Assembly: GCF_021869535.1 (NCBI RefSeq)
Contig: NW_026262604.1
Location: forward strand, 46,004,001 to 46,068,000
Length of the DNA stretch: 64,000 nt
Reading direction: 5' to 3'
Source: Mytilus californianus
Lineage: Eukaryota
Below the pieces are notes generated by a model. That model did no database searches. It worked only from the letters and a program-made list of their open reading frames with translations, and had not been told where the DNA came from. Below, piece after piece: positions 1 through 64,000 of the stretch. The translations under genes were made by a program, and so were the position numbers. How positions within the stretch are numbered: position 1 is the stretch's first letter; each line of letters starts with the position of its first letter.

Positions 1-2
1 AT

Positions 3-198
3 GAAAATGCATTTCAGTTTTTGAGTGAGTTCGAGTCTCATGCCGTGTTGCATCATATATTACTGGAAGAGGATGCTAGAAAAAGTGCAACTTTCCTTTT
101 TGCACCTTTGTGGCCCAGCTCTAACTTGGTTCAATACTCTTCCAGCCGACAATAAACACTTATGGCAAACTTTTGAACAGATTTATAAGAAGCAATAG
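3..198 (+). pseudogene. Degenerate LTR-retrotransposon gag (capsid-like) fragment
   Basis: Manual translation gives ENAFQFLSEFESHAVLHHILLEEDARKSATF, then a frameshift in a T-run, then LHLCGPALTWFNTLPADNKHLWQTFEQIYKKQ*. This fits the Retrotrans_gag pattern (L-x-G-x-A-x-x-W-F...W). It is cut by the window edge. Confidence 0.55.
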
Positions 199-858
199 CT
201 ACCGTCATTGTGTCTGTTGTCGTCTGACATTTTTGTTTTGTTGGAACAAGTAAAATTACAAGATGGGTAGCAAAGGCCACACAATAGTCTTATGTCTTTT
301 GACTCGCATTTGTTTAAATAACACAATTCTTAAATTGTTTTATCAATTTAATTATATACACTTGTATATATATACTCGTTTTCTATGTATAGCTGTCGGG
401 AATATTTCTTTTCTCGATATCAGGTGCTCTTGAAGGGTAAGCAGCACGTGCCTGTGTTTGTTTATTTATATTTCATTTATTTGCTATTTAAAACATGTGA
501 CATGAAATTATAACTCAACTCATTACACTTGAGAGATTTAAAATCACTTACATACACGTGAACTTGTTTCGTTCCTGTAACTTTACTAACGATCGTTCTT
601 CGAACGTTTTTATAGCTTACCTGTATTGATTAAATTAAAAGATAGATTACTCTATTTACCTATTTATAACATTTCACAAAAGAGCTTCCGTTTTTAAAAA
701 ACTTCACATATTGTTTTCTGATTTATTTGATTTATTTGTTTCCCCCCTAAAATGACATCGAAACTAAATTCATCTTTACTAAATTAATCTCTCTGAATTC
801 ACTACAACTGCATCGAACATTCTTATGATGTTCCAATTTTGCCTTTTGTACATGTATT

Positions 859-1041
859 AGATACAATACAAAGGTAACAAAGAAACAGGCCGGTAACAAC
901 CGTTGCCGGATAGTTTTTCCGCACGAGTAGTCAGGTCAAGGTCCGAGGCGATAGCCGAGGACCTTGACCTGACTACAAGTGCAGACAAACTATACGGCAG
1001 GTTGTTTCCGGCCTGTTTTTAGTTACCTTTGTTTTGTATCT
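859..1041. mobile_element. Hairpin MITE (~183 bp), second copy at ~2285-2467
   Basis: Imperfect palindrome AGATACAATACAAAGGTAAC...GTTACCTTTGTTTTGTATCT with inner arms GTCAGGTCAAGGTCC / GGACCTTGACCTGAC around GAGGCGATAGCCGA. Confidence 0.8.
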
Positions 1042-2173
1042 GACTTGTACGACGTTTCAAGAAGGAAGAAGTACATTTTGCATTTAGAAGAGGTAGCAAA
1101 ACTAAAGATATTAGAAACTTAAATGGCCATATACCAGTTAATGTAAGTTACAGTTTAAACTCATTTTTTTTTCTCACTTCCCTTCAGCCGAGAGTTTTTT
1201 TCTCAAAATTTTCAGGAATCTAATAACTTTATAAAAGGAACCATTTCAAGTTAAAGGTGAATGTTATACACATTTGAGAATTTTTGAAATGCAACTTCGC
1301 AAGAAAGTAATGTATGAAAAAAATTCAGATGTAAGCAAGCTACTATTTGATTTTTATTAAGGGAAAAAGGGGGAGGGGGTTAAAATAGATTTTAAAATAA
1401 ACAGGCTTCATCCTTTTTTTCTTGAAAGAACGCAGATGTGCCATTCCAGCCTGTAGGCATATAATTTGGATTAAAAAAATGTTCATGCTTATAGGTTTGT
1501 ATATGTCTCTGATAGTGTTGATCAGGATTAAACACGTGTCATGACATTATATGATCCAATCAGAGCTTACTGTCCAAAATTGATAACATAAGTTGAATGA
1601 TTTTCTTCCAGATTTGCTGCCTATTTGAACATGTATTACACGGACACTTTTTATTTGTAGTATCAATCGTGCATTGGTGAGTTGACAGGGATTTTATCTT
1701 TTGATTAGATTTGATTTTTTTATATATATTTCCTGTCATTTTTATAAACGTTGGTACCAGCATTTCTTTCAGCATTGTCCAGAATACTATTCATGTCCAT
1801 ATATTGAAAAAAAAAAAACCATTTACGGACCGACTATTTAGCTTCAAAAGGGGGTGTGTTCTTTTCTGAGTAAGAAAGTTATTTAGTTTTTCAACTATAT
1901 GATATATTATATATTTTTTTCTCATAAAATTGGGGATCAAAATGTTTTTTTAGGAAAAAACCATAACCCACCTTTTGAAGTTAAATGGACAATCCCTTAG
2001 TGTACTAATATGAATAGTTACTGGAATTGTTTGAAAAAAAATTGGTTATTGATGCTAACGTAAATATTTTAATTAAAAAGACAGGAAATATGTCGGTGAA
2101 ACAAAATGTTCAAATCTTATTGAAATTTAAAGTGCCCATGAACTCACTGATTATGCACGAGTGATTCTATTCA

Positions 2174-2279
2174 TAAAAAGTGTCCGTGTAACAAATAAAA
2201 AGTGTCCGTGTAACAAATAAAAAGTGTCCGTGTAACAAATAAAAAGTGTCCGTGTATCATCTAAAAAGTGTCCGTGTAA
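2174..2279. repeat. 22-bp tandem repeat TAAAAAGTGTCCGTGTAACAAA (5 copies; 4 copies at 3600-3683)
   Basis: Directly visible. The reverse complement of the unit (TTACACGGACACTTTTTATTTGT) occurs once at ~1637 and once at ~3063, so it behaves like an amplified TIR of a ~650-bp MITE. Confidence 0.9.
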
Positions 2280-4099
2280 GTATTAGATACAATACAAAGG
2301 TAACAAAGAAACAGGCCGGTAACAACCGTTGCCGGATAGTTTTTCCGCACGAGTAGTCAGGTCAAGGTCCGAGGCGATAGCCGAGGACCTTGACCTGACT
2401 ACAAGTGCAGACAAACTATACGGCAGGTTGTTTCCGGCCTGTTTTTAGTTACCTTTGTTTTGTATCTGACTTGTACGACGTTTCAAGAAGGAAGAAGTAC
2501 ATTTTGCATTTAGAAGAGGTAGCAAAACTAAAGATATTAGAAACTTAAATGGCCATATACTAGTTAATGTAAGTTACAGTTTAAACTCATTTTTTTTTCT
2601 CACTTCCCTTCAGCCGAGAGTTTTTTTCTCAAAATTTTCAGGAATCTAATAACTTTATAAAAGGAACCATTTCAAGTTAAAGGTGAATGTTATACACATT
2701 TGAGAATTTTTGAAATGCAACTTCGCAAGAAAGTAATGTATGAAAAAAATTCAGATGTAAGCAAGCTACTATTTGATTTTTATTAAGGGAAAAAGGGGGA
2801 GGGGGTTAAAATAGATTTTAAAATAAACAGGCTTCATCCTGTTTTTTCTTGAAAGAACGCAGATGTGCCATTCCAGCCTGTAGGCATATAATTTGGATTA
2901 AAAAAATGTTCATGCTTATAGGTTTTTATATGTCTCTGATAGTGTTGATCAGGATTAAACACGTGTCATGACATTATATGATCCAATCAGAGCTTACTGT
3001 CCAAAATTGATAACATAAGTTGAATGATTTTCTTCCAGATTTGCTGCCTATTTGAACATGTATTACACGGACACTTTTTATTTGTAGTATCAATCGTGCA
3101 TTGGTGAGTTGATAGGGATTTTATCTTTTGATTAGATTTGATTTTTTTATATATATTTCCTGTCATTTTTATAAACGTTGGTACCAGCATTTCTTTCAGC
3201 ATTGTCCAGAATACTATTCATGTCCATATATTGAAAAAAAAAAACCATTTACGGACCGACTATTTAGCTTCAAAAGGGGGTGTGTTCTTTTCTGAGTAAG
3301 AAAGTTATTTAGTTTTTCAACTATATGATATATTATATATTTTTTTCTCATAAAATTGGGGATCAAAATGTTTTTTTAGGAAAAAACCATAACCCACCTT
3401 TTGAAGTTAAATGGACAATCCCTTAGTGTACTAATATGAATAGTTACTGGAATTGTTTGAAAAAAAATTGGTTATTGATGCTAACGTAAATATTTTAATT
3501 AAAAAGACAGGAAATATGTCGGTGAAACAAAATGTTCAAATCTTATTGAAATTTAAAGTGCCCATGAACTCACTGATTATGCACGAGTGATTCTATTCAT
3601 AAAAAGTGTCCGTGTAACAAATAAAAAGTGTCCGTGTAACAAATAAAAAGTGTCCGTGTATCATCTAAAAAGTGTCCGTGTAACACCCGTTAATGTACTG
3701 TTTTTCTATAGCTCTGCTGGGGGCAAAGTCGTACAAAAATTTTTGTTTTCCCTTATTTTTTATTTGCCTGAATTTCATGAATGATCATTCGAATTATATG
3801 TGTTTATATCTTGCATCATGTTTTACAAAGCAGTCCTATTTTCTGATTGTCATATATATGTATTGTTTTGTATTTGACAATGGGTAATGACATCGTAGCA
3901 TATAGAATGACAATAGGACTGTTTTATCACAAGATAAGTCTGGGTTGTTTGAGAAAAACATTGGTATCGTTCTCAGTGTCTGAATTACTTGCCGTTTTAT
4001 TTACGAATGTTTCAAGACTCAAACTATGTATTTTTAATTTATACAGATCTTCTGCTAATATGATTTCATTTTACATACTGTTATTATAGATATAAGAAG

Positions 4100-4189
4100 A
4101 TGTGGTATGAGTGCCAATGAGACAACTCTCCATCCAAGTCAAAATTTATAAACGTAAACCATTATAGGTCACAGTACGGTCTTCAACAC
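4100..4189 (+). repeat. Short copy of a bivalve-type interspersed repeat (AAGAAGATGTGGTATGAGTGCCAATGAGACAACTC...)
   Basis: It interrupts the LINE leader between ILLL and LLMCGD. Related reverse-strand sequence (GCAATCATACCACATCTCCTT) occurs in the serpin spacers, e.g. ~37093. Confidence 0.6.
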
Positions 4190-6236
4190 GTTTGTTGCTA
4201 ATGTGTGGTGACATCGAACCGAACCGGGGTCCTGAGCGCACACCAGAAATATCTGAGAAAACATTGTCAATTTTCCATGGTAATATAAGAAGCCTTAGAA
4301 ATAAACTGAATTATATTGTCGATATTATTGAAGATTACGATGTCGTATTCTTGACAGAAACCCATTTAGACTAAAATATTACAGATTCTGATTTATATAT
4401 ATCCGGTTTTGAAATACCAGTTCGAAAAGATAGAAATTCTCATGGGGATGGCATTATTATGTATTATAAAAGTTATGTTCGCATAACTGGTCGACATGAT
4501 TTGGAGAATTGCCAACTTGAGAGTATGTGGTTTAAGTTAAAAACTAAATTGCGATCAATATTGATAAACATCAATTATAGGTCGGAACGGCAATCTTCAG
4601 TTTATTTCTGGCAGTATTTTGATCAAATGTTGAAAAATGCCCTGGATGAAAATAATTGCATAATTTGCTTAGATGACCTGAATAAAAACTTTATGTCAGA
4701 TCTACCGTCAAATATAAGAGATATTTTTTTCATCAATGGCCTTGTTAACATGATTGACAAAGCTACTCATTTTGACACACGAACAGCTAGCACGTCTTTA
4801 CTTGATCCTATTTTAGTCACTGATTCGATACCGGTTTTAGATAAAGACACAACACCTTTTGATAGAGGTATTAGTGATCATGATGGAACATACGTCACAA
4901 TTGATTGTGGTTTTAGTAGTATATCTTGATTCGGAAGGCGTTTTGCAGATGATACTTCATTAGATCATACTGCACCTGATAAATCCACTTTAAAAAATTC
5001 GATCAGTAGAGATCTTGATTATTTAAGTAAGTGGATATTTGACATTTGAATTTAAACTTAAACTATTCCTTTCTCATACATTGGTTGTATTGTAATTTAT
5101 ACATGTATTTTTATTTTCATTCGAATTAAACTGGAAACAAATAATTACGATATAAAATTAAAAACCAGAGCATGACATCAATTACGTTTTGCGAACGTTG
5201 GGACAAAACGGCTATACTTTTTGAAACGATCTAAAAACCTTGTTGCTTAACGAAAAAATATTAAACACTATATTGTTTAAGAAGAAAAACAGAAAAACCT
5301 TTACCGCCAAGTTTTATTTTGTATGATCTAACTATGCTTATTTGATAGACAGCTGGTTAAAACCTCAATTTTAAAGAAAATAAAGCGTTTTTTTCGTTGG
5401 GACAAGATGGCTATACTTTTTGAAGTCATTGCAATAGAAACTATACGCATGGTTTCCGGCAAAAAAATATCATGAACCAGGAGAAAAGTAAAAAAACTTT
5501 CAAAATATAATAAATATTTTTTCTCTCAGCTTTTTCAATTTCACGGTATAAATGCGCAAACCCGAAATATACTTACTTTGCATACGGTTGGACATTTTTC
5601 AGACCGTTTACAAAAATAACATTTTCCGGATTACGGTTTCAGTGATATTGATTTTGCTTTAACACGCGAATAATTATAACAATAGCAATATTATTGTGAA
5701 GTTTTACGATGATCAGAGAAAAAATACCGTAGGAGAGAAACGGAACTCTGATCTTTTGCATACAAAATGAAACGTTGGACATTACTTTTTTGCGTAAAAA
5801 TGTGATAATTAAGTGTTATAATTCCTGGTATTTTAAATTTCGGTTCCTTTTTTTCTTTAATTTCAAGTCTAATGGAATGAATTCAATCAGAAATCACTAT
5901 ATTTTTATCGATCTGACCAGTCTACGTATTTATTTTTATGCTAATCTATAGCAAAATGGAATTGGTACCAACATCGTGCGCAACGTCATAGTTACTGGAT
6001 TACCAAGTTTTGCTAGCCGAAACGCTATTTGCAGGGAGACGGGATGGGAAAAATTAAGCGTAAGGCGGGAGGTAAAAAAGTTGGCCATGTTTTATAAAAT
6101 TATTAACAATCAGGCTCCAGATTATCTACATGACTTGGTTCCAGAATTTGTATCTGATATTAGTAATTACAATTACGAAACAGACACAATATCACTATTC
6201 CAGTGAATCGTGTGTCGGTTTATCAACATTCTTATT

Positions 6237-7419
6237 AGAAGTGGGACATTTAAAGACGTATCGCATCTGTATCTGATACGTTGACGTATATGAACGTATC
6301 TATTGGTTATTGTTAAAATACATGTAGCAATCGAGAATAGGGAAAAGAGTTGGGGAAAAAAGTGAAAGGTTGATGGCTTTTTTTGGTCTCTTTCATTTTT
6401 AATATACCTGAATTGTCTTTTAACAACTGTTTAATAGATGTATTAAATGTGTGTATGTACTTGCTTCTTGTCAAAATCCTGACTTCTTGTATCTATTGTT
6501 ACATTTATTGCCCTAAACGTTTCTACGATAAATTATATATTTACAGTACCTATAATACAATTATGAAAGCACGGACCAGTGGCGGATCCAGAACTTTTCA
6601 TAAGGGGGGGGGGGGGGGGGGGGGGGTCGCTGACTGACCTAAGGGGGGGGCTCAAGTCATGCTTCAGTGATTCCCTATATAATCAACCAAATTTTTCCCA
6701 CGAAAGGGGGGCCGGGCCCCCCAGCCCCCCTCCCCCCCTGGATCCGCCTATGTGGACAACAGCAGAAGCTAACATCTACACACATTTAACAATCACGTGT
6801 TTTTCGTGTCAATCTATATACTTGTATATGTTTTAGCACTCGATATTTAAATGATTAGAACTACCCAGGTGTGAAGCTGAATTATAAAACAAATGAAGTT
6901 AACGTTGACTATATTTACGCGTACTTTAAATTTGCTTATTAATGAATCATTCAACATCAGCAGAGTCGGATTGGTGACTGATACCAATTTTAATACATTT
7001 AGCAGGCAATACTTTTTCAAATATTAAAAATGAAAGAGAACAAAAATTTTCATCACCCTTTCCCTACTTTGTTCCTTCTCTTATCCCTGTTCTCGAAATT
7101 GTTATCACAGTTTTTTACTCAATCATTAACTATATCTGCATTAGTATCATTCAAATTCATGCCTGAAAAGTGATGATCGATGGTTTAAATATCTAGTGTT
7201 TAGATATTTAAGCGAGTAAACATAAATTGAAAACTATCGTGTAATAAAAAGAGTGTATTAATGACCGAAAGACATCTAACATGAAATAAAAACAACAACA
7301 CATAAACATGTACTATTTTAAGACGTAAATAATCAATTTTAAGCAATAACCCATAGATACGTTTAGATACGTCAACGCATCAGATACGGATACGATACGT
7401 CTTTAAATGTCCCAATTCT
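6237..7419. mobile_element. Non-autonomous TIR element (~70-bp imperfect TIRs) with 3-bp ATT target duplication
   Basis: AGAAGTGGGACATTTAAAGACGTATCG...CGATACGTCTTTAAATGTCCCAATTCT. ATT flanks both ends (6234-6236, 7420-7422). Removing the element and one ATT restores the LINE reading frame YQHSYFPASITLWN. Confidence 0.85.
6577..6752. mobile_element. GC-rich MITE (CAGTGGCGGATCC...GGATCCGCCTATG) nested in the 6237-7419 element
   Basis: 13-bp imperfect TIRs with internal poly-G and poly-C tracts. No clean TSD (cggac/tggac). Confidence 0.75.
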
Positions 7420-8474
7420 ATTTCCCAGCATCCATAACATTGTGGAACACTTTATATATTATTATTAGACAGATTCCTACATTTTCATTATTCAAAAGCA
7501 AATTGTATATGTTATACTATAAGAGTAAAAAACCTCCAAGACATTTTTACTCTGGAGACCGCTTACTATCTGTATTACATGCAAGGTTGCGGTACCATTG
7601 TAGCACTCTTCAATCAGATTGTTTAATGCAAACTTAGTACAAGATGCCAATTGTTTATGTGGCCTCATCAATGAAGATGCTAAACATTATTTATTATATT
7701 GTAACAATTTTTCATCGCAAAGGCTTTTAATGATAAATGAAATCAATGTTTTTGCTGTCAATATTACAATTGAGTTATTGCTCTCTGGTGATGAGTCTTT
7801 GAGTTCTGAAGAAAATTATAGTGTTTTTCTTTCTGTACAAAAGTATATAAAAAGTACCAAGCGTTTTTCTCAACTTTGACAACTTTATTCTGTAACAGAT
7901 CTTACTAGAACATGATCAATGTATGCTCTTAGGGGTACGATAATCGAATATTCTTTATGAATGACTTTTGTATTCTGCTTCAACGTTTCAATTGATTTAA
8001 GTAAAAAACAAAATTGATACTTACAATTACGTGTAGATTTATTCCGTTTTCCTGTTAATCCGTAACTATAAACTATGAGTGTGTAATTTACATTTAAACA
8101 CATTCACTCACATGACTTGTCATGTACACTAACATATTTTATTTTACACAGCTCGGTGTGTTTGTATTTATTTCTTCTGAAAATAGGCGCATTCGATTGG
8201 TTATATTAAGTGGTAAATATCCATTGATTCAATTCTTAAAATTTGTATGTAATTTATTTTTATATCTTCACGCTAAAATAATAATTGGTTAAAGTAAGAT
8301 TTATGTAATGTTCATTCATGTGTATATTTATGTATATATTAAAGAAGACGTTACTAAGTTGAAAAACTTGTGTCTAATCCATTTGTCATTTTTGAACAAT
8401 AAAATATGTTTAAACTTAAAAAGGCCAGGAACTGTCAACCGATGTCAAAATCATGATTATAGAATTATTACAGA

Positions 8475-9250
8475 ATGGGTATTCTCTTCGAAAAATCAGT
8501 GACATACTTAAAAACCCTAACAGTTATTGACATTGTTCGTGCATTTTTAGACACAAGTTCTGTTGAAAATAAACCAAGAAGTGGCCCACCATTATTTGTA
8601 AAATTGAGCGACTACCGCAAGCCCAAACACATTTTAAAAACAAGTCGTAGGAATTCCTTGTGTGACATAACAAACAAGTTTAACGAGAAAAATTGTGTTC
8701 CTGTGTCTAAGCGTTCCATTCAGCAACATAAACATGGGAACCACAGAGGTGTTCATAATAAGAAAGTCGTTATAAGGGAAGTAAATCGTAAAAAAGACTT
8801 GCATGGTGCAGAGAAAAAAGGCGATGGACGGTTAATGTCAACTGGAAAACGGTAATTTTTGGATGATAGTAAAATTATGATTGGACATGATCAACGTGTG
8901 TATGTATGGCAAAAAAGAGACGAGGGGTGGAGACCGGACCTTGTTCAACCGCGGATATTACAAACCAGATACCAAGTCATGATTTGGGAGTGTATTTGCT
9001 AGAATGCTGTTGTTACACTTACTCCTGTAGAGTGCAGTATTAATGCTGTTAAATAACAAGAATACATTTGTGGCCAGTGAAAGCTGAACATTTTCCGGGA
9101 GGTGATTATTTTTTTCCAAAAGACACCGCCCCTGTACATCGTGCTAGGTCTTACCACGGTTTTGTAGCCCAGAACGGAAGTAACAGTATGAGCTGGACTG
9201 CCTAGTCTCCTTAATGTGATCGAAAACGTATGGCTATTTATCAAAACTTT
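8475..9250 (+). pseudogene. Decayed Tc1-family transposase
   Basis: HTH/linker KPRSGPP is followed, across frameshifts and stops, by KKRLAWCREKRRW, W..VIF.DDSK, VMIWECI, FQ.DTAPVH and SP..NVIENVW. Element ends were not resolved. Confidence 0.8.
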
Positions 9251-9659
9251 AAACACGATTGGGATGATAAAATCTAAAAATGTTTTGTATCAAGACATTT
9301 CCCATACTTTGGTCACTATTACTCCTTTCTATATTTAGTGCTTGTACAAGTCAATTCCAAAATAGTATATGAAATGTATCCAAACGGTATAGATTAAAAT
9401 TTCACATAAAACCTACTCCAATTAAGCATTACATAAAAATTCAAAATCGTTATAGATGAGATCATTTGCTTATCACAAACTCATCATATCAACCAGGATT
9501 TAAAATTTGGTACGCCATACATGTATTTCGTTAATAGTAAAAAAAAAAGAACGAAGTGGATCATTTTAGAACAACTAGATCTTAATAATCACGGTCCTGT
9601 TTCAGAGAAGGCTATGGAAATTTACAAATTTTTATTATTTTTTTTTAATATGACACAGC

Positions 9660-9900
9660 ATATGTTAAAAAAGAGAGGCATTTAAACTCATAAGTCGAAA
9701 ATAAACTGACAACCCAATGCAAATACAAAAGATACCAAAAGACAAACAACAGTATATAAAACACAACATAGAAAACTAAAGCAACACGAACGCTACCAAA
9801 AAACAAGGGTAATATCAGGTGCTCCTGAAGGGTAAGCAGATCCACAGGTGGTAGCCGTCGAGTTGCTTATGTAAGTACAAACCCGTTGATAGGTATAATT
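9660..9900 (+). repeat. Interspersed repeat family (AAACTCATAAGTCGAAAATAAACTGACAAC...CAGGTGCTCCGGAAGGGTAAGCAG)
   Basis: Further copies or partial copies lie at ~420, ~22380, ~28765, ~35745, ~38400 and ~62090. Class not determined. Confidence 0.7.
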
Positions 9901-11805
9901 CGGTAGATCACAGACGGGAATAAGAGGACTCAATTGTTAAAAATGTTATCAATAAAATAAAGGAACAGTATGATTCTCTTGTGAAGACACAGGAAATTTG
10001 AAGTTAGTAGATTATAGTGACGTTGATGTCACAATGAGTGATCAAATATTTTAAGAACATAACTAAAGTAAGGCAACAGTAATTTATCGATGTTCAAATC
10101 TTATGATTTGATTAAGAAGACAAATCAAACTAAAACTGAAGGAGTTGCATGCACTCCAAAAGAAGCAAGACCAGGTGCGTCAACAGTGTTGGCGCGTCCT
10201 GATAAGACTTTATCACCCACCATGTGATGTTAAATGTCAAAATCTGAAAAATTACAGATTATACGACTTTTCGGGTATCAAACGATATATATATAACGAG
10301 ACCATGTCGCTTTTGAGTTGAGACACAGACACATCGTATCGGGAAATCAATTCGTGATAATGACAGTAAATTTTATGTTAAGTCGATTTCAGTCGTTCTT
10401 CCTCATAACACTGTTGACGCAGTTCTTGTGTAAGGAGCACACCAAAGTTAGTTAAGTCACCATAGTAGTATCCTGCATGAGCGTAATATATCATCTGAGA
10501 TATCTAAACATTAAACCTATGTTGCTGCAATATATGAAATATATTAAAGAACATCGAAGCTGCATCGATAAGCTGGTAAATTTAGTCATTCGTTGCTCTA
10601 GACACATCAACTGGATTCGGATGATTAAGTTTTCATTCATTATATATATCAAAATAGCTTTTTAGTTGAAGACGATAAGGTTTCTCAACAATTGAAATAA
10701 CTTGCCTCTAACGGCAATTCATTTGATCGGTACCAAATAAGTAAAATTGGAAGAGGATCTTCAATTGATATTTACTTTCTGGTTTCGTTTAAATTAGAAG
10801 AATATACAAAATTAGGTAGAACTGGCCACAGTTTTGTTTACATTTACTAGATGTGGTTTGCAAAACAATAAATTGTGGTCTTTCTGTTTTCTACTGTGAC
10901 TCTAAAAAATTACAAAAAAAAAATTGTAATTTCCTTCAATGTCAGACCAACTCGAAATTGGTTCATTGTTGGAATGAAAATATTTATTCAACCTTGGAGG
11001 GATAACAGATAAAATTGTGTAGTAGTTTTAGTTTTCTTTTATGAAAGTAATTTCCAAGTTCAGCGTATCCTACACAATTGTAATTTTTCGAATCCCGGTT
11101 AGCCCATGATACATTAAAAAAATTAACAGCACTGAAGGTTATATTCCTACTCCCTTTCATGAAAGAAGTAAATGGTACTATTTATCAATTAATAGTTTAT
11201 TTGGCAAGTTCCGTATTAGACCGTGTAAGTAGATATTGTTTTTTTGGCTGCCACCCTTTGGACGAACATAAATTTCCATTGACAATTAAGAGCTAGCAGA
11301 AAAGGCAAATTTATTTATGCGTAATGTGTGTTTCCATTCAGTTTTTTCAAATGATTTAATTACATCAATTCTGATTTTATTATACCAACACATTTTGATA
11401 CAAGTAGTTATTTTTCACTAAAAATTGGTTAAAACCCTAACATATCACTTTCAAATTATAGAACCAGTCAATAATTAACAAAGGGAAGCAATTTGAGTCA
11501 AAAGTGTGTAATAAAAGAATTAAATCGATAATTGGCAAATGAACTATTTAGATTTTACATATTAAGGTGTTTAAACATGTTATATATGTCATACAATTTT
11601 AGGAATCATATATTTTATAGCAATGTTGATTGATTATCTATGGAATCGAGTTAGACGAACACAATTATGATTTCAATCAGGCATGTACTAGTCAAAGCTG
11701 TCAGAAATTAAAATTAGAGAATCTGTAATTCAATCCACAACAAAAAATAAACAGTAATTTGTACAAATTAAACTTTTAACACTTGATTCTAGCTTTAGAT
11801 TATTG

Positions 11806-12940
11806 TGTGTTCTATGTTATGGTGAGGTTGAAGAGTTACCGAATGTCGTTATCACAATCACGTCCTCTTTTTTTCCGAATATGACCTACCAAATAAGACA
11901 TATCTGGGCAGACCGAATCAAGCAAAAAGCATGTTTAACCCCGACAAATTGGTCGTTGTTTTTTTTTTTATCATTTTTACTGTCTCACATTTTTGTCATC
12001 CCATGGCCTTTGATAGCTTAAAATATAGACGGGGTTTGTTTATTTTTGAAAATCGTACAATTACCTGTAGTTATTCGTACCCTGCGTATTTGTTGCTTAA
12101 TCGAAGTTGGTCTATTTCGCAATTATACTATATCTCTATTTGTATACTAATTATTCTATACGACTACAAACGTGTTCCTCCAAACTTGATTGTTATGAAG
12201 GGCCGTTCGGGTCATAAAAAATGTTTTTGTTTTGTTACACGTACGCTAGAGGTACGCGTAACAGATCGTTCATGTACCCTAAAGTTACACGTAAGACGTT
12301 GTTCACGTACCCTACAGATACACGTAACACTTTGTTAACGCACCCTACAGTTACGCGTAACTATTTGTTCACGTAGCCTAAAACTACACGTAACTGTAGG
12401 GTGCGTTAACAAAGTGTTACGTGTATCTGTAGGGTACGTGAACAACGTGTTACGTGTAACTTTAGGGTACATGAACGATCTGTTACGTGTACCTCTAGCG
12501 TACGTGTAACAAAACAAAAACATTTTTTATGACCCGAACGGCCCTTCATAACAATCAAACGTGTTTGGAGGAACACGTTTGTAGTCGTATAGAATAATTA
12601 GTATACAAATAGAGATATAGTATAATTGCGAAATAGACCAACTTCGATTAAGCAACAAATACGCAGGGTACGAATAACTACAGGTAATTGTACGATTTTC
12701 AAAAATAAACAAACCCCGTCTATATTTTAAACTATCAAAGGCCATGGGATGACAAAAATGTGAGACAGTAAAAATGATAAAAAAAAACAACGACCAATTT
12801 GTCGGGGTTAAACATGCTTTTTGCTTGATTGGGTCTGCCCAGATATGTCTTATTTGGTAGGTCATATTCGGAAAAAAAGAGGACGTGATTGTGATAACGA
12901 CATTCGGTAACTCTTCAACCTCACCATAACATAGAACACA
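11806..12940. repeat. Long inverted repeat (fold-back): two ~555-bp arms, ~98% identical, ~25-bp loop
   Basis: 11806-~12359 is the reverse complement of ~12385-12940. The ORF track gives the same peptide on opposite strands (11931+ and 12527-). Confidence 0.95.
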
Positions 12941-13435
12941 ACACCTATGCTGAATAACCTTTATTCCCTATGCACAATGAACTCGTCTGCTGGAGAATAC
13001 TATTTGACCAATCAAATCAGGCCTTTTTTACAACATTTTAAAAGAACGATGCAAGTACATTTTTAAATAATGTAAAACGAAATTTTAATGGCTGCGTTTG
13101 AGAGGTTTTGTATGCAGATTACGTTAGTGACGAAAAGTTATCATGTGTCATTTTTATTCTGTGACTAATACAGATTTGAACCTTAATGATCGGTTAATTT
13201 TGCGAAATTTGAATTGATTGGATAAAGAAATGATGTTGACACAGATAATCCATTATTCAGGGAAAGGGATGACAGGTTTTCTGTTGCTGTTAGCTGCACA
13301 AATAAACAGCTACGCGTATCTCCAGGGTACGTGAACAGACAGGTACGCGTACCTCCAGGGTGCGTGAACAAACTGTTACGCGCACCTCTAGCGTACGTGT
13401 AAGAAAATGATTTATGACCCGTACGGCCCTTCATA
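12194..13435. mobile_element. Non-autonomous DNA transposon, probable IS3EU type, with ~30-bp subterminal repeats
   Basis: TIRs TATGAAGGGCCGTTCGGGTCATAAA / TTTATGACCCGTACGGCCCTTCATA, flanked by GATTGT (12188-12193) and GAATGT (13436-13441). Paralogous empty sites read TTGATTGTTGTGCATG (e.g. ~37149, ~52864). TAY..RTA ends with a 6-bp TSD are the IS3EU signature. Confidence 0.6.
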
Positions 13436-15494
13436 GAATGTTGTGCATGTTAACATTATTCGTAAGTTATGATAATTTGACCAGTTTGTCATCAAGAAAT
13501 AGACATCATGCAGTCAACATTATCAAGGCCAGGTGAAGTTGTATGAATAAAATCGTGATTTCATAGCGGATTTGCGTTGTAGAAAAACAGAACAAGTTCA
13601 AATTAACTAGGATAAATCTATTCTAAATATATAATACAATTTGTTTCATGAGTCAGTTTTCACCTGCTTGAAAAATAAAATAAAATGTATAATTACAATG
13701 GAAACAAGGGTGCCTTTTGATTTATCCAGTGTTCGACCAATCAGTTAATATCATAGTGTTTTAAATGGGTGTTTCTATTGATCCTGTATTACGTTCAGGT
13801 ACAAGTATTGGGTCGAGGTAAGCTGTAGTGGCACCTTCATTAACAAATAACTTAAAATAATCACCAAAAACTAACTGAAGATGAACATGACCGTAAGAAG
13901 ACTCATGCAGAATCAAAATGAACTATTTGGGTTAATTATCATTTTAATTCAAGGAATGTCGAATTATCCTTAGAAGTAATATTATGCGATGAATTATCCT
14001 TTTATTTGCCTGGTAAATAACTCCTTATTGTCTTTTGAGCCTTATCGACTTTTACACATTATCTCCCGTCAAAATGACGTCACTGACGTATGTAAACAAA
14101 ATGGCAACGGCCAGGTGAGAAGTCCATGGACTAGAGTGACGAAGAAACAAGTATTTGAAATCCATCTGGTACCAAGGATAGCTTTCATAAAATGCGCTTT
14201 TCAGAGCCATCATTTGTTATATATATGAGGCATTTTAAGTCACAAAACAATTCTCTGACGTAAGTGTTTTGACAATTTGTTCCTACAGTAAGACATGTAC
14301 AAGAGTGTCTTTAACATTTATGTTCAATGAACGAAAGGCCCTTTGGCATATTTTGAGCGTGACAAATGAACTGATTCCTCGAAAAACCAATTGCCGTCCT
14401 TTAATAGGTAATTGATTAATCTTGGTTTTACTACAATTTATCGAGTAAAAGAGTTAAAAAAGATAAAATTAATGCGGATTTCATCAAGTGCACTCAACTG
14501 TCAATAAGAGAGGTACAACATAATGAGAATCTATGCTACTAAGTAATGCATGTCGATGATTGTAGACGAAGGACGTTAAATTATTCATGGCTTACAAGAC
14601 TTAGTGTTATATATAATCTTACAAACAAGCATGTGTGAAGGCTGACAAGTCTCGTATATATAAAGATGAATCTTAAAACAATTTACACCTATCATATTTG
14701 CTTTAGTTCATGTTGTAGACTCTTCTCCTAATGGCTTCTCAAGTTAATGGTTCGAATGTGGTCTTCGAAGAAGGGATTGCTAATTTTTCCAACTCCTTGT
14801 ATAGCAAACTAGACAGAGCTGGAAATGAATTCATTTCGCCATACAGTATCACGTCAGCATTGTAACTCCTGATGCTTGGAACTGGCAAAACGACTGAAAA
14901 CCAGATAAAGTCGGTAATTTTTGAATATGAAGAACCAAATGATATCAACCAGGGATATAAACTTCTTAATGATGAACTCTTAACGAGAACAACATCGGGA
15001 GTTGCATTGTCTATTGCAAACAGGTTATACGGCAGTAAGAGTCTAAATCTTTTGAACTATTTTTCTTCGAAAGCGTCTTCATACTATGGCAGTAATGTTG
15101 AATTATTAGATTTAGTATCGGAGGCGGAGAAATGACGATTGACAATAAATGATTGGATTTCCACAAATACAAACAATCTAATAAAAGATATGATTCCGAG
15201 AAATGTTCTTTGTTCAAACACACTATTAGTAATACCAAATGCTATGTATTTATAAAGGTTACTCGGGAACACGTGTATTTGTTTACTTTTAACACGTGTG
15301 TTTAAATCAAAACATGTTTATGTTTAATTTGATTGGACCATCAGTAAGTTATTACCGGTTTAAGTTATATCAATCATGATAACTTCATGCTAGAATTTTA
15401 GCGCTAAAATTATAATAAGATATCTAGAATTGTCATTCGAGGTTCGCCTATCCGACAGAAAGGTTCGTTTTTTCTTAAATCGCCACTTGGTAAA

Positions 15495-16271
15495 ATGTCC
15501 GAATCTTCTCCACGTCTGGAATTGAATGAAGACATACTACTCGAAGGAGATAATAGTTTACCGCCACCTAATATTCATAAAGCAGCTGATAAGTCGTCTG
15601 ATTTGGTAGATACTGTAGAGCTTTTTAAGACAATTTTAGACAGCAAGTTAGGTGAGTTGAAATCTGAACTCATACAAGAACAAGATTGCCTTAAGAGAAA
15701 AATTAAGGAGGACGTCACTCTAAAATTTAAGGGGGAAGGAAACAGAATTCAGTACACCTTTAACGAGGAATTATTAGACACTGTTAATAAACTTTCAAAA
15801 TTCATCCCTAACTCCAATACTCAAGCCTATAGATTAGTTCTTGACATAACTGATAAGATCAAAAGCCGTAATAAGAAAATACGCATAGCTGATGCTTCCC
15901 CTGCTGGTTGGGGAACCGTTAGGGAATACGAATCCAATGCCGTGGCTTCAGATTCTGAAGATGAGAGAAAGATACGACAAGCTGAGACCAGAGCTATCCG
16001 TACCTCCAAGGAGAAGTCAAAATCTCGCCAGCAACCTTACCCAAAAAATCCGCCTCGTCAACAACCTGCGGAATCTTATGGTAACCCTGCTTACGCTCAG
16101 CATTATCAACGTAATCAGCAACAGCCCTTTCGTGGGAGCTTCGCAAGGCGTGAGCCTTGCTCAATCGACACGTGCCACTACTGCAAGCAACAAGGCCACT
16201 GGAGAAAAAACTGTCCTCTTCTCGCCAGTCTCAGGTCATCCAACAGCAACTCCACAACCTACCAGAAGTAG
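15495..16271 (+). CDS. gag: Gag-like protein (258 aa) with CCHC zinc knuckle
   Basis: CHYCKQQGHWRKNC, plus the ADASPAGWGTVREYE...DSEDERKIR block typical of DIRS-group gag. Confidence 0.9.
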   Translation: MSESSPRLELNEDILLEGDNSLPPPNIHKAADKSSDLVDTVELFKTILDSKLGELKSELIQEQDCLKRKIKEDVTLKFKGEGNRIQYTFNEELLDTVNKLSKFIPNSNTQAYRLVLDITDKIKSRNKKIRIADASPAGWGTVREYESNAVASDSEDERKIRQAETRAIRTSKEKSKSRQQPYPKNPPRQQPAESYGNPAYAQHYQRNQQQPFRGSFARREPCSIDTCHYCKQQGHWRKNCPLLASLRSSNSNSTTYQK

Positions 16272-18327
16272 TAAAGTAGGGCCTGAACGTCACTCTCCAG
16301 TCATTGTGAATGATAAGTATTTAGACACTATTAATGACCAATTTTCTACATGTTTTGTTGATAACGATTATATAGAATCTTTTTTAGATCAAGTTCAATA
16401 TTTTGAAAATTGTCAGTCATATGATAAATTTAAAGGGGTGAAAGGTAGATTAGCTTGTCATGTAAAGTATTGGGAAAATATAGGTGCTTGTCCTTTTGTG
16501 CTTGATACAATAAAAAATGGTTATGTTATTCCATTTATAGATACACCTTTTAAAATGTACCACAGAAATAATAGATCAGCACGGCAGAATACTGAATTTG
16601 TCACAAAGTCAATTGAAGATTTAGTTCAAATAGGTTGCGTAATTAAAGTGCCTTTTCAACCATATGTGGTAAATCCATTGAGTGTTGCTACTCAAAAGTC
16701 CGGTAAGAAACGACTTATTTTAGATATGAGTCAATTGAATAAACACATAAAGCGCGAAAAAATAAAATTTGAGGATTGGAAGTTAGCTATACAATATTTT
16801 GACAAAGATATGTATCTGTTTAAGTTTGATTTAAAATCTGGTTATTTTCACTTAGACATATGCTCACAGCAACAGACTTTCTTAGGTTTTCAGTGGGAAG
16901 GTCAATTTTATTGCTATACTGTTTTAGCTTTCGGAATTACTACCGGTCCGTACATTTTTACTAAATGTTTGAGGCCACTAGTAAAATTTTGGCGTGGAAA
17001 CGGTATAAAAGTTGTTTTGTATTTAGATGATGGATTTGGCATGAGTCCAGATGAAAATACATGTAATGAGCAATCGTCCTTCGTAAAAAGGTCTTTGATT
17101 GATGCTGGTTTCCTTATTAACGAGGAGAAGTCTGTTTTTAAACCTGTTACCGAGTTAGAATGGTTGGGAATAGTTTGGAACTCGAAAGAATACAAATTAT
17201 CTATTACTCAACGTCGAGTTGACGATTTGATTTTCTCATTGAATGTAATTTTGGCTAAATTTCCCTATGTTACAGCTAGATCTTTAGCTCAGGTTGTAGG
17301 TAGAATTATTTCTATGACTCCCGTAATCGGAAATGTGGCTAGAATTATGTCAAAGTTCTGTTACATGGAAATTGAAAGTAGAATTGGGTGGGATATTCTC
17401 ATTACAGGGTACAAACCCGTCGAGGTTTTATCAGAGTTAAAGTTCTGGTTAGAAAATGTCACCATGATTAACTATCGTAATTTATGTCATTACAGTAAAT
17501 CTTCTGTTGTCATATACTCAGATGCTAGTAATATTGCCGCTGGTGCATACACCGTTGAATTAGAAAATAAGATTTTCCATAAGATGTGGACATGTAGTGA
17601 AACGGTACAAAGCTCCACATGGAGAGAGCTGAAAGCTATAGAGTTGGCCCTTTTTTCTTTTAAGAATAGTTTCACAGGAAAAACTATAAAGTGGTTTACT
17701 GACAATCAAAATTGTGTCAAAATTGTTAATTCGGGAAGTATGAAAGAAAATCTTCATGTTATAGCAAAATCTATTTTTTCATTTTGCATTCAAAAAGGAA
17801 TATCAATTGACATTCAATGGATTCCCAGAAAAGAAAATGAAAAGGCTGATTACATCAGCAAAATGGTTGATTTCGAGGACTGGGGAGTCACACATATATT
17901 TTTCAATTTTTTAAATGATATGTGGGGTCCTTATTCGATTGACAGGTTTGCAAGTGTCGAAAATAGAAAAGTTATGAGATTTAACTCCTTATTTTGGCAA
18001 CCTGATTCTGAAGCAGTTGATGCATTTTCTCAAGTTTGGACCAATGAAAATAATTGGCTAGTTCCACCAATTAATCTTGTGATACGATCGATTAAACACA
18101 TTATAGCTTGTAAAGCTCGAGGCACGTTAGTTGTGCCTAAGTGGATTTCTGCTGCATTCTGGCCTTTGATATTCGATAAACATCTGATTTATCAAGATTA
18201 CGTAAAAGATGTTATTGTGTTTAAAAATACTGATGGTATTTATAAGCAAGGTTCGAATAAGAATACGATATTCGGAATTGAACCGTTTGGTTCGCCAGTT
18301 TTGGCTGTTTTGCTAGATGCATCTTAG
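15892..18327 (+). CDS. pol: Reverse transcriptase / RNase H / Dam-like methyltransferase polyprotein (811 aa; true start uncertain)
   Basis: RT motifs KKRLILD, FDLKSGYFH, LAFGITTGP and YLDD (17020). RNase H motifs YSDAS, WRELKAI, FTDNQN and QWIPRKENEKAD. MT-like tail IDRFAS..N...RFNS...AVDAF..W.....LVPP...LVVPKW...FWP. It overlaps gag by 380 nt in another frame. Confidence 0.93.
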   Translation: MLPLLVGEPLGNTNPMPWLQILKMRERYDKLRPELSVPPRRSQNLASNLTQKIRLVNNLRNLMVTLLTLSIINVISNSPFVGASQGVSLAQSTRATTASNKATGEKTVLFSPVSGHPTATPQPTRSSKVGPERHSPVIVNDKYLDTINDQFSTCFVDNDYIESFLDQVQYFENCQSYDKFKGVKGRLACHVKYWENIGACPFVLDTIKNGYVIPFIDTPFKMYHRNNRSARQNTEFVTKSIEDLVQIGCVIKVPFQPYVVNPLSVATQKSGKKRLILDMSQLNKHIKREKIKFEDWKLAIQYFDKDMYLFKFDLKSGYFHLDICSQQQTFLGFQWEGQFYCYTVLAFGITTGPYIFTKCLRPLVKFWRGNGIKVVLYLDDGFGMSPDENTCNEQSSFVKRSLIDAGFLINEEKSVFKPVTELEWLGIVWNSKEYKLSITQRRVDDLIFSLNVILAKFPYVTARSLAQVVGRIISMTPVIGNVARIMSKFCYMEIESRIGWDILITGYKPVEVLSELKFWLENVTMINYRNLCHYSKSSVVIYSDASNIAAGAYTVELENKIFHKMWTCSETVQSSTWRELKAIELALFSFKNSFTGKTIKWFTDNQNCVKIVNSGSMKENLHVIAKSIFSFCIQKGISIDIQWIPRKENEKADYISKMVDFEDWGVTHIFFNFLNDMWGPYSIDRFASVENRKVMRFNSLFWQPDSEAVDAFSQVWTNENNWLVPPINLVIRSIKHIIACKARGTLVVPKWISAAFWPLIFDKHLIYQDYVKDVIVFKNTDGIYKQGSNKNTIFGIEPFGSPVLAVLLDAS

Positions 18328-18635
18328 ACATGGCCCTAATATATATAGATATATTTTAGCAGGCATGGTCTGTTTGTGACATGGCCCTAATATATATATA
18401 GATATATTGTAGCAGTCATGGTCTGTTTGTGACATGGCCCTAGTATATGTATATTGTAGCAGGCATGGGTGTTTATGTTGACATGGCCCTAGTATCGGTA
18501 ATGATATTGTAGCAGGCTTGGTTTTTTATTTGACATGGCCCTAGTATCTATAATGATATTTTAGCAGGCATGGTAATTTGTTTTACAGTTTATGGCCCTA
18601 GTATCTATAAAGATATTGTAGCTGGCGTTGAAATA
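18328..18635. repeat. Six ~50-bp tandem units (ACATGGCCCTA..GATATTKTAGCAGGCATGG) between pol and YR
   Basis: Units start at about 18328, 18380, 18432, 18481, 18533 and 18591. Two conserved boxes alternate with variable AT-rich linkers. Confidence 0.85.
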
Positions 18636-18740
18636 TTTGAATATATATTATATTTTACTGTGTATAGAAATCTGAAATATGCTAATAATTCGTCCTCTGT
18701 ATATGTATATAAAATGTTATTGCAATTTTACGTTTTTCAG

Positions 18741-19756
18741 ATATTTTTTCAGTAGGACATTGGTCAGACTTTAATTCACAAGTTGCCTCTAATAATGATC
18801 TCAGCAGTTTGTTCAAACAGTTACCAGAATTCCTTCTTTCGTCCAAGGCTGCGAGTACTCAGAAGAAATATAGATATGCCTTCAATTCATGGTGTAAGTG
18901 GACTAGTCAATATTCTTTTTCACCATTGCCAGCATCTCATTTACATATTTCTTTATATTTAATTCATTTGTCTGAAACTGCAAAATCGGTTTCAAAATTA
19001 AATGATGCTTTTTACGCCATAAAATGGGCACATAAATTAGCTGGCGTTGCTGATCCCAGTGAAAATAATCTAGTTGCATCTGTTCTTGAAGGGGCTCATA
19101 GAAAAATAGGTCATTCAGTTGTCAAAAAAGAACCTATCACACCGCATATTTTGAAAAATATTGTATGTAAATATGCTAATAATACTTGTAATTTAAAAGA
19201 TGTAAGAATAGCATGTATGTGTTTATTAGCCTATGCTGGCTTTTTAAGATTCTCCGAGTTAGCTAACTTGAGAAGGTCTGATATACAGTTTTCCCCTACT
19301 TACCTTACACTTCATTTAGTCAAGAGTAAAACTGATGTATATAGGGAAGGGAAAGATGTTGTCATTTCAAAAACAGGGAATATTACATGCCCGGTAGATG
19401 TACTTCAGCGTTATCTAAAGTTAGCTAACATTCCTGAAGAATCGAATGATTTTATTTTTAGATCTATTTGTTATTGTAAATCTTTGAATATATACAAACT
19501 TAGAAAGAGTAGTCATATTTCTTACACCAGAGCCAGAGAGTTATTGTTATCTGCACTTGACAGTTTAGGTCTTGATAAAAAACAGTTTGGCTTACATAGT
19601 TTGAGGTCAGGAGGAGCTACTGCCGCGGCAGAAGCTGGAATAGATGACCGGTTGTTTAAGAAACACGGGAGATGGAAAAGTGATAAAGCCAAAGATGGTT
19701 ATGTTAAAGAGAGTATACTCAACAGATTGTCAGTATCTAAGAATTTAGGATTGTAA
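18741..19756 (+). CDS. Tyrosine recombinase (YR) of the retroelement; probably a spliced 3' exon
   Basis: The frame is open from 18713 to 19756 and carries LRFSEL, HSLRSGGA and GRWKSDKAKDGY (R-H-R-Y tetrad). There is no in-frame ATG before ...ACMCLL. The track start at 18809 is TTG. A TTTTTCAG acceptor ends at 18740. Confidence 0.9.
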
Positions 19757-22700
19757 TTTATATTGTTTGTCCCCCCTTTTTCTTTATGTCCCTTTCTTTA
19801 TCAATCGAAGCTTTCTGTGCTGTCGGGGCGAGCTGATAACCAAAAACTGTGTTGAGTTTTTACTTTGTAAATGCTTTATGTTCGTTTGAAGTATTGAATA
19901 AGAACATAAATGTATTTATAAAGGTTACTCGGGAACACGTGTATTTGTTTACTTTTAACACGTGTGTTTAAATCAAAACATGTTTATGTTTAATTTGATT
20001 GGACCATCAGTAAGTTATTACCGGTTTAAGTTATATCAATCATGATAACTTCATGCTAGAATTTTAGCGCTAAAATTATAATAAGATATCTAGAATTGTC
20101 ATTCGAGGTTCGCCTATCCGACAGAAAGGTTCGTTTTCCCACCCACCCACCCCTTTTATTAAGACTTCATAGGAATGTGAATCAGTATGTTATGTAGAAA
20201 ATAGTTGATAAAATACATGTATGTAAATCGAAATGATTTTTTCTTCAACTTATAGAACATTTTTCTATTGTAGATTGTGTTTATATGTGATGGCAGCGGT
20301 CGATGACAGCAAATTGGACATTTGTTTATTGTTTATAATAAAAATAAGCTTTCTGTGCTGTCGGGGCGAGCTGATAACCAAAAACTGTGTTGAGTTTTTA
20401 CTTTGTAAATGCTTTATGTTCGTTTGAAGTATTGAATAAGAACATAAATTTATTTTAAAGGCACATGGAAAAAAGAATTTAACGCAAATGGCACTTCACA
20501 AAGGAACTTTTTCGTGAGAGCGAACGAGCAAAAACTAGTTCAAATGATGTACGGTGAATTTGATGTAAAGTCTGGTGAAGACCTTACACTTGACTGCAAA
20601 CTTTTACAACTGCCATATCAAGGAAACAAGGTCTCTATGATCATTGTTTGGCAAAATTCTGGTGATGAACTCTCCGAACTAGAAAGTAAATTTACTTCGG
20701 ATAATTTCAAGACTCTTGTAAGCGGCATGAAGACACAAAAGACAATAGTACGAATTCCTAAATTTACAATGAAAAGCGAGTACGATTAAAAGCCAATTTG
20801 TACAGCGTTAGGAATAACGGAAATCTTTGACAAAAAATGCTGACTTTAGTGAAATGCTAAAAGCTGATGTTACACGCGTGCACGTTACTGATGCTCGTCA
20901 TAAAGCTTATCTTGAAGTGAACGAAGAGGGGAGCGAAGCAGCAGCCGCTACTTTGTTATCTGTATCATTTACTTCAGCAAGGATTCCTGAGCCCCAGCCA
21001 TTCCAATTTGTTGCCGATCATCCTTTCTTGTTTGTGATTCAAGATGACAAAACAGGAATACCGCTGTTCATTGGAAGGTATGCCAGGCCATAATTTCACA
21101 GTAACATATTTTTGAATGAAAACAAATGCGTACTGATCAAAATTAATTAGAACCTGTTATATATTAATCAAGTACTTGACTTTACGCAAAGATTTTTACG
21201 AAAGTGTATACATATCTGTCTTAATATACACATTGTGCACATGTAGGTTTTTATACCTATCTGTGTGGATACACACCTTGGTTTTTGTATAACTAAATAC
21301 TTTATATTTGAATAATTTTGGATATTTTTGTAATGATCTGTCTGTAAATAAACACTAATAAAAAGTTAGTTTGTGGTTTCAAATCTTTAGTAAAACATAA
21401 ATGTTGCTTTTCCTTGAAGTTTGTTTTATTTGATTTTTTTCTCATAATGTTTGTTTGCTTTCTCAGTATCATAAGCATCAAAAGCCGTGGTCCTGTTTTG
21501 TATGGAATTATGTTTAATGTGCCATATATCTATTGATATAGGTTGATACATGGATAGAAAATCAGATCTACGATATCCTTTTTGAATACCCTGCGATGGC
21601 CATGCGTCCACATCGTAAGACAACCTAAGTTTCTATTTAGATTGTGATAATTTCAAAGGAGACAAGCAATATTAGAAGGAAAATTGAATTAAAATAGACG
21701 GCAACCATGCCATGACAGCATGTTATAAATAATAAACAGGAGGCAGCAAGAAAATTTTGGGAAATATGGGGCTTTATTGTCCTGAATATTGCAAAAAGCA
21801 CTGAGAGCAGCAGGGTGAAATATGTTTTGAAGATTTTATGCCACAATCTTATTTTTTAGATCAAAATAGGCATACTCTGTTTATGTCCGAAGTTATTCTA
21901 CCACTTGGTGTTTAAAATGATATGGATTTTTAACCTTCTTTATCTACATCACTAGAACAAACTCAAACAGGAGTTACAAACACAGCTAGCGCATCAGATT
22001 TATCGCGACAAAATTTTTCTTTGACATGAAATTTTATTATACAATAGTAAATGGATTTAAGTCTTAAATGGTAAATTTTATGTTAACAACATCTGAAAAG
22101 TCTGAATAATGAATTACTCAGTCATATTCAGTCGTTCGGTCAATTTGTAGAAGACATGTCGACAGCAGTTAATTTAGTACTGCTCATAAAATGCTTGCAG
22201 TCAATTCAGTATTTTGTAAATGTGTACATTTAAATCACAATTACTGAACCATCTGAACATAGACTGAACATATCTTAAGTGACAGCACGCAAATTGTCTG
22301 AACAGTAGTGAAATAACTGCAGTGCATCCGTCTGAAAATTGAACTAAATGATTGACAATTATTTCATAAAAGATAGGCGAAAGATACCAAATGGACATTC
22401 AAACTAATAAGTTGAAAATAAACTGATAACGCCATGGCAAAAAAGGGAAAAAAAGACCAAAAGACAAACAACAGTACACAAAACACACTACGAATTTTAT
22501 TTTTCGGTCTTTTAAGAACTGTTTATATCACGCTTACTGTTTCAGATAAGATTGGACTACTAGTGGCTATATTATGTAATACGTCTACGCATCTTCACAT
22601 GAATAATGAAAAAAATACCAACTGAAACGATTTCACAATATCAATACGACAGTAAGATTTATTTAGCAAACTGAAAAGATACTTACACATTATTTTCTTT

Positions 22701-22919
22701 CTTAACAACAATAGTAGAGACAAAAACATAGAGTAATAACTAATGTTTAGTATACCTTATCAAATAGTTAGGTAGACAATTCCGACAAACTTGAGCGCAC
22801 TGTTATATGTTACCCAATTTGTACGTTGATGTTTTGTGAGAATGTTATCAGTGACAAATATTTGCATGTTTCCAAGTCTTCAGAATAAGGAAACCAACCC
22901 AAATAAGTTCAATTTTGAA

Positions 22920-23300
22920 ATCACAAACATGCTTAACCCTGCCAAATGTGCCCGTCCCAAACCTTGAGCATGAAATCCACTTGTTGTCATTAGTTAGTCT
23001 CTAAAATGTTTTCATGTACTTTTTTCGTATAAATCGGCCATTGGTTGTTTTCTACTGTTTTACATTTTGTCGTCCCATCGACTTTGGATTCACAAACATG
23101 GTTTACCACGCCAAAGATGTCGTCCCAAACCATAAAGATGTCGTCCCAAACCATAAAGATGTCGTCCCAAACCCTGAGCATAAAATCCACTTGTTGTAAT
23201 TATTAAATGTCTGCAAAATATTTAAAATACTGTTTTCGTATAGATCGGCTATCATTTTTTTAACTTTTATACATTTTGTCGCCTTTTGTCATCTCAAAGC
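22920..23300. repeat. ~170-200-bp spacer tandem units (paralogous blocks at ~46490-46860 and ~52130-52700) with an internal 21-bp x3 repeat at 23113-23173
   Basis: CAAACATGTTTAACCCCGCCAAATGTGCCC... recurs 2, 2 and 3 times in the three spacers. AAAGATGTCGTCCCAAACCAT x3 occurs only here. Confidence 0.75.
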
Positions 23301-25149
23301 CTTTTATAACTTACAATACGGAAGAGTATTGTTCATTTTTGAAGACCGTACGGATCTGTAGTTTTTCGTAACCTGGTCATGTGTTGTTTACTTGAAATTA
23401 GTCTATTTCGCAATTGTTACACATCTCCTTATTTTCACATTAATTATTATATACGCCTACATACGTGTCCGTCCACACATGTTTGATCGTTGTGCATGTT
23501 AATTCGTAATAGATGATAAGTTAACTTATTTTATTTTAATTGTTACCAGTTTTTCATCAAGAAATAAACCACATGCAGTCAACATTGTCAAGGTTAGGTG
23601 AAGTTATAATAATAAAGTCGTGATTTCATACCGGATTTGCGTTGTTGGAAGATAGGTCACGCTCAAAATAGCTTTAAAACTATTCTAAATATGCAATACA
23701 GATTGTTTTCGTGAATCAGTTTCTACCTTTAATGAAAATTTAAAGAAATGAATAACAACTGGAAACAAGGATGCCTTTCGATTTATTCAGTCTTTGATTA
23801 ATCAGTTATGATTCATTCGTATTAATAACATTGGAAGTTCAATCCGTTGATACGACTATTGATATGCTGCAATCTCAAAAACCATTCAAATAGTAATTTC
23901 GTCTCTGCTACGTCTCACCTGACTTATCTGATGATTTAAACGCTTTCAAAAATAATTTTAACGGCTCGATTGTTCATCATCAATGAAGAAATCGCTCGTC
24001 CATTCTCTAACTTTTACAGATTGACTCTCAGTATAACCCAAAACTACGTATTCGGGCTACTTGTGAATTTTTTGTACGAATTCTCTTCTGAAGAAAAAAC
24101 GATGATAATACAAAGTAAGATGGTAAGATATCGTATCGGCGGGTTTATCACTTTTCGTTTACTAAATGCGAGCATCCTTTTTTGTGCTTGTATTTGCGTT
24201 TTTTATTTTTTTTTTTATTATTACTTTTGAGTGTCGGTATAATAAAAGTAATTCCTTTTCTGTATAAATGTGTATGGTATGCTTTGTTATATTTGTTTTT
24301 GTTATTCCAGTATTCCGAGTATAAAAGACTTATTGATGCTATCTAAACAACTAGTTAAACATAACACAAGCTTATTACCTTGTTCAACGTATTGAATTTT
24401 GTAAGTGGTTGTATAAAGCTATAACTTAATGGCTTTTAATTCTCTTCAGACATGTGAAGTAGAAGGCACCTGTTGATTCATGTCACGTTATTCACAATTT
24501 TTTAAATTTGGGACGAGTTAGTATTTTACGAAACATGAAACTGTTGATATATTGAAATATTATTAAGTGAACATTCATTAATGATCAAGCAACCTTAACA
24601 GACTAGTGTCTGTACGAAACATGTACTTGAATGGTTTTACCATGTTTATAGAAACTTGTGTTGTGTTAAAGGCCACATGTTTGACCTATAGATATCTTCC
24701 TCCGGTTTTAATGTCGATGGATGTTAACTTATCTTAACAGATACACAACAATAAGAAAACATAAAACAATACCAAAAAAACTTAAGGCCAAAGCAATTTG
24801 AAAACAAAACTGTACAAATGTGATTTGCATAATACGTCATGAGACAAGGATAACTGTATTCTACTTATTAGCGGACAATTTAGTAATAAGTTTGTGCATT
24901 TTTTCATTCTTGCCATATAAGTTAATAATATACATTACGGTGACTTGCTTCTACGTTCATTGTCCAATGCCTTAGTTGATTTTCGCCCCTTCTTTTTATT
25001 AAGATCACGCAACTTTCAACAACAGACGTACAACATAATGTGAATCTAAGCTATGAAGTCACAGGTCACTGATTGTAGACATATAGTTTTGAGGAGGACG
25101 TTAATTATTTCATGGCTTACAAGTGTTATATATATTCTTACAAACAAAC

Positions 25150-25190
25150 ATGTGTCAAGGCTGACAAGTCCAGTATATATACAGATGCAT
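25150..25190 (+). promoter_or_regulatory. Putative core promoter of serpin B: TGTCA-N4-TGACA palindrome plus TATA-like box
   Basis: TGTCAAGGCTGACAAGTCCAGTATATATA lies ~60-85 bp upstream of the ATG and is conserved upstream of all six copies. Confidence 0.55.
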
Positions 25191-25238
25191 CTTAAAATAG
25201 TTTACTCCGATCATATTTGCTTTGTTGTAAGCTCTTAA

Positions 25239-26399
25239 ATGGCTTCTCAGGTTAATGGATCGAATGTGGTCTTCGAAGAAGGGATTGCTAATTTTTCCAA
25301 CTCCTTGTATAGCAATCTAGACAGAACTGGAAATGAATTCATTTCGCCATACAGTATCACGTCAGCATTGTTACTCCTTATGCTTGGAACTAGCAAAACA
25401 ACTAAAAACCAGATGAAGTCGGTAATATTCGAATATGAAGAACCAAATGATATCAACCAGGGATATAAACTTCTAAATGATGAACTCTTAACGAGAACAA
25501 CATCGGGAGTTACATTATCTATTGCAAACAGGTTATACGGCAGTAAACGTCTAAATGTTTTGAACACTTTTTCTACGAAAGCGTCTACATACTATGGTAG
25601 TGCTATTGAACTTTTGGATTTTGTGTCGCAGGCGGAAAAATCACGACTGACAATAAATGATTGGATTTCAAACAATACAAACAACCGAATTAAAAATATG
25701 ATTCCAAAAGGTGTTCTTAATGCAAATACTTTATTTGTAGTAGTAAACGCTATATATTTTAAAGGTATGTGGAAAACAGAGTTCAACAGGAATAACACTA
25801 CACAAAGGAACTTTTTCGTGAGAGCGAATGATCAAAAGCTGGTTAATATGATGTACGGTGAGTTTGATGCAATGTCTGGTGAAGATCTTTCACTTGACTG
25901 TAAGGTTTTGCAACTACCGTATAAAGGAAACAAGATCTCTATGATCTTTGTTTTGCCAAATTCTGGTGATGGACTCTCGGAACTAGAAAATAAACTTTCC
26001 GTGGATAATTTCAAGACACTTGTAAGCGGTCTGAAGACACAGAAGACAATAATAAGAATTCCCAAATTTACAATGACAAGCGAGTACGATTTAAAGCCAA
26101 TTTGTACGGCGTTAGGTTTTACGGAAATCTTTGACGAAAAAATTGCAGACTTTAGTGAAATATTCCTAGCTAATGAAACACGCGTGCGCGTGACTGATGC
26201 ACGTCATAAAGCTTACATTGAAGTGAACGAAGAGGGAAGCGAAGCAGCAGCTGCTACTACAATTACTATTGGAGTGACTTCAATACAGGATCCTAAACCC
26301 CAGCCATTTGAGTTTGTTGCTGATCATCCCTTCCTGTTTGTGATTCAAGATGACGAAACAGGAATACCGCTGTTCATTGGAAGATATGCCAGGCCATAG
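25239..26399 (+). CDS. Intact intronless serpin B (386 aa, intracellular/leukocyte-elastase-inhibitor-like)
   Basis: Motifs ISPYSITSAL, NAIYFKG.W, LPY.G, IPKF, hinge EVNEEGSEAAAAT and signature [13 protein letters not shown]. No signal peptide. RCL TITIGVT-SIQD. Confidence 0.95.
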   Translation: MASQVNGSNVVFEEGIANFSNSLYSNLDRTGNEFISPYSITSALLLLMLGTSKTTKNQMKSVIFEYEEPNDINQGYKLLNDELLTRTTSGVTLSIANRLYGSKRLNVLNTFSTKASTYYGSAIELLDFVSQAEKSRLTINDWISNNTNNRIKNMIPKGVLNANTLFVVVNAIYFKGMWKTEFNRNNTTQRNFFVRANDQKLVNMMYGEFDAMSGEDLSLDCKVLQLPYKGNKISMIFVLPNSGDGLSELENKLSVDNFKTLVSGLKTQKTIIRIPKFTMTSEYDLKPICTALGFTEIFDEKIADFSEIFLANETRVRVTDARHKAYIEVNEEGSEAAAATTITIGVTSIQDPKPQPFEFVADHPFLFVIQDDETGIPLFIGRYARP

Positions 26400-26630
26400 T
26401 TTAACAGTAACATGTATTTGACATTGATTTTGAACAAAAATAGTATAAAATATGTACCAGAAATATTGGTTATTTTTATTTTTACATTTATAAAATTGAA
26501 CAGTTATTGACATGCATAAATAATTTCCTGCTCAGATAGAAAAATAAACGCTATACATTTAGATCTGCTTTACCTGACATGTTGTTTAATTTGTTTTGTT
26601 TCTTATGATGTTTGTTTGCTTTATCTGTCC

Positions 26631-26808
26631 TGAACAAAAATGAAGCAAAGCAACAGCTCCTACTACGATAACTGTTGGAAGGATTACCTCAGTACGGGAA
26701 CCTAAGCCCCAGCCATTCCAGTTTTTGGCAGATCATCCTTTCCTGTTTGTGATTCAGGACGACGAAACAAGAACACCGCTGTTTATTGGAAGACATGCCA
26801 GGCCATAG
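26631..26808 (+). pseudogene. Orphan serpin RCL/C-terminal remnant B'
   Basis: Translates as ..[52 protein letters not shown]. It starts abruptly at the degenerate VNEEGS codons, with no upstream serpin body. Confidence 0.9.
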
Positions 26809-29800
26809 TGTCACAGTAACATATGTTTGACTTTTATTTTGTACAAAACTAGTAAATAATATGTACCTGAAATACTGATAATTCTTATCTTTACTTTGAT
26901 ACAATTAAACATTTAATATCATGCATTATTAGTTTGCTGCTTAAAGATAAGAAAAATAAAATAAAACGCACTCAGCTCGTTAATAAAAACTTCGATTTTA
27001 TGTTCCGATCGTAATAAAAACAAAACTTACTATTTTTTAATCAATTGAATGACTTCACGCAAGTTTGTTTAGGGGATATATGAATATATGTCTTAATATG
27101 CATATCGTATACAGCTATCTGCCTTGATGCACACAACGTGTAGATATTTTTGCAGGACTAACTTTGTTTATTATTTTCAACACTGATTGGATTTTTATAT
27201 AAGGTTTTACCTGTAGATAAACACATGTTATACATGTTATAGGTAAGTTGTAGCATGCGTCACCTTTGCAAGCTTAAATAAGAAATAAGTGATGTACATT
27301 TATACTTGCTTTACCTCGCATTTTATTTGTTTTGTTTCTTATGATGTTTGATTGATTTCTCTGTGTTGTAGATAAGTAATATGAAAGAATAAATGTTCTG
27401 TTCCTATTCACAACTGAAGTACACTTTACACAATCTTTCCCGTAATCTTCAAAAGTTGTAGTTATTTTTCTGGGACTGTTTTAAAAGCTTTATGACTTTC
27501 TTGATAGAGGGTCATACATCAATTGGAGTCAGTTCTTCAACATGAAACTAGGTATTTTAATGTAATCCTCCTATACAAAACGATGACCATGCTTCCACAT
27601 CGTGAGACAATTTATTATTTTTTAATTGTAATGATTTATTAGCAGACAAGAAATATTTGACGAAATCTTCAATTACAAAAGACAGAAAATAGGCAGTGAC
27701 AACATGTAATAAGTGATAGGCAGATACAAATGAAAGGGGGGACGTAATGATCCATAAGGTTAAAAATAACGCAGAGAACAGCACAGTGAAATATTTATTT
27801 GTTTACGATTTTATGCCACAATTTTTCTTTTTTTTTATGAAAATTGGGGTTACGCTCTTTACGTCCCAACCTCTTGATTCTACCAAGAGTGGTTTAGAAT
27901 TTTAATTTTCCAATCTATATCACCAGCGCATAATTACACAGAAATTACAAACACAACTAGCACATCGGCTCTATGGTTACTGCATTTACATGAAATCAAT
28001 ACTATATAATACCACATACAACAACGTGTGCACACTTTTTGAGGAATAATGACAAGTGAAATATACGTGTTTATTTCCGTGTTTATTTCTTTATGTAGAG
28101 ATCTTGAACTTCTAGACCGGTCATGTGATTGAACTGTACGATTTCATAGGCTGTTTTTGGGGCAATAGATTTAAACGGAAAAATGGTAACAGTTCAGCGA
28201 AGACAGCTTATAGGATATTCTTGAATAAAGATAAATACAAGCTGTAAAAATTAGAGAATATCAATATAACAATACGATTTTTCAAAATTAGTTTTTTTAG
28301 CCAAATAGAAAGATACTTACACTTATTTACTCTCTTAACAACAATATAACACAGACAAAACAATGTGTGATAACTAAGGTTTGGTAAAACTATCAAATGG
28401 GTGGGTAGACAATTCCAACAAGCTTTAATGTACGAGCTTTTTGAAATGATTTGTTATCTAACATAGCTTTTCATCACAATTTTGGGTATTTTGCGAAATC
28501 AATGATAGAAATTTCGAAGATAATTGATTGTTTGGTGAGAAAAGAAATTCTTGATTTGTAAGTTAAATGTTAAAAATATTAAGATAATTACAAGCACTTC
28601 AAAACAGTCTTCACGTAAACCGACTAAGAAAAAGATACTTCATAAGAGAGAACCAATGGTACATCTTCATTCAGATAAAGGGAAATTAAATATAAAGACA
28701 CCAATCAATTCTTGCTTGTGGATATTTCTCGAGGTCAGTATACAGTTTTAAACATTTGACATGTATATATACAAACGTGAGGCGGAAGATACAAAACGAT
28801 ATTCAAACTCATCAGTGGATTAAACCTGAAAAGACCACGGCAAGAAACATAAAAAAACGACAAAAAGACAAACAGCAGTATACAAAACACAACATAAAAA
28901 ACGAAATACTGAGCAACACGAACACCACAACAAATTGTTGGTGATCTCAGGTGCTCCGGAAGGGTAAGCAAATTCTGCTGCATGTATGTCAAACTTATAA
29001 TCGGTCAGAGTATACACTAACAAATAAATAAAGATACTATCAAACATCTATCTGCGTTTGACATCAAATTTTTCAAAAAACCAAACACATTAGAATATTT
29101 ACGGAAGATATCAACTTGCCAGAGTCTTGATCATAAATTGCACATGCATATGTGGCGGATTTAAATTAGTTTTTGACTGAGTGGAATAGCATGGCGATTG
29201 ATGCATGCATAACAGCAATTGTTATGCCTTCTACTCATCTGGTCTTGCTCCTTCTGCAGTTCATGTGATTCCCTAAATTTATTTATTTATTTATTTATTT
29301 TCATTTGTCTCTTCTTGATTGATTTACGAGATTTTCCATCGATTAACTGCTGTCGTCTTAATTTAAATCCCAGTACCTTCCATGCATGTTCCATGTTCAA
29401 TGTAATATATCTTGACCATTTTATTCGTTTTTGTTTGTCTTTAATTTTACGACTCCAAAATATGTATTTGCTGGTTCTCCGCTTTGCATAATGCAATTAT
29501 TAGCAAAATCAAAAATTGGTTGATTTGGAGTCATAATCACATAAATGTTCTATGTGGTGTAACATGTCTTCAATGTCGACTGTCACGAAATGTAAAAACA
29601 CATCACAGTCTAGTTAAGAGTGTCGGTCCAAATGTCCACACAATATATAATAAGAAAGGAAACAATTGTGCTTTTCTTTTGATTCAGTTTTCGATCAGTC
29701 AATTAATAGGCATTTGTATTAATATTGGAAGTTTGATGTATTGATCTCCTTCAAACTCCAAAAAAATTCTTTCGGTCACTTCGACGCTTGACTTATGTGA

Positions 29801-31037
29801 TGATTTAAAAGCTTTCAAGATATTAAAACGGTTATATTATTTCTTATCATAAAAAAAAAATAACTTTTTTGTCTCTTTTATCAGTTTTAAGGATTTACGA
29901 AGGATATAGCTCAAGCTGCGTGTTACGGCTTTTAATGGCGTTGTTGTACGAAATCTATTATGAAGTAGAACCGGTGATGTTACATTATAAGATGATAAGA
30001 TATCCTATCAGCTGGTTTAACACTTTGCATTTACTAATACGAGCTTTCTTTGGTAAGGTATTTTGTGCTTGTATTTGTGTTTTAACATACCGTTGTAAAA
30101 GAGTAAATTTCAATTTCTGAACAAACTTTTATTATACGCTCTGTTATATATGTTTCTGGTATTCCAATGATCTAGCTTACATGAATTAGGATTAATCATT
30201 TGGCATATCCTTTAGTGAATATTCATTGATGAGACACCAACCAAACACAATAAAAGACACCTGTGGATCAATATATGGTCTTCAACAACAGACTAGTGTC
30301 TGCAATAATCGTGTATGTCAAACTCTTAACTGACAACCATTTCTAAAGACACTTGTCTTATGTTAAAGACCACATGTTGACATCTAGATGTCGTTCGCGG
30401 CTTTTTTGTCGATAGGTGTTGTTGTGTCATTGAATCTAGCCCACACACCACATTCATATAAAAAACTATAAAGATACAGGTCATAAAAGGAAACAAAAAC
30501 TCGATGAAATAGAATTAAAAACTGTACAAATGATATTGTTCCAAATTGCTATCAGGACAGGGATAGATGTATGCTACTTGATGTGCTGTTTGCATTTTTT
30601 GCTTATCAGGTAATGCATGTATATTTCAAAGACTTGCTTCTACGTTTATTTGAACTTATTTCATTGTTGAAATTCGTTCCTGCATTCCTTTAAATGGGAA
30701 CTGATAGCAGATTCTGGTTTTATTCATTTAGTCGTTTTTAAACTACTATGACATCATTTCTACAATTAATCGAGTAGAAATGTTTAACAAATGATGCTTT
30801 TTTTAAATGCATGCAACTGTCAGGAATAGTAAATCACAATATAAATACTACAACACATGTAACTGATTGAAGACATTGTTTTGGGAAGGACGTCAATTAA
30901 TTCATGGCTTACAAGTGTTAAATATATTCTAACAAACAAACAAGTGTCAAGGCTGACAAGTCCAGTATATATAAAGATGCATCTTAAAACAATTTACACA
31001 TATCATATTTGCTTTATTTCATTTTGTAAGCTCTTGA

Positions 31038-32269
31038 ATGGCTTCTAAGGTTAAACAATCGAATGTGATCTTCGAACAAGGGATAGCTAATTTTTCCAAC
31101 TCCCTGTATAGCAAACTAGACAGAACTGGAAATGAATTCATTTCGCCATACAGTATCACGTCAGCATTGTTACTCCTTATGCTTGGAACCGGGAAAACGA
31201 CCAAAACCCAGATGAAGTCGGTTATTTTCAAATATCAAGAACCAAATGATATCGACCAGGGATACAAACTTCTTAATGACGAACTCTTAATGAGAACAAC
31301 AACCGGAGTTACATTATCTATAGCAAACAGGTTATACGGCAGTAAGCATCTTAATCTTTCGAACACTTTTTCTACAAAGGCGACTACATATTATGGCAGT
31401 GGTATTGAATTCTTGGATTTTAAAACGGAGACGGAAAAGTCACGATTGACAATAAATGATTGGATTTCCACAAATACAAACAATCGAATTAGAAATATGA
31501 TTCCAAAAGGTGTGTTTAACGAAGATACTTTATTAGTAGTAGTAAACGCTATTTACTTTAAAGGTACGTGGAAAAAAGAGTTCAACAAGAAAGACACTTC
31601 ACAAAGAAACTTTTTCGTGAGAGTGAATGATTGAAAGCTAGTTCAAATGATGTATGGTGAATTTGATGCAAAATCTGGTGAAGACCTGACACTTGACTGC
31701 AAGGTTTTACAACTGCCATATCAGGGAAACAAGATCTCTATGATCTTTGTTTTACCAAATTCTGGTGATGGACTCTCAGAACTAGAAAGTAAACTTACCA
31801 CGGATAATTTCAAGAAACTTTTAAGCGGTTTGAAGACACAGAAGACAATGATACGAATTCCCAAAATTAAAATGACAAGCGAGTACGATTTGATACCAAT
31901 TTGTAAAGCGTTAGGTTTAACAGAAATCTTTGACGCAACAAATGCGGACTTTAGTGGAATATTCCAATCTAACGAAATACGCGTGTGCGTGACTGATGCA
32001 CGTCATAAAGCTTATATTGAAGTGAACGAAGAGGGAAGCGAAGCAGCAGCTGCTACTGCGATAACTGTTGGATTTAGAACAACATCAGTAAAGGATCCTA
32101 AGCCCCAGCCATTTCAGCTGCTACTACGATAACTGTTGGAAGGATTACTTCATTACAGGAACCTGAGCTCCGGCCATTCCAATTTGTTGCAGATCATCCT
32201 TTCCTGTTTGTGATTCAGGACGACGAAACAAGAACACCGTTGTTCATTGGAAGATATACCAGGCCATAG
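31038..32269 (+). pseudogene. Serpin pseudogene C with two RCLs in tandem (second RCL, C', at 32115-32269, out of frame)
   Basis: In-frame TGA at codon 199 (31632). RCL1 AITVGFR-TTSVKD is fused to ..[29 protein letters not shown]...GRYTRP* in another frame. Confidence 0.92.
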
Positions 32270-34211
32270 TTTAACAGTAACATGTGTTTGACTTTTATTT
32301 TGAACAAAAATAGTATATAATATGTACCAGAGATACTGGTTATTTTTATTTTTACATTGATACAATTGAACAGTTAATAGCATGCATAAGATATTTCCTG
32401 CTAATGAATGAGAAGAATAAAATATCTGGTTGATAAGAACATAGTTGGAACCATCGTAATAAGAACAACTTTCATTTAACAATCAGTGGACTGATTTCAG
32501 GCAAGTTGTTTAGAGGGTTTATGAGTATTTGTCTTAATACACCCATCGTATACACCTATCTGCCTTGATGCACACCATGAGTAGGTTTTTTTGCAAAACA
32601 ATCTGTTTTTATATTCAACAGTTGTTGGATTTTTGTGAAAAGTTCTACCCTTACATAACTAACTGCTATAAGCAAGTTTGTAACATGTGTCACCTTTTAA
32701 GTAAAAGATAAGCGCTGTACATTTAGGTATGCTTTTCTCTGCTTGTTATTTTATTTGTTTTGTTTCTTATAATGTTTGTTTGTTTTATTCGTCTTGTATA
32801 TATGTAATATAAAAGAATAAATTGTTAGTTTATTATTCAAAACTAAAGTACATTTTACACAATCTTTCTCGTGACCTTCAAAAGTTGTGGTCATGTTTTG
32901 CTTGGAATTGTTTTAAAAGCTTTATTCCTTTCTTGATAGAAGGTCATACATCGATTGTAGCCTGTTCTACGACACCAAACTAGGTACTTGAATATAACCG
33001 TACGATACAAAACGATGACAGTGCTTCAACATCATGAAACAATCTAAGATTTGTTTTAACTGTAATGATTTATAAGCAAACGAAAAATATTTGACGAAAA
33101 CTTGAATTACAATAGATGGAATACATGCAGCGACAACATGTAATAAGGGACAGACAGATAAACAAGAGGAAAAACAACATTTGATGAAAAGGCGGACGTA
33201 ACATATTATAAGAGATAGGCAGATACACATACGTAAGAAAGGCTGTCTAATGAAAAGGTAATTAATGATCCAGAATGTTAAAAATAGCGCCGACAGCAGC
33301 ACAGTGTAATATTTTATTTTACAATTTTATATCACAATCTTGTTTGTTTTTGATGAAATAGTGGCGTACGCTCTTTTCGTCCATCCTCCTGATTCTACCA
33401 CTTGGTGGTTTTAGTTTTTTACCCTTCCCATCTATTAAAAGTAAAATAACAAAAGTACGACGTCTTGAATACCGAATGAGTTGGGAAATGTATATCCCAT
33501 ATGCAGGTGACGTTGGTATATTGTTGTTTATAATTTCAAAATTAAAATCGTCGCGTTTGTCATAGATTTTGGTACTTAGATGATCGCTTATTCGAGGTAT
33601 GAGTCTATATCACCAGCGCACAATTATACAGAACTAGCAGATCGACTCTATTACGACAAAATTTACATAAAAAATCAATACTATACAATACCACATACAA
33701 TAACGTGTGCAAACCATTACAGGATTAATGACAATAAATGTGTCCGTGTTCATTTTATTAGAGACAGGTCATTAATTTTTAGACCGGTCAACTGAATGAT
33801 CTGTACGATTTGAATGGCTGTTTTAGTGCAATAGATTTAAACGTAAAAGTGTATATTTTTGAATAATGAAAAATACAAGCTGTAAAAATCAAACAATATC
33901 AATCAATATAACAATACGATTTGTCAAAATTTGCGTGTTTTTTTTTTTTAGCCAAATAGAAATATATCTACACTCATTCACTTTATTAACAGAAATAACA
34001 CACAGAAACTATTATGTGATAACTAACATTTGGTAAACATTATCAAATGATTGGGTAGACAATTCCAATAAACTTGGATGTACGAGCGGTTTTGAAAATG
34101 ATTTATCTAACATAGCTTTTCATCATAATTTTAGGTATTGATGCAAATGCCATGATACAGTATGATAAATTTTTTTAAGTCCCTAAATCTATGATAGAAA
34201 TTTCGAAGATA

Positions 34212-34598
34212 AATAAAGGCAACAGTAGATACCGCTGTTCGAAACTCATAAATCGATAGAGATAAAAACAAATCCGGGTTACAAACTAAAACTGAGGGAA
34301 ACGCATCAAATATAAGAGGAGAACAACGACACAACAAAAACACAACATTAAAATGTAACACACACAGAAACGAACTATAATATAACAATGGCCATTTTCC
34401 TGACTAGGTACAGGACATTTTAAGAAAAAAAATGGTGGGTTGAATCTGGTTTTGTGGCATGCCAAACCTCCCGCTTTTATGGTAACGTCAAACACAACAC
34501 CAAAACGACAACATCACATGACAGGACCACAATACAAATAAATGGGAGAACATATAGGACAAAGAAACACACGAATAATAGCTAACAAAAGGTACTAA
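34212..34598 (+). repeat. Interspersed repeat insertion (AAATAAAGGCAACAGTAGATACCGCTGTTC...)
   Basis: It is absent from the paralogous spacer sites (~28520, ~61840). A degenerate relative lies at ~10065. Confidence 0.6.
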
Positions 34599-35364
34599 TT
34601 GTTTGGTGAGATAAAAAAAATGTTTTTGATGTCCAAGTAAATATTGAGAATATAAGGATATTTAAGTGCACTTTAAAACAGTCCATACGTAAACCAACAG
34701 AAAAAGAAACTTCATAAAAGAAATCAATATTACATTCTAATATGACGTGCTTCTTTCGCTTTGTAAACAACACCGTGATAAAATTCTCGATGTATCTATA
34801 CTTAGCAAAGACTCCGAGATGTGCATATTGGTGGCTGCTACTATTTACCTCCCACGTAAATCCACATGTATCGTAACCTATGTGCAAACACTATGTCGAT
34901 TTCGTTGTGTTCAAATTGAAATTGAAAAAGAAACTACAGAACCGTTATTCCTATTATAATGCATAACAAAAATAATTAATTCACAAGAGCTTAAAAAATG
35001 TATAAAATCAAAATAAAATAAAATTCCGCCAAATTTCATAAATAATCTTGGCGCATTAACGTCATGTCATAACATGACGTCATACGAATGAAAACTCTCA
35101 AGCTGATGGTTTTCCGTTACGTATACGCCCTGAATTCGGATAATATTGCATTAAAATGGAGTTTTGAGGTAAGTGTTGTTTCATTGTCTATTCCATTGTA
35201 TTATTTGCACATTTGTGGATTTTAGCAAGTCAACATGGCGGCTCACTCTTTAGTAACGACATGTCAACTCTGGATTTGACAGTAAATAGTAGCCAACGAA
35301 AAAAAAAAAATGTTTGGGTTAAGGATTATGAGAATTGAACACATTTTTTCTAGTGCTTATTTAA

Positions 35365-35666
35365 GAAATAATTCATGTAAGACTTAGATTTATTTGAAAT
35401 TTGTAGCTTTTATCTTACAGGGGGCAAAATAGAACAGCCATACACTTGGCAAGCTTACCTTCGCTTCAGTTTTTAAATAACCGTATTTGTCCTATTAGAA
35501 TCGAAATAATTCATGGAAGCCATAGATTTGTTGGACATTTACACGTGGCCTGGGTCGTGATATTCGTTAATTTTATCCCTCGCTAACGCTCAGAATAAAA
35601 TTCGAATATCACGGCCCAGGCCATATGTAAATGTCCAACAAATCTATGGCTTCCATGAATTATTTC
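35365..35666. mobile_element. TTAA-flanked hairpin MITE (Kolobok/piggyBac-like target) within a ~0.9-kb insertion
   Basis: TTAA|GAAATAATTCATG...CATGAATTATTTC|TTAA, with a near-perfect ~65-bp hairpin at 35503-35666 around CCTCGCTAACGCTC. Confidence 0.65.
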
Positions 35667-38600
35667 TTAATTAACATCAATTAATCCTTGTCAAGGTTTT
35701 TCGAGGTCAATATAAGGTCGTCAACATTTAACATGTATATATACAAACGAGAGGCGGAAGATACCAAAGAACATTCAAAAAACATACAAAAAAGTTGATT
35801 ACAAACTAAAAACACCATGGCAAAAACGAAAAACGACTAAAAAATCAAACAATTGAAACAAAACACAGCATAGACAAAACGAAAGACTGAGCACCACTAA
35901 CCATAAAAACAAATCGGTGGTGATCTCAGGTGATTTAAAATTTAAGCAAATCCTGATCCATAAATGTCACGCTATATCAAATTATAGATAAACAGATTAT
36001 CAAACATATATCTGCCATCGACACCGATTTCTCCAATAAACAAAAAAACATATGAATATTGACGAAGAACAACTACTAGAATTGTGCTCATGTAATGCAT
36101 ATGTGGCGGATTGAAAAAAATATTTTGAGATCTCAATCCCCCTCCCCTCTCCTTTAAACTTTTAAAGTATACGTTCCTAATTTCACGGAGAAAAATAAAT
36201 TTCCGTAAAAACAATAAAACTATAGATATTATGGACTTAATAGTTCAATAGAATAATTCTTTCTTACGTATTTCCGGTTTTATCAGCTTCTCTAAAACAA
36301 TGTCGATTTATTATCTATTTTTTATGTTTCTGACATTCTATGCTCTGCTCGTCATACTTTTGGCCTATTATTCTCTATTCTTTATATTGAAGAATCCTTG
36401 TATTATATTTTCCTTTTTTTTTTTTGTCAATTGTTCTCTTTTCTTTCTTTTTATGGCAGATTATTAGTTCTTATGGTAACCATCCAGACCTTCATAAAAA
36501 TTGAGAATGGAAATGGGGAATGTGTCAAAGAGACAACAACCCGACCATAGAGCAGACAACAGCCGAAGGCCACCAATGGGTCTTCAATGCAGCGAGAAAC
36601 TCCCGTACCCGGAGGCGTCCTTCAGCATGTATGCTTTTTCCATTGAACAATTAACATATCCCTTTAATAAATATTGCGTACCATATTTGTAAGATGCCAC
36701 TAGGTAGAACATCTTATCAGTGACTAAAATATGCATGTTTTTAAATCTTAGGAAAAATGAATCCAACTCCATTAGGTTTAGGCTCACCGACATGTTAAAC
36801 CCCACAATATCATGCATGCTCCCCGCTCAACCTATGAGCATGTTATTACCTTGTTGTTAATTGTAATCTGCAATAATATCTTTCATTTACTGTTTTAATA
36901 TAAAACAGGTGGTTGGTATTTTCTTTTAAGTGTTTTGCATTTTGCAATCCCATAACCTATGCGAACACAGTAACTTTGCAATCCCATGACCTTTAACAGC
37001 TTACTTTACGGACGATTTTTAAATACTGTACGGAAACCTGTAGTTGTTTGTACCCTGATCATTTAGTGTTTAATGAATAATTGACTATTTCGCAATCATA
37101 CCACATCTCCTTATTTTATATTAATCGTTCTATACGTCCACACATGTTTGATTGTTGTGCATGTTCCACTTAATTTGTAATAGATGATAATTTAACTTAT
37201 TCTAATTCTAACCAGTTTCATCAGGAAACAAACCACATGCAGTCAACATTGTCAAGGCCAGCTGAAGTTTAAATAATAATATCGTGATTTCATACCAATT
37301 TGCTTTGAAGGAAAACACGATAGGTTCAAAATAACATTTAAAACTATTCTAAATATGCAGTACAGACTGTATACGGATTTCTGTTTCATTTTTTATGGAA
37401 AGTAAATGAAATGCATAATCAAGATTAAAACAATTGTGATTTTCGTTTAATCCTGTCTTTTCTCAGTCGGAAAATATATACTATATATTCACAAATTATT
37501 GCGAGGTTTTTATCAATGCGATGCGCCTGGATGAGTATCGCAATACTAAAAACTTGCTTTCTGAAATCAATACATGTATATTTAGGCAAAATATCCTGAA
37601 ATCGCAATAGCTAATTTCGCATTTTGGACGATTCTTCGAAATTCGCAATAATAAATGCACGCAATCATATCTGAATTTAGGGTAATTGTACTTATTCTAA
37701 TAGCATTGGAAGTCGAATCCGTTGATTGAAGTAGTATTGCTCTGCTGTTATCTCCAAAAATCAGTCACATGGTCACTTCTACTCTGTTACGCATCTCTTG
37801 ACTTATCTTATGATTTAAACGCGTGCAAAAATATATAAAGCAGCTCGATTTTTCATACTAAGTAAAGAGATCTCTCAGTTTTTTTTTCGATTTACGCCGG
37901 ATATAGTTTAAGACTGCGTTTTCCTGCTTTTATGACGGTGTTGTACGAAATCTGTTTTGAAATACAACCGATGATATTACAGTGTAAGATGGTAAGATAT
38001 CGTATCGGCAGGTTTCACACTTTGCATTTACTAAATGCGGGTTTTCGGTGGTAAGTATAATTGTGTGTGTGCGTTTGTTTGCATTTAGTAATCATACCTG
38101 TATAAAAGAGTAAATTTCTGTCTCTGTACAAACTTACTGTACGCTCTATTATATATGTTACACTCCTTTTATTCCAATGATCTAATTTAAAGACTGAAAG
38201 CTGGGATCTCAACAACTAGTTGAAACCATTCATTAACTGATTTTTTAAGTAGACTTCTGAGGTTATATATCATGTATATCAATGACGTTTTATTCACATG
38301 AGAAATTTGATGTAGACAACAGATCTCTGATGTATATTAATTTTATTCAAAATTCTGTTAAATTAAGGTCGATTTAGAACTGTACAAGACATTAACAGAG
38401 AGGCGAGCGAAAGACACCAGAGGGACATTCCAACTCATAAGTCGAAAAAAACTGACAACGCCATGGCTAAAAAAGAAAAAGACCAATTAACAAAAAATAG
38501 TACACAACATAGAAAACTAAAGACTGAGCAACACGAACCCCACCAAAGATCTCAGGTGCTCCGGAAGGGTAAGCAGATCCTGCTCCACATGTGGCACCCG

Positions 38601-39892
38601 TCGTGTTGCTCATGTTAGTACAAACCCGGTTATAAACTATTAATATATTGACATATCTCTTAGTGAATATACGTTGATGAGACAGCAACCCAACAAAATA
38701 AGACATTAAGAGTTTAGCATACGGTCTTCAACAACAGAATAGTGCTGTACTAAACCATTTTTATAGGCACTTTTAGTGTTTAAGAACACATATTGACATT
38801 TAGATATCTTTTGGCCTTTTTTGTGTGTTTTTTTTTTATTGACTAGAGCCTACAGCTTTATTCTATTCATAAAACAACTAGAAGATACATGTCAAAACAA
38901 AGCATAACACAACACAAAAAAACTCGACAGCGAAATTTAAAAGCAAAATTGTACATATGCGATATTTACAATCAAATGTATTATTGCATTCTTTATATAT
39001 AAGGTAGTATATATACAACGGTGAATTGCTTATACGTTAAGGTTGTAGTTAGGTAAAATTTTAAAAAATCTAGAATTTTAAAAAAAAGTCAGAAGAGCAT
39101 TAGTAAAAGAACAACATAAACTAAAAATATTGACAGGTTAAGGAACTCCTTTTTGCAATATTTGATTTTTAAAAAATGAAGGGAAAAGGCTGACTCGGAC
39201 TTTTACCTTATATTTAGCATTGGCATTATTTGGGTCTCAAATCGTAAGAAAAAACTCTAGAATCTGCTTAAACTTTGGTAACGACCTTTTATGAGCTATT
39301 GAAGTCTTCTACGAAAAGAAAAGTGGGTGATAAGGGGCAAACTATTTCACCCTGTATCGTAGGAAACAACTCAAGAAGTCCGAAATCTGACAAAATTCAT
39401 AAACCTGTCCTAAGTACAGCATTAAATATTCCTTAATATTATGGAAATTTGTAGCTTTCTGGTCTTATTCATTTACTAGTAAGCGTTTTATCACTACAGT
39501 ATCAGTTATCTTTATACAAGCGTAGAAACATTGGACTGATTCCTCGATTAACCAAAGGCCGTCCTTTAATAGGCAATTTGATAAATTTGGGTTAACCACA
39601 ATTATTCGAGAAAAAATTTGAAAATTAGATTAATGATTTTTTTTAAGGGCACGCAATTTTCAAAATTGAATTAACAAAAACATTGAGAATCTGAACTACT
39701 AAGTCACACGTGTTACTTATGGTAGAACAATTGTTGTGAGAAGGACTTTAATTAATTTATGGTACATATATATATATATATTCTTACAAACAAACATGAA
39801 TCAAGGCTGACAAGTCTTGCATATATGAGGATGCATCGTACAAGTGTTTTGCTCCTAGCGTATTTGATGTATTTGATGTTGTAGGCTTGTCA

Positions 39893-41035
39893 ATGGCTTC
39901 TCGTGCCAATGATTCGAATGTGTTCTTCGAAGAAGGGATTGCAAATGTTTCCATCTCCTTGTATAGCAAACTAGACAGATCTGGGAATGAATTCAATTCG
40001 CCATACAGTATCACGTCAGCATTGTTACTCCTCTTGCTTGGAACTGGCAAAACGACTAAAATTCAGATGAAGTCGGTAAGTTTTGAATATAAAGGACCAG
40101 ATGATATTAACAAGGGATTTAAACTTCTTAATGATGAACTTTTATCGAGAACAACATCGGGAGTTACCGTATCTATTGCAAACAGGTTATACGGCAGTAA
40201 GCGTCTCATTCTTTTGAACTCTTTTTCTACAAAGGCATCTACATACTATGGTAGTGATGTTGAACTTTTAGATTTTGTATCGGAGGTGGAAAAATCACGA
40301 TTGACAATAAATGACTAGATTTCTACAAATACAAATAATCGAATAAAAGATTCCGAGAAATGTTCTTATGTTCTATTAATAATAGCAAATGCTATTTACT
40401 TTAAAGGCACAATGGAAAAATATTTTTAACACAAATGACACTTCACAAAGAAACTTTTTCGTGAGAGCGAACGAGCAAAAACTAGTTCAAACGATGTATG
40501 GTGAGTTTGATGCAAAGTCTTGTGAAGACCTTATACTTGACTGCAAGGTTTTACAACTGCCATATCAAGGAAACAATATCTCTTTGTTTTGCCAAATTCT
40601 GGTGATGAACTCTCCGAACTAGTAAGAAAACTTACCATTGATAATTTCAAAACACTATTAAGCGGTCTGAAGACACAGAAGACAATAGTACGAATTCCAA
40701 AATTTACAATGACAAGCAAGAACGATTTAAAGCCAATTTATACATCGTTTGGAATAACGGAAATCTTCGACGTAAACATTGCAGACTTTAGTGAAATGTT
40801 CAAATTTGATGTTACACGCGTGTGCGTGACTGATGTACGTCATAAAGCTTATATGGAAGCGAACGAAGAAGGAAGCGAAACTTCAGTCGCTACTACATTA
40901 ACTATTGCATTAACTTCGGTAAGGGTTCCTGAACCCAAGCCATTTCAATTTGTGGCAGATCGTCCTTTCATGTTTGTGATTCCGGATGACAAAACAGGAG
41001 CACCGCTGTTCATTGGAAGATATGCCAGACCATAG
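39893..41035 (+). pseudogene. Serpin pseudogene D
   Basis: TAG at codon 142 (40316) and several small frameshifting deletions. Altered hinge EEGSETSVAT. RCL TLTIALT-SVRVPEP. Confidence 0.95.
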
Positions 41036-41963
41036 TGTAACAGTAACATAGTTTTGAATGAAAAGAATAAAATGCATTTATGTCGTTTATAAAAACAAGT
41101 GTGAAATGATTTTAATAAAAGAATCATGTTGTAATCAATAGAGTTACTTCACGCAAAGTTTGTCAAGAAATTGTATACATATCTTTTTTTTATACACACA
41201 TTGTGTACATAAGGTTTTCATACCTGTCAGTCTTGATAACCACTTAGGTTTCTTGAAATGCTATCCATTTTAAAAATTCAAATCATGTGGGATTCTTTGT
41301 TATATTATATTAGTAAATAAACACCTCATTTAAGTTAGTTTGCATATTATGTGTCGCCTTTCAAAGCCTTTACAAAAAAATAAATGTTGTGCATTTATAC
41401 TTGCTTTTCGCTGATAGAGGCTCGTCCATCTCTAGGAAGTCAGCTCTACGACATCCTTTTTGGAATACCCTACAATGAATAATGATGGCCATGTGTCCAC
41501 ATAGTAGGACAATCTTAGATTCTTTTTCGAATATAATAATATCGAGGGAGACAAGCAATATCTGACGAAAAATTGAACTACAATAGATAGGAACACGCAG
41601 TGACAGCATGAATAATAGAACAAACAGCTTGCAGCAATGGCATTTGAGGACAAGGAGGACGTAATTGTCCTTGATGCTTACAAGTGCCGAGAGTAGCACA
41701 GTGAAATATTTGTTAGCGAGAATATACCAAAATCTTACATATTTTTTATTAAAAGGGGCGTATTCACTCTACGTCCCAACCTCCTGATTCTAACACTGAT
41801 GTTTGAAATCATGTTGCGTTTTAATCCTCTCCATCTCTATCACTAACCCGTAAACAAACAGGAGTTACAAACACAGCTAGCAGATCGGAGTTATCGCGAC
41901 CAAAAAACATTTTTAATTAAATCTTACTATACATTAATAAATGAGTTTTAGTCTTTAAAAGAC

Positions 41964-44900
41964 AATTTGGAATTTCGTAAGCAGACGAAGTGTGCGAAAT
42001 GGAATTCTAATTTTATGAATAACCGAAACAAGATATGAAAGTGTTATCTCTGGTTGCGCACGCAGCCTGGCTAGCCAATCCCTACGATAATGCATGTTCC
42101 ACATGCGTTTCCTCATTCTCTTACTGAAGAGCGTCGAGTAAAGAAAAAACAGAATTTGATTGAAAAATCAAACCATAAGCTTAACAAAATCAATAGGAAT
42201 AAACTTCAGGAAACGACTGAAAATACAACCCCATTAAAGAACACATGTCTTTTTGGTCTAATTTATATTATACCACATTTTCAATTATGTACTTTTGTTG
42301 ATTTTATAAACCTGTTAACATTGTGTATTTCTTTTGTTTATTTTATAAACCTGTTAACATTGTGTATTTCTTTTGTTTTTTTTGTGTTATCTATTTTAGA
42401 ACATTAAAACAAAAATACTCTAAACAAATTAAAACATTTAATATCATTTATTATAATCCTGGTCCAATCTTGGTCATCATTTTTACTCTTGTCTAAGAAA
42501 TACTTCTTGGACTGTTCAGAATTCATCCCTGTTCTCTGGTTCTACTTCCCAGACCTGCAAAATACAAATATATATTTGTGAAAAGTGAATACTGAGTATA
42601 TCCAGTAAATAAAATAGAATAAACCATAAAATTGAATGTGAATAAAGGCGAAGGAAGGAGGGAACACTTTCATATCTTGTTTCGGTTATTCATAAAATTA
42701 GAATTCCATTTCGCACACTTCGTGTGCTTATAAAATTCCAAATTTCATATCATAACCTCAACAAGATAATCCAATGTTAGTTTAAAGCTTACCTAGTAAG
42801 TACTGCTTGTTGAAAATTATTGGATACTATCGGTTTACAGTAGATCTATTACATCTTGTGTTGATAATTCAACGCGTTTTGCCTTTGAAGTAGAGGATGA
42901 ACGTGTTGAATGACCAGTAAAAAGGGACGAGAAACCATATTTGTTTATTGTCTCTTTTAACCACCTTGCAACTGATAAAGGAACTATATGATGATGAGGT
43001 TTCACAACACTTAAAAGGAGCAATGATCTATCAATATTATCTCCTTGTTTTCTCCATTATTGTGTGCTAGACAAATAGTCATTAATGCAAGTAACAACAC
43101 ATAAACTCCTTTCAGTAGGGAAAAAGTTGAAAGCTATTGATTTAGTTTAAGAACTAGGACGACAAGTTTTGGTTAGTTTTGGTAACTCAAACAATGTTTG
43201 TAAACCTTGTTGTTTAATATATTTACAATTTAACATGCCTATTTCAGATGCTCTACCTGCTGAAGATAGAGCCAACAACGTCATATTTTTGACGTTGGTG
43301 TCCTCTCATTAAAAATGGCTCTCATATGTCTAATTATAAGATGATGTTTACCTACTTGTAAACTATCAATTAATAGATGGTTCTTTGAAATTGCAGACCT
43401 ATAAGTATTTATTGTTCTATATTGTAAACCATTTTTGAACAATGTTGTGAGAAATTCAATTACAGTGGCCAAAGTGGCCTGAAAAAGATTAACTGATTGT
43501 TCACTACACCAGCTGACCCATTTTCCCCAGGAGCTCTTGTAAGAAAGATGGATTCCTGGTCTCAATGTTTTTTCATGCAACTTTGCAGCTGCTTTTGGTA
43601 GTCCCTCTGTAGGACTTCGTCCCCTGAAATTGTCCATGCCGCAAGATTGACATACCTTGTTTGAGTCAGTGGGTGTGGTTCCCCCTGGGGTGACATCAAA
43701 AGATTTGGAAATTTTGGTATTTTTATTGGATCTTGTATTAACATTTCCAATAACATTGGACACCATGGTTGTGCTTGCCATGCAGGGGCTATTACTAATA
43801 ATGTTGCCTTGTTCTTCCTGGCTTTGGAAAGACAGTGAGGAGTATGTCGTCTAGATATATGATCATACGAACACCCATCCTTTGCAATATACCTACTACT
43901 GGTTTCATTATTTTGGTCAATCTTGGACCCTCTGCTAGCCCGAAGGGTAGAGCTGTGTACTCGAACAGGGTTCCTTCCCATTTGAACCTCAGAAATGTAT
44001 TTTGACTGATTGACAGAAATGAATATGCCTCCTTTTGGTCTATTTTTAGCATGTAATCGCCCAGTTTTAGCAGGTCTTTGATCATGAACAAGCTTTCCAT
44101 TTGAAACGTTGGTACATTACATTTTGGTTTAATTGTTTTAAGTTTAATACTTGTATTTGATCTCCATCTTTTTTGGGTACTAAGAACCAATTGCTTAGGA
44201 ATTGATCCCTGCATGGTTTTACTGGTACAATGACTCTTTTTGTCAACATTTCTCTGACCTCTGTTGACATCTTGTGTTTTTCTTTTTGATTGAGTACTGT
44301 CATTCATGGATCTTTCAGTTGTATCGGACGTGACTGAAAACATTTTGGATATCTTTTTATATCTTTTAGTCTGAGCTGATTATTTCCCAGTTCTTTACAA
44401 AATGTTTTAACCGTCCTGCTATAGGAAAGTGTTTTGATAATGTCACTAGGTTTAGTGAATGACTCGGATGCCTTGACTTTTTCTTGATAAGATTCCTTTT
44501 GTTCCCATTGTTGTCTTTGTTGCACCTGACGAGGTGTGTCTTAGTTGACCACCTTCTTCTTGTGACTTTTTTCTTTCCTCCACCGAGAGCTAATGCCATT
44601 TCGGAAACTTCTTTCTTTATTTTGCTCCATTCCTTCAGCTCTTCCTTGAACCCACTTCCAAACAGATGCTTGTCATTTTACGCTAAACATTCCTGTTTGT
44701 CTTTTAGTAGTGACATAGCCTTCTTTGAATCTTGATTGTTTATTCTTTGAAGGATTGACAAATGTCGCTGATAATTAATTGCAACATTAGATTGTCCTAT
44801 TAAACAAATTGTTTTCTCTAACAGATCAAGAATATGACGGAAGTCAACATTGTCAACAATCGCCTGCGCAATAGAATCGTAACACCCCTTATCGATTTTT

Positions 44901-45801
44901 AATCGAATATCTTTAAATAACATCCATAAATTGCCAAGAGGCCCCATGGTATCTATAACCTTTGTCTGAATACTGACGAAAGCTTTATCCAAAGGATCAA
45001 TAGATCTGATGGCAAAGCCGTCGATGATGGGACGGACATCGTGTTCAAAATGAATCCCTGAACTTTGTGGGATGGAATAAATCTATTAAAATTGTCATCA
45101 AGTTATAATTCCATATCTTTAGAAAACTGAGGTCTTGTTTTTTCCTTCTTGTGAGGATAAAAACGATGATAACTCTTGTTGCCGTTTTGTCGCTGTATGT
45201 TAAATTAGATACAATTTCACTAATAACGGACCTTACCTCTTTGTCCGACTCAGAGTCAGAAGAAAGGTCATCCTTCTTTAAGGATTTTTTTTTGCTGCCA
45301 TACTTTGCGGCTTTAGACTTTTTCCGTTTTTGGAAATAGTCATTGCTTCTCCGACTCAGAAGAATCAATCAGAAGGAAAATCCCGATTGACATACTTTGG
45401 CCTTTTCCTTTTCTTCTTGTGTTTTTCAGTCAAACTATTGTCACTTTGGACATTTGACTGAGATCCACGTGCTTCTTCAATGTCAACCGCGTGGTTAACA
45501 TAGAGTTCATCGTCTCAATCGCCAGACGCACTATTGTCCTGTAATGAAACCTCGTCATCTTTTGAATTACTCATGACGACATTTCAATGTAAAATCCAAA
45601 AAAATTGAATAAATCCCCAAAATCCACTTAAGTAAAATAGAAAAAAGTTTGCAGTGAATCTCTTGCAGTTCTTCACTCGACGCTAGCCAGTAAGAGAATG
45701 AGGAAACGCATGTGGAACAGGCATTATCTTATGGATTGGCTAGTCAGGCTGCGTGCCAATATAACATTGAAATATCTTGTTGAGGTTATGATGTGAAATT
45801 T
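41964..45801 (-). mobile_element. Decayed DIRS1-like YR retrotransposon with ITRs and internal complementary region (ICR)
   Basis: ITR cores are at 42058-42126 and 45688-45756. The ICR at ~42663-42779 is complementary to both termini and joined at AATTT. Minus-strand remnants include gag (DKAFVSIQTKVIDTMGPL), RT (LPFGL, IIYLDD), an MT tail (LVIAPAWQAQPW) and YR (YRTINTYRSAIS, GHSTRS). RNase H is deleted and there are many frameshifts. Confidence 0.92.
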
Positions 45802-48800
45802 GATCTTAACAACATTTGAAGAGTCAGACGTTTGGTCAATTTTAAGACATGTAGACAGCGGTAAATTCAGTACTCCTCAGACAAGCGGTTTGCCATCCAT
45901 TCAGTACTTTTCAAATGAGTCCAGTTACTGAACAACTAATGAACCATCCTAACATAGACAGCACAGATCTTAAATTGAATGCAATGAAATTGTCTTAGCA
46001 GTAGTGAATTTACTGCAGTGGATCAATCTGTAAAATTGACTACTATTTGAGAACAATTTAGATCAAAGTTACCGTTTCATATTAAATTTGGTTTACTAGT
46101 GGCTTAATAATACCATTTACAAAAACGTTTCCACACCTTCACATGAATAATGAAAAATATAAGACGTAAACAGATTTAACAATATCAATATAACAATAAG
46201 CTATGTCAAGATTAGTTTATTTAGCAAACTGAAAAGATACTTTAATAACTTATCTTTCTTAACAACAATAGCAGACAGAAACAAATTGTGTAGTAACTTA
46301 CTTTTGGTATACCTTATCAAATAGTTGGATAGCTGATGCCGACAAACTTGAGTGTAGTGTTATATTTTACCCAGTTTGTAAGTTGCTGTTGCCATGGTTA
46401 CGTGAGAATCTTATCAGTGACCAATATTTGCATGTTTCCATATCTTAAAAATAAGGAAACCAACCCAATCAAGTTTAAGTTTGAGTTCACAAACATGTTT
46501 AAACCAGCCAAATTTGCCCGTCCAAAACCGTGAGCCTGAAATTAACTTTTTGTCATCAGTTACTGTCTGCAAAATATTTTCAAATACTTTTTTTGTATAA
46601 ATCGGCCATTGTGTGTTTAACTGATTCACGTTTTGTCATCCCGTGCCCTGTTATAACTTATTATACAGTCGAATTTTAGTTTGAGTTCCCAAACATGTTT
46701 AACCCCGCCAAATGTGCCCATCTCACACCATGAGCATAAAATCCTCTTGTCATTAGTTACTGTCTGCCATAGTATATCATTTTCTGTTTTCGTATAAATC
46801 GATCGTTATTTCTTTTTTCAAACTGTTTCACATTTGTGTCATCTCATGGCCTTTTCTAGCTTACTTTACGGTCGAGTTTTGTTCATTTCAGGAGACCGTA
46901 CGGTTACCTGTAGTTGTTTGTACCCTGCTCATTTGTTGTGTAATTGAAATTTGTCTATTTCGCAATTATTACACATCACTAATTTTCATATTAATTATTC
47001 TATACGCCTACATAAGTGTCCGTCCACACATGTTTAATTGTTGTGCATGTTCACTTTATTCATAATAGATGATAATTCAGCTTATTTTAATTGTTGCCTG
47101 TTTTTCATCAAGAAATAAACCACATCGGTCAACATTGTCAAGGGCCGGTGAAGTTGTAAATAAAAATTGTGATTTCGTACTGGATTTGCGTTATAGGAAA
47201 TCAGGTCAAGCTCAAATGAACTTTAAAACTATTTTAAATATAAAATACAGATCGTATTCGTGAATCTGGTTTGACCTTTCTTGAAAAGTATAATAAGGAT
47301 GGAAACAAGGATGCTTTTCGATTTATCCAGTCGTTGATCAATCAGTTAATATAGATTTGTATTGTTAACATTGGAAATTCAATCCGTTGAGTAATGATAT
47401 GCTGCAATCTCCAAAAACAGTAAGATGGTAAGACATCGCATCGGCGGGTTTAAAATAATGCGAACATTCTTTGCTTTTTGTCCTTGTATTTGCGTTTTTT
47501 TTTTTTTTTTGATTTGTTGATTTTTTACTTTAGAGTACCGGCGTAATAAAATAAATTCCTTATCTGTACAAACTTGTATAGTATGCTCTATTATACATGT
47601 AATATGTGTTTGTGTTATTCCAATGATCGAGCTTAAAAGACTTAGTGATGTGATCTAACTTGCTAAAACCTTACACTAGCTAATTATCTTGCTCAACGTA
47701 TTTAATTTTGTAAGTGGTTGTGTGAAGTTAAAACTCAATGGCTTCTAATTCCCTTCAGAACTTTGATGTAGAAGACAGATGTTGATTCGTGTTATGTCAT
47801 TCATAATTCTTTTAAATTTGGGGCAAGTTAGTATTTTACGAAACATGAAACTGTTAATATATTAGCACATTATTAAGTGAAGAGGAGAAATCAACCCAGC
47901 ATAACAGACATTTAGAGGTAAAAATTGGTCTTCAATAACAGGCTAGTTTCTGTACCAAACATGTATTTCAAGCTCGTAGGTGATAATCATGTGTATAGAC
48001 ACTTGGCCTATGTATAAGACCACATATTGACCTCTAGGTATCTTGTTGCGCTTTTTATGTCAATGTGTGTTAATTTCACTTAACAGATCTATACAATACA
48101 ACAAAACAGCATAGAGTAAAAACAATAAAAATTCATAGGCAAAGAAATGTGAAAAGCAAAACTGTTCAAAGGAGATTTTTACAAATCGTCATCTGACAGG
48201 GATGACTGTATGCTACTCATTAACGGATAATTAAGTAGTTGTTCTGTGATGTTTGCATTATTTGAATAGAAAGTAATAAATATACATCAAAGAGAACCTG
48301 ATTTAACTTTCATTATGTATTTGATCATTTTCATAGTTGATTTTCGCTATTGCATGACCAGTATTCCTTTAAATGGGACGTAATAGTCTGCCAATTTTAT
48401 TTCTTAAAGTCATATATTTATAAAATTAATTCTTGAATTAGTCCTGGTTGTTTTGTGATGACCCATTATGAATTCAAAAAATGTATAGTAAATCACAAGA
48501 TACTGTATTGCATTCAATTCTTTTAGTGTTTTCAAAATATGGTGCTTAGTCTGCTCGCCAAACTAATCCCACGCACCTGAAAGTTGTGTTTACACTACTG
48601 TGTCAAATTACCTATATACATGTAATACAAGCGTAGAAAAATGGACTGATTCCTCAGTAACCGAATGCTGTCCTTTAATAGGTAATTGAATAATCTTGTT
48701 TTTACTACAATTAATCGAGTAAAATTGATGAGGTTTTTATTAAGTGCATGCAACTGTCAACAAGAGAAGTACAATATAATGAGAATCTAAGGTACGAAGT

Positions 48801-48974
48801 CATACGTGTCACTGATTGTTAACATATTGCTTTGCGAAGGATGTTAATTAATTCGTGGCTTACAAGTGTTATATATTCTTACAAACAAACAAGTGTCAAG
48901 GATGACAAGTCCAGTATATATAGAGATGCATCTTAAAACAATTTACACATATCATATTTGCTTCATTTCATTTA

Positions 48975-50119
48975 ATGGCTTCTCAAGTTAATGGATCGAA
49001 TGTGGTCTTCGAAGAAGGGATTGCAAATTTTTCCAACTCCTTGTATAGCAAACTAGACAGAACTGGAAATGAATTCATTTCGCCATACAGTATCTCGTCA
49101 GCATTGTTACTCCTTATGCTTGGAACCGGGAAAACGACTAGGAACCAAATGAAATCGGTTATTTTCGAATATGAAGAACCAGACGATATCGACCAGGGAT
49201 ACAAACTTCTTAATGATGACCTCTTAATGAGATCAACAACGGGAGTTACAGTATCTATTGCAAACAAGTTATACGGTAGTAAGCGTCTAAATCTTTTGAA
49301 CACTTTTACTACAAAGGCGTCTGCATACTATGGTAGTGATGTTGAACTCTTGGATTTTGTAACAGAGGCGGAAAAGTTACGATTGACAATAAATGATTGG
49401 GTTTCCACAAATACAAACAATTGAATTAAAAATATGTTTCCAAAAAATGTTCTTGATGAAAATACTTTATTAGTAGTAGCAAATGCTATTTACTTTAAAG
49501 GTACGGGAAAAAAGAGTTCAACAGGAATGACACTACACAAAGGAACTTTTTCGTTAGAGCGAATGAGCAAAAGCTGGTTAATATGATGTACGGTGAGTTT
49601 GATGCAAAGTCTGGTGAGGACCTTTCCCTTGACTGTAAGGTTTTACAACTGCCATATCAAGGAAACAAGATCTCTATGATATTTTTGTTGCCAAATTCTG
49701 GTGATAGACTCTCAGAACTAGAAAGTAAACTTACCACAAATAATTTAAAAACACTTGTAAGTGGTCTAAAGACGCAGAAAACAATAATTCGAATTCCTAA
49801 ATTTACAATAAAAATTTTTATAGCGTTAGGTTTAACGGAAATCTTTGACGAACAAATTGCGGACTTTAGTGAAATATTCCAATCTAATGTAACACGCGTG
49901 CGCGTGACTGATGCACGTCATAAAGCTTATATTGAAGTGAACGAAGAGGGAAGCGAAGCAGCAGCTGCTACTGCGATAACTGTTGGATTTAGAACAACAT
50001 CAGTAAAGGATCCTAAGCCCCAGCCATTTCAATTTGTGGCACATCATCCTTTCCTGTTTGTGATTCAGGATAATGAAACAGGAATGCCGCTGTTTATTGG
50101 TAGATATGCCAGACCATAG
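48975..50119 (+). pseudogene. Serpin pseudogene E
   Basis: TGA at codon 150 (49422; CGA>TGA-type), a 1-nt frameshift near 49505 and a 7-codon deletion after PKFT. RCL AITVGFR-TTSVKD. Confidence 0.95.
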
Positions 50120-51540
50120 TTTAACAGTTACATAATTATGAATGAAAAGAATGAAATGCATTCATTTTGTTAATGAAAAAATGTAAAATAATTATAATAA
50201 AACAATCCTATTGTAATCATTGATTGACTTAACGCAAAATGTTTTAGGAAATTTTATACCTTTCTGTCTTAATACTCACATTGTGTACATAAGGGTTTTT
50301 ATACCCGTCCGTCTTGATAACCACTTAAGTTTCTTGAACAGCTATCAATTTTTAAATGCAAATTATGAGGGATTCTTTGTATAACATTATATTTGTAAAT
50401 AAACACCCCTTTTAAGTTAGTTTGTATAGTATGTGTCACCTTTCAAAGCTTTTACAAAAAAATGTTGTGCATTTATACTTGCTTTTTCATGAATTTGGTT
50501 TGTTTCTTGTGATGTTTGTATGTTTTCCGTATCATTGCCTTAAAATGCCGTGGTTCTGTTATTTTCAACGTGTTATATATTTCTCGATTCACGCTCACCA
50601 ATCTGTAAGATGTCAGCTCTACGACATCCTTTATGAATACCCTACAATGAATAACGATGGTCACGTGTCTTCATCGTGGGACAATCTAAGATTATTTTTC
50701 AAACATAATATTTCAAGGGAGACAAGCAATATCTGACGAAAAAAAAAGAATTACAATAGATAGAAACACGTAGTGACAATATGATTTGTTAACGAATAAA
50801 CAGCTTGCAACAAGGGCATTTGGGAAACAGGAAAAGGGGCACGTAATTGTACTTAAAGCTTAAAAAGTTCCGAGAGCAGCACGGTTAAATATTTGTTGAC
50901 GTTTCTGTCCCACAACATTACATATTTTCTATCAAAAGGGGTGTTCTCACTTTACGTCTCAACCATCTGATTCTACCATTGGGTAGTTTAAAATAATGCG
51001 GCCTTTTAACCCTCTCCATCTTTATCAGTAGCCCATAAACATACAGGAGCTACAAACACAGCTAGCACATAGGATCTATCGCGACGAAAACAAAACCAGT
51101 TTACATGAAATCTTACCATACACTAATAAATGAATTTTAGTCTTAAAAGGACAATTTGATCTTATCAACATTTGAAAAGCCTGACCAATACATTTTTCAG
51201 TATTTTTTAGACGTTTGGTCAATTTTAAGACATGTCGACAGCGGTAAATTCAGTACTGCTCAGACAAGTAGTTGGCTGTCAATTCAGTATTTTCCAAATG
51301 AGTCTAGTTACAAAACAACTACTGTACCATCTTAACATAGACAGAACAAATAGTAATTGCCTAAAGAAAACAAATTTAACAGTACTGAATTTACTGCAGT
51401 GGATCAGTCTAAAAAATTGACTACTAATTTTCAGAACAGTTTAAATAAAAAAGTTTCATATTAAAGTTGGTGGCTATATAATACCATATACAAAAACGTT
51501 TGCACACCTTCACAAAAATAATGAAAAATACAAGCTGTAA

Positions 51541-51796
51541 TTGATTGATTAATAGATTGGTGTGGTGTTAATTCTGGCGGTCAGTTTTTGTTGGTGGAGG
51601 AAGCTGGAGTGCCCGCAGAAAACAACCGACCTTCGATATGAAAACTGACAATCCTTGTCATTTACGATTGGAGTCGAGTGCACCTGCCCCATGCGGGATT
51701 CGAACACCCCATGCGGGATTCGAACTCAAAACCTGCGTGTTAAAAGGTAGTGATACAGTAGTTCGACTCATTAAACCACTCGGCCACCGAGGTCCC
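51541..51796 (-). mobile_element. tRNA-derived SINE with V/Meta-like central domain and (AATC)n tail
   Basis: The minus strand has an A box (TGGCCGAGTGG), a B box (GAGTTCGAATCCC) and a core GTTTTCTGCGGGCACTCCAGCTTCCTCCACC. It is flanked by a 12-bp TSD TACAAGCTGTAA/TACAAGTTGTAA and is absent from the paralogous spacer at ~46160. Confidence 0.85.
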
Positions 51797-53382
51797 TACA
51801 AGTTGTAAAAAGATTAAACAATATCAATGTAACAATAAGCTTTATAAAAATTAGTCTATTTGGCCGATACTTACACAAAATCTACAACAGTTACTGAAAA
51901 CTACAATAGCAGACAGAAAACAAATAGTGTAATAACTAACGATATAGGTAAAAGTATACCTTATCAAAAAGATTGGTAGACAATGCGGACAAACTTGAGT
52001 GTAGTGTTATATTTTACCCAGTTTGTAAGTTGCTGTTACGTAAGAATCTTATCAGTGACCAATATTTGAATGCTTTCAAATCTAAAAAAAAATGAGGAAA
52101 CCAACCTAAGCAAGTTTAAGTACGAGTTCACAAACATGTTTAACCCCGCGAAATGTGCCCGTCCCAAATCATGAGCCTGACATTTACTTTTTGTCATTAG
52201 TTATTGTCGGCAAAACATTTTCAATTACTGATTTTGTATAAATCGGCCATTGGTTTTTCTTAACTGTTTCACGTTTTGTCATCCCATGACATGTTATAGC
52301 TTACTATTCTGTCGAGTTTTACTTTGAGATCACAAACATGTTTAATCCCGCCAAATGTACGCGTCCCTAACCATGAGCCCGATATTAACTTTTTATTAGT
52401 TACAGGCTGTAAAATATTTTCAATTACTGTTTTTGTATAAATCGGCCATTGTGTTTTTGACTGTTTCAAATTTTATCATCTCATGGCCTGTTAGAGCTTA
52501 CTATACGGTCGAGTTTTAGTTTGAGTTCACCTTCATGTTTAACCCCGTCAAATGTGCCCGTGAGCATACAATCCGCTAGTAGTCATTAATAAATGTCTGC
52601 CAAATATTCTCATTAACTGTTTTCGTAAAAATCGGTCATTGTTTTTTTTTCTTCATTTGTATTTTGTCATCGCATGTTCTGTTATAACTTACTTCACGAT
52701 CACGTTTTGTTTATTTTTGAAGACCATACTAATACCTGTAGTTGTTCGTACACTACTCATTTGTTGTTTAATTGAAATCGGTCTATTTAAAAATCATTAC
52801 ACATCTCCTTATTTTCATACAAATTATTCTATACGCCTACATAAGTGCCCGTCTACACATGTTTGATTGTTGTGCATGCTCACATACTTCGTAATAGATG
52901 ATAAATTAACTTATTTTAATTGTTATCGGTTTTTCATCAAAACACAAACCACATAGGGTCAACATGGTCAAGGCCAGATGAAGTTGTAATAATAAAATCG
53001 TGATTTCATACCGGATTTGCGTTGTAGGAAAACAGGTCAAGCTCAAACTAGCTTTAAAACTATTCTAAATATACTATCGGTTTTCACCTTTCGTAAAAAG
53101 TTTCAAAAATGTAAAATTAAGGTGCCTTACGATTTATCTAGTCTTCGATCAGTGAGTTAATATGCATTTGTACCAATAACATTCAATCCGTCGATCGTTG
53201 TGGAATATGCTGCAATCTTCAAAAATATTTTAAACGGCTCGATTTTTCATCATAAATAAAGAAATCTCTCGTCCATTCCCTAACGTTTACAAATTTACTA
53301 TCAGTATAACTCAAAACGACGTGTTCCGGCTATTTTTGACGTTGCTGTACAAAATCTATTAAGAAGTATAACCTTTTATATA

Positions 53383-55028
53383 CAGTCCGCCAAAAGTTAA
53401 GCACCACCTAAATATAACTGGCAATATTTTGTTAACTATTGCGAAAAATTATTTATGTTTGGTGTTATGAATTTCCTATAACATACACTAAGAAAATTCA
53501 TTACGATCAAAAAAAATAAACTCCGATAAACACGCCAAATATTTTTTTATTAAAGGTCATCTGCACTTTTTCGAATACACTGTTTCGATGCCTTTAAATC
53601 ATCTTCCTACTGTCGCGCGTACAGGTGAAATTTGACCTTTACCAAGTCACTGTGAAATATGGCAAGGGGAAAGTTATATGTGACTGAACCTTGGCAAGCA
53701 ATTGACATGTCAAATGCCGATAGGAACACTAGTTGCATAGGTAACCATTTCAATGTTAAACACACCGTCATTTTCAGATTTTTACAACGTCATGTTGACA
53801 CAGGAACTGTAAATGATAGACCAAGGCCCGGAAGACCCCGTTTAACTACCGATCGTGATGACAGACTCCTTATTTGTTGTGCTAAAGCCAACCCATTTAC
53901 TCCTGCCCCACAACTTAGACACCACTGGCGTCAAGGTGGTCATGTTAGTGTTTGAACATTGGTCCGTCGACTTCATAGAGGCTACATAAGAGCACGTCGT
54001 GTTGTCAAGAGACCTGTCCTATCAACCAGGCACCGTATAATCAGGTTTCAAAGGGCTAATGACCATCGACGCTGGAACATGAGAAGCTGGCAAAATGTTC
54101 ATTGGTCAAATGAGAGTCAGTTTCTGTTACGACCAAAAGACGGCAGAATACGAGTTTGTCGTGGAAATAAAACTGCTAGTGACCAAAACAAAAATTGCCC
54201 AACGACTGCGTGCGTTGCTGGTGGTGTTACAGTATGGGGTTTCTTCTCATTCTGTTGTAAGGTGGGTATGCATATTCTGCAGGGTAACATGAACGGACAG
54301 ACATACAGGAATTTGGTGCTTACAAACATTGTATTCCTCATTTTGATAATCCTCCACTTGCTTCAAGACCCTTGTGTATGTACGACAATGCTAGACCACA
54401 CAGGGAAAGGATTGTAACCGAGTACAAATAGTACAAAGAGCAAGAAGCCATTGACACTATCTTTTGGCCTTCCATGTCTCCAGACATGAACCCTATCGAA
54501 CATGTCTGGGATGCCATTGGAAGAAATCTCAATCGCAGAGATCACCCTTTGCAAAATCTTAGCGATTTAAGAAGCGCAATTGTTGCTCAATGGAATAAAT
54601 TTGCTCAACTAAAGTTCACAGGGCTTGTACAGAGTATGAGACTCCGTGTTTTGGAACTGTACCGGAAGAGAGGGTGTTACACATCCTATTGACCCAAATA
54701 TTGACATTAAATTTGCCGAACATACCAAAGATTATTTGTAGAGACTTTAAATGATATTGGGTGATTAATTGTTGTAAAAAAATAAAACCACAGTGAAACT
54801 TAAATTCCGTTTCTGATTTGTGTAATTTTCACTATTTCTATGAACGCAAATTTCAAATGCATATAATCTGCATACGTGAACAAACTTAAGTCTACGGTTT
54901 GTTTATGGTATATGTTAGCAAAATTGCTACATGAATATTTTTCTCTTTTTCGAGGATTAACTGATTTTTTTAAATGAAAAAAATTTCGATGCAATAAAAA
55001 TAGGTGGTGCTTAACTTTTGGCGGACTG
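53383..55028 (+). mobile_element. Tc1-family (DD34E) transposon, 1646 bp, defective transposase at 53659-54692
   Basis: Perfect 28-bp TIRs CAGTCCGCCAAAAGTTAAGCACCACCTA with TA on both sides. Motifs RPGRPR, SNESQF (catalytic D>N), DNARPH and SPDMNPIEHVW. Stops at 53953 and ~54428 and one frameshift. Confidence 0.95.
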
Positions 55029-55879
55029 TATATTACACCGTAAGATGGTAAAATATCGACTTTGTGTTTAATAACTGCGAGCGTTCTTTGTTTTTTTTTT
55101 TTTGTGCTTGTATTTGCGTTTTATGGTTAATGTGATCTTAACAATTATTTGAAACCTTACCTAGCTAATTACCTTGTTTAACGTGTTGAATTTTGTTAGT
55201 GGCTGTCTGAAGTTATATCTCAATGGCTTTTTATTCGCTTTAGAACTTTGATATAGAAAACAGATGTTGATTCATGTTATGTTATTCATAATTTTTTTAA
55301 ATTTGTAGCGAGTTAGTATTTTGCGAAACATGAAACTTTTATGATATTGACATATCCTTCAGTGATTATTCCTTGGTGAGAAAGCAACCCAACAGCATAA
55401 AAGATATTTGGAAGTCAACAAGGGGTCCTCAACAACAGGCTAGTATCTGTACCAATCGTGTTTTTTCAAGCTCGTAGGTGATAAGCATGTGTTTAAGACC
55501 ACATGTTGACGTCTAGATATATTTTTGCTTTTTTTTTTTGTCGATAATTTTTTACTTAACTTAACAGATACACAAGAAAAAAAATTAAAAAACTCATAGG
55601 CAAAAAAATCCAAAAAGCAAAACTGAACAAATGTGATTTTTACAAATCATCATCAGACAGGAGTAACTGTATACTACTTATTAGCGGATACTTAAGTAGT
55701 AATTCTGTGATTTTTGCATTCTTTGAATACAAGGTAATAAATGTACATCAAAGAGACCTGATTCTACTTTCATTATTCATTTGATCAATTTCATAGTTGA
55801 TGTTCGCTTCTGCATGACCTGTATTTACTTAAATGGGACATAACAGTTTGCCAATTTATTTCTTAAAGTTCTACATTTA

Positions 55880-58335
55880 TTTAAACCATTGTGGTGACGT
55901 AAGCCTATTCATTTACCGTGGATTCTTTTTCTAGAATCAACGCTTCCTAAATCTGCCTCTGAAATGGACTCACCAAATTATATTCAATTGTTTCCTTTGT
56001 GTGTCTAATTTCATTAAGTTTTAATTGGCTAATTTACTGATTTCTGTTCACTAATGGAATTAATTTAAAAACTTACCTTTAGCACATATTTACAACTTCT
56101 CGTCCAATCAAATTGCTTATATTTGCCTTCTAATTTTCATAGTACATACTTTTCCTGTGTACTAAGTAACTACGCATGAATGACCACAAGGGTTAGATTT
56201 CATTGTATCGTAATCAAGATATTTAAAACAAAAATTGCCACTGGCTATTTTGAATAAAATGCTGTGTTCTAATTTAAATTAAATAGTTTGTAATTAGTTT
56301 TCATGTTGATTTTTAAATATCTTGCTATTAAAATCTTTGGATCTAAAAATTGTTTTTTACAATTGCAAATTTTATCATTTAAATAAAGGGTAATACATAT
56401 GGTTCTTTATACCTTGATTAGAGTACAACGATATCTTAAAATTATGATAATGTATCATCCATGCAATTACTTTGTACACAGAAAAGTGTGTACTATGAAA
56501 CCTTGTGCAGGAAAATTAAAGCAAATTGGTGATAAACTTTCTTAAGGAAGGTGATCTATTTCGTCATTAATTGGTTGATTTATTGATTATTGGTTGCTAA
56601 ATGTCCAGTGGCAAATATTTCATGCATGTTCAGGACGATGTCATGAATTTGAAAACTGTGATTATGTCTGAAGATAATGTGCCACCTATATATATATATA
56701 TAAACATATTCTGATAAATCTTTTAGTTTTTACTTTGAAATAATAAAAAAAAAAAAAAAACACAAAACACAATCCTATAATCTCTGATCTATTGGTAGTT
56801 GCTTTTTAATGCCTATCTGCTAGACTATATCTATGGGGACAAACTATCTCTATGTTTCAAATTTATTATAGCTTTAGTTTTACTGTGAAATTAATAAAAA
56901 ATTTCAAAACATGTAAAGCTTCCACTGCAATTTAATTATTGCCTGCTTTTGGTCAATTTATTTTGTCATCTTACCATGTAAGAAGAACATGTATAGTAAA
57001 ACACCGCTTTATATCAGTATACATACTTACACCAGCAGCTACCATCTTTTCATTCTGGAGTGAACTTGAGGGCCTTTTGAAATCACATATTTAACAATAA
57101 TACTAGTGAGTAGATTTACAAAACTTCGTTAATGAGCTCCTTTTTACAAACACCTGTGATACAAGTATTCAGCCAAAATAAACTATCAATAGACCAATTA
57201 AAAGATTACTCGAGTTGTAAATATGTGCTAAATTGGATAGTCTATGGAAAGATATATACTATGAAATTAAGAGCTCGGGGCAAGCCCCTCGCTCTAAATT
57301 TCATAGTATATACCTTTCCATAGACTAACCTAGACTTAATTTTTGTAATTTGTATATGCCTTCACTGGGAATCGAACCCTTCCTTGAAATCTGTTATGAA
57401 TGACTGACATCAACACATCGACGAAACCTCTCGGCTACCAATGGTTTACAACTTAGATGTCTATTTTATATATATAAATGAACATCGGACACACAGGGGT
57501 TGTACCTTTATGTATACACAATGGGCAGTATAGTATAAGTTGGTAGCCGCGAGGTTAGCATGCTTAAAATCAACGAGTTAAAAATATAGGGATTTGTCGG
57601 TTTAGGTTCGAATCCCTGTATTATCTCTGTTGTCCCAATTCTGGTTTTTTTTTCTAATTTTGCATGTTATAGTGGATATTTTTGTAATAATAGCGTGTTT
57701 TACCGTTTATTTTTTGGATTATTATTGGCTATTTCACATGTTTGAAACACAAATGATTACATTCTATTTGTCAATTTTTGTTGTATAAATATAGTATGAT
57801 TTCATCTGTTTTACTACATAATTTTACAAATATTTGTTCGCAAATTTCTATGCTAGAAAATTGTGATGTGCCTAGAGTGCTAGAAATTTCGGTAACATAC
57901 TTATCATATATACTTTATATATGCTCTTTGGTCGGGTTGTTGTCTCTTTGACACATTCCCCATTTCCATTCTCAATTTTATTAGAAATAAGTTCCAATAT
58001 GTCTTATTTTGTAAAAACAGATAATATTCAGATGCCTGATAATATAAATATCTTTAAAGGTAGAAGTGTTATATTTGTATTTTGTTAACCAATTAATTGT
58101 GATCTGAGAATTATCAATGCATCGTTGGACACGATAACATGGTTATTTAAACTCACTTACAGTACCTTCTAATTAAGAAAAGGCTTTAATTTTGAAAAGA
58201 AATTAACACAATAGTTTAAGTTATAGATACAATGGATAAGCGTAGAATCATGAAAAACAAACCATTCGCCCTCCGGGCTCATGGTTTCTTTTTCAAGAAT
58301 CCACGCTTATCCATTGTATCTATATAACATAACTC
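55880..58335. mobile_element. Composite ~2.4-kb insertion of fold-back MITE-like elements upstream of serpin F
   Basis: It is missing from the paralogous region upstream of E (~48410-48440). It contains hairpins at 57238-57327 and 58223-58323 and two divergent tRNA-like A/B-box sets. Ends are approximate. Confidence 0.5.
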
Positions 58336-58483
58336 ATACTTCAATTAGTCCTGGTTATTTTGTGATGATTCATTTTCAGTTTAAACTTTATGGTAAATCA
58401 AAAGATAATTTGTTTCGTTCAATTCTTACAGAGTTTCCAAAATATGGTGCTTACTCTGCTCGCCAAACTAATCCCACATACCT

Positions 58484-58637
58484 GATAGTTGTATTTACAC
58501 TACTGTGTCAAGTAACCTAGATACATGTAATACAAGAGTAGAAAAATGGACTGATTCCTCGATAGTTGTATTTACACTACTGTGTCAAGTAACCTAGATA
58601 TATGTAATACAAGAGTAGAAAAATGGACTGATTCCTC
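58484..58637. repeat. 77-bp direct tandem duplication in the serpin F upstream region
   Basis: GATAGTTGTATTTACACTAC...GGACTGATTCCTC x2 with one mismatch. It is single-copy upstream of E. Confidence 0.9.
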
Positions 58638-59007
58638 GATAAACCAAATACAGGCCGTCCTTTAATAGGTAACTGAATAATCTTAGTTTTACTACAATTA
58701 ATCGAGAAAATAAAATTAATGACTTTTTTTAAATGCACTCAACTGTCAACAAGATAAGAAAACATAATGAGAATCTTAGCTACTGAGTCATACGTGTTAA
58801 TAGTGGTAGACATATTGACGAAGAATGTTAATTAATTCATGGCTTACAAGCTATATATACATGCATATTCTTATAAACAAACATGTGTCAAAGCTGACAA
58901 GTCCGGTATATATAAAGATGCACCAATTCCCCATTTCCATTCTCAATTTTACCGTAAACAAATTTACTACTATCATACTTGCTTTATTTCATCTTGTAAG
59001 CTCTTAA

Positions 59008-60168
59008 ATGGCTTCTCAGCTTAATGGATCGAATGTAGTCTTCGAAGAAGGGATTGCAAATTTTTCCAACTCCTTGTACAACAAATTAGACAGAACTGGA
59101 AATGAATTCATTTCGCCATACAGTATAACGTCAGCACTATTACTCCTTATGCTTGGAACCGGCAAAACGACTAGGAACCAGATGAAGTCGGTTATTTTCG
59201 AATATGAAAAACCAGATGATATCGACCAGGGATACAAGCTTCTTAGTGATGAACTCTTGACGAGAACAACAACAGGAGTAAAATTATCTATTGCAAACAG
59301 GTTATACGGCAGTAAGAGTTTAAATCTTTTAAGCACTTTTACTACAAAGGCGTTTGCATACTATGGTAGTGATGTTGAACTCTTGGATTTTGTAACAGAG
59401 GCGGAAAAGTCAAGATTGACAATAAATGATTGGATTTCCAAAAATACAAATAATCAAATTAAAAATATGATTCCAAAAAATGTTCTTAATGAAAATACTT
59501 TATTAGTAGTAGCAAACGCTATTTACTTTAAAGGTACATGGAAAAAAGAGTTCAACAGGAATGACACGAAACAAAGGAACTTTTTCGTGAGAGCGAATGA
59601 GCAAAAGCTGGTTAATATGATGTACGGTGAGTTTGATGCAAAGTCTGGTGAAGACCTTTCACTTGACTGCAAGGTTTTACAACTGCCATATAAAGAAAAC
59701 AAGATCTCTATGATAGTTGTTTTGCCAAATGCTGAAGATGGACTCTTTGAACTAGAAAGTAAACTTACCATGTATAATTTCAAAACACTTGTAAGCGGTC
59801 TGAAGACACAGAAGACAATTATTCGAATTCCCAAATTTACAATGTCAAGCGAGTACGATTTGACGCCAATTTGTAAAGCGTTAGGTTTAACGGAAATCTT
59901 TGACGAAAATATTGCGGACTTTAGTGAAATATTCCAGCCTAATGTAACACGCGTGCGTGTGACTGATGCACGTCATAAAGCTTATATTGAAGTGAATGAA
60001 GATGGAAGCGAAGCGACAGCTGCTACTACATCAACTAGTGGATCAACTGCAATACAGGATCCTAAGCCCCAGCCATTTCAATTTGTGGCAGATCATCCTT
60101 TCTTGTTTTTGATTCAGGATGACGAAACAGGAACACCGCTGTTCATTGGAAGATATGCCATACCATAG
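59008..60168 (+). CDS. Intact intronless serpin F (386 aa)
   Basis: Full serpin motif set, about 85% aa identity to B by manual count. Hinge/RCL EDGSEATAATTSTSGST-AIQD. Confidence 0.93.
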   Translation: MASQLNGSNVVFEEGIANFSNSLYNKLDRTGNEFISPYSITSALLLLMLGTGKTTRNQMKSVIFEYEKPDDIDQGYKLLSDELLTRTTTGVKLSIANRLYGSKSLNLLSTFTTKAFAYYGSDVELLDFVTEAEKSRLTINDWISKNTNNQIKNMIPKNVLNENTLLVVANAIYFKGTWKKEFNRNDTKQRNFFVRANEQKLVNMMYGEFDAKSGEDLSLDCKVLQLPYKENKISMIVVLPNAEDGLFELESKLTMYNFKTLVSGLKTQKTIIRIPKFTMSSEYDLTPICKALGLTEIFDENIADFSEIFQPNVTRVRVTDARHKAYIEVNEDGSEATAATTSTSGSTAIQDPKPQPFQFVADHPFLFLIQDDETGTPLFIGRYAIP

Positions 60169-62961
60169 TGTAACAGTAACATATGTTTGACTTTTATTTT
60201 GTACAAAACAAGTATACAACATTTACCAGAAAAACTGATTTTGGTTTATTTTTACTTTGATACAATTGAACATTTAATATCATCCATAAATAGTTTGCTG
60301 CTTAAAGATGAAAAAAATAAAATGCACTCAGCTCGTTAATAAAAACTCAGCTGTTCCGATCGTAATAAAATAAAACTTATATTTTTTTAATCAATTGACT
60401 GACTTCAGGCAAGTTTGGTTAGGGGATATATGAAAATATGTCTTAATACACACATCGTTTACAGCTATATGTCTTGATGCACACCACGTGTAGTTATTTT
60501 TGCATAACTATCTTTTTTTTCAACACTTATGGGATTTTTATGTAAGGTTTTACCTGTAAATAAATACATGTTATAGGTAAGTTTGTAGCATGTGTCACCT
60601 TTGAAAGATTGAATAAGAAATAAACATTGTACATTTATACTTGCTTTACCTCGCAATTTGCTTAATTTGTTTTGTTTCTTGTGATGTCTGTTTGCTTTAA
60701 CTGACTTGTAGATATGTAGTATGAAAGAATAAATTTTCTGTTCCTATTCACAACTTAGGTACTCTTTACACAATCTTTCTCGTGACCTTCAACAGTTGTG
60801 TTTTTTTTTCTGGGGCTGTTTTAAAAGTTTTATAACTTTCTTGATAGAGGGTCATACATCGATTAGAGTCAGTTCTACGACACTAAACTAGGTATTTGAA
60901 TGTTACCTTTCGATACAAAACGATGACCATGCTTCCACATCGAGAGACTATCTAAGATTTTATTAAATTGTAATGATTTATAAGCAGACATGAAATATAT
61001 TTGATGAAACTTGAATTACAAAAGATGGAAAACATGCAGTGACAACATGTTATAAGAGATAGACAGATACACATGAGCCAGCAAGTACGTTTGATGAAAA
61101 GGGGGGCGTTATTTTCCATAATGTTAAAAAAAATGCCAAGAGCAGCACAGTCAAATATATTTTTTTATATACCAAAATCTTATTGGTGTTTGGTGAAGAG
61201 GGGCGCACGCTCTTTACGTCGCAACCTCATGATTCTGCCATTTGGTGGTTTCAAATTTTTAACCCTTCACATCTATATCACTAGCGCATAATTATACAGA
61301 AGTTACAAACACAACTAGCACATCGGCTCTATTGCGACGACATTTACACCAAATCTATATAATACCACATGCAACAACGTGTGCACACCTTTACAGGAAT
61401 AATGACAAGTGAAGTGTCCGTGTTTATTTCTTTATGTAGAGGTCGTGAACTTCTAGACCGGTCATGTGATTGCTCTGTATGATTTGATAAGCTGTTATAG
61501 GGCAAAAGATCTAAACCTAAAAGTGATAAAACTTCAGCGAAGAGATTTTCTATGATATTTTTGAATAATGAAAATTACAAGCTGTAAAAATTACTCAATA
61601 TCAATATAACAATGCGATTTGTCAAAATTAGTGTTTTTAGCCAAATAGAATAATACGTTGTCAAAACATCGTCAAACGGTGAGGTGCACAATTCCAACAA
61701 GATCGAAAGTACGAGCGTTTTGAAATGTTTTGTTATTTAATATAGCTTTTAATGACAATTTTGGGTATTGATGTAAAATGCCATACTACAGTATGATAGA
61801 TTTTATTCAGTCCTAAAATCTATGATAGAACTATTGAAGTTAATTGATTGCTTGGTGAGAAAAGAAAGTCTTGATTTGTAAGTTAATGACAAGAATATTA
61901 AGATATTTAAGTGCACTTTAAAACAGTCAATACGTAAACCAACTAAGGAAAAGAAACTCCATAAAAGAGATTCAATGGTACATTACCATTAAGAAAAGGG
62001 AAGTTAAATCTAAGGAAATCAATGAATCCTTGTCAAAATTTCTCGAAGTCAATATACAGTCTTCAACATTTGACAAATATATATACAAACAAGAGGCGTA
62101 AGATGCCATAGAATATCCAAACTCATAAGTTGATCACAAACTAAAAACTCTATAACAAGAAAAGAAAAACAATTAAAAACACCCGGAAACAAAACACAAC
62201 ATAGAAAAAAACGAAAGACTGAGCAACACTAACCATAACACAAATCGGTGGTGGTCTCAAGTGATTCGAAAAGGTAAGCAAATCCTGCTCCATAAATGTC
62301 ACGCTATAAATCGCTCAGAGTCTATATCAAGTTATAAATAAACAGATTAAAAAACATCTATCTGCCATCGGCACCAATTTCTCCAATAACCAAAAAACAT
62401 ATGAATATTGACGAACAACAACCACTTGTCAGATTGGCGGATTTAAAAACAATTTGAGATCTCAATTCCCCCTTTCCTTCTCCTTTTAACTTCTAAAGTA
62501 TACGTTCCTAATTTCACGGGAAAAAACAATGTTCGTAATAACAATAAAACTATAGATATTATGGACTCAATAATTCAATAAAAATTCTTTTTTCCGTATT
62601 TCTGGTTTATTGGCATCTCTCAAATACTGTCGATTTATTATCTATGTTTTATGTTTCTGGCGTTTATGCTCTGTTTCGTCATATTTTGAGCCCATTGTTC
62701 TCTATTCTCTATATTGAAGCGTCCTTATATTATATATTTCTTATTTTTGTTTGTCAATTGTTTCCTATTCTTTCTTTATTTGGCACATTATTATTTCTTA
62801 TGGTAACCCCATCCAGATCCTCATGTATGTATTTTTTCCACCGGACAATTAACATATCCCTGTAATGAATATAGCGTACCAAGTTTGTAAGATGCTACTA
62901 GGTAGGACATCTTAACAGTGACCAAAATATGCATGTTTTCAAATCTTAGGACAAAGGAATC

Positions 62962-63220
62962 CAACTCAATTAAGTTTAGGCTTGCCGACATGTTTAACCC
63001 CACAATATCATGCATGCTCCCCGCCCCAACTCAATTAAGTTTAGGCTGCCTGACATGTTTAACCCCACAATATCATGCATGCTCCCCGTTCCAACCCAAT
63101 TAACTTTAGGCTCGCCGACATGTTTAACCCCATAATGTCATGCATGCTCCCCGCTACAATTCAATTAAGTTTAAGCTTGCCGACATGTTTAACCCCACAA
63201 TATCATGCATGCTACCCGCT
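62962..63220. repeat. 65-bp tandem repeat x4
   Basis: CAACTCAATTAAGTTTAGGCTTGCCGACATGTTTAACCCCACAATATCATGCATGCTCCCCG at 62962, 63027, 63092 and 63157. It is single-copy in the paralogous spacer at ~36764. Confidence 0.9.
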
Positions 63221-64000
63221 TTTTTTTAAAGTGTTTCACATTTTGTAATCCTAAGGCCTTTAACAGCTTACTTTACGGACGATTTTTAAAGACTGTACGG
63301 AAACCTGTAGTTGTTTGTACCCTGATCATTTAGTGTTTAATGAATAATTGACTATTTCGCAATCATACTACATCTCCTTATTTTATATTAATCGTTCTAT
63401 ACGTCCACACATGTTTGATTGTTGTGCATGTTCGCTTAATTTGTAATAGATGATGATTTAACTTATTCTAGTTCTAACCAGTTTCATTCGGAAACAAACC
63501 ACGTGCAGTCAACATTGTCAAGGCCAGGCGAAGTTGTAATAATATAATCATGACTTCATACCGGATTTGCTTTGAAGGAAAACACGATAAGTTCAAACTA
63601 ACATTTAAAACTATTCTAAGTATACATTACAGACTGTGCATGGATTTCTGTTTCACATTTTATGAATGTATAATAATGACTTTAACAATTGTGATTTTCG
63701 TTTAATCCTGTCTTTGCTCAGTCAGTTAATATATAATTGTATTAATAACATTGGAAGTTAAATCCGTTGATCGAAGTTGTATTGCTCTGCTGTAAACTCC
63801 AACAATCAGTCATGTGGTCACTTCTACTCTGCTACGCAACTCTTGATTTATCTAATGATTTAAACGCGTGCAAAAATATTTAAAGCGGCTGAATTTTCAT
63901 ATTAAAAAAAAGACATCTCTCCGTTTTTCCTATTTACGTCGGGTATAGCTCAACTCTGTGTTTTTCTGCTTTTTATGACGTTGTTTTACGACTCTATTAT

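Follow-up and report, generated by a model that had tools for sequence, protein, structure and literature searches.

A tandem array of single-exon serpin genes in Mytilus californianus with fast-changing reactive-center loops and a likely role in the shell and extrapallial fluid

Results

Organization of the serpin array

The window analyzed here, a stretch of 64,000 nucleotides from Mytilus californianus (JAKFGE010000012.1, 46,004,001-46,068,000) that contains no letter N, carries six full-length-type serpin copies (A to F) and two 3' remnants (R and R'), all on the plus strand. The copies were inventoried by tblastn with B as the query, and repeating the search at higher sensitivity, with four queries, returned the same serpin pieces. 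Together with the lesion map below, this inventory bears out the original prediction of six full-length-type copies, two intact and four broken, and the genes are intronless, as had been proposed, in their coding sequence, B and F being uninterrupted ORFs. A further three serpins are located 4-25 kb upstream, and the window represents one section of a more extensive tandem cluster of single-exon serpin genes on a M. californianus chromosome. The count is six copies plus two remnants (two copies intact) in M. californianus, four copies in M. galloprovincialis, at least three in M. edulis and two in M. trossulus. The flanks are distinct for each copy of the window, and coding divergence between copies is 10-20% (dS 0.22-0.43). 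Among the remaining ORFs of at least 100 aa in the window, Pfam scans found nothing beyond degenerate reverse transcriptase (RT) and recombinase fragments (43281-44343, minus strand), and Tandem Repeats Finder detected no repeats at positions 1-14700. An annotated gene model of 608 aa with a Phage_integrase domain stretches implausibly across the array.

The intact genes B and F

Gene B (25239..26399, plus strand) and gene F (59008..60168, plus strand) each encode 386 aa and are 84% identical (326/386), in line with the earlier estimate of about 85%. Both match the Pfam Serpin domain PF00079 (B, model positions 3-370 of 370, E 5.8e-108; F, positions 3-368 of 370, E 8.1e-107). Comparison with the PDB returned 200 serpin sequences at E<=1e-3 (best 2e-70), and solved serpins including SERPINB3 show 40% identity to B and F from end to end. 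An AlphaFold2 model of B, built from an 18-sequence alignment, was of poor quality (mean pLDDT 61, pTM 0.65).

Numbering the reactive-center loop (RCL) by the 17-residue convention, with E331 of B as P17, revealed that the hinges of both proteins (B, EEGSEAAAAT; F, EDGSEATAAT) carry the P17 Glu, P15 Gly, P14 Ser/Thr and short P12-P9 side chains of the inhibitory consensus, and that P17, P15, P13, P12 and P10 are invariant among 12 family proteins. The hinge is followed by the RCL TITIGVT-S in B and TSTSGST-A in F. P1 is Thr in both intact genes, an unusual residue for a serine-protease inhibitor, and Arg and Ile at P1 are confined to dead copies. An N-terminal signal peptide is absent (Kyte-Doolittle mean -0.05 over residues 1-15), each of three N-glycosylation sequons recurs in 10-12 of the 12 family proteins, and the C-terminus reads ARP in B and AIP in F, compared with SSP in SERPINB3.

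The conserved TATA box of B (25174..25181, plus strand) lies 65 nt before the ATG, within a proximal block of about 250 bp common to the paralogues and to four Mytilus species, and leaves little room for a 5'-UTR intron. In F the TATA box (58907..58914, plus strand) is 101 nt before the ATG, with a 29-bp insertion between the two. An AATAAA signal lies 144 nt past the stop codon of B (26543..26548, plus strand), where the block in common with F ends, and 148 nt past that of F (60316..60321, plus strand). Each gene would form a compact transcription unit consisting of a TATA-box promoter, a 1161-nt ORF and a 3' UTR of about 150 nt to the AATAAA.

Pseudogenes, a retroelement insertion and 3' remnants

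Lesions in the broken copies are numbered by B codons. The ORF pieces of each broken copy served as separate queries, with no joining or read-through of lesions, and codons containing a stop or gap were passed over. Pseudogene A (RCL LLSVSFT-S) is split at codon 174/175 by a 5.2-kb insertion into a 5' part with codons 1 to about 174 (14731..15244, plus strand; stops at codons 45 and 135) and a 3' part (20449..21093, plus strand; stop at codon 285, 2-bp deletion at codon 302). The insertion (15245..20448, plus strand) is a young tyrosine-recombinase retroelement of the DIRS order, PAT/Ngaro-like. It encodes a gag-like ORF with a zf-CCHC motif (15495-16271), an RT/RNase H ORF (15892-18327; RVT_1 E 3e-16, the ORF also giving a weak Dam-like hit) and a tyrosine-recombinase ORF (18809-19756; Phage_integrase E 4e-13). 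Its split direct repeats, A1 (15244-15471) with A2 (19910-20137, 100% identical) and B1 (19808-19917) with B2 (20346-20455, 99% identical), are laid out as A1...B1A2...B2. Reading of both junctions in A revealed no target-site duplication, and the serpin sequence runs on unbroken once the element is excised. The combination of RT/RNase H with a tyrosine recombinase, split direct repeats and no target-site duplication is that of the DIRS order.

The body of pseudogene C (31038..32116, plus strand; codons 1-358, RCL AITVGFR-T) has a stop at codon 199 (window position 31632), and its hinge/RCL restarts, over 71 bp, at codon 345. It is fused out of frame to remnant R' (32117..32269, plus strand; B codons 337-386, RCL TITVGRI-T). 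Pseudogene D (39893..41035, plus strand; RCL TLTIALT-S) is interrupted by a stop at codon 142 and by four frameshifting indels (5, 7, 1 and 7 bp). In pseudogene E (48975..50119, plus strand; RCL AITVGFR-T) the stop falls at codon 150, codon 178 has lost 1 bp outside any homopolymer, 21 bp are deleted in frame and the RCL is 6 bp longer. At least one stop in every pseudogene is a substitution. Omega (dN/dS) is 0.23-0.44 in pairs with a pseudogene member, indicating that gene death was recent.

Remnant R (26617..26808, plus strand; RCL TITVGRI-T) comprises only the hinge, RCL and C-terminus (B codons 325-386), with a stop upstream, and is followed by an F-type downstream flank (26642-28316 resembling 60005-61656). 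R' is its sister: the two differ in 8 of 48 residues, about the level of their DNA divergence. Insect serpin genes such as Manduca serpin-1 use mutually exclusive RCL exons, and the mussel array likewise has a second hinge/RCL/C-terminal cassette adjoining a serpin body downstream (R after B, R' on C). Unlike insect serpin-1, however, B lacks a GT donor at its hinge, R is closely preceded by a stop and has no polypyrimidine tract, and the cassettes are absent from the corresponding loci of M. galloprovincialis, M. edulis and M. trossulus. Alternative 3' exons were rejected on these grounds, which identify R and R' as duplication relics.

Variation and rates of the reactive-center loop

The hypervariable RCL described in the original prediction is indeed the least conserved part of these proteins. 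All its loop strings (A, B, C/E, D, F and R/R') were reproduced, as was a loop length varying by whole codons (two extra in C/E, one in R). Among 11-residue windows the RCL shows the greatest variability (mean pairwise difference 0.62, versus 0.19 across the whole protein), and in nearly all pairwise comparisons it is the bin of lowest identity. Variability reaches 0.6-0.85 at P6, P4, P3, P2 and P2'-P4', and P8, P1' and P5' are nearly fixed.

Omega was estimated by our own GY94 likelihood, which matches the scaffold values of IQ-TREE (lnL -4416.79, omega 0.188); the IQ-TREE codon models were set aside for the 11-codon RCL partition, where 33 absent codon states were silently dropped. Among ten intact sequences (including three nearly identical pairs), the RCL evolves faster than the scaffold: omega is 0.188 in the scaffold, and in the RCL it is 0.48-0.63 over P8-P3'/P5' and 0.73-0.81 over P7-P1' (p about 1e-3 to 2e-9 for the difference, in a test whose single-tree assumption is broken by recombination and for which two topologies were tried). 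The comparison of RCL with scaffold dN/dS suggested alongside the original prediction thus gives the higher value for the RCL, 0.5-0.8 versus 0.19. RCL omega above 1 was tested and not found (p = 0.04-0.65, on the side below 1), and a partition-wide omega below 1 may mask a few positively selected sites. Positive selection on the RCL is not demonstrated, and neither, because RCL dN/dS does not exceed 1, is the predicted arms race; both live genes, moreover, have Thr at P1. Relaxed constraint on an exposed loop fits the RCL rates equally well as an arms race does.

RCL types are partly common to several species, that of D (TLTIALT-S) being shared with copies 1 and 2 of M. galloprovincialis and M. 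edulis, which indicates types that are long-lived and not in rapid turnover. M. galloprovincialis and M. edulis have conserved RCLs in their orthologues, at a dS of 0.03 that is too shallow to show constraint.

Gene conversion

C and E share an identical 130-nt tract across the RCL (31987-32116 in C; permutation P<5e-5), which stops exactly at the C breakpoint. The identity of their loops points to one recent gene-conversion event and does not count as independent evidence. In a shared-tract test of 102 pairs, no permutation equalled the observed tract in eight pairs (p<0.0005, where 0.0005 is the Bonferroni level), and four further pairs lay at exactly p=0.0005; the significant tracts include C with E and copy 2 of M. 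galloprovincialis with its copies 3 and 4. For B and E, identity steps down from 96% to 80% exactly at the hinge. Trees of different segments conflict with one another, which together with the shared tracts indicates that gene conversion is pervasive in the family. The birth-and-death array that had been predicted is accordingly upheld in its tandem paralogues, pseudogenes and lineage-specific copy number, but not in the independent evolution of its members, given the gene conversion.

Closest relatives

By sequence, B and F belong to the mussel PILP-B1/MSP22.8 family. M. coruscus PILP-B1 (UniProt A0A0K0YAZ2 / AKS48146) aligns over 386/386 residues without gaps, with 90.4% identity to F and 85.2% to B. 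Like B and F, PILP-B1 and MSP22.8 are 386-aa serpins without a signal peptide, and PILP-B1 has the same hinge and C-terminus and corresponds to single-exon genes in related genomes; its RCL is TLTVALT-S, compared with TITIGVT-S in B and TSTSGST-A in F. MSP22.8 of M. galloprovincialis is secreted by mantle-edge cells, and PILP-B1/MSP22.8 is a mantle-secreted protein of the extrapallial fluid and shell matrix (PMC5623705). In haemolymph haemocytes MSP22.8 is negative or very weak; its band pattern is unchanged by alkaline treatment, and no partner protease was found (PMC5623705). MSP22.8 was identified via peptides matching PILP-B1, not via a gene-specific sequence. A serpin is also included in the M. 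edulis shell proteome (PMC5854119).

Discussion

We consider it likely that the locus is an array of secreted inhibitors of the shell and extrapallial fluid, evolving by duplication, death and conversion. Orthologues 83-90% identical to B and F suggest that both are probably exported by the mantle-edge epithelium despite having no cleavable signal peptide; because the N-terminal signal is absent, export would need an internal or unconventional signal. The hinges suggest that B and F most likely act as classical suicide-substrate inhibitors, in which the exposed RCL would be cleaved, the protease trapped as an acyl-enzyme and the loop inserted into beta-sheet A. In the extrapallial fluid and shell matrix they would shield matrix proteins from endogenous or foreign proteases. 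Three processes shape the array: tandem and partial duplication; recent gene death by point stops, indels, microhomology fusion and retroelement insertion; and gene conversion, which evens out scaffolds and can shift an RCL cassette. The RCL meanwhile changes at a near-neutral rate, with old RCL types surviving.

Secreted inhibitors could also be adaptive, their RCLs diversifying under positive selection at the interface of shell and mantle, where shell borers, foulers or pathogens would bring in foreign proteases, with selection limited to a few sites (P6, P4-P2 and P2'-P4') and diluted in the partition-wide omega. The clustering of variability at these positions, the climb of omega to 0.73-0.81 for P7-P1', the maintenance of distinct RCL types across species and the conserved orthologous RCLs of M. 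galloprovincialis and M. edulis (a comparison too shallow, at dS 0.03, to establish constraint) are consistent with such selection, and a defensive role of shell protease inhibitors has been proposed in the literature. However, omega exceeds 1 in no test, and four of the six copies are dead in this haplotype, where strong selection should keep more alive. We regard diversification of this kind as rather unlikely.

The original prediction was an intracellular, haemocyte-type immune repertoire, resembling vertebrate clade B, with RCLs driven by an arms race with pathogen proteases. The lack of a cleavable signal peptide, the automated names "serpin B3/B6-like" and "leukocyte elastase inhibitor-like", an RCL that is the top variable window with omega three to four times that of the scaffold, and the pseudogenization of 4/6 copies all agree with it. 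Clade B serpins (SERPINB3, PDB 2zv6; SERPINB1, 4ga7) likewise have neither an N-terminal signal nor extensions, are 37-40% identical to B and F from end to end (the alignment to SERPINB3 reaching the last residue), and the mussel RCL resembles that of SCCA1 in its small and hydrophobic residues, Gly at P3/P4 and Ser at P1'. Yet the closest characterized relatives are made in the mantle, extracellular and negative or very weak in haemocytes (PMC5623705). Vertebrate clade B (36-40%) is no more similar to the mussel proteins than antithrombin or prokaryotic serpins are, the mussel genes are intronless, and neither ARP in B nor AIP in F has the penultimate Ser (...SP) of ov-serpins. An RCL omega not above 1, Thr at P1 in both intact genes, a C/E loop identity attributable to a single conversion event and RCL types common to several species argue further against an intracellular repertoire, which appears very unlikely.

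A further idea, for which we see only a slim chance, is that the dead copies and two remnants serve as a reservoir of hinge/RCL/C-terminal cassettes that conversion moves into intact expressed genes as well. The recent RCL-spanning copy between C and E, the drop in B/E identity at the hinge and RCL types that outlast homogenized scaffolds leave room for it. Array members would in that case exchange inhibitory specificity in modular fashion, loosely like chicken immunoglobulin genes fed by pseudogene V segments.

An assembly artefact, with haplotigs or collapsed or expanded repeats mislaid in tandem and lesions arising as sequencing errors, is practically negligible: Mytilus genomes are highly heterozygous and repeat-rich and the 608-aa gene model is implausible, but copies 10-20% apart far exceed allelic divergence and have their own flanks (the grounds on which we rejected it), each pseudogene carries at least one substitution stop, the 1-bp deletion of E is not in a homopolymer, and similar arrays occur in the assemblies of three other species.

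The rodent SERPINA3 and SERPINA1 and primate SERPINB3/B4 clusters combine conserved scaffolds and faster RCLs with interspersed pseudogenes and scaffold gene conversion. The mussel array is like them in being tandem, with a fast RCL, pseudogenes and conversion, but its genes are single-exon, whereas the rodent and primate genes have introns and are classically secreted or retained in the cytosol, and several of those genes have RCL omega above 1, compared with 0.5-0.8 in the mussel. The array is an ordinary example of this well-known pattern of conserved scaffolds, fast RCL and gene conversion; it is not surprising, but it would be useful to evolutionary biology as a comparison set. Our literature search found no specific report of a Mytilus serpin array or of bivalve RCL evolution. 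The present description of the array context and pseudogenes covers M. californianus alone, and localization to shell and extrapallial fluid is known only from the other species.

Because they lack a signal peptide and carry "serpin B-like" names, such proteins are easily mis-called as intracellular immune inhibitors, whereas experiments on the closest relatives indicate secretion from the mantle. The array provides genomic context for a serpin of mussel shell matrix and extrapallial fluid, knowledge of which has so far come mainly from proteomics and an antibody. The PILP-B1/MSP22.8-type serpin proves to belong to a tandem family in which the bait loop is the main difference between members, and antibody or peptide identifications of "MSP22.8/PILP-B1" may pool paralogues with different targets.

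Organization of the serpin array

Look-ups with B and F locate the window on JAKFGE010000012.1 (GCA_021869535.1), 46,004,001-46,068,000. It (G+C about 33%, no N) carries two intact serpin genes on the + strand, B (25239-26399) and F (59008-60168), each a 386-aa ORF matching the whole Pfam serpin model (E = 5.8e-108 and 8.1e-107, respectively) and sharing 84% identity without gaps. Tblastn of the window with B as query revealed, besides these, four full-length-type copies (A, C, D and E) and two C-terminal remnants (R and R′), all on the + strand; repeating the search at higher sensitivity with four queries added no further serpin pieces there. The serpin unit recurs with a period of 5.8-10.5 kb, bringing about 250-400 bp of upstream sequence and a variable downstream stretch. 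Three more serpins (one of 47% identity, one of 73%, P0011, and a partial copy) lie in a 21-kb locus (L002) whose end is 3.9 kb upstream of the window, so the array belongs to a larger cluster. In the 6 kb beyond the window end no serpin was found, and one further serpin lies about 490 kb from the array.

Both among paralogues and across four species, conservation extends over a TATA box and roughly 250 bp of proximal sequence, with a TATA-to-ATG distance of 65 nt in B and 101 nt in F. An AATAAA follows 144-148 nt past the stop, where the duplicated block ends. This promoter and poly(A) layout fits a truly intronless gene. In M. edulis copy 3, an otherwise intact gene, some 240 bp are inserted after the conserved TATA box and before the ATG (L006 about 14850-15090); the insert is probably a small transposon lying in the 5′ UTR. 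In both M. galloprovincialis and M. edulis, copy 1 (L005 4735, L006 4699; protein P0010) encodes 427 aa with an N-terminal extension composed of tandem repeats of the first ~20 residues, in which the motif SN-x-x-FEEG-x-x-NFS occurs three times.

Pseudogenes and mobile elements

Copies A, C, D and E are broken (lesions in B-codon numbering). A is interrupted by three stops (codons 45, 135 and 285), carries a 2-bp deletion at codon 302 and holds a 5.2-kb element at codon 174/175; C is stopped at codon 199 and at codon 358 runs out of frame into a second hinge/RCL/C-terminus (R′), RCL denoting the reactive-centre loop; D combines a stop (codon 142) with four indels that shift the frame; and E carries a stop (codon 150), lacks 1 bp at codon 178 and 21 bp elsewhere in frame, and has an RCL longer by two codons. 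R (26617-26808) stands alone and comprises just the last 62 codons, with a stop before them and F-type downstream flank after them; it shares the RCL TITVGRI-T with R′, and the two are sisters. Scaffold dN/dS was 0.23-0.44 in pairs including a pseudogene versus 0.22 for B-F, indicating that most divergence arose under constraint and that the gene deaths are recent.

The element in A (15245-20448) encodes a gag-like zinc-knuckle protein, an RT/RNase H with a weak Dam-like match and a tyrosine recombinase, all in open frames. It contains split direct repeats in the order A1...B1A2...B2 (100% and 99% identity, the 228-nt repeats being the identical ones), with no target-site duplication at its junctions. 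It is a very young, apparently intact retroelement of the DIRS order and may have kept its activity in M. californianus. An array of ~53-nt tandem repeats lies inside it (18315-18641). Between D and E, degenerate RT and recombinase SAM-like domain fragments (43281-44343, - strand) resemble the decayed remains of an earlier DIRS-order element. The public annotation places a 608-aa "Phage_integrase" gene model across more than 40 kb of the array (L003 5036-21161, L004 1-21161; window about 20274 to beyond 64000), with serpin pseudogenes within its span; the model is almost certainly a chimera joined from retroelement copies.

Two adjacent 1.4-kb repeats (854-2259 and 2280-3685) are 99.4% identical, yielded neither an ORF nor a family match, and are akin to a 280-bp piece at L002 17880-18158. 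A dispersed repeat of about 250 bp, which looks like a foldback or MITE-like element, occurs at 23255-23494, 46796-47045 and 52629-52874 and, as its sole inverted pair, at 11946-12197 (+) and 12547-12800 (-), about 350 bp apart, generating the mirrored ORFs 11931-12338 and 12527-12865.

Variation and substitution rate of the reactive-centre loop

All RCL strings of the original prediction were recovered with P17 set at E331 of B (17-residue convention). Among 12 family proteins, residues 341-351 (P7-P4′) vary more than any other 11-residue window along the protein, with a mean pairwise difference of 0.62 versus 0.19 overall (next windows, 0.54 and 0.48). In the same proteins hinge positions P17, P15, P13, P12 and P10 are invariant, P1 is occupied by Thr or Ala, with Arg in two members that are more distant, P1′ is almost always Ser, and the variability sits at P6, P4-P2 and P2′-P4′. 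In nucleotide comparisons, nearly every copy pair has its lowest identity in the bin B nt 1011-1080.

Rates were estimated with our own GY94 likelihood, which matches the IQ-TREE scaffold fit (lnL -4416.79), on only ten intact sequences, including three nearly identical pairs, and on two topologies because recombination is present. Against a scaffold omega of 0.188, omega was 0.56-0.63 for P8-P3′ (p = 9e-4 to 1e-8 versus 0.188; p = 0.12-0.23 versus 1), 0.48-0.54 for P8-P5′ (p = 2e-6 to 2e-9; p = 0.04-0.09) and 0.73-0.81 for P7-P1′, the span originally quoted (p = 6e-4 to 9e-4; p = 0.46-0.65). The higher dN/dS expected of the loop was thus borne out (0.48-0.81, p <= 9e-4). The RCL non-synonymous rate is 3-4 times that of the scaffold and compatible with neutrality; as every RCL estimate lies below 1 and above the scaffold, the loop evolves faster at a near-neutral-compatible rate, and positive selection on it was not demonstrated by GY94 in these ten sequences.

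Gene conversion and the age of the loops

In the whole-gene tree all M. edulis-complex copies form one clade (support 100), in which M. galloprovincialis and M. edulis orthologues pair 1:1; A and D form another (support 98), and B, C, E and F group loosely. Trees of gene thirds conflict, the hinge/RCL/C-terminal third placing A and D with M. galloprovincialis/M. edulis copies 1 and 2 (support 80), a topology that suits the RCL alignment much better than the scaffold topology does (lnL -210 versus -225). A run test on polymorphic sites identified significant shared tracts, including C-E (nt 950-1072), Mgal_2 with Mgal_3/Mgal_4 (M. galloprovincialis copies) and, across species, D-Mgal_1 at nt 1014-1045, which is the RCL. 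Over 130 nt (C 31987-32116; permutation P<5e-5) C and E match without a single difference; this tract terminates precisely at the C breakpoint, and elsewhere the two differ by ~15%. The conflicting trees and shared tracts therefore indicate that gene conversion evens out the scaffolds of each species and has carried at least one RCL cassette between copies. Birth-and-death, as the array had been described, holds as a description but is only half the story, with gene conversion also at work. At least two RCL types are older than the divergence of M. californianus from the M. edulis complex.

Relatives and putative function

Among named relatives the best is "protease inhibitor-like protein-B1" of M. 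coruscus (PILP-B1; 90.4% identity to F, 85.2% to B). The M. galloprovincialis antigen MSP22.8, identified as a PILP-B1-like serpin, was not detected in haemolymph or haemolymph haemocytes, and its matching transcript was reported from mantle, with a negative or very weak result for stimulated haemocytes (PMC5623705), leaving an intracellular haemocyte role unsupported. The M. edulis shell proteome includes a serpin (PMC5854119). The authors of the MSP22.8 study proposed that it shields the matrix from proteolysis and possibly acts in defence (PMC5623705), so the array serpins may have an extracellular defensive role.

Sequence checks found no N-terminal signal in the serpin proteins, so export would need an internal signal. 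Such signals are established for ovalbumin and PAI-2. The observed array and loops were confirmed, and the original interpretation was supported in part only. Dozens of further serpins of 385-388 aa, 52-58% identical (P0015-P0047), lie on 1.5-3 kb metagenome or sequencing-run contigs and are probably transcripts or genomic pieces from other mytilid mussels.

Fast RCLs in tandem clusters with pseudogenes and conversion are a textbook pattern of rodent Serpina3/Serpina1 and of SERPINB3/B4, and the array shows the same combination. The M. californianus locus belongs to the known mussel PILP-B1 family and to the known serpin-cluster pattern.

What the first reader, a model, noticed from the sequence alone, without database searches (positions are those of the whole stretch)
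15238..15260. The retroelement inserted at a serpin site that mimics its own circle junction
Seen: the element's B/A junction is cataaAT|GTATTTATAAAGG. The reconstructed empty site is gctAT|TTATTTTAAAGG (A-I-Y-F-K-G, matching the intact paralogues). Crossover is confined to the shared AT, yet the next 12-13 nt match the element end at 11 positions with one gap. Inference: the YR recognises an att-like half-site. Because NAIYFKG is among the most conserved serpin motifs, every copy in the array offers a similar target, which would give multi-copy-gene targeting by an att mimic.
Basis: partly seen in the sequence, partly recalled or inferred. Interest (0 to 1): 0.7.

Follow-up and report, generated by a model that had tools for sequence, protein, structure and literature searches.

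The report
Retrotransposon prefers weak junction-like target sites
A young jumping gene in a mussel genome sits in a dead serpin gene copy at a spot resembling the element's own joined ends, but across about 90 copies that resemblance is weak and only about 10 bases long, so it does not aim the element at serpin genes.

Summary
The element (window 15244-20447, 5204 bp, split direct repeats A1...B1A2B2) interrupts serpin copy A exactly at N-A-I-Y-F-K-G. Contigs from four public runs join 15243 directly to 20448 with a 2-letter ambiguity, so the reconstructed empty site exists as an allele.

I collected about 93 right flanks and 89 left flanks of this 99.5-99.96% identical family.
- Targets resemble the B1/A2 junction core AA|ATGTATTT only from -2 to +8. 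Mean matches at +1..+8 were 3.7 (first set) and 3.4 (second set) against 2.5 at random. The two-class estimate is about 1 bit in all.
- Positions +9..+15 (ATAAAGG, the F-K-G codons) show no enrichment (2.1 and 2.0 against 2.0).
- The "shared AT" is element sequence. All left ends read AT-GTATTT, but only about 24% of right flanks start with AT. Four paralogous empty sites show a clean insertion with no duplication and no obligatory shared bases.
- Only this copy lies in a serpin. None of the other roughly 40 serpin matches is occupied, and the hit copy is already a pseudogene.
- Sites matching as well occur at about 1 in 6,000 positions.

Serpin targeting is therefore not supported. What remains is a weak junction-like core preference.

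The parts
14734..15243 (+). 5' part of serpin copy A (residues about 2-174), ending ...AAT GCT; pseudogene with two in-frame stops in this part
   Evidence: tblastn with paralogue B, 83% identity, stops shown
15244..20447 (+). PAT-like tyrosine-recombinase retrotransposon, 5204 bp, from ATGTATTT to GAACATAA, inserted without target duplication
   Evidence: Boundaries are constant in 38 copies. Paralogous empty sites agree. Empty-allele contigs skip exactly 5204 bases. The other 37 copies are 99.5-99.96% identical.
15244..15471 (+). Repeat A1
   Evidence: 228/228 identical to A2
15495..16271 (+). gag-like ORF with a CCHC zinc knuckle
   Evidence: Pfam PF00098, E=1.8e-4, over the cut-off
15892..18327 (+). 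pol ORF: reverse transcriptase, RNase H-like part, C-terminal Dam-like methyltransferase part
   Evidence: RVT_1 E=3.4e-16. RNase H and Dam hits are below the cut-off. Atlas feature search of residues 630-811 gives Dam clusters at 0.96.
18809..19756 (+). Tyrosine recombinase ORF with the R, H-x-x-R and H...Y motifs present
   Evidence: PF00589 E=3.7e-13, over the cut-off; motifs LRFSE, HSLRSGG and HGRW...DGY read in the translation
19808..19909 (+). Repeat B1
   Evidence: 102/102 identical to B2
19905..19925 (+). B1/A2 junction CATAA|ATGTATTTATAAAGG, the internal copy of the presumed circle junction; contains the short palindrome ACAT-AA-ATGT
   Evidence: Read directly; present exactly in 50 places of the genome
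19910..20137 (+). Repeat A2
20346..20447 (+). Repeat B2, right end of the element
20448..20462 (+). Right flank ATTTATTTTAAAGGC (I-Y-F-K-G), matching ATGTATTT at 7 of 8 positions; the further TAAAGG match is best read as chance
20448..21093 (+). 3' part of serpin copy A, with one in-frame stop and a frameshift near 20833-20840
   Evidence: tblastn in two frames
25746..25765 (+). Unoccupied equivalent site in intact paralogue B (AACGCTATATATTTTAAAGG). Its prefix score is 11, higher than the occupied site.

Best explanation
A very young, still polymorphic PAT-like tyrosine-recombinase retrotransposon inserted into a serpin pseudogene copy. It integrates by recombination between its joined ends (the sequence kept internally as B1/A2, ...CATAA|ATGTATTT...) and a chromosomal site. 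The exchange point on the element is fixed between CATAA and ATGT. No target bases are duplicated or lost, and no identical di- or trinucleotide is required. The recombinase, or the strand-swapping step, favours targets that resemble a 10-bp junction core (AA|ATGTATTT; informative positions -2, -1, +2, +3, +5 to +8). This preference is worth only about 1-2 bits. AT-rich I-Y-F codons (ATT TAT TTT) happen to fit this core at 7 of 8 positions. The additional match over the K-G codons is coincidence, and the serpin hit is incidental. Shown: the boundaries, the empty sites, the logo and its limits, and the absence of other serpin hits. Inferred: that the tyrosine recombinase and a junction-bearing intermediate carry out the reaction.
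For: Boundaries: all 38 full copies begin AT-GTATTT and end GAACATAA, while the next bases vary. Removing exactly that stretch restores paralogous uninterrupted sequence without a gap at L012, L022, L030, L035 and L036 and the empty allele of the window copy.

Core mimicry, first set (37 copies without the window copy): +1..+8 matches to ATGTATTT average 3.73 against 2.53 at random (0 of 20,000 resamples). -8..-1 matches to the B end average 3.19 against 2.35 (p about 5e-5).

Core mimicry, second set (55 further right flanks printed, counted by hand): 3.42 against 2.53 (z about 5). Combined: +8 T 62%, +7 T 56%, +5 A 52%, +2 T 46%, +3 G 26%, -2 A 63%, -1 A 53%, against a background of A .35, T .33, G .16.

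Contiguous microhomology at the exchange point averages 2.39 against 0.99. Only 34% of copies have 3 or more bases and 4 of 38 have none.

No distal signal: +9..+15 gives 2.11 and 2.02 against 2.02 (hand count). The offset-tolerant test gives 4.70 against 4.68, p=0.49.

No serpin bias: the 41 serpin matches coincide with no other element end. The serpin site is at the 94th percentile of the matrix, and its paralogues at the 64th-96th.

The recombinase ORF has its catalytic motifs. Copies are 99.5-99.96% alike, and A1=A2 and B1=B2 in the window copy.
Against: The window site is the best junction mimic among the 38 copies scored by script. One other flank, counted by hand, also matches far (C110:54414461, GATTTATAAAG, score 9). 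So a small contribution of distal positions in rare good sites is not excluded. Given the core preference I estimate about 0.13 sites at score 10 or more and about 0.45 at 9 or more among the roughly 93 flanks, with 1 and 2 observed. That is suggestive but not significant.

The second set was tallied by hand from printed matches, and up to about 3 of its ends may be chance matches to the 16-mer (controls).

Without a second family having a different junction, a fixed structural preference (a T-tract at +6..+8) cannot be told apart from true mimicry.

Fixed copies have passed selection, so the logo may not equal the integration preference.
Confidence: 0.75

Rival explanations
1. One reading: the recombinase reads a 12-13 nt att-like half-site (GTATTTATAAAGG). 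The conserved NAIYFKG codons copy it, so the whole serpin array is a preferred multi-copy target.
For: The window site matches at 11 of 13 positions with one gap and has the top anchored score of the 38 copies scored by script. Every paralogue carries a similar site. One further flank matches through +14 (C110:54414461).
Against: +9..+15 is at the random level in two sets, 92 flanks in all (hand count), and so is the offset-tolerant test. One of about 93 insertions is in a serpin, and the other serpin matches are all unoccupied, including paralogue B whose site scores higher. A look-alike site at C24:63.91 Mb is not a serpin. About 1 in 6,000 positions matches as well. The hit copy is a pseudogene.
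Confidence: 0.04
2. Pure chance: the element inserts without sequence preference, and every resemblance to the junction reflects AT-rich DNA.
For: The genome is 67% A+T. The information content is small (about 1-2 bits). Four of 38 copies have no microhomology at all.
Against: The controls were random positions from the same loci, so local composition is matched. Enrichment is position-specific and was replicated in a second set (hand count). Anchored scores of 7 or more occur in 4 of 38 sites against 0.5% of random positions.
Confidence: 0.03
3. The preference is real but is not mimicry. The integration machinery favours a structural feature (A-A step, then a T-tract 6-8 bp downstream, as in bent or easily melted DNA) that only happens to coincide with the junction sequence.
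For: The strongest positions are A/T runs (-2 A, +7 T, +8 T). Low-specificity bacterial integrases such as that of Tn916 prefer bent AT-rich DNA (my own knowledge, not tested here).
Against: Eight of eight informative positions agree with the junction base, including the G at +3 (26% against 16%). Both flanks match the correct side of the junction, as expected for a crossover with a junction-like partner.
Confidence: 0.15

Closest known systems
PAT-like elements of the DIRS order (PAT, Kangaroo, TOC and relatives), as described in PMC3266345
   Same: Split direct repeats A1...B1A2B2. Order gag, then RT/RNase H with a Dam-like methyltransferase tail, then tyrosine recombinase. No target duplication.
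   Different: Membership by RT phylogeny was not tested. The methyltransferase part is only weakly detected by Pfam, though it is supported by the Atlas feature search.
Three-base circle-junction model for DIRS1-like elements (Poulter and Goodwin 2005, as summarised in PMC3266345 and PMC7192593)
   Same: Integration looks like recombination between the joined ends and the chromosome, without duplication. Bases next to the exchange point tend to be shared.
   Different: Here identity is a tendency, not a rule: 3 or more shared bases in 34% of copies and none in 4 of 38. The element is not flanked by the same trinucleotide at both ends. The resemblance reaches +8, beyond three bases.
Ngaro elements (for example those of Cafeteria, PMC8547959)
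   Same: Split direct repeats. Solo A-B units left by recombination: at least 15 here of about 0.5 kb, from the coordinates.
   Different: Ngaro elements lack the methyltransferase part. The Cafeteria Ngaros are thought to choose their targets through ORF1, and no junction-like logo has been reported for them.
Secondary attachment sites of bacterial tyrosine integrases, and Crypton or Starship direct repeats (PMC13465315)
   Same: Targets are degenerate copies of the element's own core site, and microhomology is favoured at the crossover.
   Different: Those systems usually need identity in a 2-8 bp overlap, which then flanks the element on both sides. Here no shared overlap is seen, and the exchange point is a single position.

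Membership tests
DIRS-order tyrosine-recombinase retrotransposon | Reverse transcriptase domain | tested here: met
   PF00078 E=3.4e-16, 60 bits against a cut-off of 29.6
DIRS-order tyrosine-recombinase retrotransposon | Tyrosine recombinase with the R-H-R-Y catalytic residues instead of a DDE integrase | tested here: met
   PF00589 E=3.7e-13, over the cut-off. LRFSE, HSLRSGG and HGRW...DGY are read in the translation. Catalysis itself was not tested.
DIRS-order tyrosine-recombinase retrotransposon | Insertion without target-site duplication | tested here: met
   Gap-free paralogous empty sites at L012, L022, L030, L035 and L036; empty allele of the window copy. L023 shows 4 extra bases that remain unexplained.
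PAT-like superfamily | Split direct repeats A1...B1A2B2 | tested here: met
   A1=A2 228/228 and B1=B2 102/102, with B1 abutting A2
PAT-like superfamily | Methyltransferase domain after RNase H | tested here: inconclusive
   Pfam Dam E=0.0027, 17.8 bits, below the cut-off of 28.1. Atlas features give Dam clusters at 0.96. No match among solved structures.
PAT-like superfamily | RT groups with PAT-like references in a tree | not tested
   No reference sequences were fetched.
DIRS1-like superfamily | Inverted terminal repeats plus an internal complementary region | tested here: not met
   The terminal repeats are direct. No terminal inverted repeat was reported for 15244-20447.
Ngaro superfamily | No methyltransferase domain | tested here: inconclusive
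   A Dam-like tail is probably present.
Three-base identity integration model | The same trinucleotide at both ends of the element and once in the target | tested here: not met
   The left end is always AT, while the right flank starts with AT in about 24% of copies. Contiguous microhomology of 3 or more bases occurs in 34% of copies.
Site-specific (att-type) integration into one gene family | A long, information-rich target and repeated hits in the family | tested here: not met
   About 1-2 bits of information (the two-class figure is a hand count). One of about 93 insertions lies in a serpin, and the other serpin matches are empty.
Serpin (the interrupted gene) | Serpin domain | tested here: met
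   Paralogue B gives PF00079 E=5.8e-108. Copy A aligns to it at 77-83% identity but carries 3 stops and a frameshift.

The most novel reading that the evidence does not exclude
The element integrates through a single-point exchange. Both junctions map to the same phosphodiester of the circle junction (CATAA^ATGT). No overlap is shared, and no copy among the 38 checked at both ends, nor among the roughly 93 right ends, carries the reciprocal arrangement that a heteroduplex overlap would give. This fits one pair of strand exchanges followed by replication or repair, as in integron cassettes or the CTX phage, perhaps from the single-stranded cDNA seen for DIRS-1 (PMC7192593). A roughly 10-bp junction-like core would serve only as a weak guide. 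It would replace the three-base identity model for split-repeat elements.
Probability: 0.25. Interest if true: 0.6.

Novelty: new member of a known kind. Interest (0 to 1): 0.38.

Why it matters
How tyrosine-recombinase retrotransposons choose their targets is hardly studied; PMC7192593 notes that the recombinase's specificity has not been investigated experimentally. This family is young (99.5-99.96% identity), polymorphic and present in many copies. That makes it a good natural data set. It shows that targets resemble both sides of the element's joined ends, which supports a junction-bearing intermediate. It also shows that identity at the crossover is not required and that the preference is far too weak to target a gene family. 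For the serpin array the insertion is an incidental, probably neutral hit in a dead copy.

Tried and rejected
1. A possible second serpin hit. The copy at C24:63.91 Mb has flanks GAAATGCCAT and TTGAATTTATTTTAGAGGT, which read N-A-I...I-Y-F-R-G. I fetched 1.5 kb on each side (L046, L047). tblastn with the serpin found nothing on either side, and the genome-wide serpin search has no match there. Rejected as a local look-alike.

2. A distal motif with variable spacing (ATAAAGGTT anywhere from +5 to +21): no enrichment.

3. Enrichment of A at +1 and at -7 in the first set was not repeated in the second set (hand count), so both were dropped.

4. End joining of a linear copy with microhomology was rejected. 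That mechanism predicts likeness between the end of the left flank and the start of the element, plus small target deletions. What is seen is likeness between the right flank and the element's start, and gap-free empty sites.

5. Covariation with other families could not be done.

6. A search of solved structures with the methyltransferase tail found nothing.

8. The 55+51 extra flanks were not typed into a script. They were counted by hand from the printed matches.

Full report
WHAT IS THERE. The window comes from a 1.65-Gb, 33% G+C animal genome; earlier notes of this scan call it a mussel. Between 15244 and 20447 lies a 5204-bp retroelement with split direct repeats. A1 is 15244-15471, B1 is 19808-19909 and abuts A2 at 19910-20137, and B2 is 20346-20447. 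A1=A2 at 228/228 and B1=B2 at 102/102. It encodes a gag-like protein with a zinc knuckle. It also encodes a pol with reverse transcriptase, a weak RNase H signal and a weak Dam-like methyltransferase signal, and a tyrosine recombinase with its catalytic motifs. This is the architecture of PAT-like members of the DIRS order (PMC3266345). The element splits serpin copy A (14734-15243 and 20448-21093). Five further serpin copies lie in the window.

THE OBSERVATION.
- The B1/A2 junction is CATAA|ATGTATTTATAAAGG.
- The left junction is gct|ATGTATTT.
- The right junction is CATAA|ATTTATTTTAAAGGC.
- The joined flanks read N-A-I-Y-F-K-G, as in paralogue B.
Contigs of four public runs from three studies join 15243 directly to 20448, skipping 5204 bases, with two letters that fit either side. 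The empty site therefore exists as an allele, and the insertion is polymorphic.

OTHER COPIES. The B1/A2 junction occurs exactly 50 times in the genome. I fetched 37 other full copies with both flanks. They are 99.5-99.96% identical to the window copy. They gave 55 further right flanks and 51 further left flanks. Many of these belong to solo A-B units of about 0.5 kb. I counted these extra flanks by hand from the printed rows.

BOUNDARIES. In all 38 full copies the left end reads AT-GTATTT and the right end reads GAACATAA, while the next bases vary. Right flanks start with AT in 12 of 38 and 10 of 55 copies. Reconstructed empty sites, with ATGTATTT...CATAA removed, align without a gap at the junction to uninterrupted paralogous repeats. 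This holds at L012, L022, L030 and L035, whose right flanks do not start with AT, and at L036 (100% over 80 nt). The AT is therefore element sequence. The insertion duplicates and deletes nothing, and no shared dinucleotide is needed. L023 has four extra bases at the junction compared with its satellite paralogues, which remains unexplained.

TARGET LOGO. Controls were random positions in the distal flanks of the same loci.
- First set without the window copy: the right flank matches ATGTATTT at +1..+8 in 3.73 positions on average against 2.53 (0 of 20,000 resamples).
- First set: the left flank matches the B end at -8..-1 in 3.19 positions against 2.35 (p about 5e-5).
- Second set (55 right flanks): 3.42 (z about 5).
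- Combined frequencies: -2 A 63%, -1 A 53%, +2 T 46%, +3 G 26%, +5 A 52%, +6 T 43%, +7 T 56%, +8 T 62%. The background is A .35, T .33, G .16.
Every informative position carries the junction's own base. A two-class estimate puts the total at about 1 bit. Positions +9..+15 (ATAAAGG) give 2.11 and 2.02 matches against 2.02 at random (hand count). An offset-tolerant search for ATAAAGGTT gives 4.70 against 4.68 (p=0.49). Contiguous microhomology at the exchange point averages 2.39 against 0.99. It reaches three bases in only 34% of copies and is absent in 4 of 38.

THE SERPIN QUESTION. A genome-wide search with paralogue B found 41 serpin matches on five contigs. None coincides with any other element end. 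A matrix built from the other 37 sites scores the serpin A site at the 94th percentile of random positions, and the paralogues' sites at the 64th-96th. In the rest of the window, 19 of 117,320 positions reach the anchored score of the occupied site. These include the unoccupied site of paralogue B (score 11) and non-serpin sites up to 13. By extrapolation that means several hundred thousand such sites in the genome. Given the core preference, I estimate about 0.13 sites as good as this one among the roughly 93 flanks, so one such site is unremarkable. Copy A also has three in-frame stops and a frameshift that are independent of the insertion. A look-alike site at C24:63.91 Mb proved not to be a serpin.

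MECHANISM. The right flank resembles the element's start and the left flank resembles its end. This is what a crossover between a junction-bearing intermediate and a junction-like target produces. End joining of a linear copy would not produce it. This supports the circle-junction model proposed for DIRS-order elements (PMC3266345, PMC7192593). The three-base identity rule of that model is not met here. Both junctions map to one position of the junction sequence, and no copy shows the reciprocal arrangement expected from a heteroduplex overlap. That leaves room for a single strand exchange resolved by replication. This last point is inference only.

VERDICT. Its extension to 13 nt and to serpin-array targeting is not supported. 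The decisive missing test is whether target logos of other families follow their own junctions. I could not run it because no more genome letters could be fetched.

Noticed in passing
window 14734-15243 and 20448-21093: The interrupted serpin copy A has three in-frame stop codons and a frameshift near 20833-20840. It was, or has become, a pseudogene independently of the insertion.
   Followed up: partly
window 11806-12940: Nested long inverted repeats (arms of 162-232 nt, 98-99% complementary) form a large foldback structure. A 33-nt tandem repeat lies nearby at 12361-12547 and 13287-13440.
   Followed up: no
window 18315-18628: About six tandem units of about 52 nt (GACATGGCCCTA...TAGCAGGCATGG) lie inside the element, between the pol and recombinase frames.
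   Followed up: no
window 43846-44055 (minus strand): A short reverse-transcriptase fragment, 42% identical to the element's pol, from another retroelement.
   Followed up: no
G000 C24:63911500-63918417 (L046, L047): This copy of the element is about 6.9 kb long and has two recombinase matches 1712 bp apart, which indicates an internal tandem duplication. Its target site resembles the serpin site (AAATGCcAT / ATTTATTTTAgAGG), yet no serpin homology was found in 1.5 kb on either side.
   Followed up: yes
G000, e.g. C46:18169131-18169668, C143:22680925-22681462, C1:74707256-74707771: At least 15 solo A-B units of about 0.5 kb, the length from A2 to B2. They are comparable to solo LTRs and to the isolated AB repeats reported for Cafeteria Ngaros (PMC8547959).
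   Followed up: partly
G000 C13:32985087, C24:54342247, C110:71209331, C132:69905493: Four places share ...ACGATTGTCTGTT directly before ATGTATTTATAAAGGT. This is probably another repeat family, or a non-autonomous relative, that carries the same A start. They were left out of the flank counts.
   Followed up: no
L023 (G000 C110:58803323-58809532): This copy sits in a satellite-like repeat. Its reconstructed empty site has four extra bases (AAAG) at the junction compared with five neighbouring repeat units. It is the only case that is not a clean insertion.
   Followed up: partly
G000, whole genome: There are 1167 candidate tyrosine-recombinase domain loci. They include other families with open frames of 343, 384 and 405 residues, so several recombinase-bearing element families coexist.
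   Followed up: no
window 17399 and 17853: At these two positions all element contigs of four public runs read C and T where the window copy has T and C. These are private substitutions of this copy against the family majority.
   Followed up: no

Follow-up and report, generated by a model that had tools for sequence, protein, structure and literature searches.

Candidate splicing routes to the tyrosine recombinase of a PAT/DIRS-like retrotransposon in Mytilus californianus

How can a retrotransposon translate a recombinase whose reading frame has no start codon? Recombinase expression in DIRS-order elements is poorly understood, and reviews give overlapping or separate ORFs with no mechanism. 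The question is raised by an element in a 64-kb window of M. californianus DNA (the window being the whole stretch that was analyzed, 64,000 nt), in which the frame of the tyrosine recombinase (YR) lacks an ATG for its first ~160 codons, a feature noticed in an earlier, sequence-only reading and confirmed here, as are all the sequences, coordinates, and phases stated in that reading. The explanation that we favor, and consider moderately probable as a whole, is that YR would be produced from spliced RNAs drawing on three 5′ splice sites and one composite 3′ splice site, while Pol would be translated by leaky scanning.

The element and its coding regions

The element comprises the following features:

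15244..20448, + strand: whole element, PAT/DIRS-like YR retrotransposon, 5205 bp, with gag, pol, and YR unbroken
15244..15471, + strand: split direct repeat A1, 228 nt, 100% identity to A2
15495..16271, + strand: gag ORF of 258 aa that includes a CCHC zinc knuckle
15892..18327, + strand: pol ORF, 811 aa, with reverse transcriptase (RT), RNase H (RH), and a putative Dam-like methyltransferase (MT)
18327..18626, + strand: tandem array of 53-bp units, 5.7 copies, intronic, after the pol stop and before the YR acceptor
18732..19756, + strand: YR coding exon, starting at 18732 or 18741 according to the 3′ site used; stop at 19754-19756
19808..19909, + strand: split direct repeat B1, matching B2 and adjoining A2
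19910..20137, + strand: split direct repeat A2, 100% identity to A1
20346..20448, + strand: split direct repeat B2, the element's 3′ end

The element, a PAT/DIRS-like retrotransposon of Mytilus californianus, is intact and recently active, and two other copies from this species (L004 and L005) cover exactly the same span with 99.9% identity to it. Its assignment as PAT/DIRS-like rests on domains, split direct repeats, and the lack of a target-site duplication. PAT-like and DIRS-order elements have been defined previously (PMC3266345; PMC6681497; PMC13465315), and the window element shares with PAT, kangaroo, TOC, and DIRS1-like relatives a gag, a pol with RT, RNase H, and a candidate methyltransferase-like region, and a tyrosine recombinase. 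The arrangement of split direct repeats (A1 ... B1-A2 ... B2), the lack of a target-site duplication, and the length of ~5.2 kb are likewise those of such elements. Repeat A1 lies at the 5′ end, and B1, A2, and B2 lie at the 3′ end; B1 and B2 (~103 nt) are 98-99% identical, and the B1/A2 junction corresponds to the right end of the element joined to its left end. No target-site duplication was found when three insertions and an empty-site paralog were compared (no flank was duplicated), and empty-site paralogs of the insertion are present inside the window. A repeat search of positions 12000-24000 returned no inverted repeat pairing the element ends, and so the element does not resemble the DIRS1-like superfamily, which has inverted terminal repeats together with an internal complementary region. 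An Rfam scan of the element gave two sub-threshold chance matches and nothing more.

The three genes occupy three different frames; pol is shifted to +1 with respect to gag, which it overlaps by 127 codons. In the profile scan, the RT (RVT_1, E 3e-16) and the YR (Phage_integrase, E 4e-13) are both above their cut-offs; the YLDD motif is present in the RT translation, and the recombinase shows the R, H-x-x-R, H/W, and Y motifs. Matches to RNase H-type profiles are weak, as is the Dam-like match (E 0.0027; 17.8 bits against a cut-off of 28.1 bits). The domain scan of the element ORFs yielded no match to the integrase-core family, and the element has, as is typical of the DIRS order, an RT and a tyrosine recombinase in place of a DDE integrase. 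The YR exon is 100% identical to RefSeq models of M. californianus. Its frame opens at 18713 and ends at 19756; going upstream from YR, a stop is reached within 3 to 36 codons in nine families.

The recombinase acceptor and the candidate introns that lead to it from the pol frame

The splice sites considered for YR are listed below (slashes mark splice junctions):

15649..15657, + strand: gag donor TAG/GTGAGT; if used, 15651 would be the last exon base (gag codon 53, phase 1)
16309..16323, + strand: conserved 15-mer with an AT-type 5′ splice site; in isoform X2, 16312 is the last base of exon 1 and 16313 the A of the intronic AT
16700..16708, + strand: GT donor CCG/GTAAGA of isoform X1; last exon base 16702 (pol, phase 1)
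18730..18740, + strand: composite 3′ splice site, with AC/ ending at 18731 (AT..AC intron) and CAG/ ending at 18740 (GT donors)

The acceptor ...TTTTACGTTTTTCAG ends at 18740, and the bases that follow complete a phase-1 codon leading into D-IFSVGHW. All nine families with readable DNA retain it; their upstream frame ends in AC-R-TTTT-x-CAG/, with a next residue that always starts with G. It is also used, from a donor inside RT, by RefSeq isoform X1, and the strong acceptor that the sequence-only reading placed before an ATG-less YR frame is upheld on both counts. YYYYYCAG is common in the window (54 seen vs. 42 expected), so that the acceptors at 18740 and 16300 are unremarkable as motifs; the 18740 acceptor, like the gag donor, rises above chance through comparison with relatives, and not through the motif itself. 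YR would most likely be made from spliced RNAs. All of these would land on the composite 3′ site (18731/18740), in which AC/ and CAG/ share a phase at a spacing of 9 nt, and which could be fed in frame by three 5′ sites, at 16312/16313, 16702/16703, and 15651/15652.

Two of these 5′ sites are represented in RefSeq models. Isoform X2 (P0121; window identity 100%) has a non-canonical AT..AC intron at 16313-18731; use of its AT-type site, which lies 41 nt past the gag stop, would remove RT/RH/MT and place YR behind a 141-residue pol-frame leader. Isoform X1 (P0250) maps to 15892-16702 and 18741-19753 with 100% identity, and its GT..AG intron (16703-18740) would lead from within RT to YR. The AT..AC intron and the 16703 donor, neither of which appears in the sequence-only reading, both feed YR from the pol frame and not from the gag ATG. 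The X2 model (481 aa) is annotated at >20 loci, and an M. edulis model from another family (P0142, not located on any contig) has the same junction type. RefSeq XP models are predictions, and X1 and X2 are presumed to reflect real transcripts; the GT..AG models could be ab initio extensions. Logan contigs of the window family (L001-L003 and L035) are colinear with the genome.

The AT..AC intron is conserved at both of its ends, at the nucleotide level, across families with 50-70% protein identity. At the 5′ end, the 15-mer is exact in four families; seven families share its 9-mer core unaltered, and an eighth has it with one change, while the flanks differ; the joint probability of this conservation under codon usage is 10^-5.6. 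U2-type AT-AC introns are a very rare class, with a GTAAGT-like 5′ site that has A as its first base. The window intron would fit this class by its termini and its 5′ site: it begins with AT and ends with AC, and positions +2 to +8 of the 5′ site match the ordinary 5′ consensus. A U12-type intron was ruled out by inspection, there being no U12-type 5′ box and no clear branch box. From that class, the window intron differs in lying within a mobile element, in being conserved across families, and in having its 3′ region in common with a canonical CAG/, which follows after 9 nt.

A further candidate, a pol-YR fusion by a short intron at the pol 3′ end, was discarded, as no in-phase donor with at least 5/7 consensus matches occurs near the pol stop; no long pol-YR fusion was found among the bivalve matches.

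The least probable explanation, in our assessment, is that there is no functional splicing, and that the motifs are coincidences or annotation artifacts (e.g., reads from internally deleted copies or template switching), with YR translated from unspliced RNA by a non-AUG start, reinitiation, or internal entry. Such an account would be in keeping with the non-canonical nature of the AT..AC junction and of a different junction in a scallop model at the homologous site, which has 3 nt of microhomology, with the abundance of pyrimidine-rich AG motifs, and with a splicing case that is built on sequence and predicted models. It is opposed by the mussel AT..AC junction, which is without microhomology, by the conservation of the AT..AC ends and of CAG/ across these diverged families, and by the upstream stops that close off the ATG-less YR frame in every family.

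A possible donor at the start of gag

The third 5′ site, AG/GTGAGT after 52 codons and one base of gag, is the one proposed in the sequence-only reading. With it, the gag AUG would drive a Gag(1-52)-YR protein, and the arrangement is retrovirus-like in having a 5′ site early in gag and an in-frame 3′ site before YR, both in phase 1. From the gag ATG to the YR acceptor, no other site reaches 6/7 consensus matches, and this one is kept in an M. coruscus copy. The two strands of the 64-kb window together contain AGGTRAGT 6 times, vs. 3.1 in shuffles, a count low enough for an occurrence within the first 157 nt of gag to be uncommon. Of 13 strong donor-like sites in nine families, 7 are within the first 60 gag codons (5.6% of the length), and 6 of these 7 are in the phase of the YR acceptor, although the families share ancestry and such cross-family statistics overstate independence. 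The conservation of the donor that the sequence-only reading proposed to check is found in part: phase-matched strong donors near the gag 5′ end are present in six of nine families, at non-homologous codons, while L031 has a strong gag donor in the wrong phase and L007, the family closest to the window element, has no GT at the homologous codons.

No protein joining the gag 1-52 leader to YR is on record in the window family. Gag residues 1-52 and the YR exon were searched as separate queries, and the former returned six gag-like proteins (173-260 aa), with a recombinase domain in none of the six. The nearest analog is in a sister family (62% YR identity), in which the gag ATG and 16 codons are annotated as joined to YR in M. 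edulis and M. trossulus, by way of a phase-1 GTGAGT donor in the RefSeq model. The claimed Gag(1-52)-YR splice retains its phase-1 donor and acceptor and gains a sister-family analog, and lacks a fusion protein on record; use of the 15651 donor in the window family to join Gag(1-52) to YR is plausible but unproven.

These observations also bear on the alternative that YR is fed from the pol frame only, with translation starting at 15892, mostly through the AT..AC intron and less through the 16703 donor, and that the 15651 donor makes no protein, being cryptic or having another role at the RNA level (e.g., U1 binding near the 5′ repeat). The models for the window family, which are pol-frame models only, the missing leader-YR fusion, the conservation of both AT..AC intron ends, the depletion of ATGs before 15892 (described below), and the state of L031 and L007, which are without a phase-matched gag donor, are all consistent with it. 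We nevertheless consider it rather unlikely, given that a non-coding role does not predict the phase agreement of 6 of 7 gag-proximal strong donors, and that the sister family has an annotated gag-ATG leader on YR in two species.

Pol initiation and known splicing systems

Two features concern the route to Pol:

15498..15891, + strand: ATG-poor interval, from the gag ATG to the first pol-frame ATG, with 1 ATG in 394 nt vs. 8.1 expected
16291..16300, + strand: second acceptor of the sequence-only reading, CACTCTCCAG, ending at 16300, in phase 1 in the pol frame

The expected count for the window (8.1) derives from the ATG density of the pol ORF itself. Over five families, 7 ATGs are observed between the gag ATG and the pol-frame ATG vs. 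38.3 expected (Poisson P 7e-10). This depletion upstream of 15892 suggests that Pol is reached by leaky scanning. Such scanning would also call for a suboptimal context at the first AUG; the gag AUG has A at -3 but T at +4 in the window; all other families have T at +4, with -3 varied. Unspliced RNA would give Gag from the first AUG (15495), and ribosomes crossing the nearly AUG-free 394 nt would begin Pol at AUG 15892. Leaky scanning to an overlapping downstream ORF is known in many viruses, and the window resembles these cases in its AUG-depleted interval, which runs up to the start codon of an overlapping ORF in a different frame. It differs from them in the length of the interval (~400 nt), and in that the second AUG would serve both Pol, from unspliced RNA, and the leader-YR protein, from spliced RNA.

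The sequence-only reading had instead assigned RT/RH/MT to a splice from gag into the 16300 acceptor. That acceptor has the motif and phase 1, as described, and is rejected as an entry to pol: it is not kept in L006 or L008, and it is at chance level, being one of nine pyrimidine-rich AGs in the gag/pol overlap, four of which are phase-1 compatible. In six families the gag stop is preceded by 116-195 open codons of the pol frame (127 in the window), an extent that entry at 16300 would not require. The splice to 16300 plays no part in the mechanism proposed here. The complete scheme, in which the gag start and the 15651 donor feed both Pol (16300) and YR (18740) and a 52-residue leader is common to all, would draw on a donor and two acceptors that are present and phase-compatible, with comparative support for its YR half. 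We find it very improbable, as the ATG depletion supports initiation at 15892, and as, among the best 120 pol relatives listed, no M. californianus model starts with the gag leader and the sole gag-leader model (M. coruscus P0162) is a frame-jumping pipeline chimera. What survives of that scheme is the YR acceptor, with a plausible gag donor, and what does not is the splice to pol.

The favored mechanism, spliced YR with leaky-scanned Pol, has counterparts in other retroelements. In avian sarcoma/leukosis virus, the env mRNA starts from the AUG of gag and includes a few initial codons of that gene. The window element is similar to such retroviral subgenomic splicing in its 5′ site early in gag and its in-frame acceptor before the downstream gene, and its unspliced RNA would likewise be both Gag mRNA and genome. 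Unlike in retroviruses, the downstream gene is a recombinase and not an envelope, the use of the gag donor is unproven in the window family, and the pol frame has two more 5′ sites, including the AT-type one, that would lead to the same acceptor. Among LTR retrotransposons, copia has a spliced gag-only mRNA and gypsy a spliced env mRNA, and the protein ratio from one primary transcript would be altered by splicing in the window element as in these; the window element is of another order, with other genes removed, and we know of no AT..AC intron in the copia and gypsy cases.

If the spliced routes are real, the integration enzyme would be regulated as retroviruses regulate env, with one of the rarest intron types, and this would provide a testable expression model for a whole retroelement order. 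It would also explain the odd N-termini in many bivalve gene models named 'integrase/recombinase xerD homolog', and would warn annotators that such models are transposon isoforms and not host genes. More generally, and tentatively, bivalve PAT-like elements may carry a splicing switch, in which an AT..AC intron and GT donors, one of them at the start of gag, share a composite 3′ site to yield YR mRNAs, and the gag AUG and a leaky-scanned pol AUG set the Gag : Pol : YR ratios.

Splicing for YR expression is undescribed in the literature searched on DIRS, PAT, and Ngaro elements (the classic Goodwin and Poulter work lies outside this search), and the PAT/DIRS-order descriptions searched give the ORFs as overlapping or separate, with splicing unmentioned. 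The window element departs from these published descriptions in that its YR is without a start codon and behind a conserved splice acceptor, in the 208-nt unique stretch that parts A2 from B2, and in the ~400 nt of non-coding tandem repeats that separate pol from YR. Similar tandem arrays with a common core motif are present in L006, L008, and L029.

Structure of the element and its insertion site

The element spans 5205 bp of the window (15244-20448, + strand) and carries three genes in three different frames, gag, pol and a tyrosine recombinase (YR), all of whose ORFs are open and without breaks.

Features of the element and of the repeat into which it is inserted
15244-15471 and 19910-20137: split direct repeats A1 and A2, 100% identical
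15495-16271, + strand: gag, with a CCHC knuckle
15892-18327, + strand: pol, with RVT_1 (E 3e-16) and weak RNase H and Dam-like matches
18713-19756, + strand: open frame of the YR, of Phage_integrase type by domain search
19808-19909 and 20346-20448: split direct repeats B1 and B2, 98-99% identical
14356-15259 and 20448-21122: interrupted repeat copy hosting the element
near 24993-26421, 30853-32116, 39514-41408, 48625-50486 and 58956-60321: uninterrupted paralogous repeat copies, acting as empty sites

Joining the element's right end to its left end reproduces the B1/A2 junction, and a repeat search of the element found no terminal inverted repeats. Two other chromosomal copies in M. californianus (L004 and L005; GCA_021869535.1) have exactly the same span at 99.9% identity, lie in introns of host genes, and show no target duplication at their insertions. 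Its structure places the element among the PAT-like members of the DIRS order.

The host repeat (1.5-1.9 kb) occurs in six copies of 80-89% identity, so that empty-site paralogs of the insertion site are present within the window. The first 17 nt of the element are similar to the target here; at two further insertion sites that were compared, no such similarity is seen. Unrelated to the element, the window also holds a tandem duplication of 1.4 kb (847-3682; 99.3% identity) and, at 11806-12940, a near-perfect palindrome of 1.1 kb (96.8%) with 33-bp internal repeats.

A candidate 3' splice site before the recombinase

The sequence-only reading proposed that a gag donor after 15651 is spliced to acceptors ending at 18740 (YR) and 16300 (pol), and every letter, coordinate and phase that it gave proved correct when re-checked against the window. 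The donor motif AGGTRAGT is rare in the window (six on both strands; 3.1 expected), while pyrimidine-rich CAG motifs are common (54 observed; 42 expected).

When the YR exon was searched as protein, the top matches were M. californianus RefSeq models (100% identity); below them, at 47-70% identity, came numerous relatives from other bivalves and uncurated assemblies. In the unspliced ORF calls of these relatives, x-F-(S/T/A) stands just 5' of the conserved YR start and is followed by a residue with a G-initial codon; further upstream there is no conservation, and a stop is reached within 3 to 36 codons. In the underlying DNA, nine families have ...AC-R-TTTT-x-CAG| here, as a conserved 3' splice site should and coding sequence should not. 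The acceptor proposed at 18740 therefore holds up, and it is also the one used by the RefSeq model of isoform X1. In more distant relatives on five metagenome contigs (L009, L011, L013, L014, and L022; 39-50% YR identity), the conserved YR start likewise comes directly after a few pyrimidine-rich bases with a terminal AG; in L009 this acceptor is in phase 0, as is the strongest gag donor.

That none of this splicing is functional is the reading to which we give the lowest probability, given the conservation of the 3' site; the Logan contigs of the element's family are unspliced, and our literature searches, whose coverage excludes older key papers, found no account of splicing as a route to YR expression in the DIRS order.

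In four families (window 18327-18626; L006 9849-10275; L008 2891-3071; L029 2999-3226), the proposed intron contains tandem arrays with a unit of 49-58 bp, located 3' of the pol stop and 5' of the YR acceptor. They have a short GGCCCTAG-like core in common, and protein binding sites or splicing control are possible roles.

Candidate 5' splice sites in pol and gag

Two YR isoforms are annotated in the element's own family, both as RefSeq XP models, which, like the M. edulis model XP_071140495.1, are predictions. Isoform X1 (P0250, with a model at LOC127701553) is 608 aa long and represents a cluster of 15 sequences; it maps to the window at 100% and joins 15892-16702 to 18741-19753, from a phase 1 donor within the reverse transcriptase (RT), CCG|GTAAGA. 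Isoform X2 (P0001/P0121, with XP_052094370.1 among its models), of 481 aa and found in the annotation of over 20 loci, joins 15892-16312 to 18732-19753, and its intron (16313-18731) begins with AT and ends with AC. This intron starts 41 nt past the gag stop, and therefore leaves gag whole and places YR in the pol frame. A M. edulis model from another family (P0142) has the same junction type.

Across families, the AT..AC intron is conserved at its two ends. At the 5' end, four families share the 15-mer at 16309-16323 exactly; the flanks of its 9-mer core vary, but the core itself is the same in seven families and differs by one change in an eighth. The chance of the same three codons in all seven is ∼10^-5.6 given their own codon usage, a significance that shared ancestry overstates. 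At the 3' end, AC and CAG| are 9 nt apart in nine families and 14 nt apart in L009, where phase is kept and AC is in frame. Because the 5' site has no U12-type box, we take the intron to resemble the rare U2-type AT-AC class.

In a scallop RefSeq model (P0089; L033, Pecten maximus LR736852.1), a pol-frame leader is joined to YR (segments 1501-1863 and 4412-5425) at codons homologous to the mussel AT site. This is another non-canonical junction, of a type other than GT..AG or AT..AC, and 3 nt of microhomology are present at it. RefSeq and UniProt models from Magallana gigas (P0057, P0065, P0066, P0077, and P0149-P0153) comprise up to seven isoforms, and the junction sites include one in the conserved RT motif S-M-x-P-V. 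Because they join varied pol segments to the same YR start, these models suggest that the oyster elements undergo alternative splicing on an extensive scale.

The gag donor is kept alive by two lines of evidence. The first is a sister family (62% YR identity), in which RefSeq models P0019 and P0135 (M. edulis) and P0136 (M. trossulus) begin at the gag ATG, leave gag after 16 codons through a phase 1 donor (GAG|GTGAGT), and continue from the homologous CAG| acceptor; as annotated, this is the proposed gag-to-YR scheme. The second is a count, over the interval from the gag ATG to the YR acceptor, of every GT that agrees with MAG|GTRAGT at 6/7 positions or more, made in three families and then, as a prospective test, in six more. 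Seven of the 13 such donors in 28.9 kb fall in the first 60 gag codons (5.6% of the length), and six of these seven are in phase with the YR acceptor of their own family, at non-homologous positions: five in phase 1 (codons 53, 17, 13, 15, and 27) and one in phase 0 (codon 35), where the acceptor is likewise in phase 0. The exceptions are L031 (wrong phase), L012 (no donor) and L007, the closest family, which has no GT at the homologous codons and whose gag is broken by one frameshift. Single breaks also occur in L012 (an in-frame pol stop) and L019 (a YR frameshift).

Against these observations, a search with gag residues 1-52 found six gag-like proteins, none with a recombinase domain, although the targets allowed (142-451 aa) would include a 390-aa fusion. 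Two pipeline models from other Mytilus assemblies are cut at the same codon as the 15651 donor, which indicates only that gene predictors favor the site. A M. coruscus copy, whose pol has one insertion and one deletion, keeps the donor, which at ∼90% identity is weak evidence. That YR is spliced from the two pol-frame sites without the gag donor is an unlikely reading, though not a negligible one.

Entry into pol

The YR acceptor is kept in nine families, whereas the acceptor at 16300 is not conserved. The site, CACTCTCCAG, has no counterpart in L006 and only a purine-rich one in L008. The gag/pol overlap contains nine pyrimidine-rich AGs, this one included, and four of the nine are in the right phase. 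In six families the pol frame is already open for 116-195 codons 5' of the gag stop, an extension for which splicing to 16300 would have no use. The full scheme of the sequence-only reading, with the gag donor feeding both Pol and YR, is thus very improbable, its YR half notwithstanding.

Pol may instead start at 15892, at a pol-frame AUG that the RefSeq models also use as start codon and that leaky scanning would reach, because ATG triplets are strongly depleted between the gag ATG and this codon: the window has one in 394 nt, and five families together have seven, where their own pol ORFs predict 38.3 (P 7e-10). We favor, as the probable reading, a composite model in which unspliced RNA would yield Gag, plus Pol by leaky scanning, and spliced RNAs would yield YR through one composite 3' site (AC| at 18731 and CAG| at 18740) and three in-phase 5' sites, two annotated in the element's own family and the gag site in the sister family only. 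The lone ATG of the ATG-poor interval (15526) starts a short pol-frame ORF (∼28 codons); all four intervening ATGs of L006 are likewise in the pol frame.

Follow-up and report, generated by a model that had tools for sequence, protein, structure and literature searches.

An orphan RCL cassette in a serpin array of Mytilus californianus is probably the decaying remnant of a truncated array gene

Insect and nematode serpins such as Manduca serpin-1 and Drosophila Spn4 carry mutually exclusive RCL exon cassettes, and the murine Serpina1 and Serpina3 clusters have hypervariable reactive-centre regions. Pseudogenes serve as templates for gene conversion in the chicken, with its Ig pseudo-V segments, and at the CYP21 locus, where CYP21A1P converts CYP21A2. 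The serpin cassette described here, which lies directly behind the intact gene serpin B of Mytilus californianus, bears some likeness to each of these systems. With serpin-1 and Spn4 it has in common the arrangement of an RCL and C-terminus unit downstream of a complete serpin body and on the same strand, but it has no usable donor/acceptor pair, its hinge contains a stop codon and a frameshift, it is present in a single copy, and its host gene B has no introns and is closed by a loop, a stop codon and a polyadenylation signal of its own. Like the Ig pseudo-V segments and CYP21A1P, it is a promoterless fragment beside a functional paralogue in a recombining array; unlike them, it has almost no 5' arm, it is 9–17% diverged from all other copies, and no acceptor tract was found for it. 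The surrounding array resembles the murine Serpina1 and Serpina3 clusters in that its tandem paralogues keep a conserved scaffold, diverge in their loops and show mosaic sequence relationships, whereas it belongs to a bivalve, is made of intronless genes and consists, in the window, mostly of pseudogenes. With the truncated pseudogene fragments of tandem arrays, the cassette shares the lack of a promoter and of the 5' coding part, a microhomology junction, a colinear flank, disabling changes and the company of other fragments and whole-gene pseudogenes; it differs from the usual fragments of this type in that it keeps exactly the specificity module, RCL plus C-terminus, with a loop unlike those of the intact genes.

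The window, i.e. the whole stretch of 64,000 nucleotides that was analysed, corresponds to positions 46004001–46068000 of contig C24 in the 1.65-Gb M. californianus assembly (G000), which represents a single haplotype from one animal; the arrays of mussels may well vary from one individual to the next. Searching it with serpin B (tblastn) reveals a tandem array of intronless serpin genes, all on the same strand, of which B and F are intact and A, C, D and E are broken (Table 1). Serpin B matches the Pfam Serpin profile over positions 3–370 of 370 (E = 5.8e-108) and is 82–85% identical to 386-aa serpins from M. coruscus, M. galloprovincialis, M. edulis and M. trossulus. Its nearest named relative, an M. 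coruscus protein with 85% identity (P0002), is annotated 'Protease inhibitor-like protein-B1', a name that stems from a shell-protein study, and the products of the array may be shell-matrix or mantle inhibitors rather than immune serpins. A 427-aa serpin of M. edulis (P0010, L051:47–1330) carries the motif S-N-I-[IV]-F-E-E-G-[FI]-[AT]-N-F-S three times in its N-terminus, a tandem duplication that is missing from the 386-aa paralogues. The 5.2-kb insertion that splits serpin A (window 15244–20449) lies between two direct repeats of 228 bp with 100% identity (15244–15471 and 19910–20137), and looks like a young retroelement insertion. Two further repeats were observed in the window: a 1.4-kb tandem duplication with 99.4% identity at 854–3685 (854–2259/2280–3685), and a short coding-like minisatellite at 23014–23255, with ORFs on both strands made up of repeated units such as VWDDIFM and KDVVPNH.

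Table 1. Positions of the serpin copies and of the cassette-related features, numbered within the window
Feature	Position	Strand	Description
Serpin A	14734–15252 and 20448–21090	+	Split by a 5.2-kb insertion; frameshift (tblastn with B)
Serpin B	25239–26399	+	Intact, intronless ORF, 386 aa
B flank, segment 1	26400–26548	+	+1 to +150 after the stop codon; AATAAA at 26543
B flank, segment 2	26540–26632	+	Usual place about +435 to +530 after the stop codon in the C, cassette and F units
Orphan cassette	26617–26805 (tblastn)	+	3' end only; B residues 325–386, E = 2e-22
Deletion junction	26631–26633	+	Flank joined to serpin codon ~331; TG microhomology; spacer read beside three intact flanks and two intact genes
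Cassette, decayed hinge	26633–26661	+	TGA at 26641–26643, 1-bp deletion, Ala-to-Pro codon at 26659–26661
Cassette, RCL	26662–26700	+	GRITS loop (translation)
Cassette, strand s1C to C-terminus	26701–26808	+	PKPQPF...GRHARP, then TAG stop (translation)
Cassette unit, long 3' flank	26809–28316	+	Colinear with the flank of F
Pseudogene C	31038–32266	+	One in-frame stop, one frame change (tblastn with B)
C-E identical tract	31988–32115 (C), 49903–50030 (E)	+	128 bp, across the RCL
Second GRITS-type RCL and C-terminus	32117–32269	+	In pseudogene C; 90.8% identity to the cassette coding part
Serpin D	39893–41032	+	Seven stops
Serpin E	48975–50116	+	Frameshift
Serpin F	59008–60165	+	Intact
Serpin F, 3' end and flank	60005–61656	+	Closest relative of the cassette's flank

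An earlier note on this DNA, made from the letters alone, had described an orphan serpin tail behind B. Such a tail is indeed present, with a homology and a profile match far beyond chance. The cassette (26633–26808) comprises only the final 15% of a serpin: the hinge, the RCL, the C-terminus and the stop codon. Its 54-aa ORF (26644–26805) aligns with positions 324–370 of 370 of the Pfam Serpin profile PF00079 with E = 2.3e-10 and 40.7 bits, above the cut-off of 27, which places it in this family as a C-terminal part. At the DNA level, the cassette aligns over about 310 bp with the 3' ends of B, C and F, with 81–86% identity, and forms direct repeats of 319 bp, with 81% identity, with the 3' end of B. 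No serpin homology is detected upstream of 26633: only the last ~58 codons are present, in place of a complete inhibitory fold of ~370 residues. With 176 of 1161 nucleotides kept, about 85% of the gene is gone; the missing 5' part had been recognized correctly in the earlier note, and its size, put there at ~90%, is slightly smaller by measurement. The position 26631 given for the start of the cassette proved accurate: the flank homology ends with ...CTGTCCTG at 26632, and the serpin homology begins with (G)TG|AAC, at the Val-Asn codons that precede the hinge. The spacer of 231 bp between B and the cassette (26400–26630) is B's own 3' flank, collapsed as the earlier note had supposed: two segments of the flank are joined together and the ~300 bp between them are gone. 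The first segment is 86.8% identical to the flank of C and 79.5–79.7% identical to those of the cassette and of F, and the second matches 32704–32796, 27283–27364 and 60618–60703 at 79–84%.

The hinge of the cassette is strongly degraded. Within 33 nt, it carries six substitutions and one deletion, in a stretch that is identical in B, C and E and differs at two sites in A. It reads N-K-N-E-A-K-Q-Q in one frame and stop-S-K-A-T-A-P-T in the frame of the loop, so that the consensus E-E-G-S/T-E-A-A-A-A-T is absent in frame with the loop. Comparison of the cassette with its counterpart in pseudogene C gives a pN/pS of 0.68 over 147 nt and of 0.38 over the last 96 nt, against about 0.2 for B versus F; these values, based on very few changes, suggest a relaxed constraint. 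A point against a non-functional fragment is that the 54 codons past the TGA still form an open frame and that conservation is good in the C-terminal half, but this is not significant at such a low divergence. When the 54-aa ORF was sought among proteins of 30–95 aa, no candidates were found, a search that is not informative on full-length proteins.

The loop of the cassette reads TITVGRITS, hereafter the GRITS loop. As had been claimed, it occurs in no intact gene of the window; it is not unique, however, as pseudogene C contains a near-identical loop. A pattern search of the whole 1.65-Gb genome located the loop DNA at two sites, both broken: the cassette and, within pseudogene C, 32132–32155, with 2 mismatches in 24 nt. 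No intact protein with the GRITS loop is encoded in the assembly, and the loop is absent among the retrieved close homologues from five Mytilus species, in which the corresponding loops read TITVGITSVQD, TITVGFASVQD or similar. An exact-pattern scan for the loop DNA among metagenome contigs gave no match, which is uninformative because mussel DNA is unlikely to be present in them. The two copies also share a derived ETRTP motif in their C-termini. Counted from the hinge, the GRITS loop would have Arg at P2 and Ile at P1, and the loop of E would have Arg at P1.

In pseudogene C, the GRITS-type loop comes after another loop. GCTGCTACT is found at both 32049 and 32117, at a distance of 68 bp, so that C contains one additional loop copy of this length; its GRITS-type loop and ETRTP C-terminus are read out of frame with the preceding first loop. 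The tract that is identical between C and E contains this first RCL and stops precisely where the GRITS-type RCL begins. It covers 34 consecutive matching polymorphic sites, a run whose length was reached in none of 2000 permutations (p < 0.0005), in two copies that are elsewhere about 85% identical. In the simplest reading of these sequences, C would be a former full G-type gene, i.e. one with the GRITS loop and ETRTP C-terminus, in which an out-of-register conversion from E or from an E-like copy left both loops in place. We also considered that C could once have had the gene-spacer-cassette layout of B and later lost the spacer, but this less simple reading requires an extra conversion to account for the grouping of the flank of C with that of B rather than with that of the cassette.

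The two flank affinities proposed in the earlier note both hold. The flank of the cassette is 86.5% identical to that of F, and the flank of B is 85.6% identical to the one behind the second RCL of C, while the cross-pairs show 77–81% identity. The segment 26642–28316 matches 60005–61656 at 81.5% and remains colinear with it over 1.7 kb. In 150-bp windows taken downstream of the coding part, the cassette is nearer to F (mostly 83–90%) than to C (46–84%) in eight cases out of 10, the two exceptions being located near 27532 and 27744. The flank of B is 77–80% identical to that of the cassette, which is no nearer than to the flank of F or of any other unit except C (85.6–86.8%). Because the DNA downstream of the cassette is colinear with that of F and nearer to it, the cassette appears as the tail of a separate array unit and not as a copy of the tail of B, in line with the earlier view of a remnant of an array unit, here one that is deprived of its 5' 85%.

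The coding part and the flank of the cassette do not have the same relatives. In an alignment of four sequences, the tail of B itself, the cassette, its counterpart in C and the tail of F, six informative sites of the coding part put the cassette with that of C and one supports the flank grouping, while nine informative sites of the flank put the cassette with F and B with C and none supports the coding grouping. This discordance gives p = 0.0009 by Fisher's exact test and p = 0.001 by max-chi-square permutation; the alignments are short and the split was picked after viewing the data, a choice that the permutation takes into account. Trees including the copies of sister species recover the same two groupings, with supports of 99/98 for the cassette and C in the coding part and of 100/98 for B and C in the flank, and the four flanks of M. 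californianus group in a single clade that excludes those of the other species. As the two parts group differently, recombination shuffles the 3' ends of the array. The G-type module has come to lie on two flank backgrounds through one or more crossovers or conversions, the breakpoint falling between 26770 and 26810. The recombination that had been supposed to affect the RCL and C-terminus module in this array is thus significant, at the stop-codon breakpoint (p about 0.001) as well as in the C-E tract described above. In serpin E (window 49950–50700), a loop and C-terminus of type 1 (PKPQPF) are followed by a 3' flank of type 2, the kind found behind A and D. Among 16 copies from four species, E alone breaks the association between loop type and flank type; this mosaic marks another breakpoint near the stop codon.

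Serpin fragments are a recurrent feature outside the window. Upstream of it (G000:C24:45988955–45992738), an intact serpin with 74% identity to B is followed, ~2 kb downstream, by a 5'-truncated piece. The latter covers residues 148–386, contains nine stops and represents a larger analogue of the cassette. In M. edulis, contig L050 carries two pieces on either side of an intact gene (7377–7709 and 12661–13142, residues 276–386 and 214–386, respectively), and a 5' piece is present at L051:5007–5460 (residues 1–156); one of the 3' pieces from this species has an intact hinge and the loop TTITFSATSVQD. Because both 5' and 3' pieces occur, these fragments fit unselective debris. Among ~14 sampled genes from three sister species, namely those of M. 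trossulus, M. galloprovincialis and the second M. edulis assembly, no orphan piece was found behind the gene.

Several other readings of the cassette were weighed. Its location directly downstream of B and on the same strand, the frame open from 26644 to the stop codon and the pyrimidine-rich run in front of it are what an alternative 3' exon of B would show, which would give B an additional RCL isoform, by analogy with the insect genes serpin-1 and Spn4; to this reading we grant next to no probability. We combined each GT in the last 500 nt of B with each AG lying ahead of the cassette or within it: all in-frame GT..AG joins dropped strand s5A and the hinge or else doubled the loop, and no donor is present between the hinge and the loop of B. 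This enumeration, together with the AATAAA of B (26543), a polyadenylation-like hexamer located upstream of the cassette, leads us to reject a role as an exon, and the analogy with the alternative RCL exons of insects drawn in the earlier note fails on the same splice-site geometry. In addition, the TGA at 26641–26643 is in frame, and the pyrimidine-rich run is ordinary flank sequence that is also found behind other units. There is a single cassette rather than a series, tblastn detecting one behind B and none behind F, A, D or E, and no such piece lies behind the ~14 genes of the sister species. The 90% identity protein cluster of B has a single member, which is weak evidence only on products that would use the cassette. 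The 3' end of B, from the hinge to about +530, could instead have undergone a partial tandem duplication, with an equally non-functional copy as the outcome. This would likewise produce a junction between the end of the flank and the hinge, as well as the direct repeats of 319 bp with 81% identity. We regard such a duplication as unlikely, since the coding part is 90.8% identical to C versus 84.6% to B and the flank 86.5% identical to F versus 77.1% to B. Moreover, a duplication predating the array predicts a cassette behind F, which has none, and joint inheritance by B and C predicts that the flank of C goes with that of the cassette, whereas it groups with that of B.

The earlier note had assigned to the cassette the role of a standing donor, whose loop would be copied to the intact B and F scaffolds by conversion or unequal crossover in the conserved flanks and would thereby diversify protease specificity. 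The identical C-E tract that spans the RCL, the stop-codon breakpoint between the G-type coding sequence and two different flanks, and the pairing of a type-1 loop with a type-2 flank in E are consistent with such exchanges. A GENECONV-like run test also gives nominal tract signals between the cassette and F (p = 0.013) or E (p = 0.012), but these fail correction for six comparisons. The donor role is nonetheless most improbable in our view. An intact acceptor with the GRITS loop is absent from the genome and from the retrieved Mytilus proteins, B and F are each alone in their 90% identity clusters, and the cassette, 9–17% diverged from all other copies, shares a near-identical tract with none of them. 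Its geometry also seems unfavourable: on the 5' side of the loop, only ~30 nt of decayed homology with 7 differences are available, the long arm being the 3' one, formed by the C-terminus and flank. A crossover in this arm would leave the loop unmoved, and a tract spanning the hinge would bring in the stop, the frameshift and the proline. The earlier note would have settled for simple deletion debris if the loop were never found on an intact scaffold and no conversion tract were significant: the absence of an intact GRITS scaffold speaks for debris, yet the array does display significant recombination signals. It is conceivable, though improbable, that the RCL and C-terminus module behaves more generally in Mytilus serpin arrays as a recombination unit that travels among scaffolds and flanks and breaks at the hinge and at the stop codon, and that promoterless remnants keep loops that could be re-installed on intact scaffolds; the GRITS loop would then be expected on a B or F scaffold in some haplotypes of M. 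californianus. The literature on Mytilus serpin loops and on serpin gene conversion yielded nothing specific.

Our preferred reading, which we hold to be probable, takes the cassette for a serpin pseudogene fragment that is truncated at its 5' end and devoid of function, i.e. decaying deletion debris in a recombining array. The cassette has the attributes of a truncated array pseudogene: it is a partial gene, it is colinear with its relatives in the flank, it carries disabling changes and similar fragments exist around it. Its anatomy, junction, decay and mosaic make-up are shown by the sequences, as is the lack of an intact GRITS gene in this assembly; we infer that it arose by deletion, not by duplication, and that it has no function. 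The ancestor would be a G-type array member, recognizable by the loop TITVGRITS and by ETRTP in its C-terminus. The promoter and the first ~330 codons of this gene would have been lost along with the intergenic DNA in a deletion of several kb, which would have joined the 3' flank of B, at its position of about +530, to the Val-Asn codons in front of the hinge through the TG microhomology. A second deletion of roughly 300 bp would have shortened the flank of B. Situated past the polyadenylation signal of B and with no in-frame splice onto this gene, the remnant has since been decaying, and pseudogene C is the only other trace of the G-type module. Unequal crossover or gene conversion has exchanged 3' ends among the array members, the breakpoint lying at the stop codon; because of these exchanges, the cassette carries a C-like coding part on an F-like flank.

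The evidence at hand makes the cassette ordinary debris of the array. If it were true that such remnants feed loops to working serpins, they would offer a germline, DNA-level route to new protease specificities, and this route would concern an invertebrate immune or shell-matrix inhibitor family. The locus itself is a well-resolved case of 3'-end shuffling in a bivalve serpin array, with a stop-codon breakpoint, a loop tract common to C and E and a failed loop replacement in C, and the array gives the population genomics of mussel presence/absence variation a concrete locus to phase.
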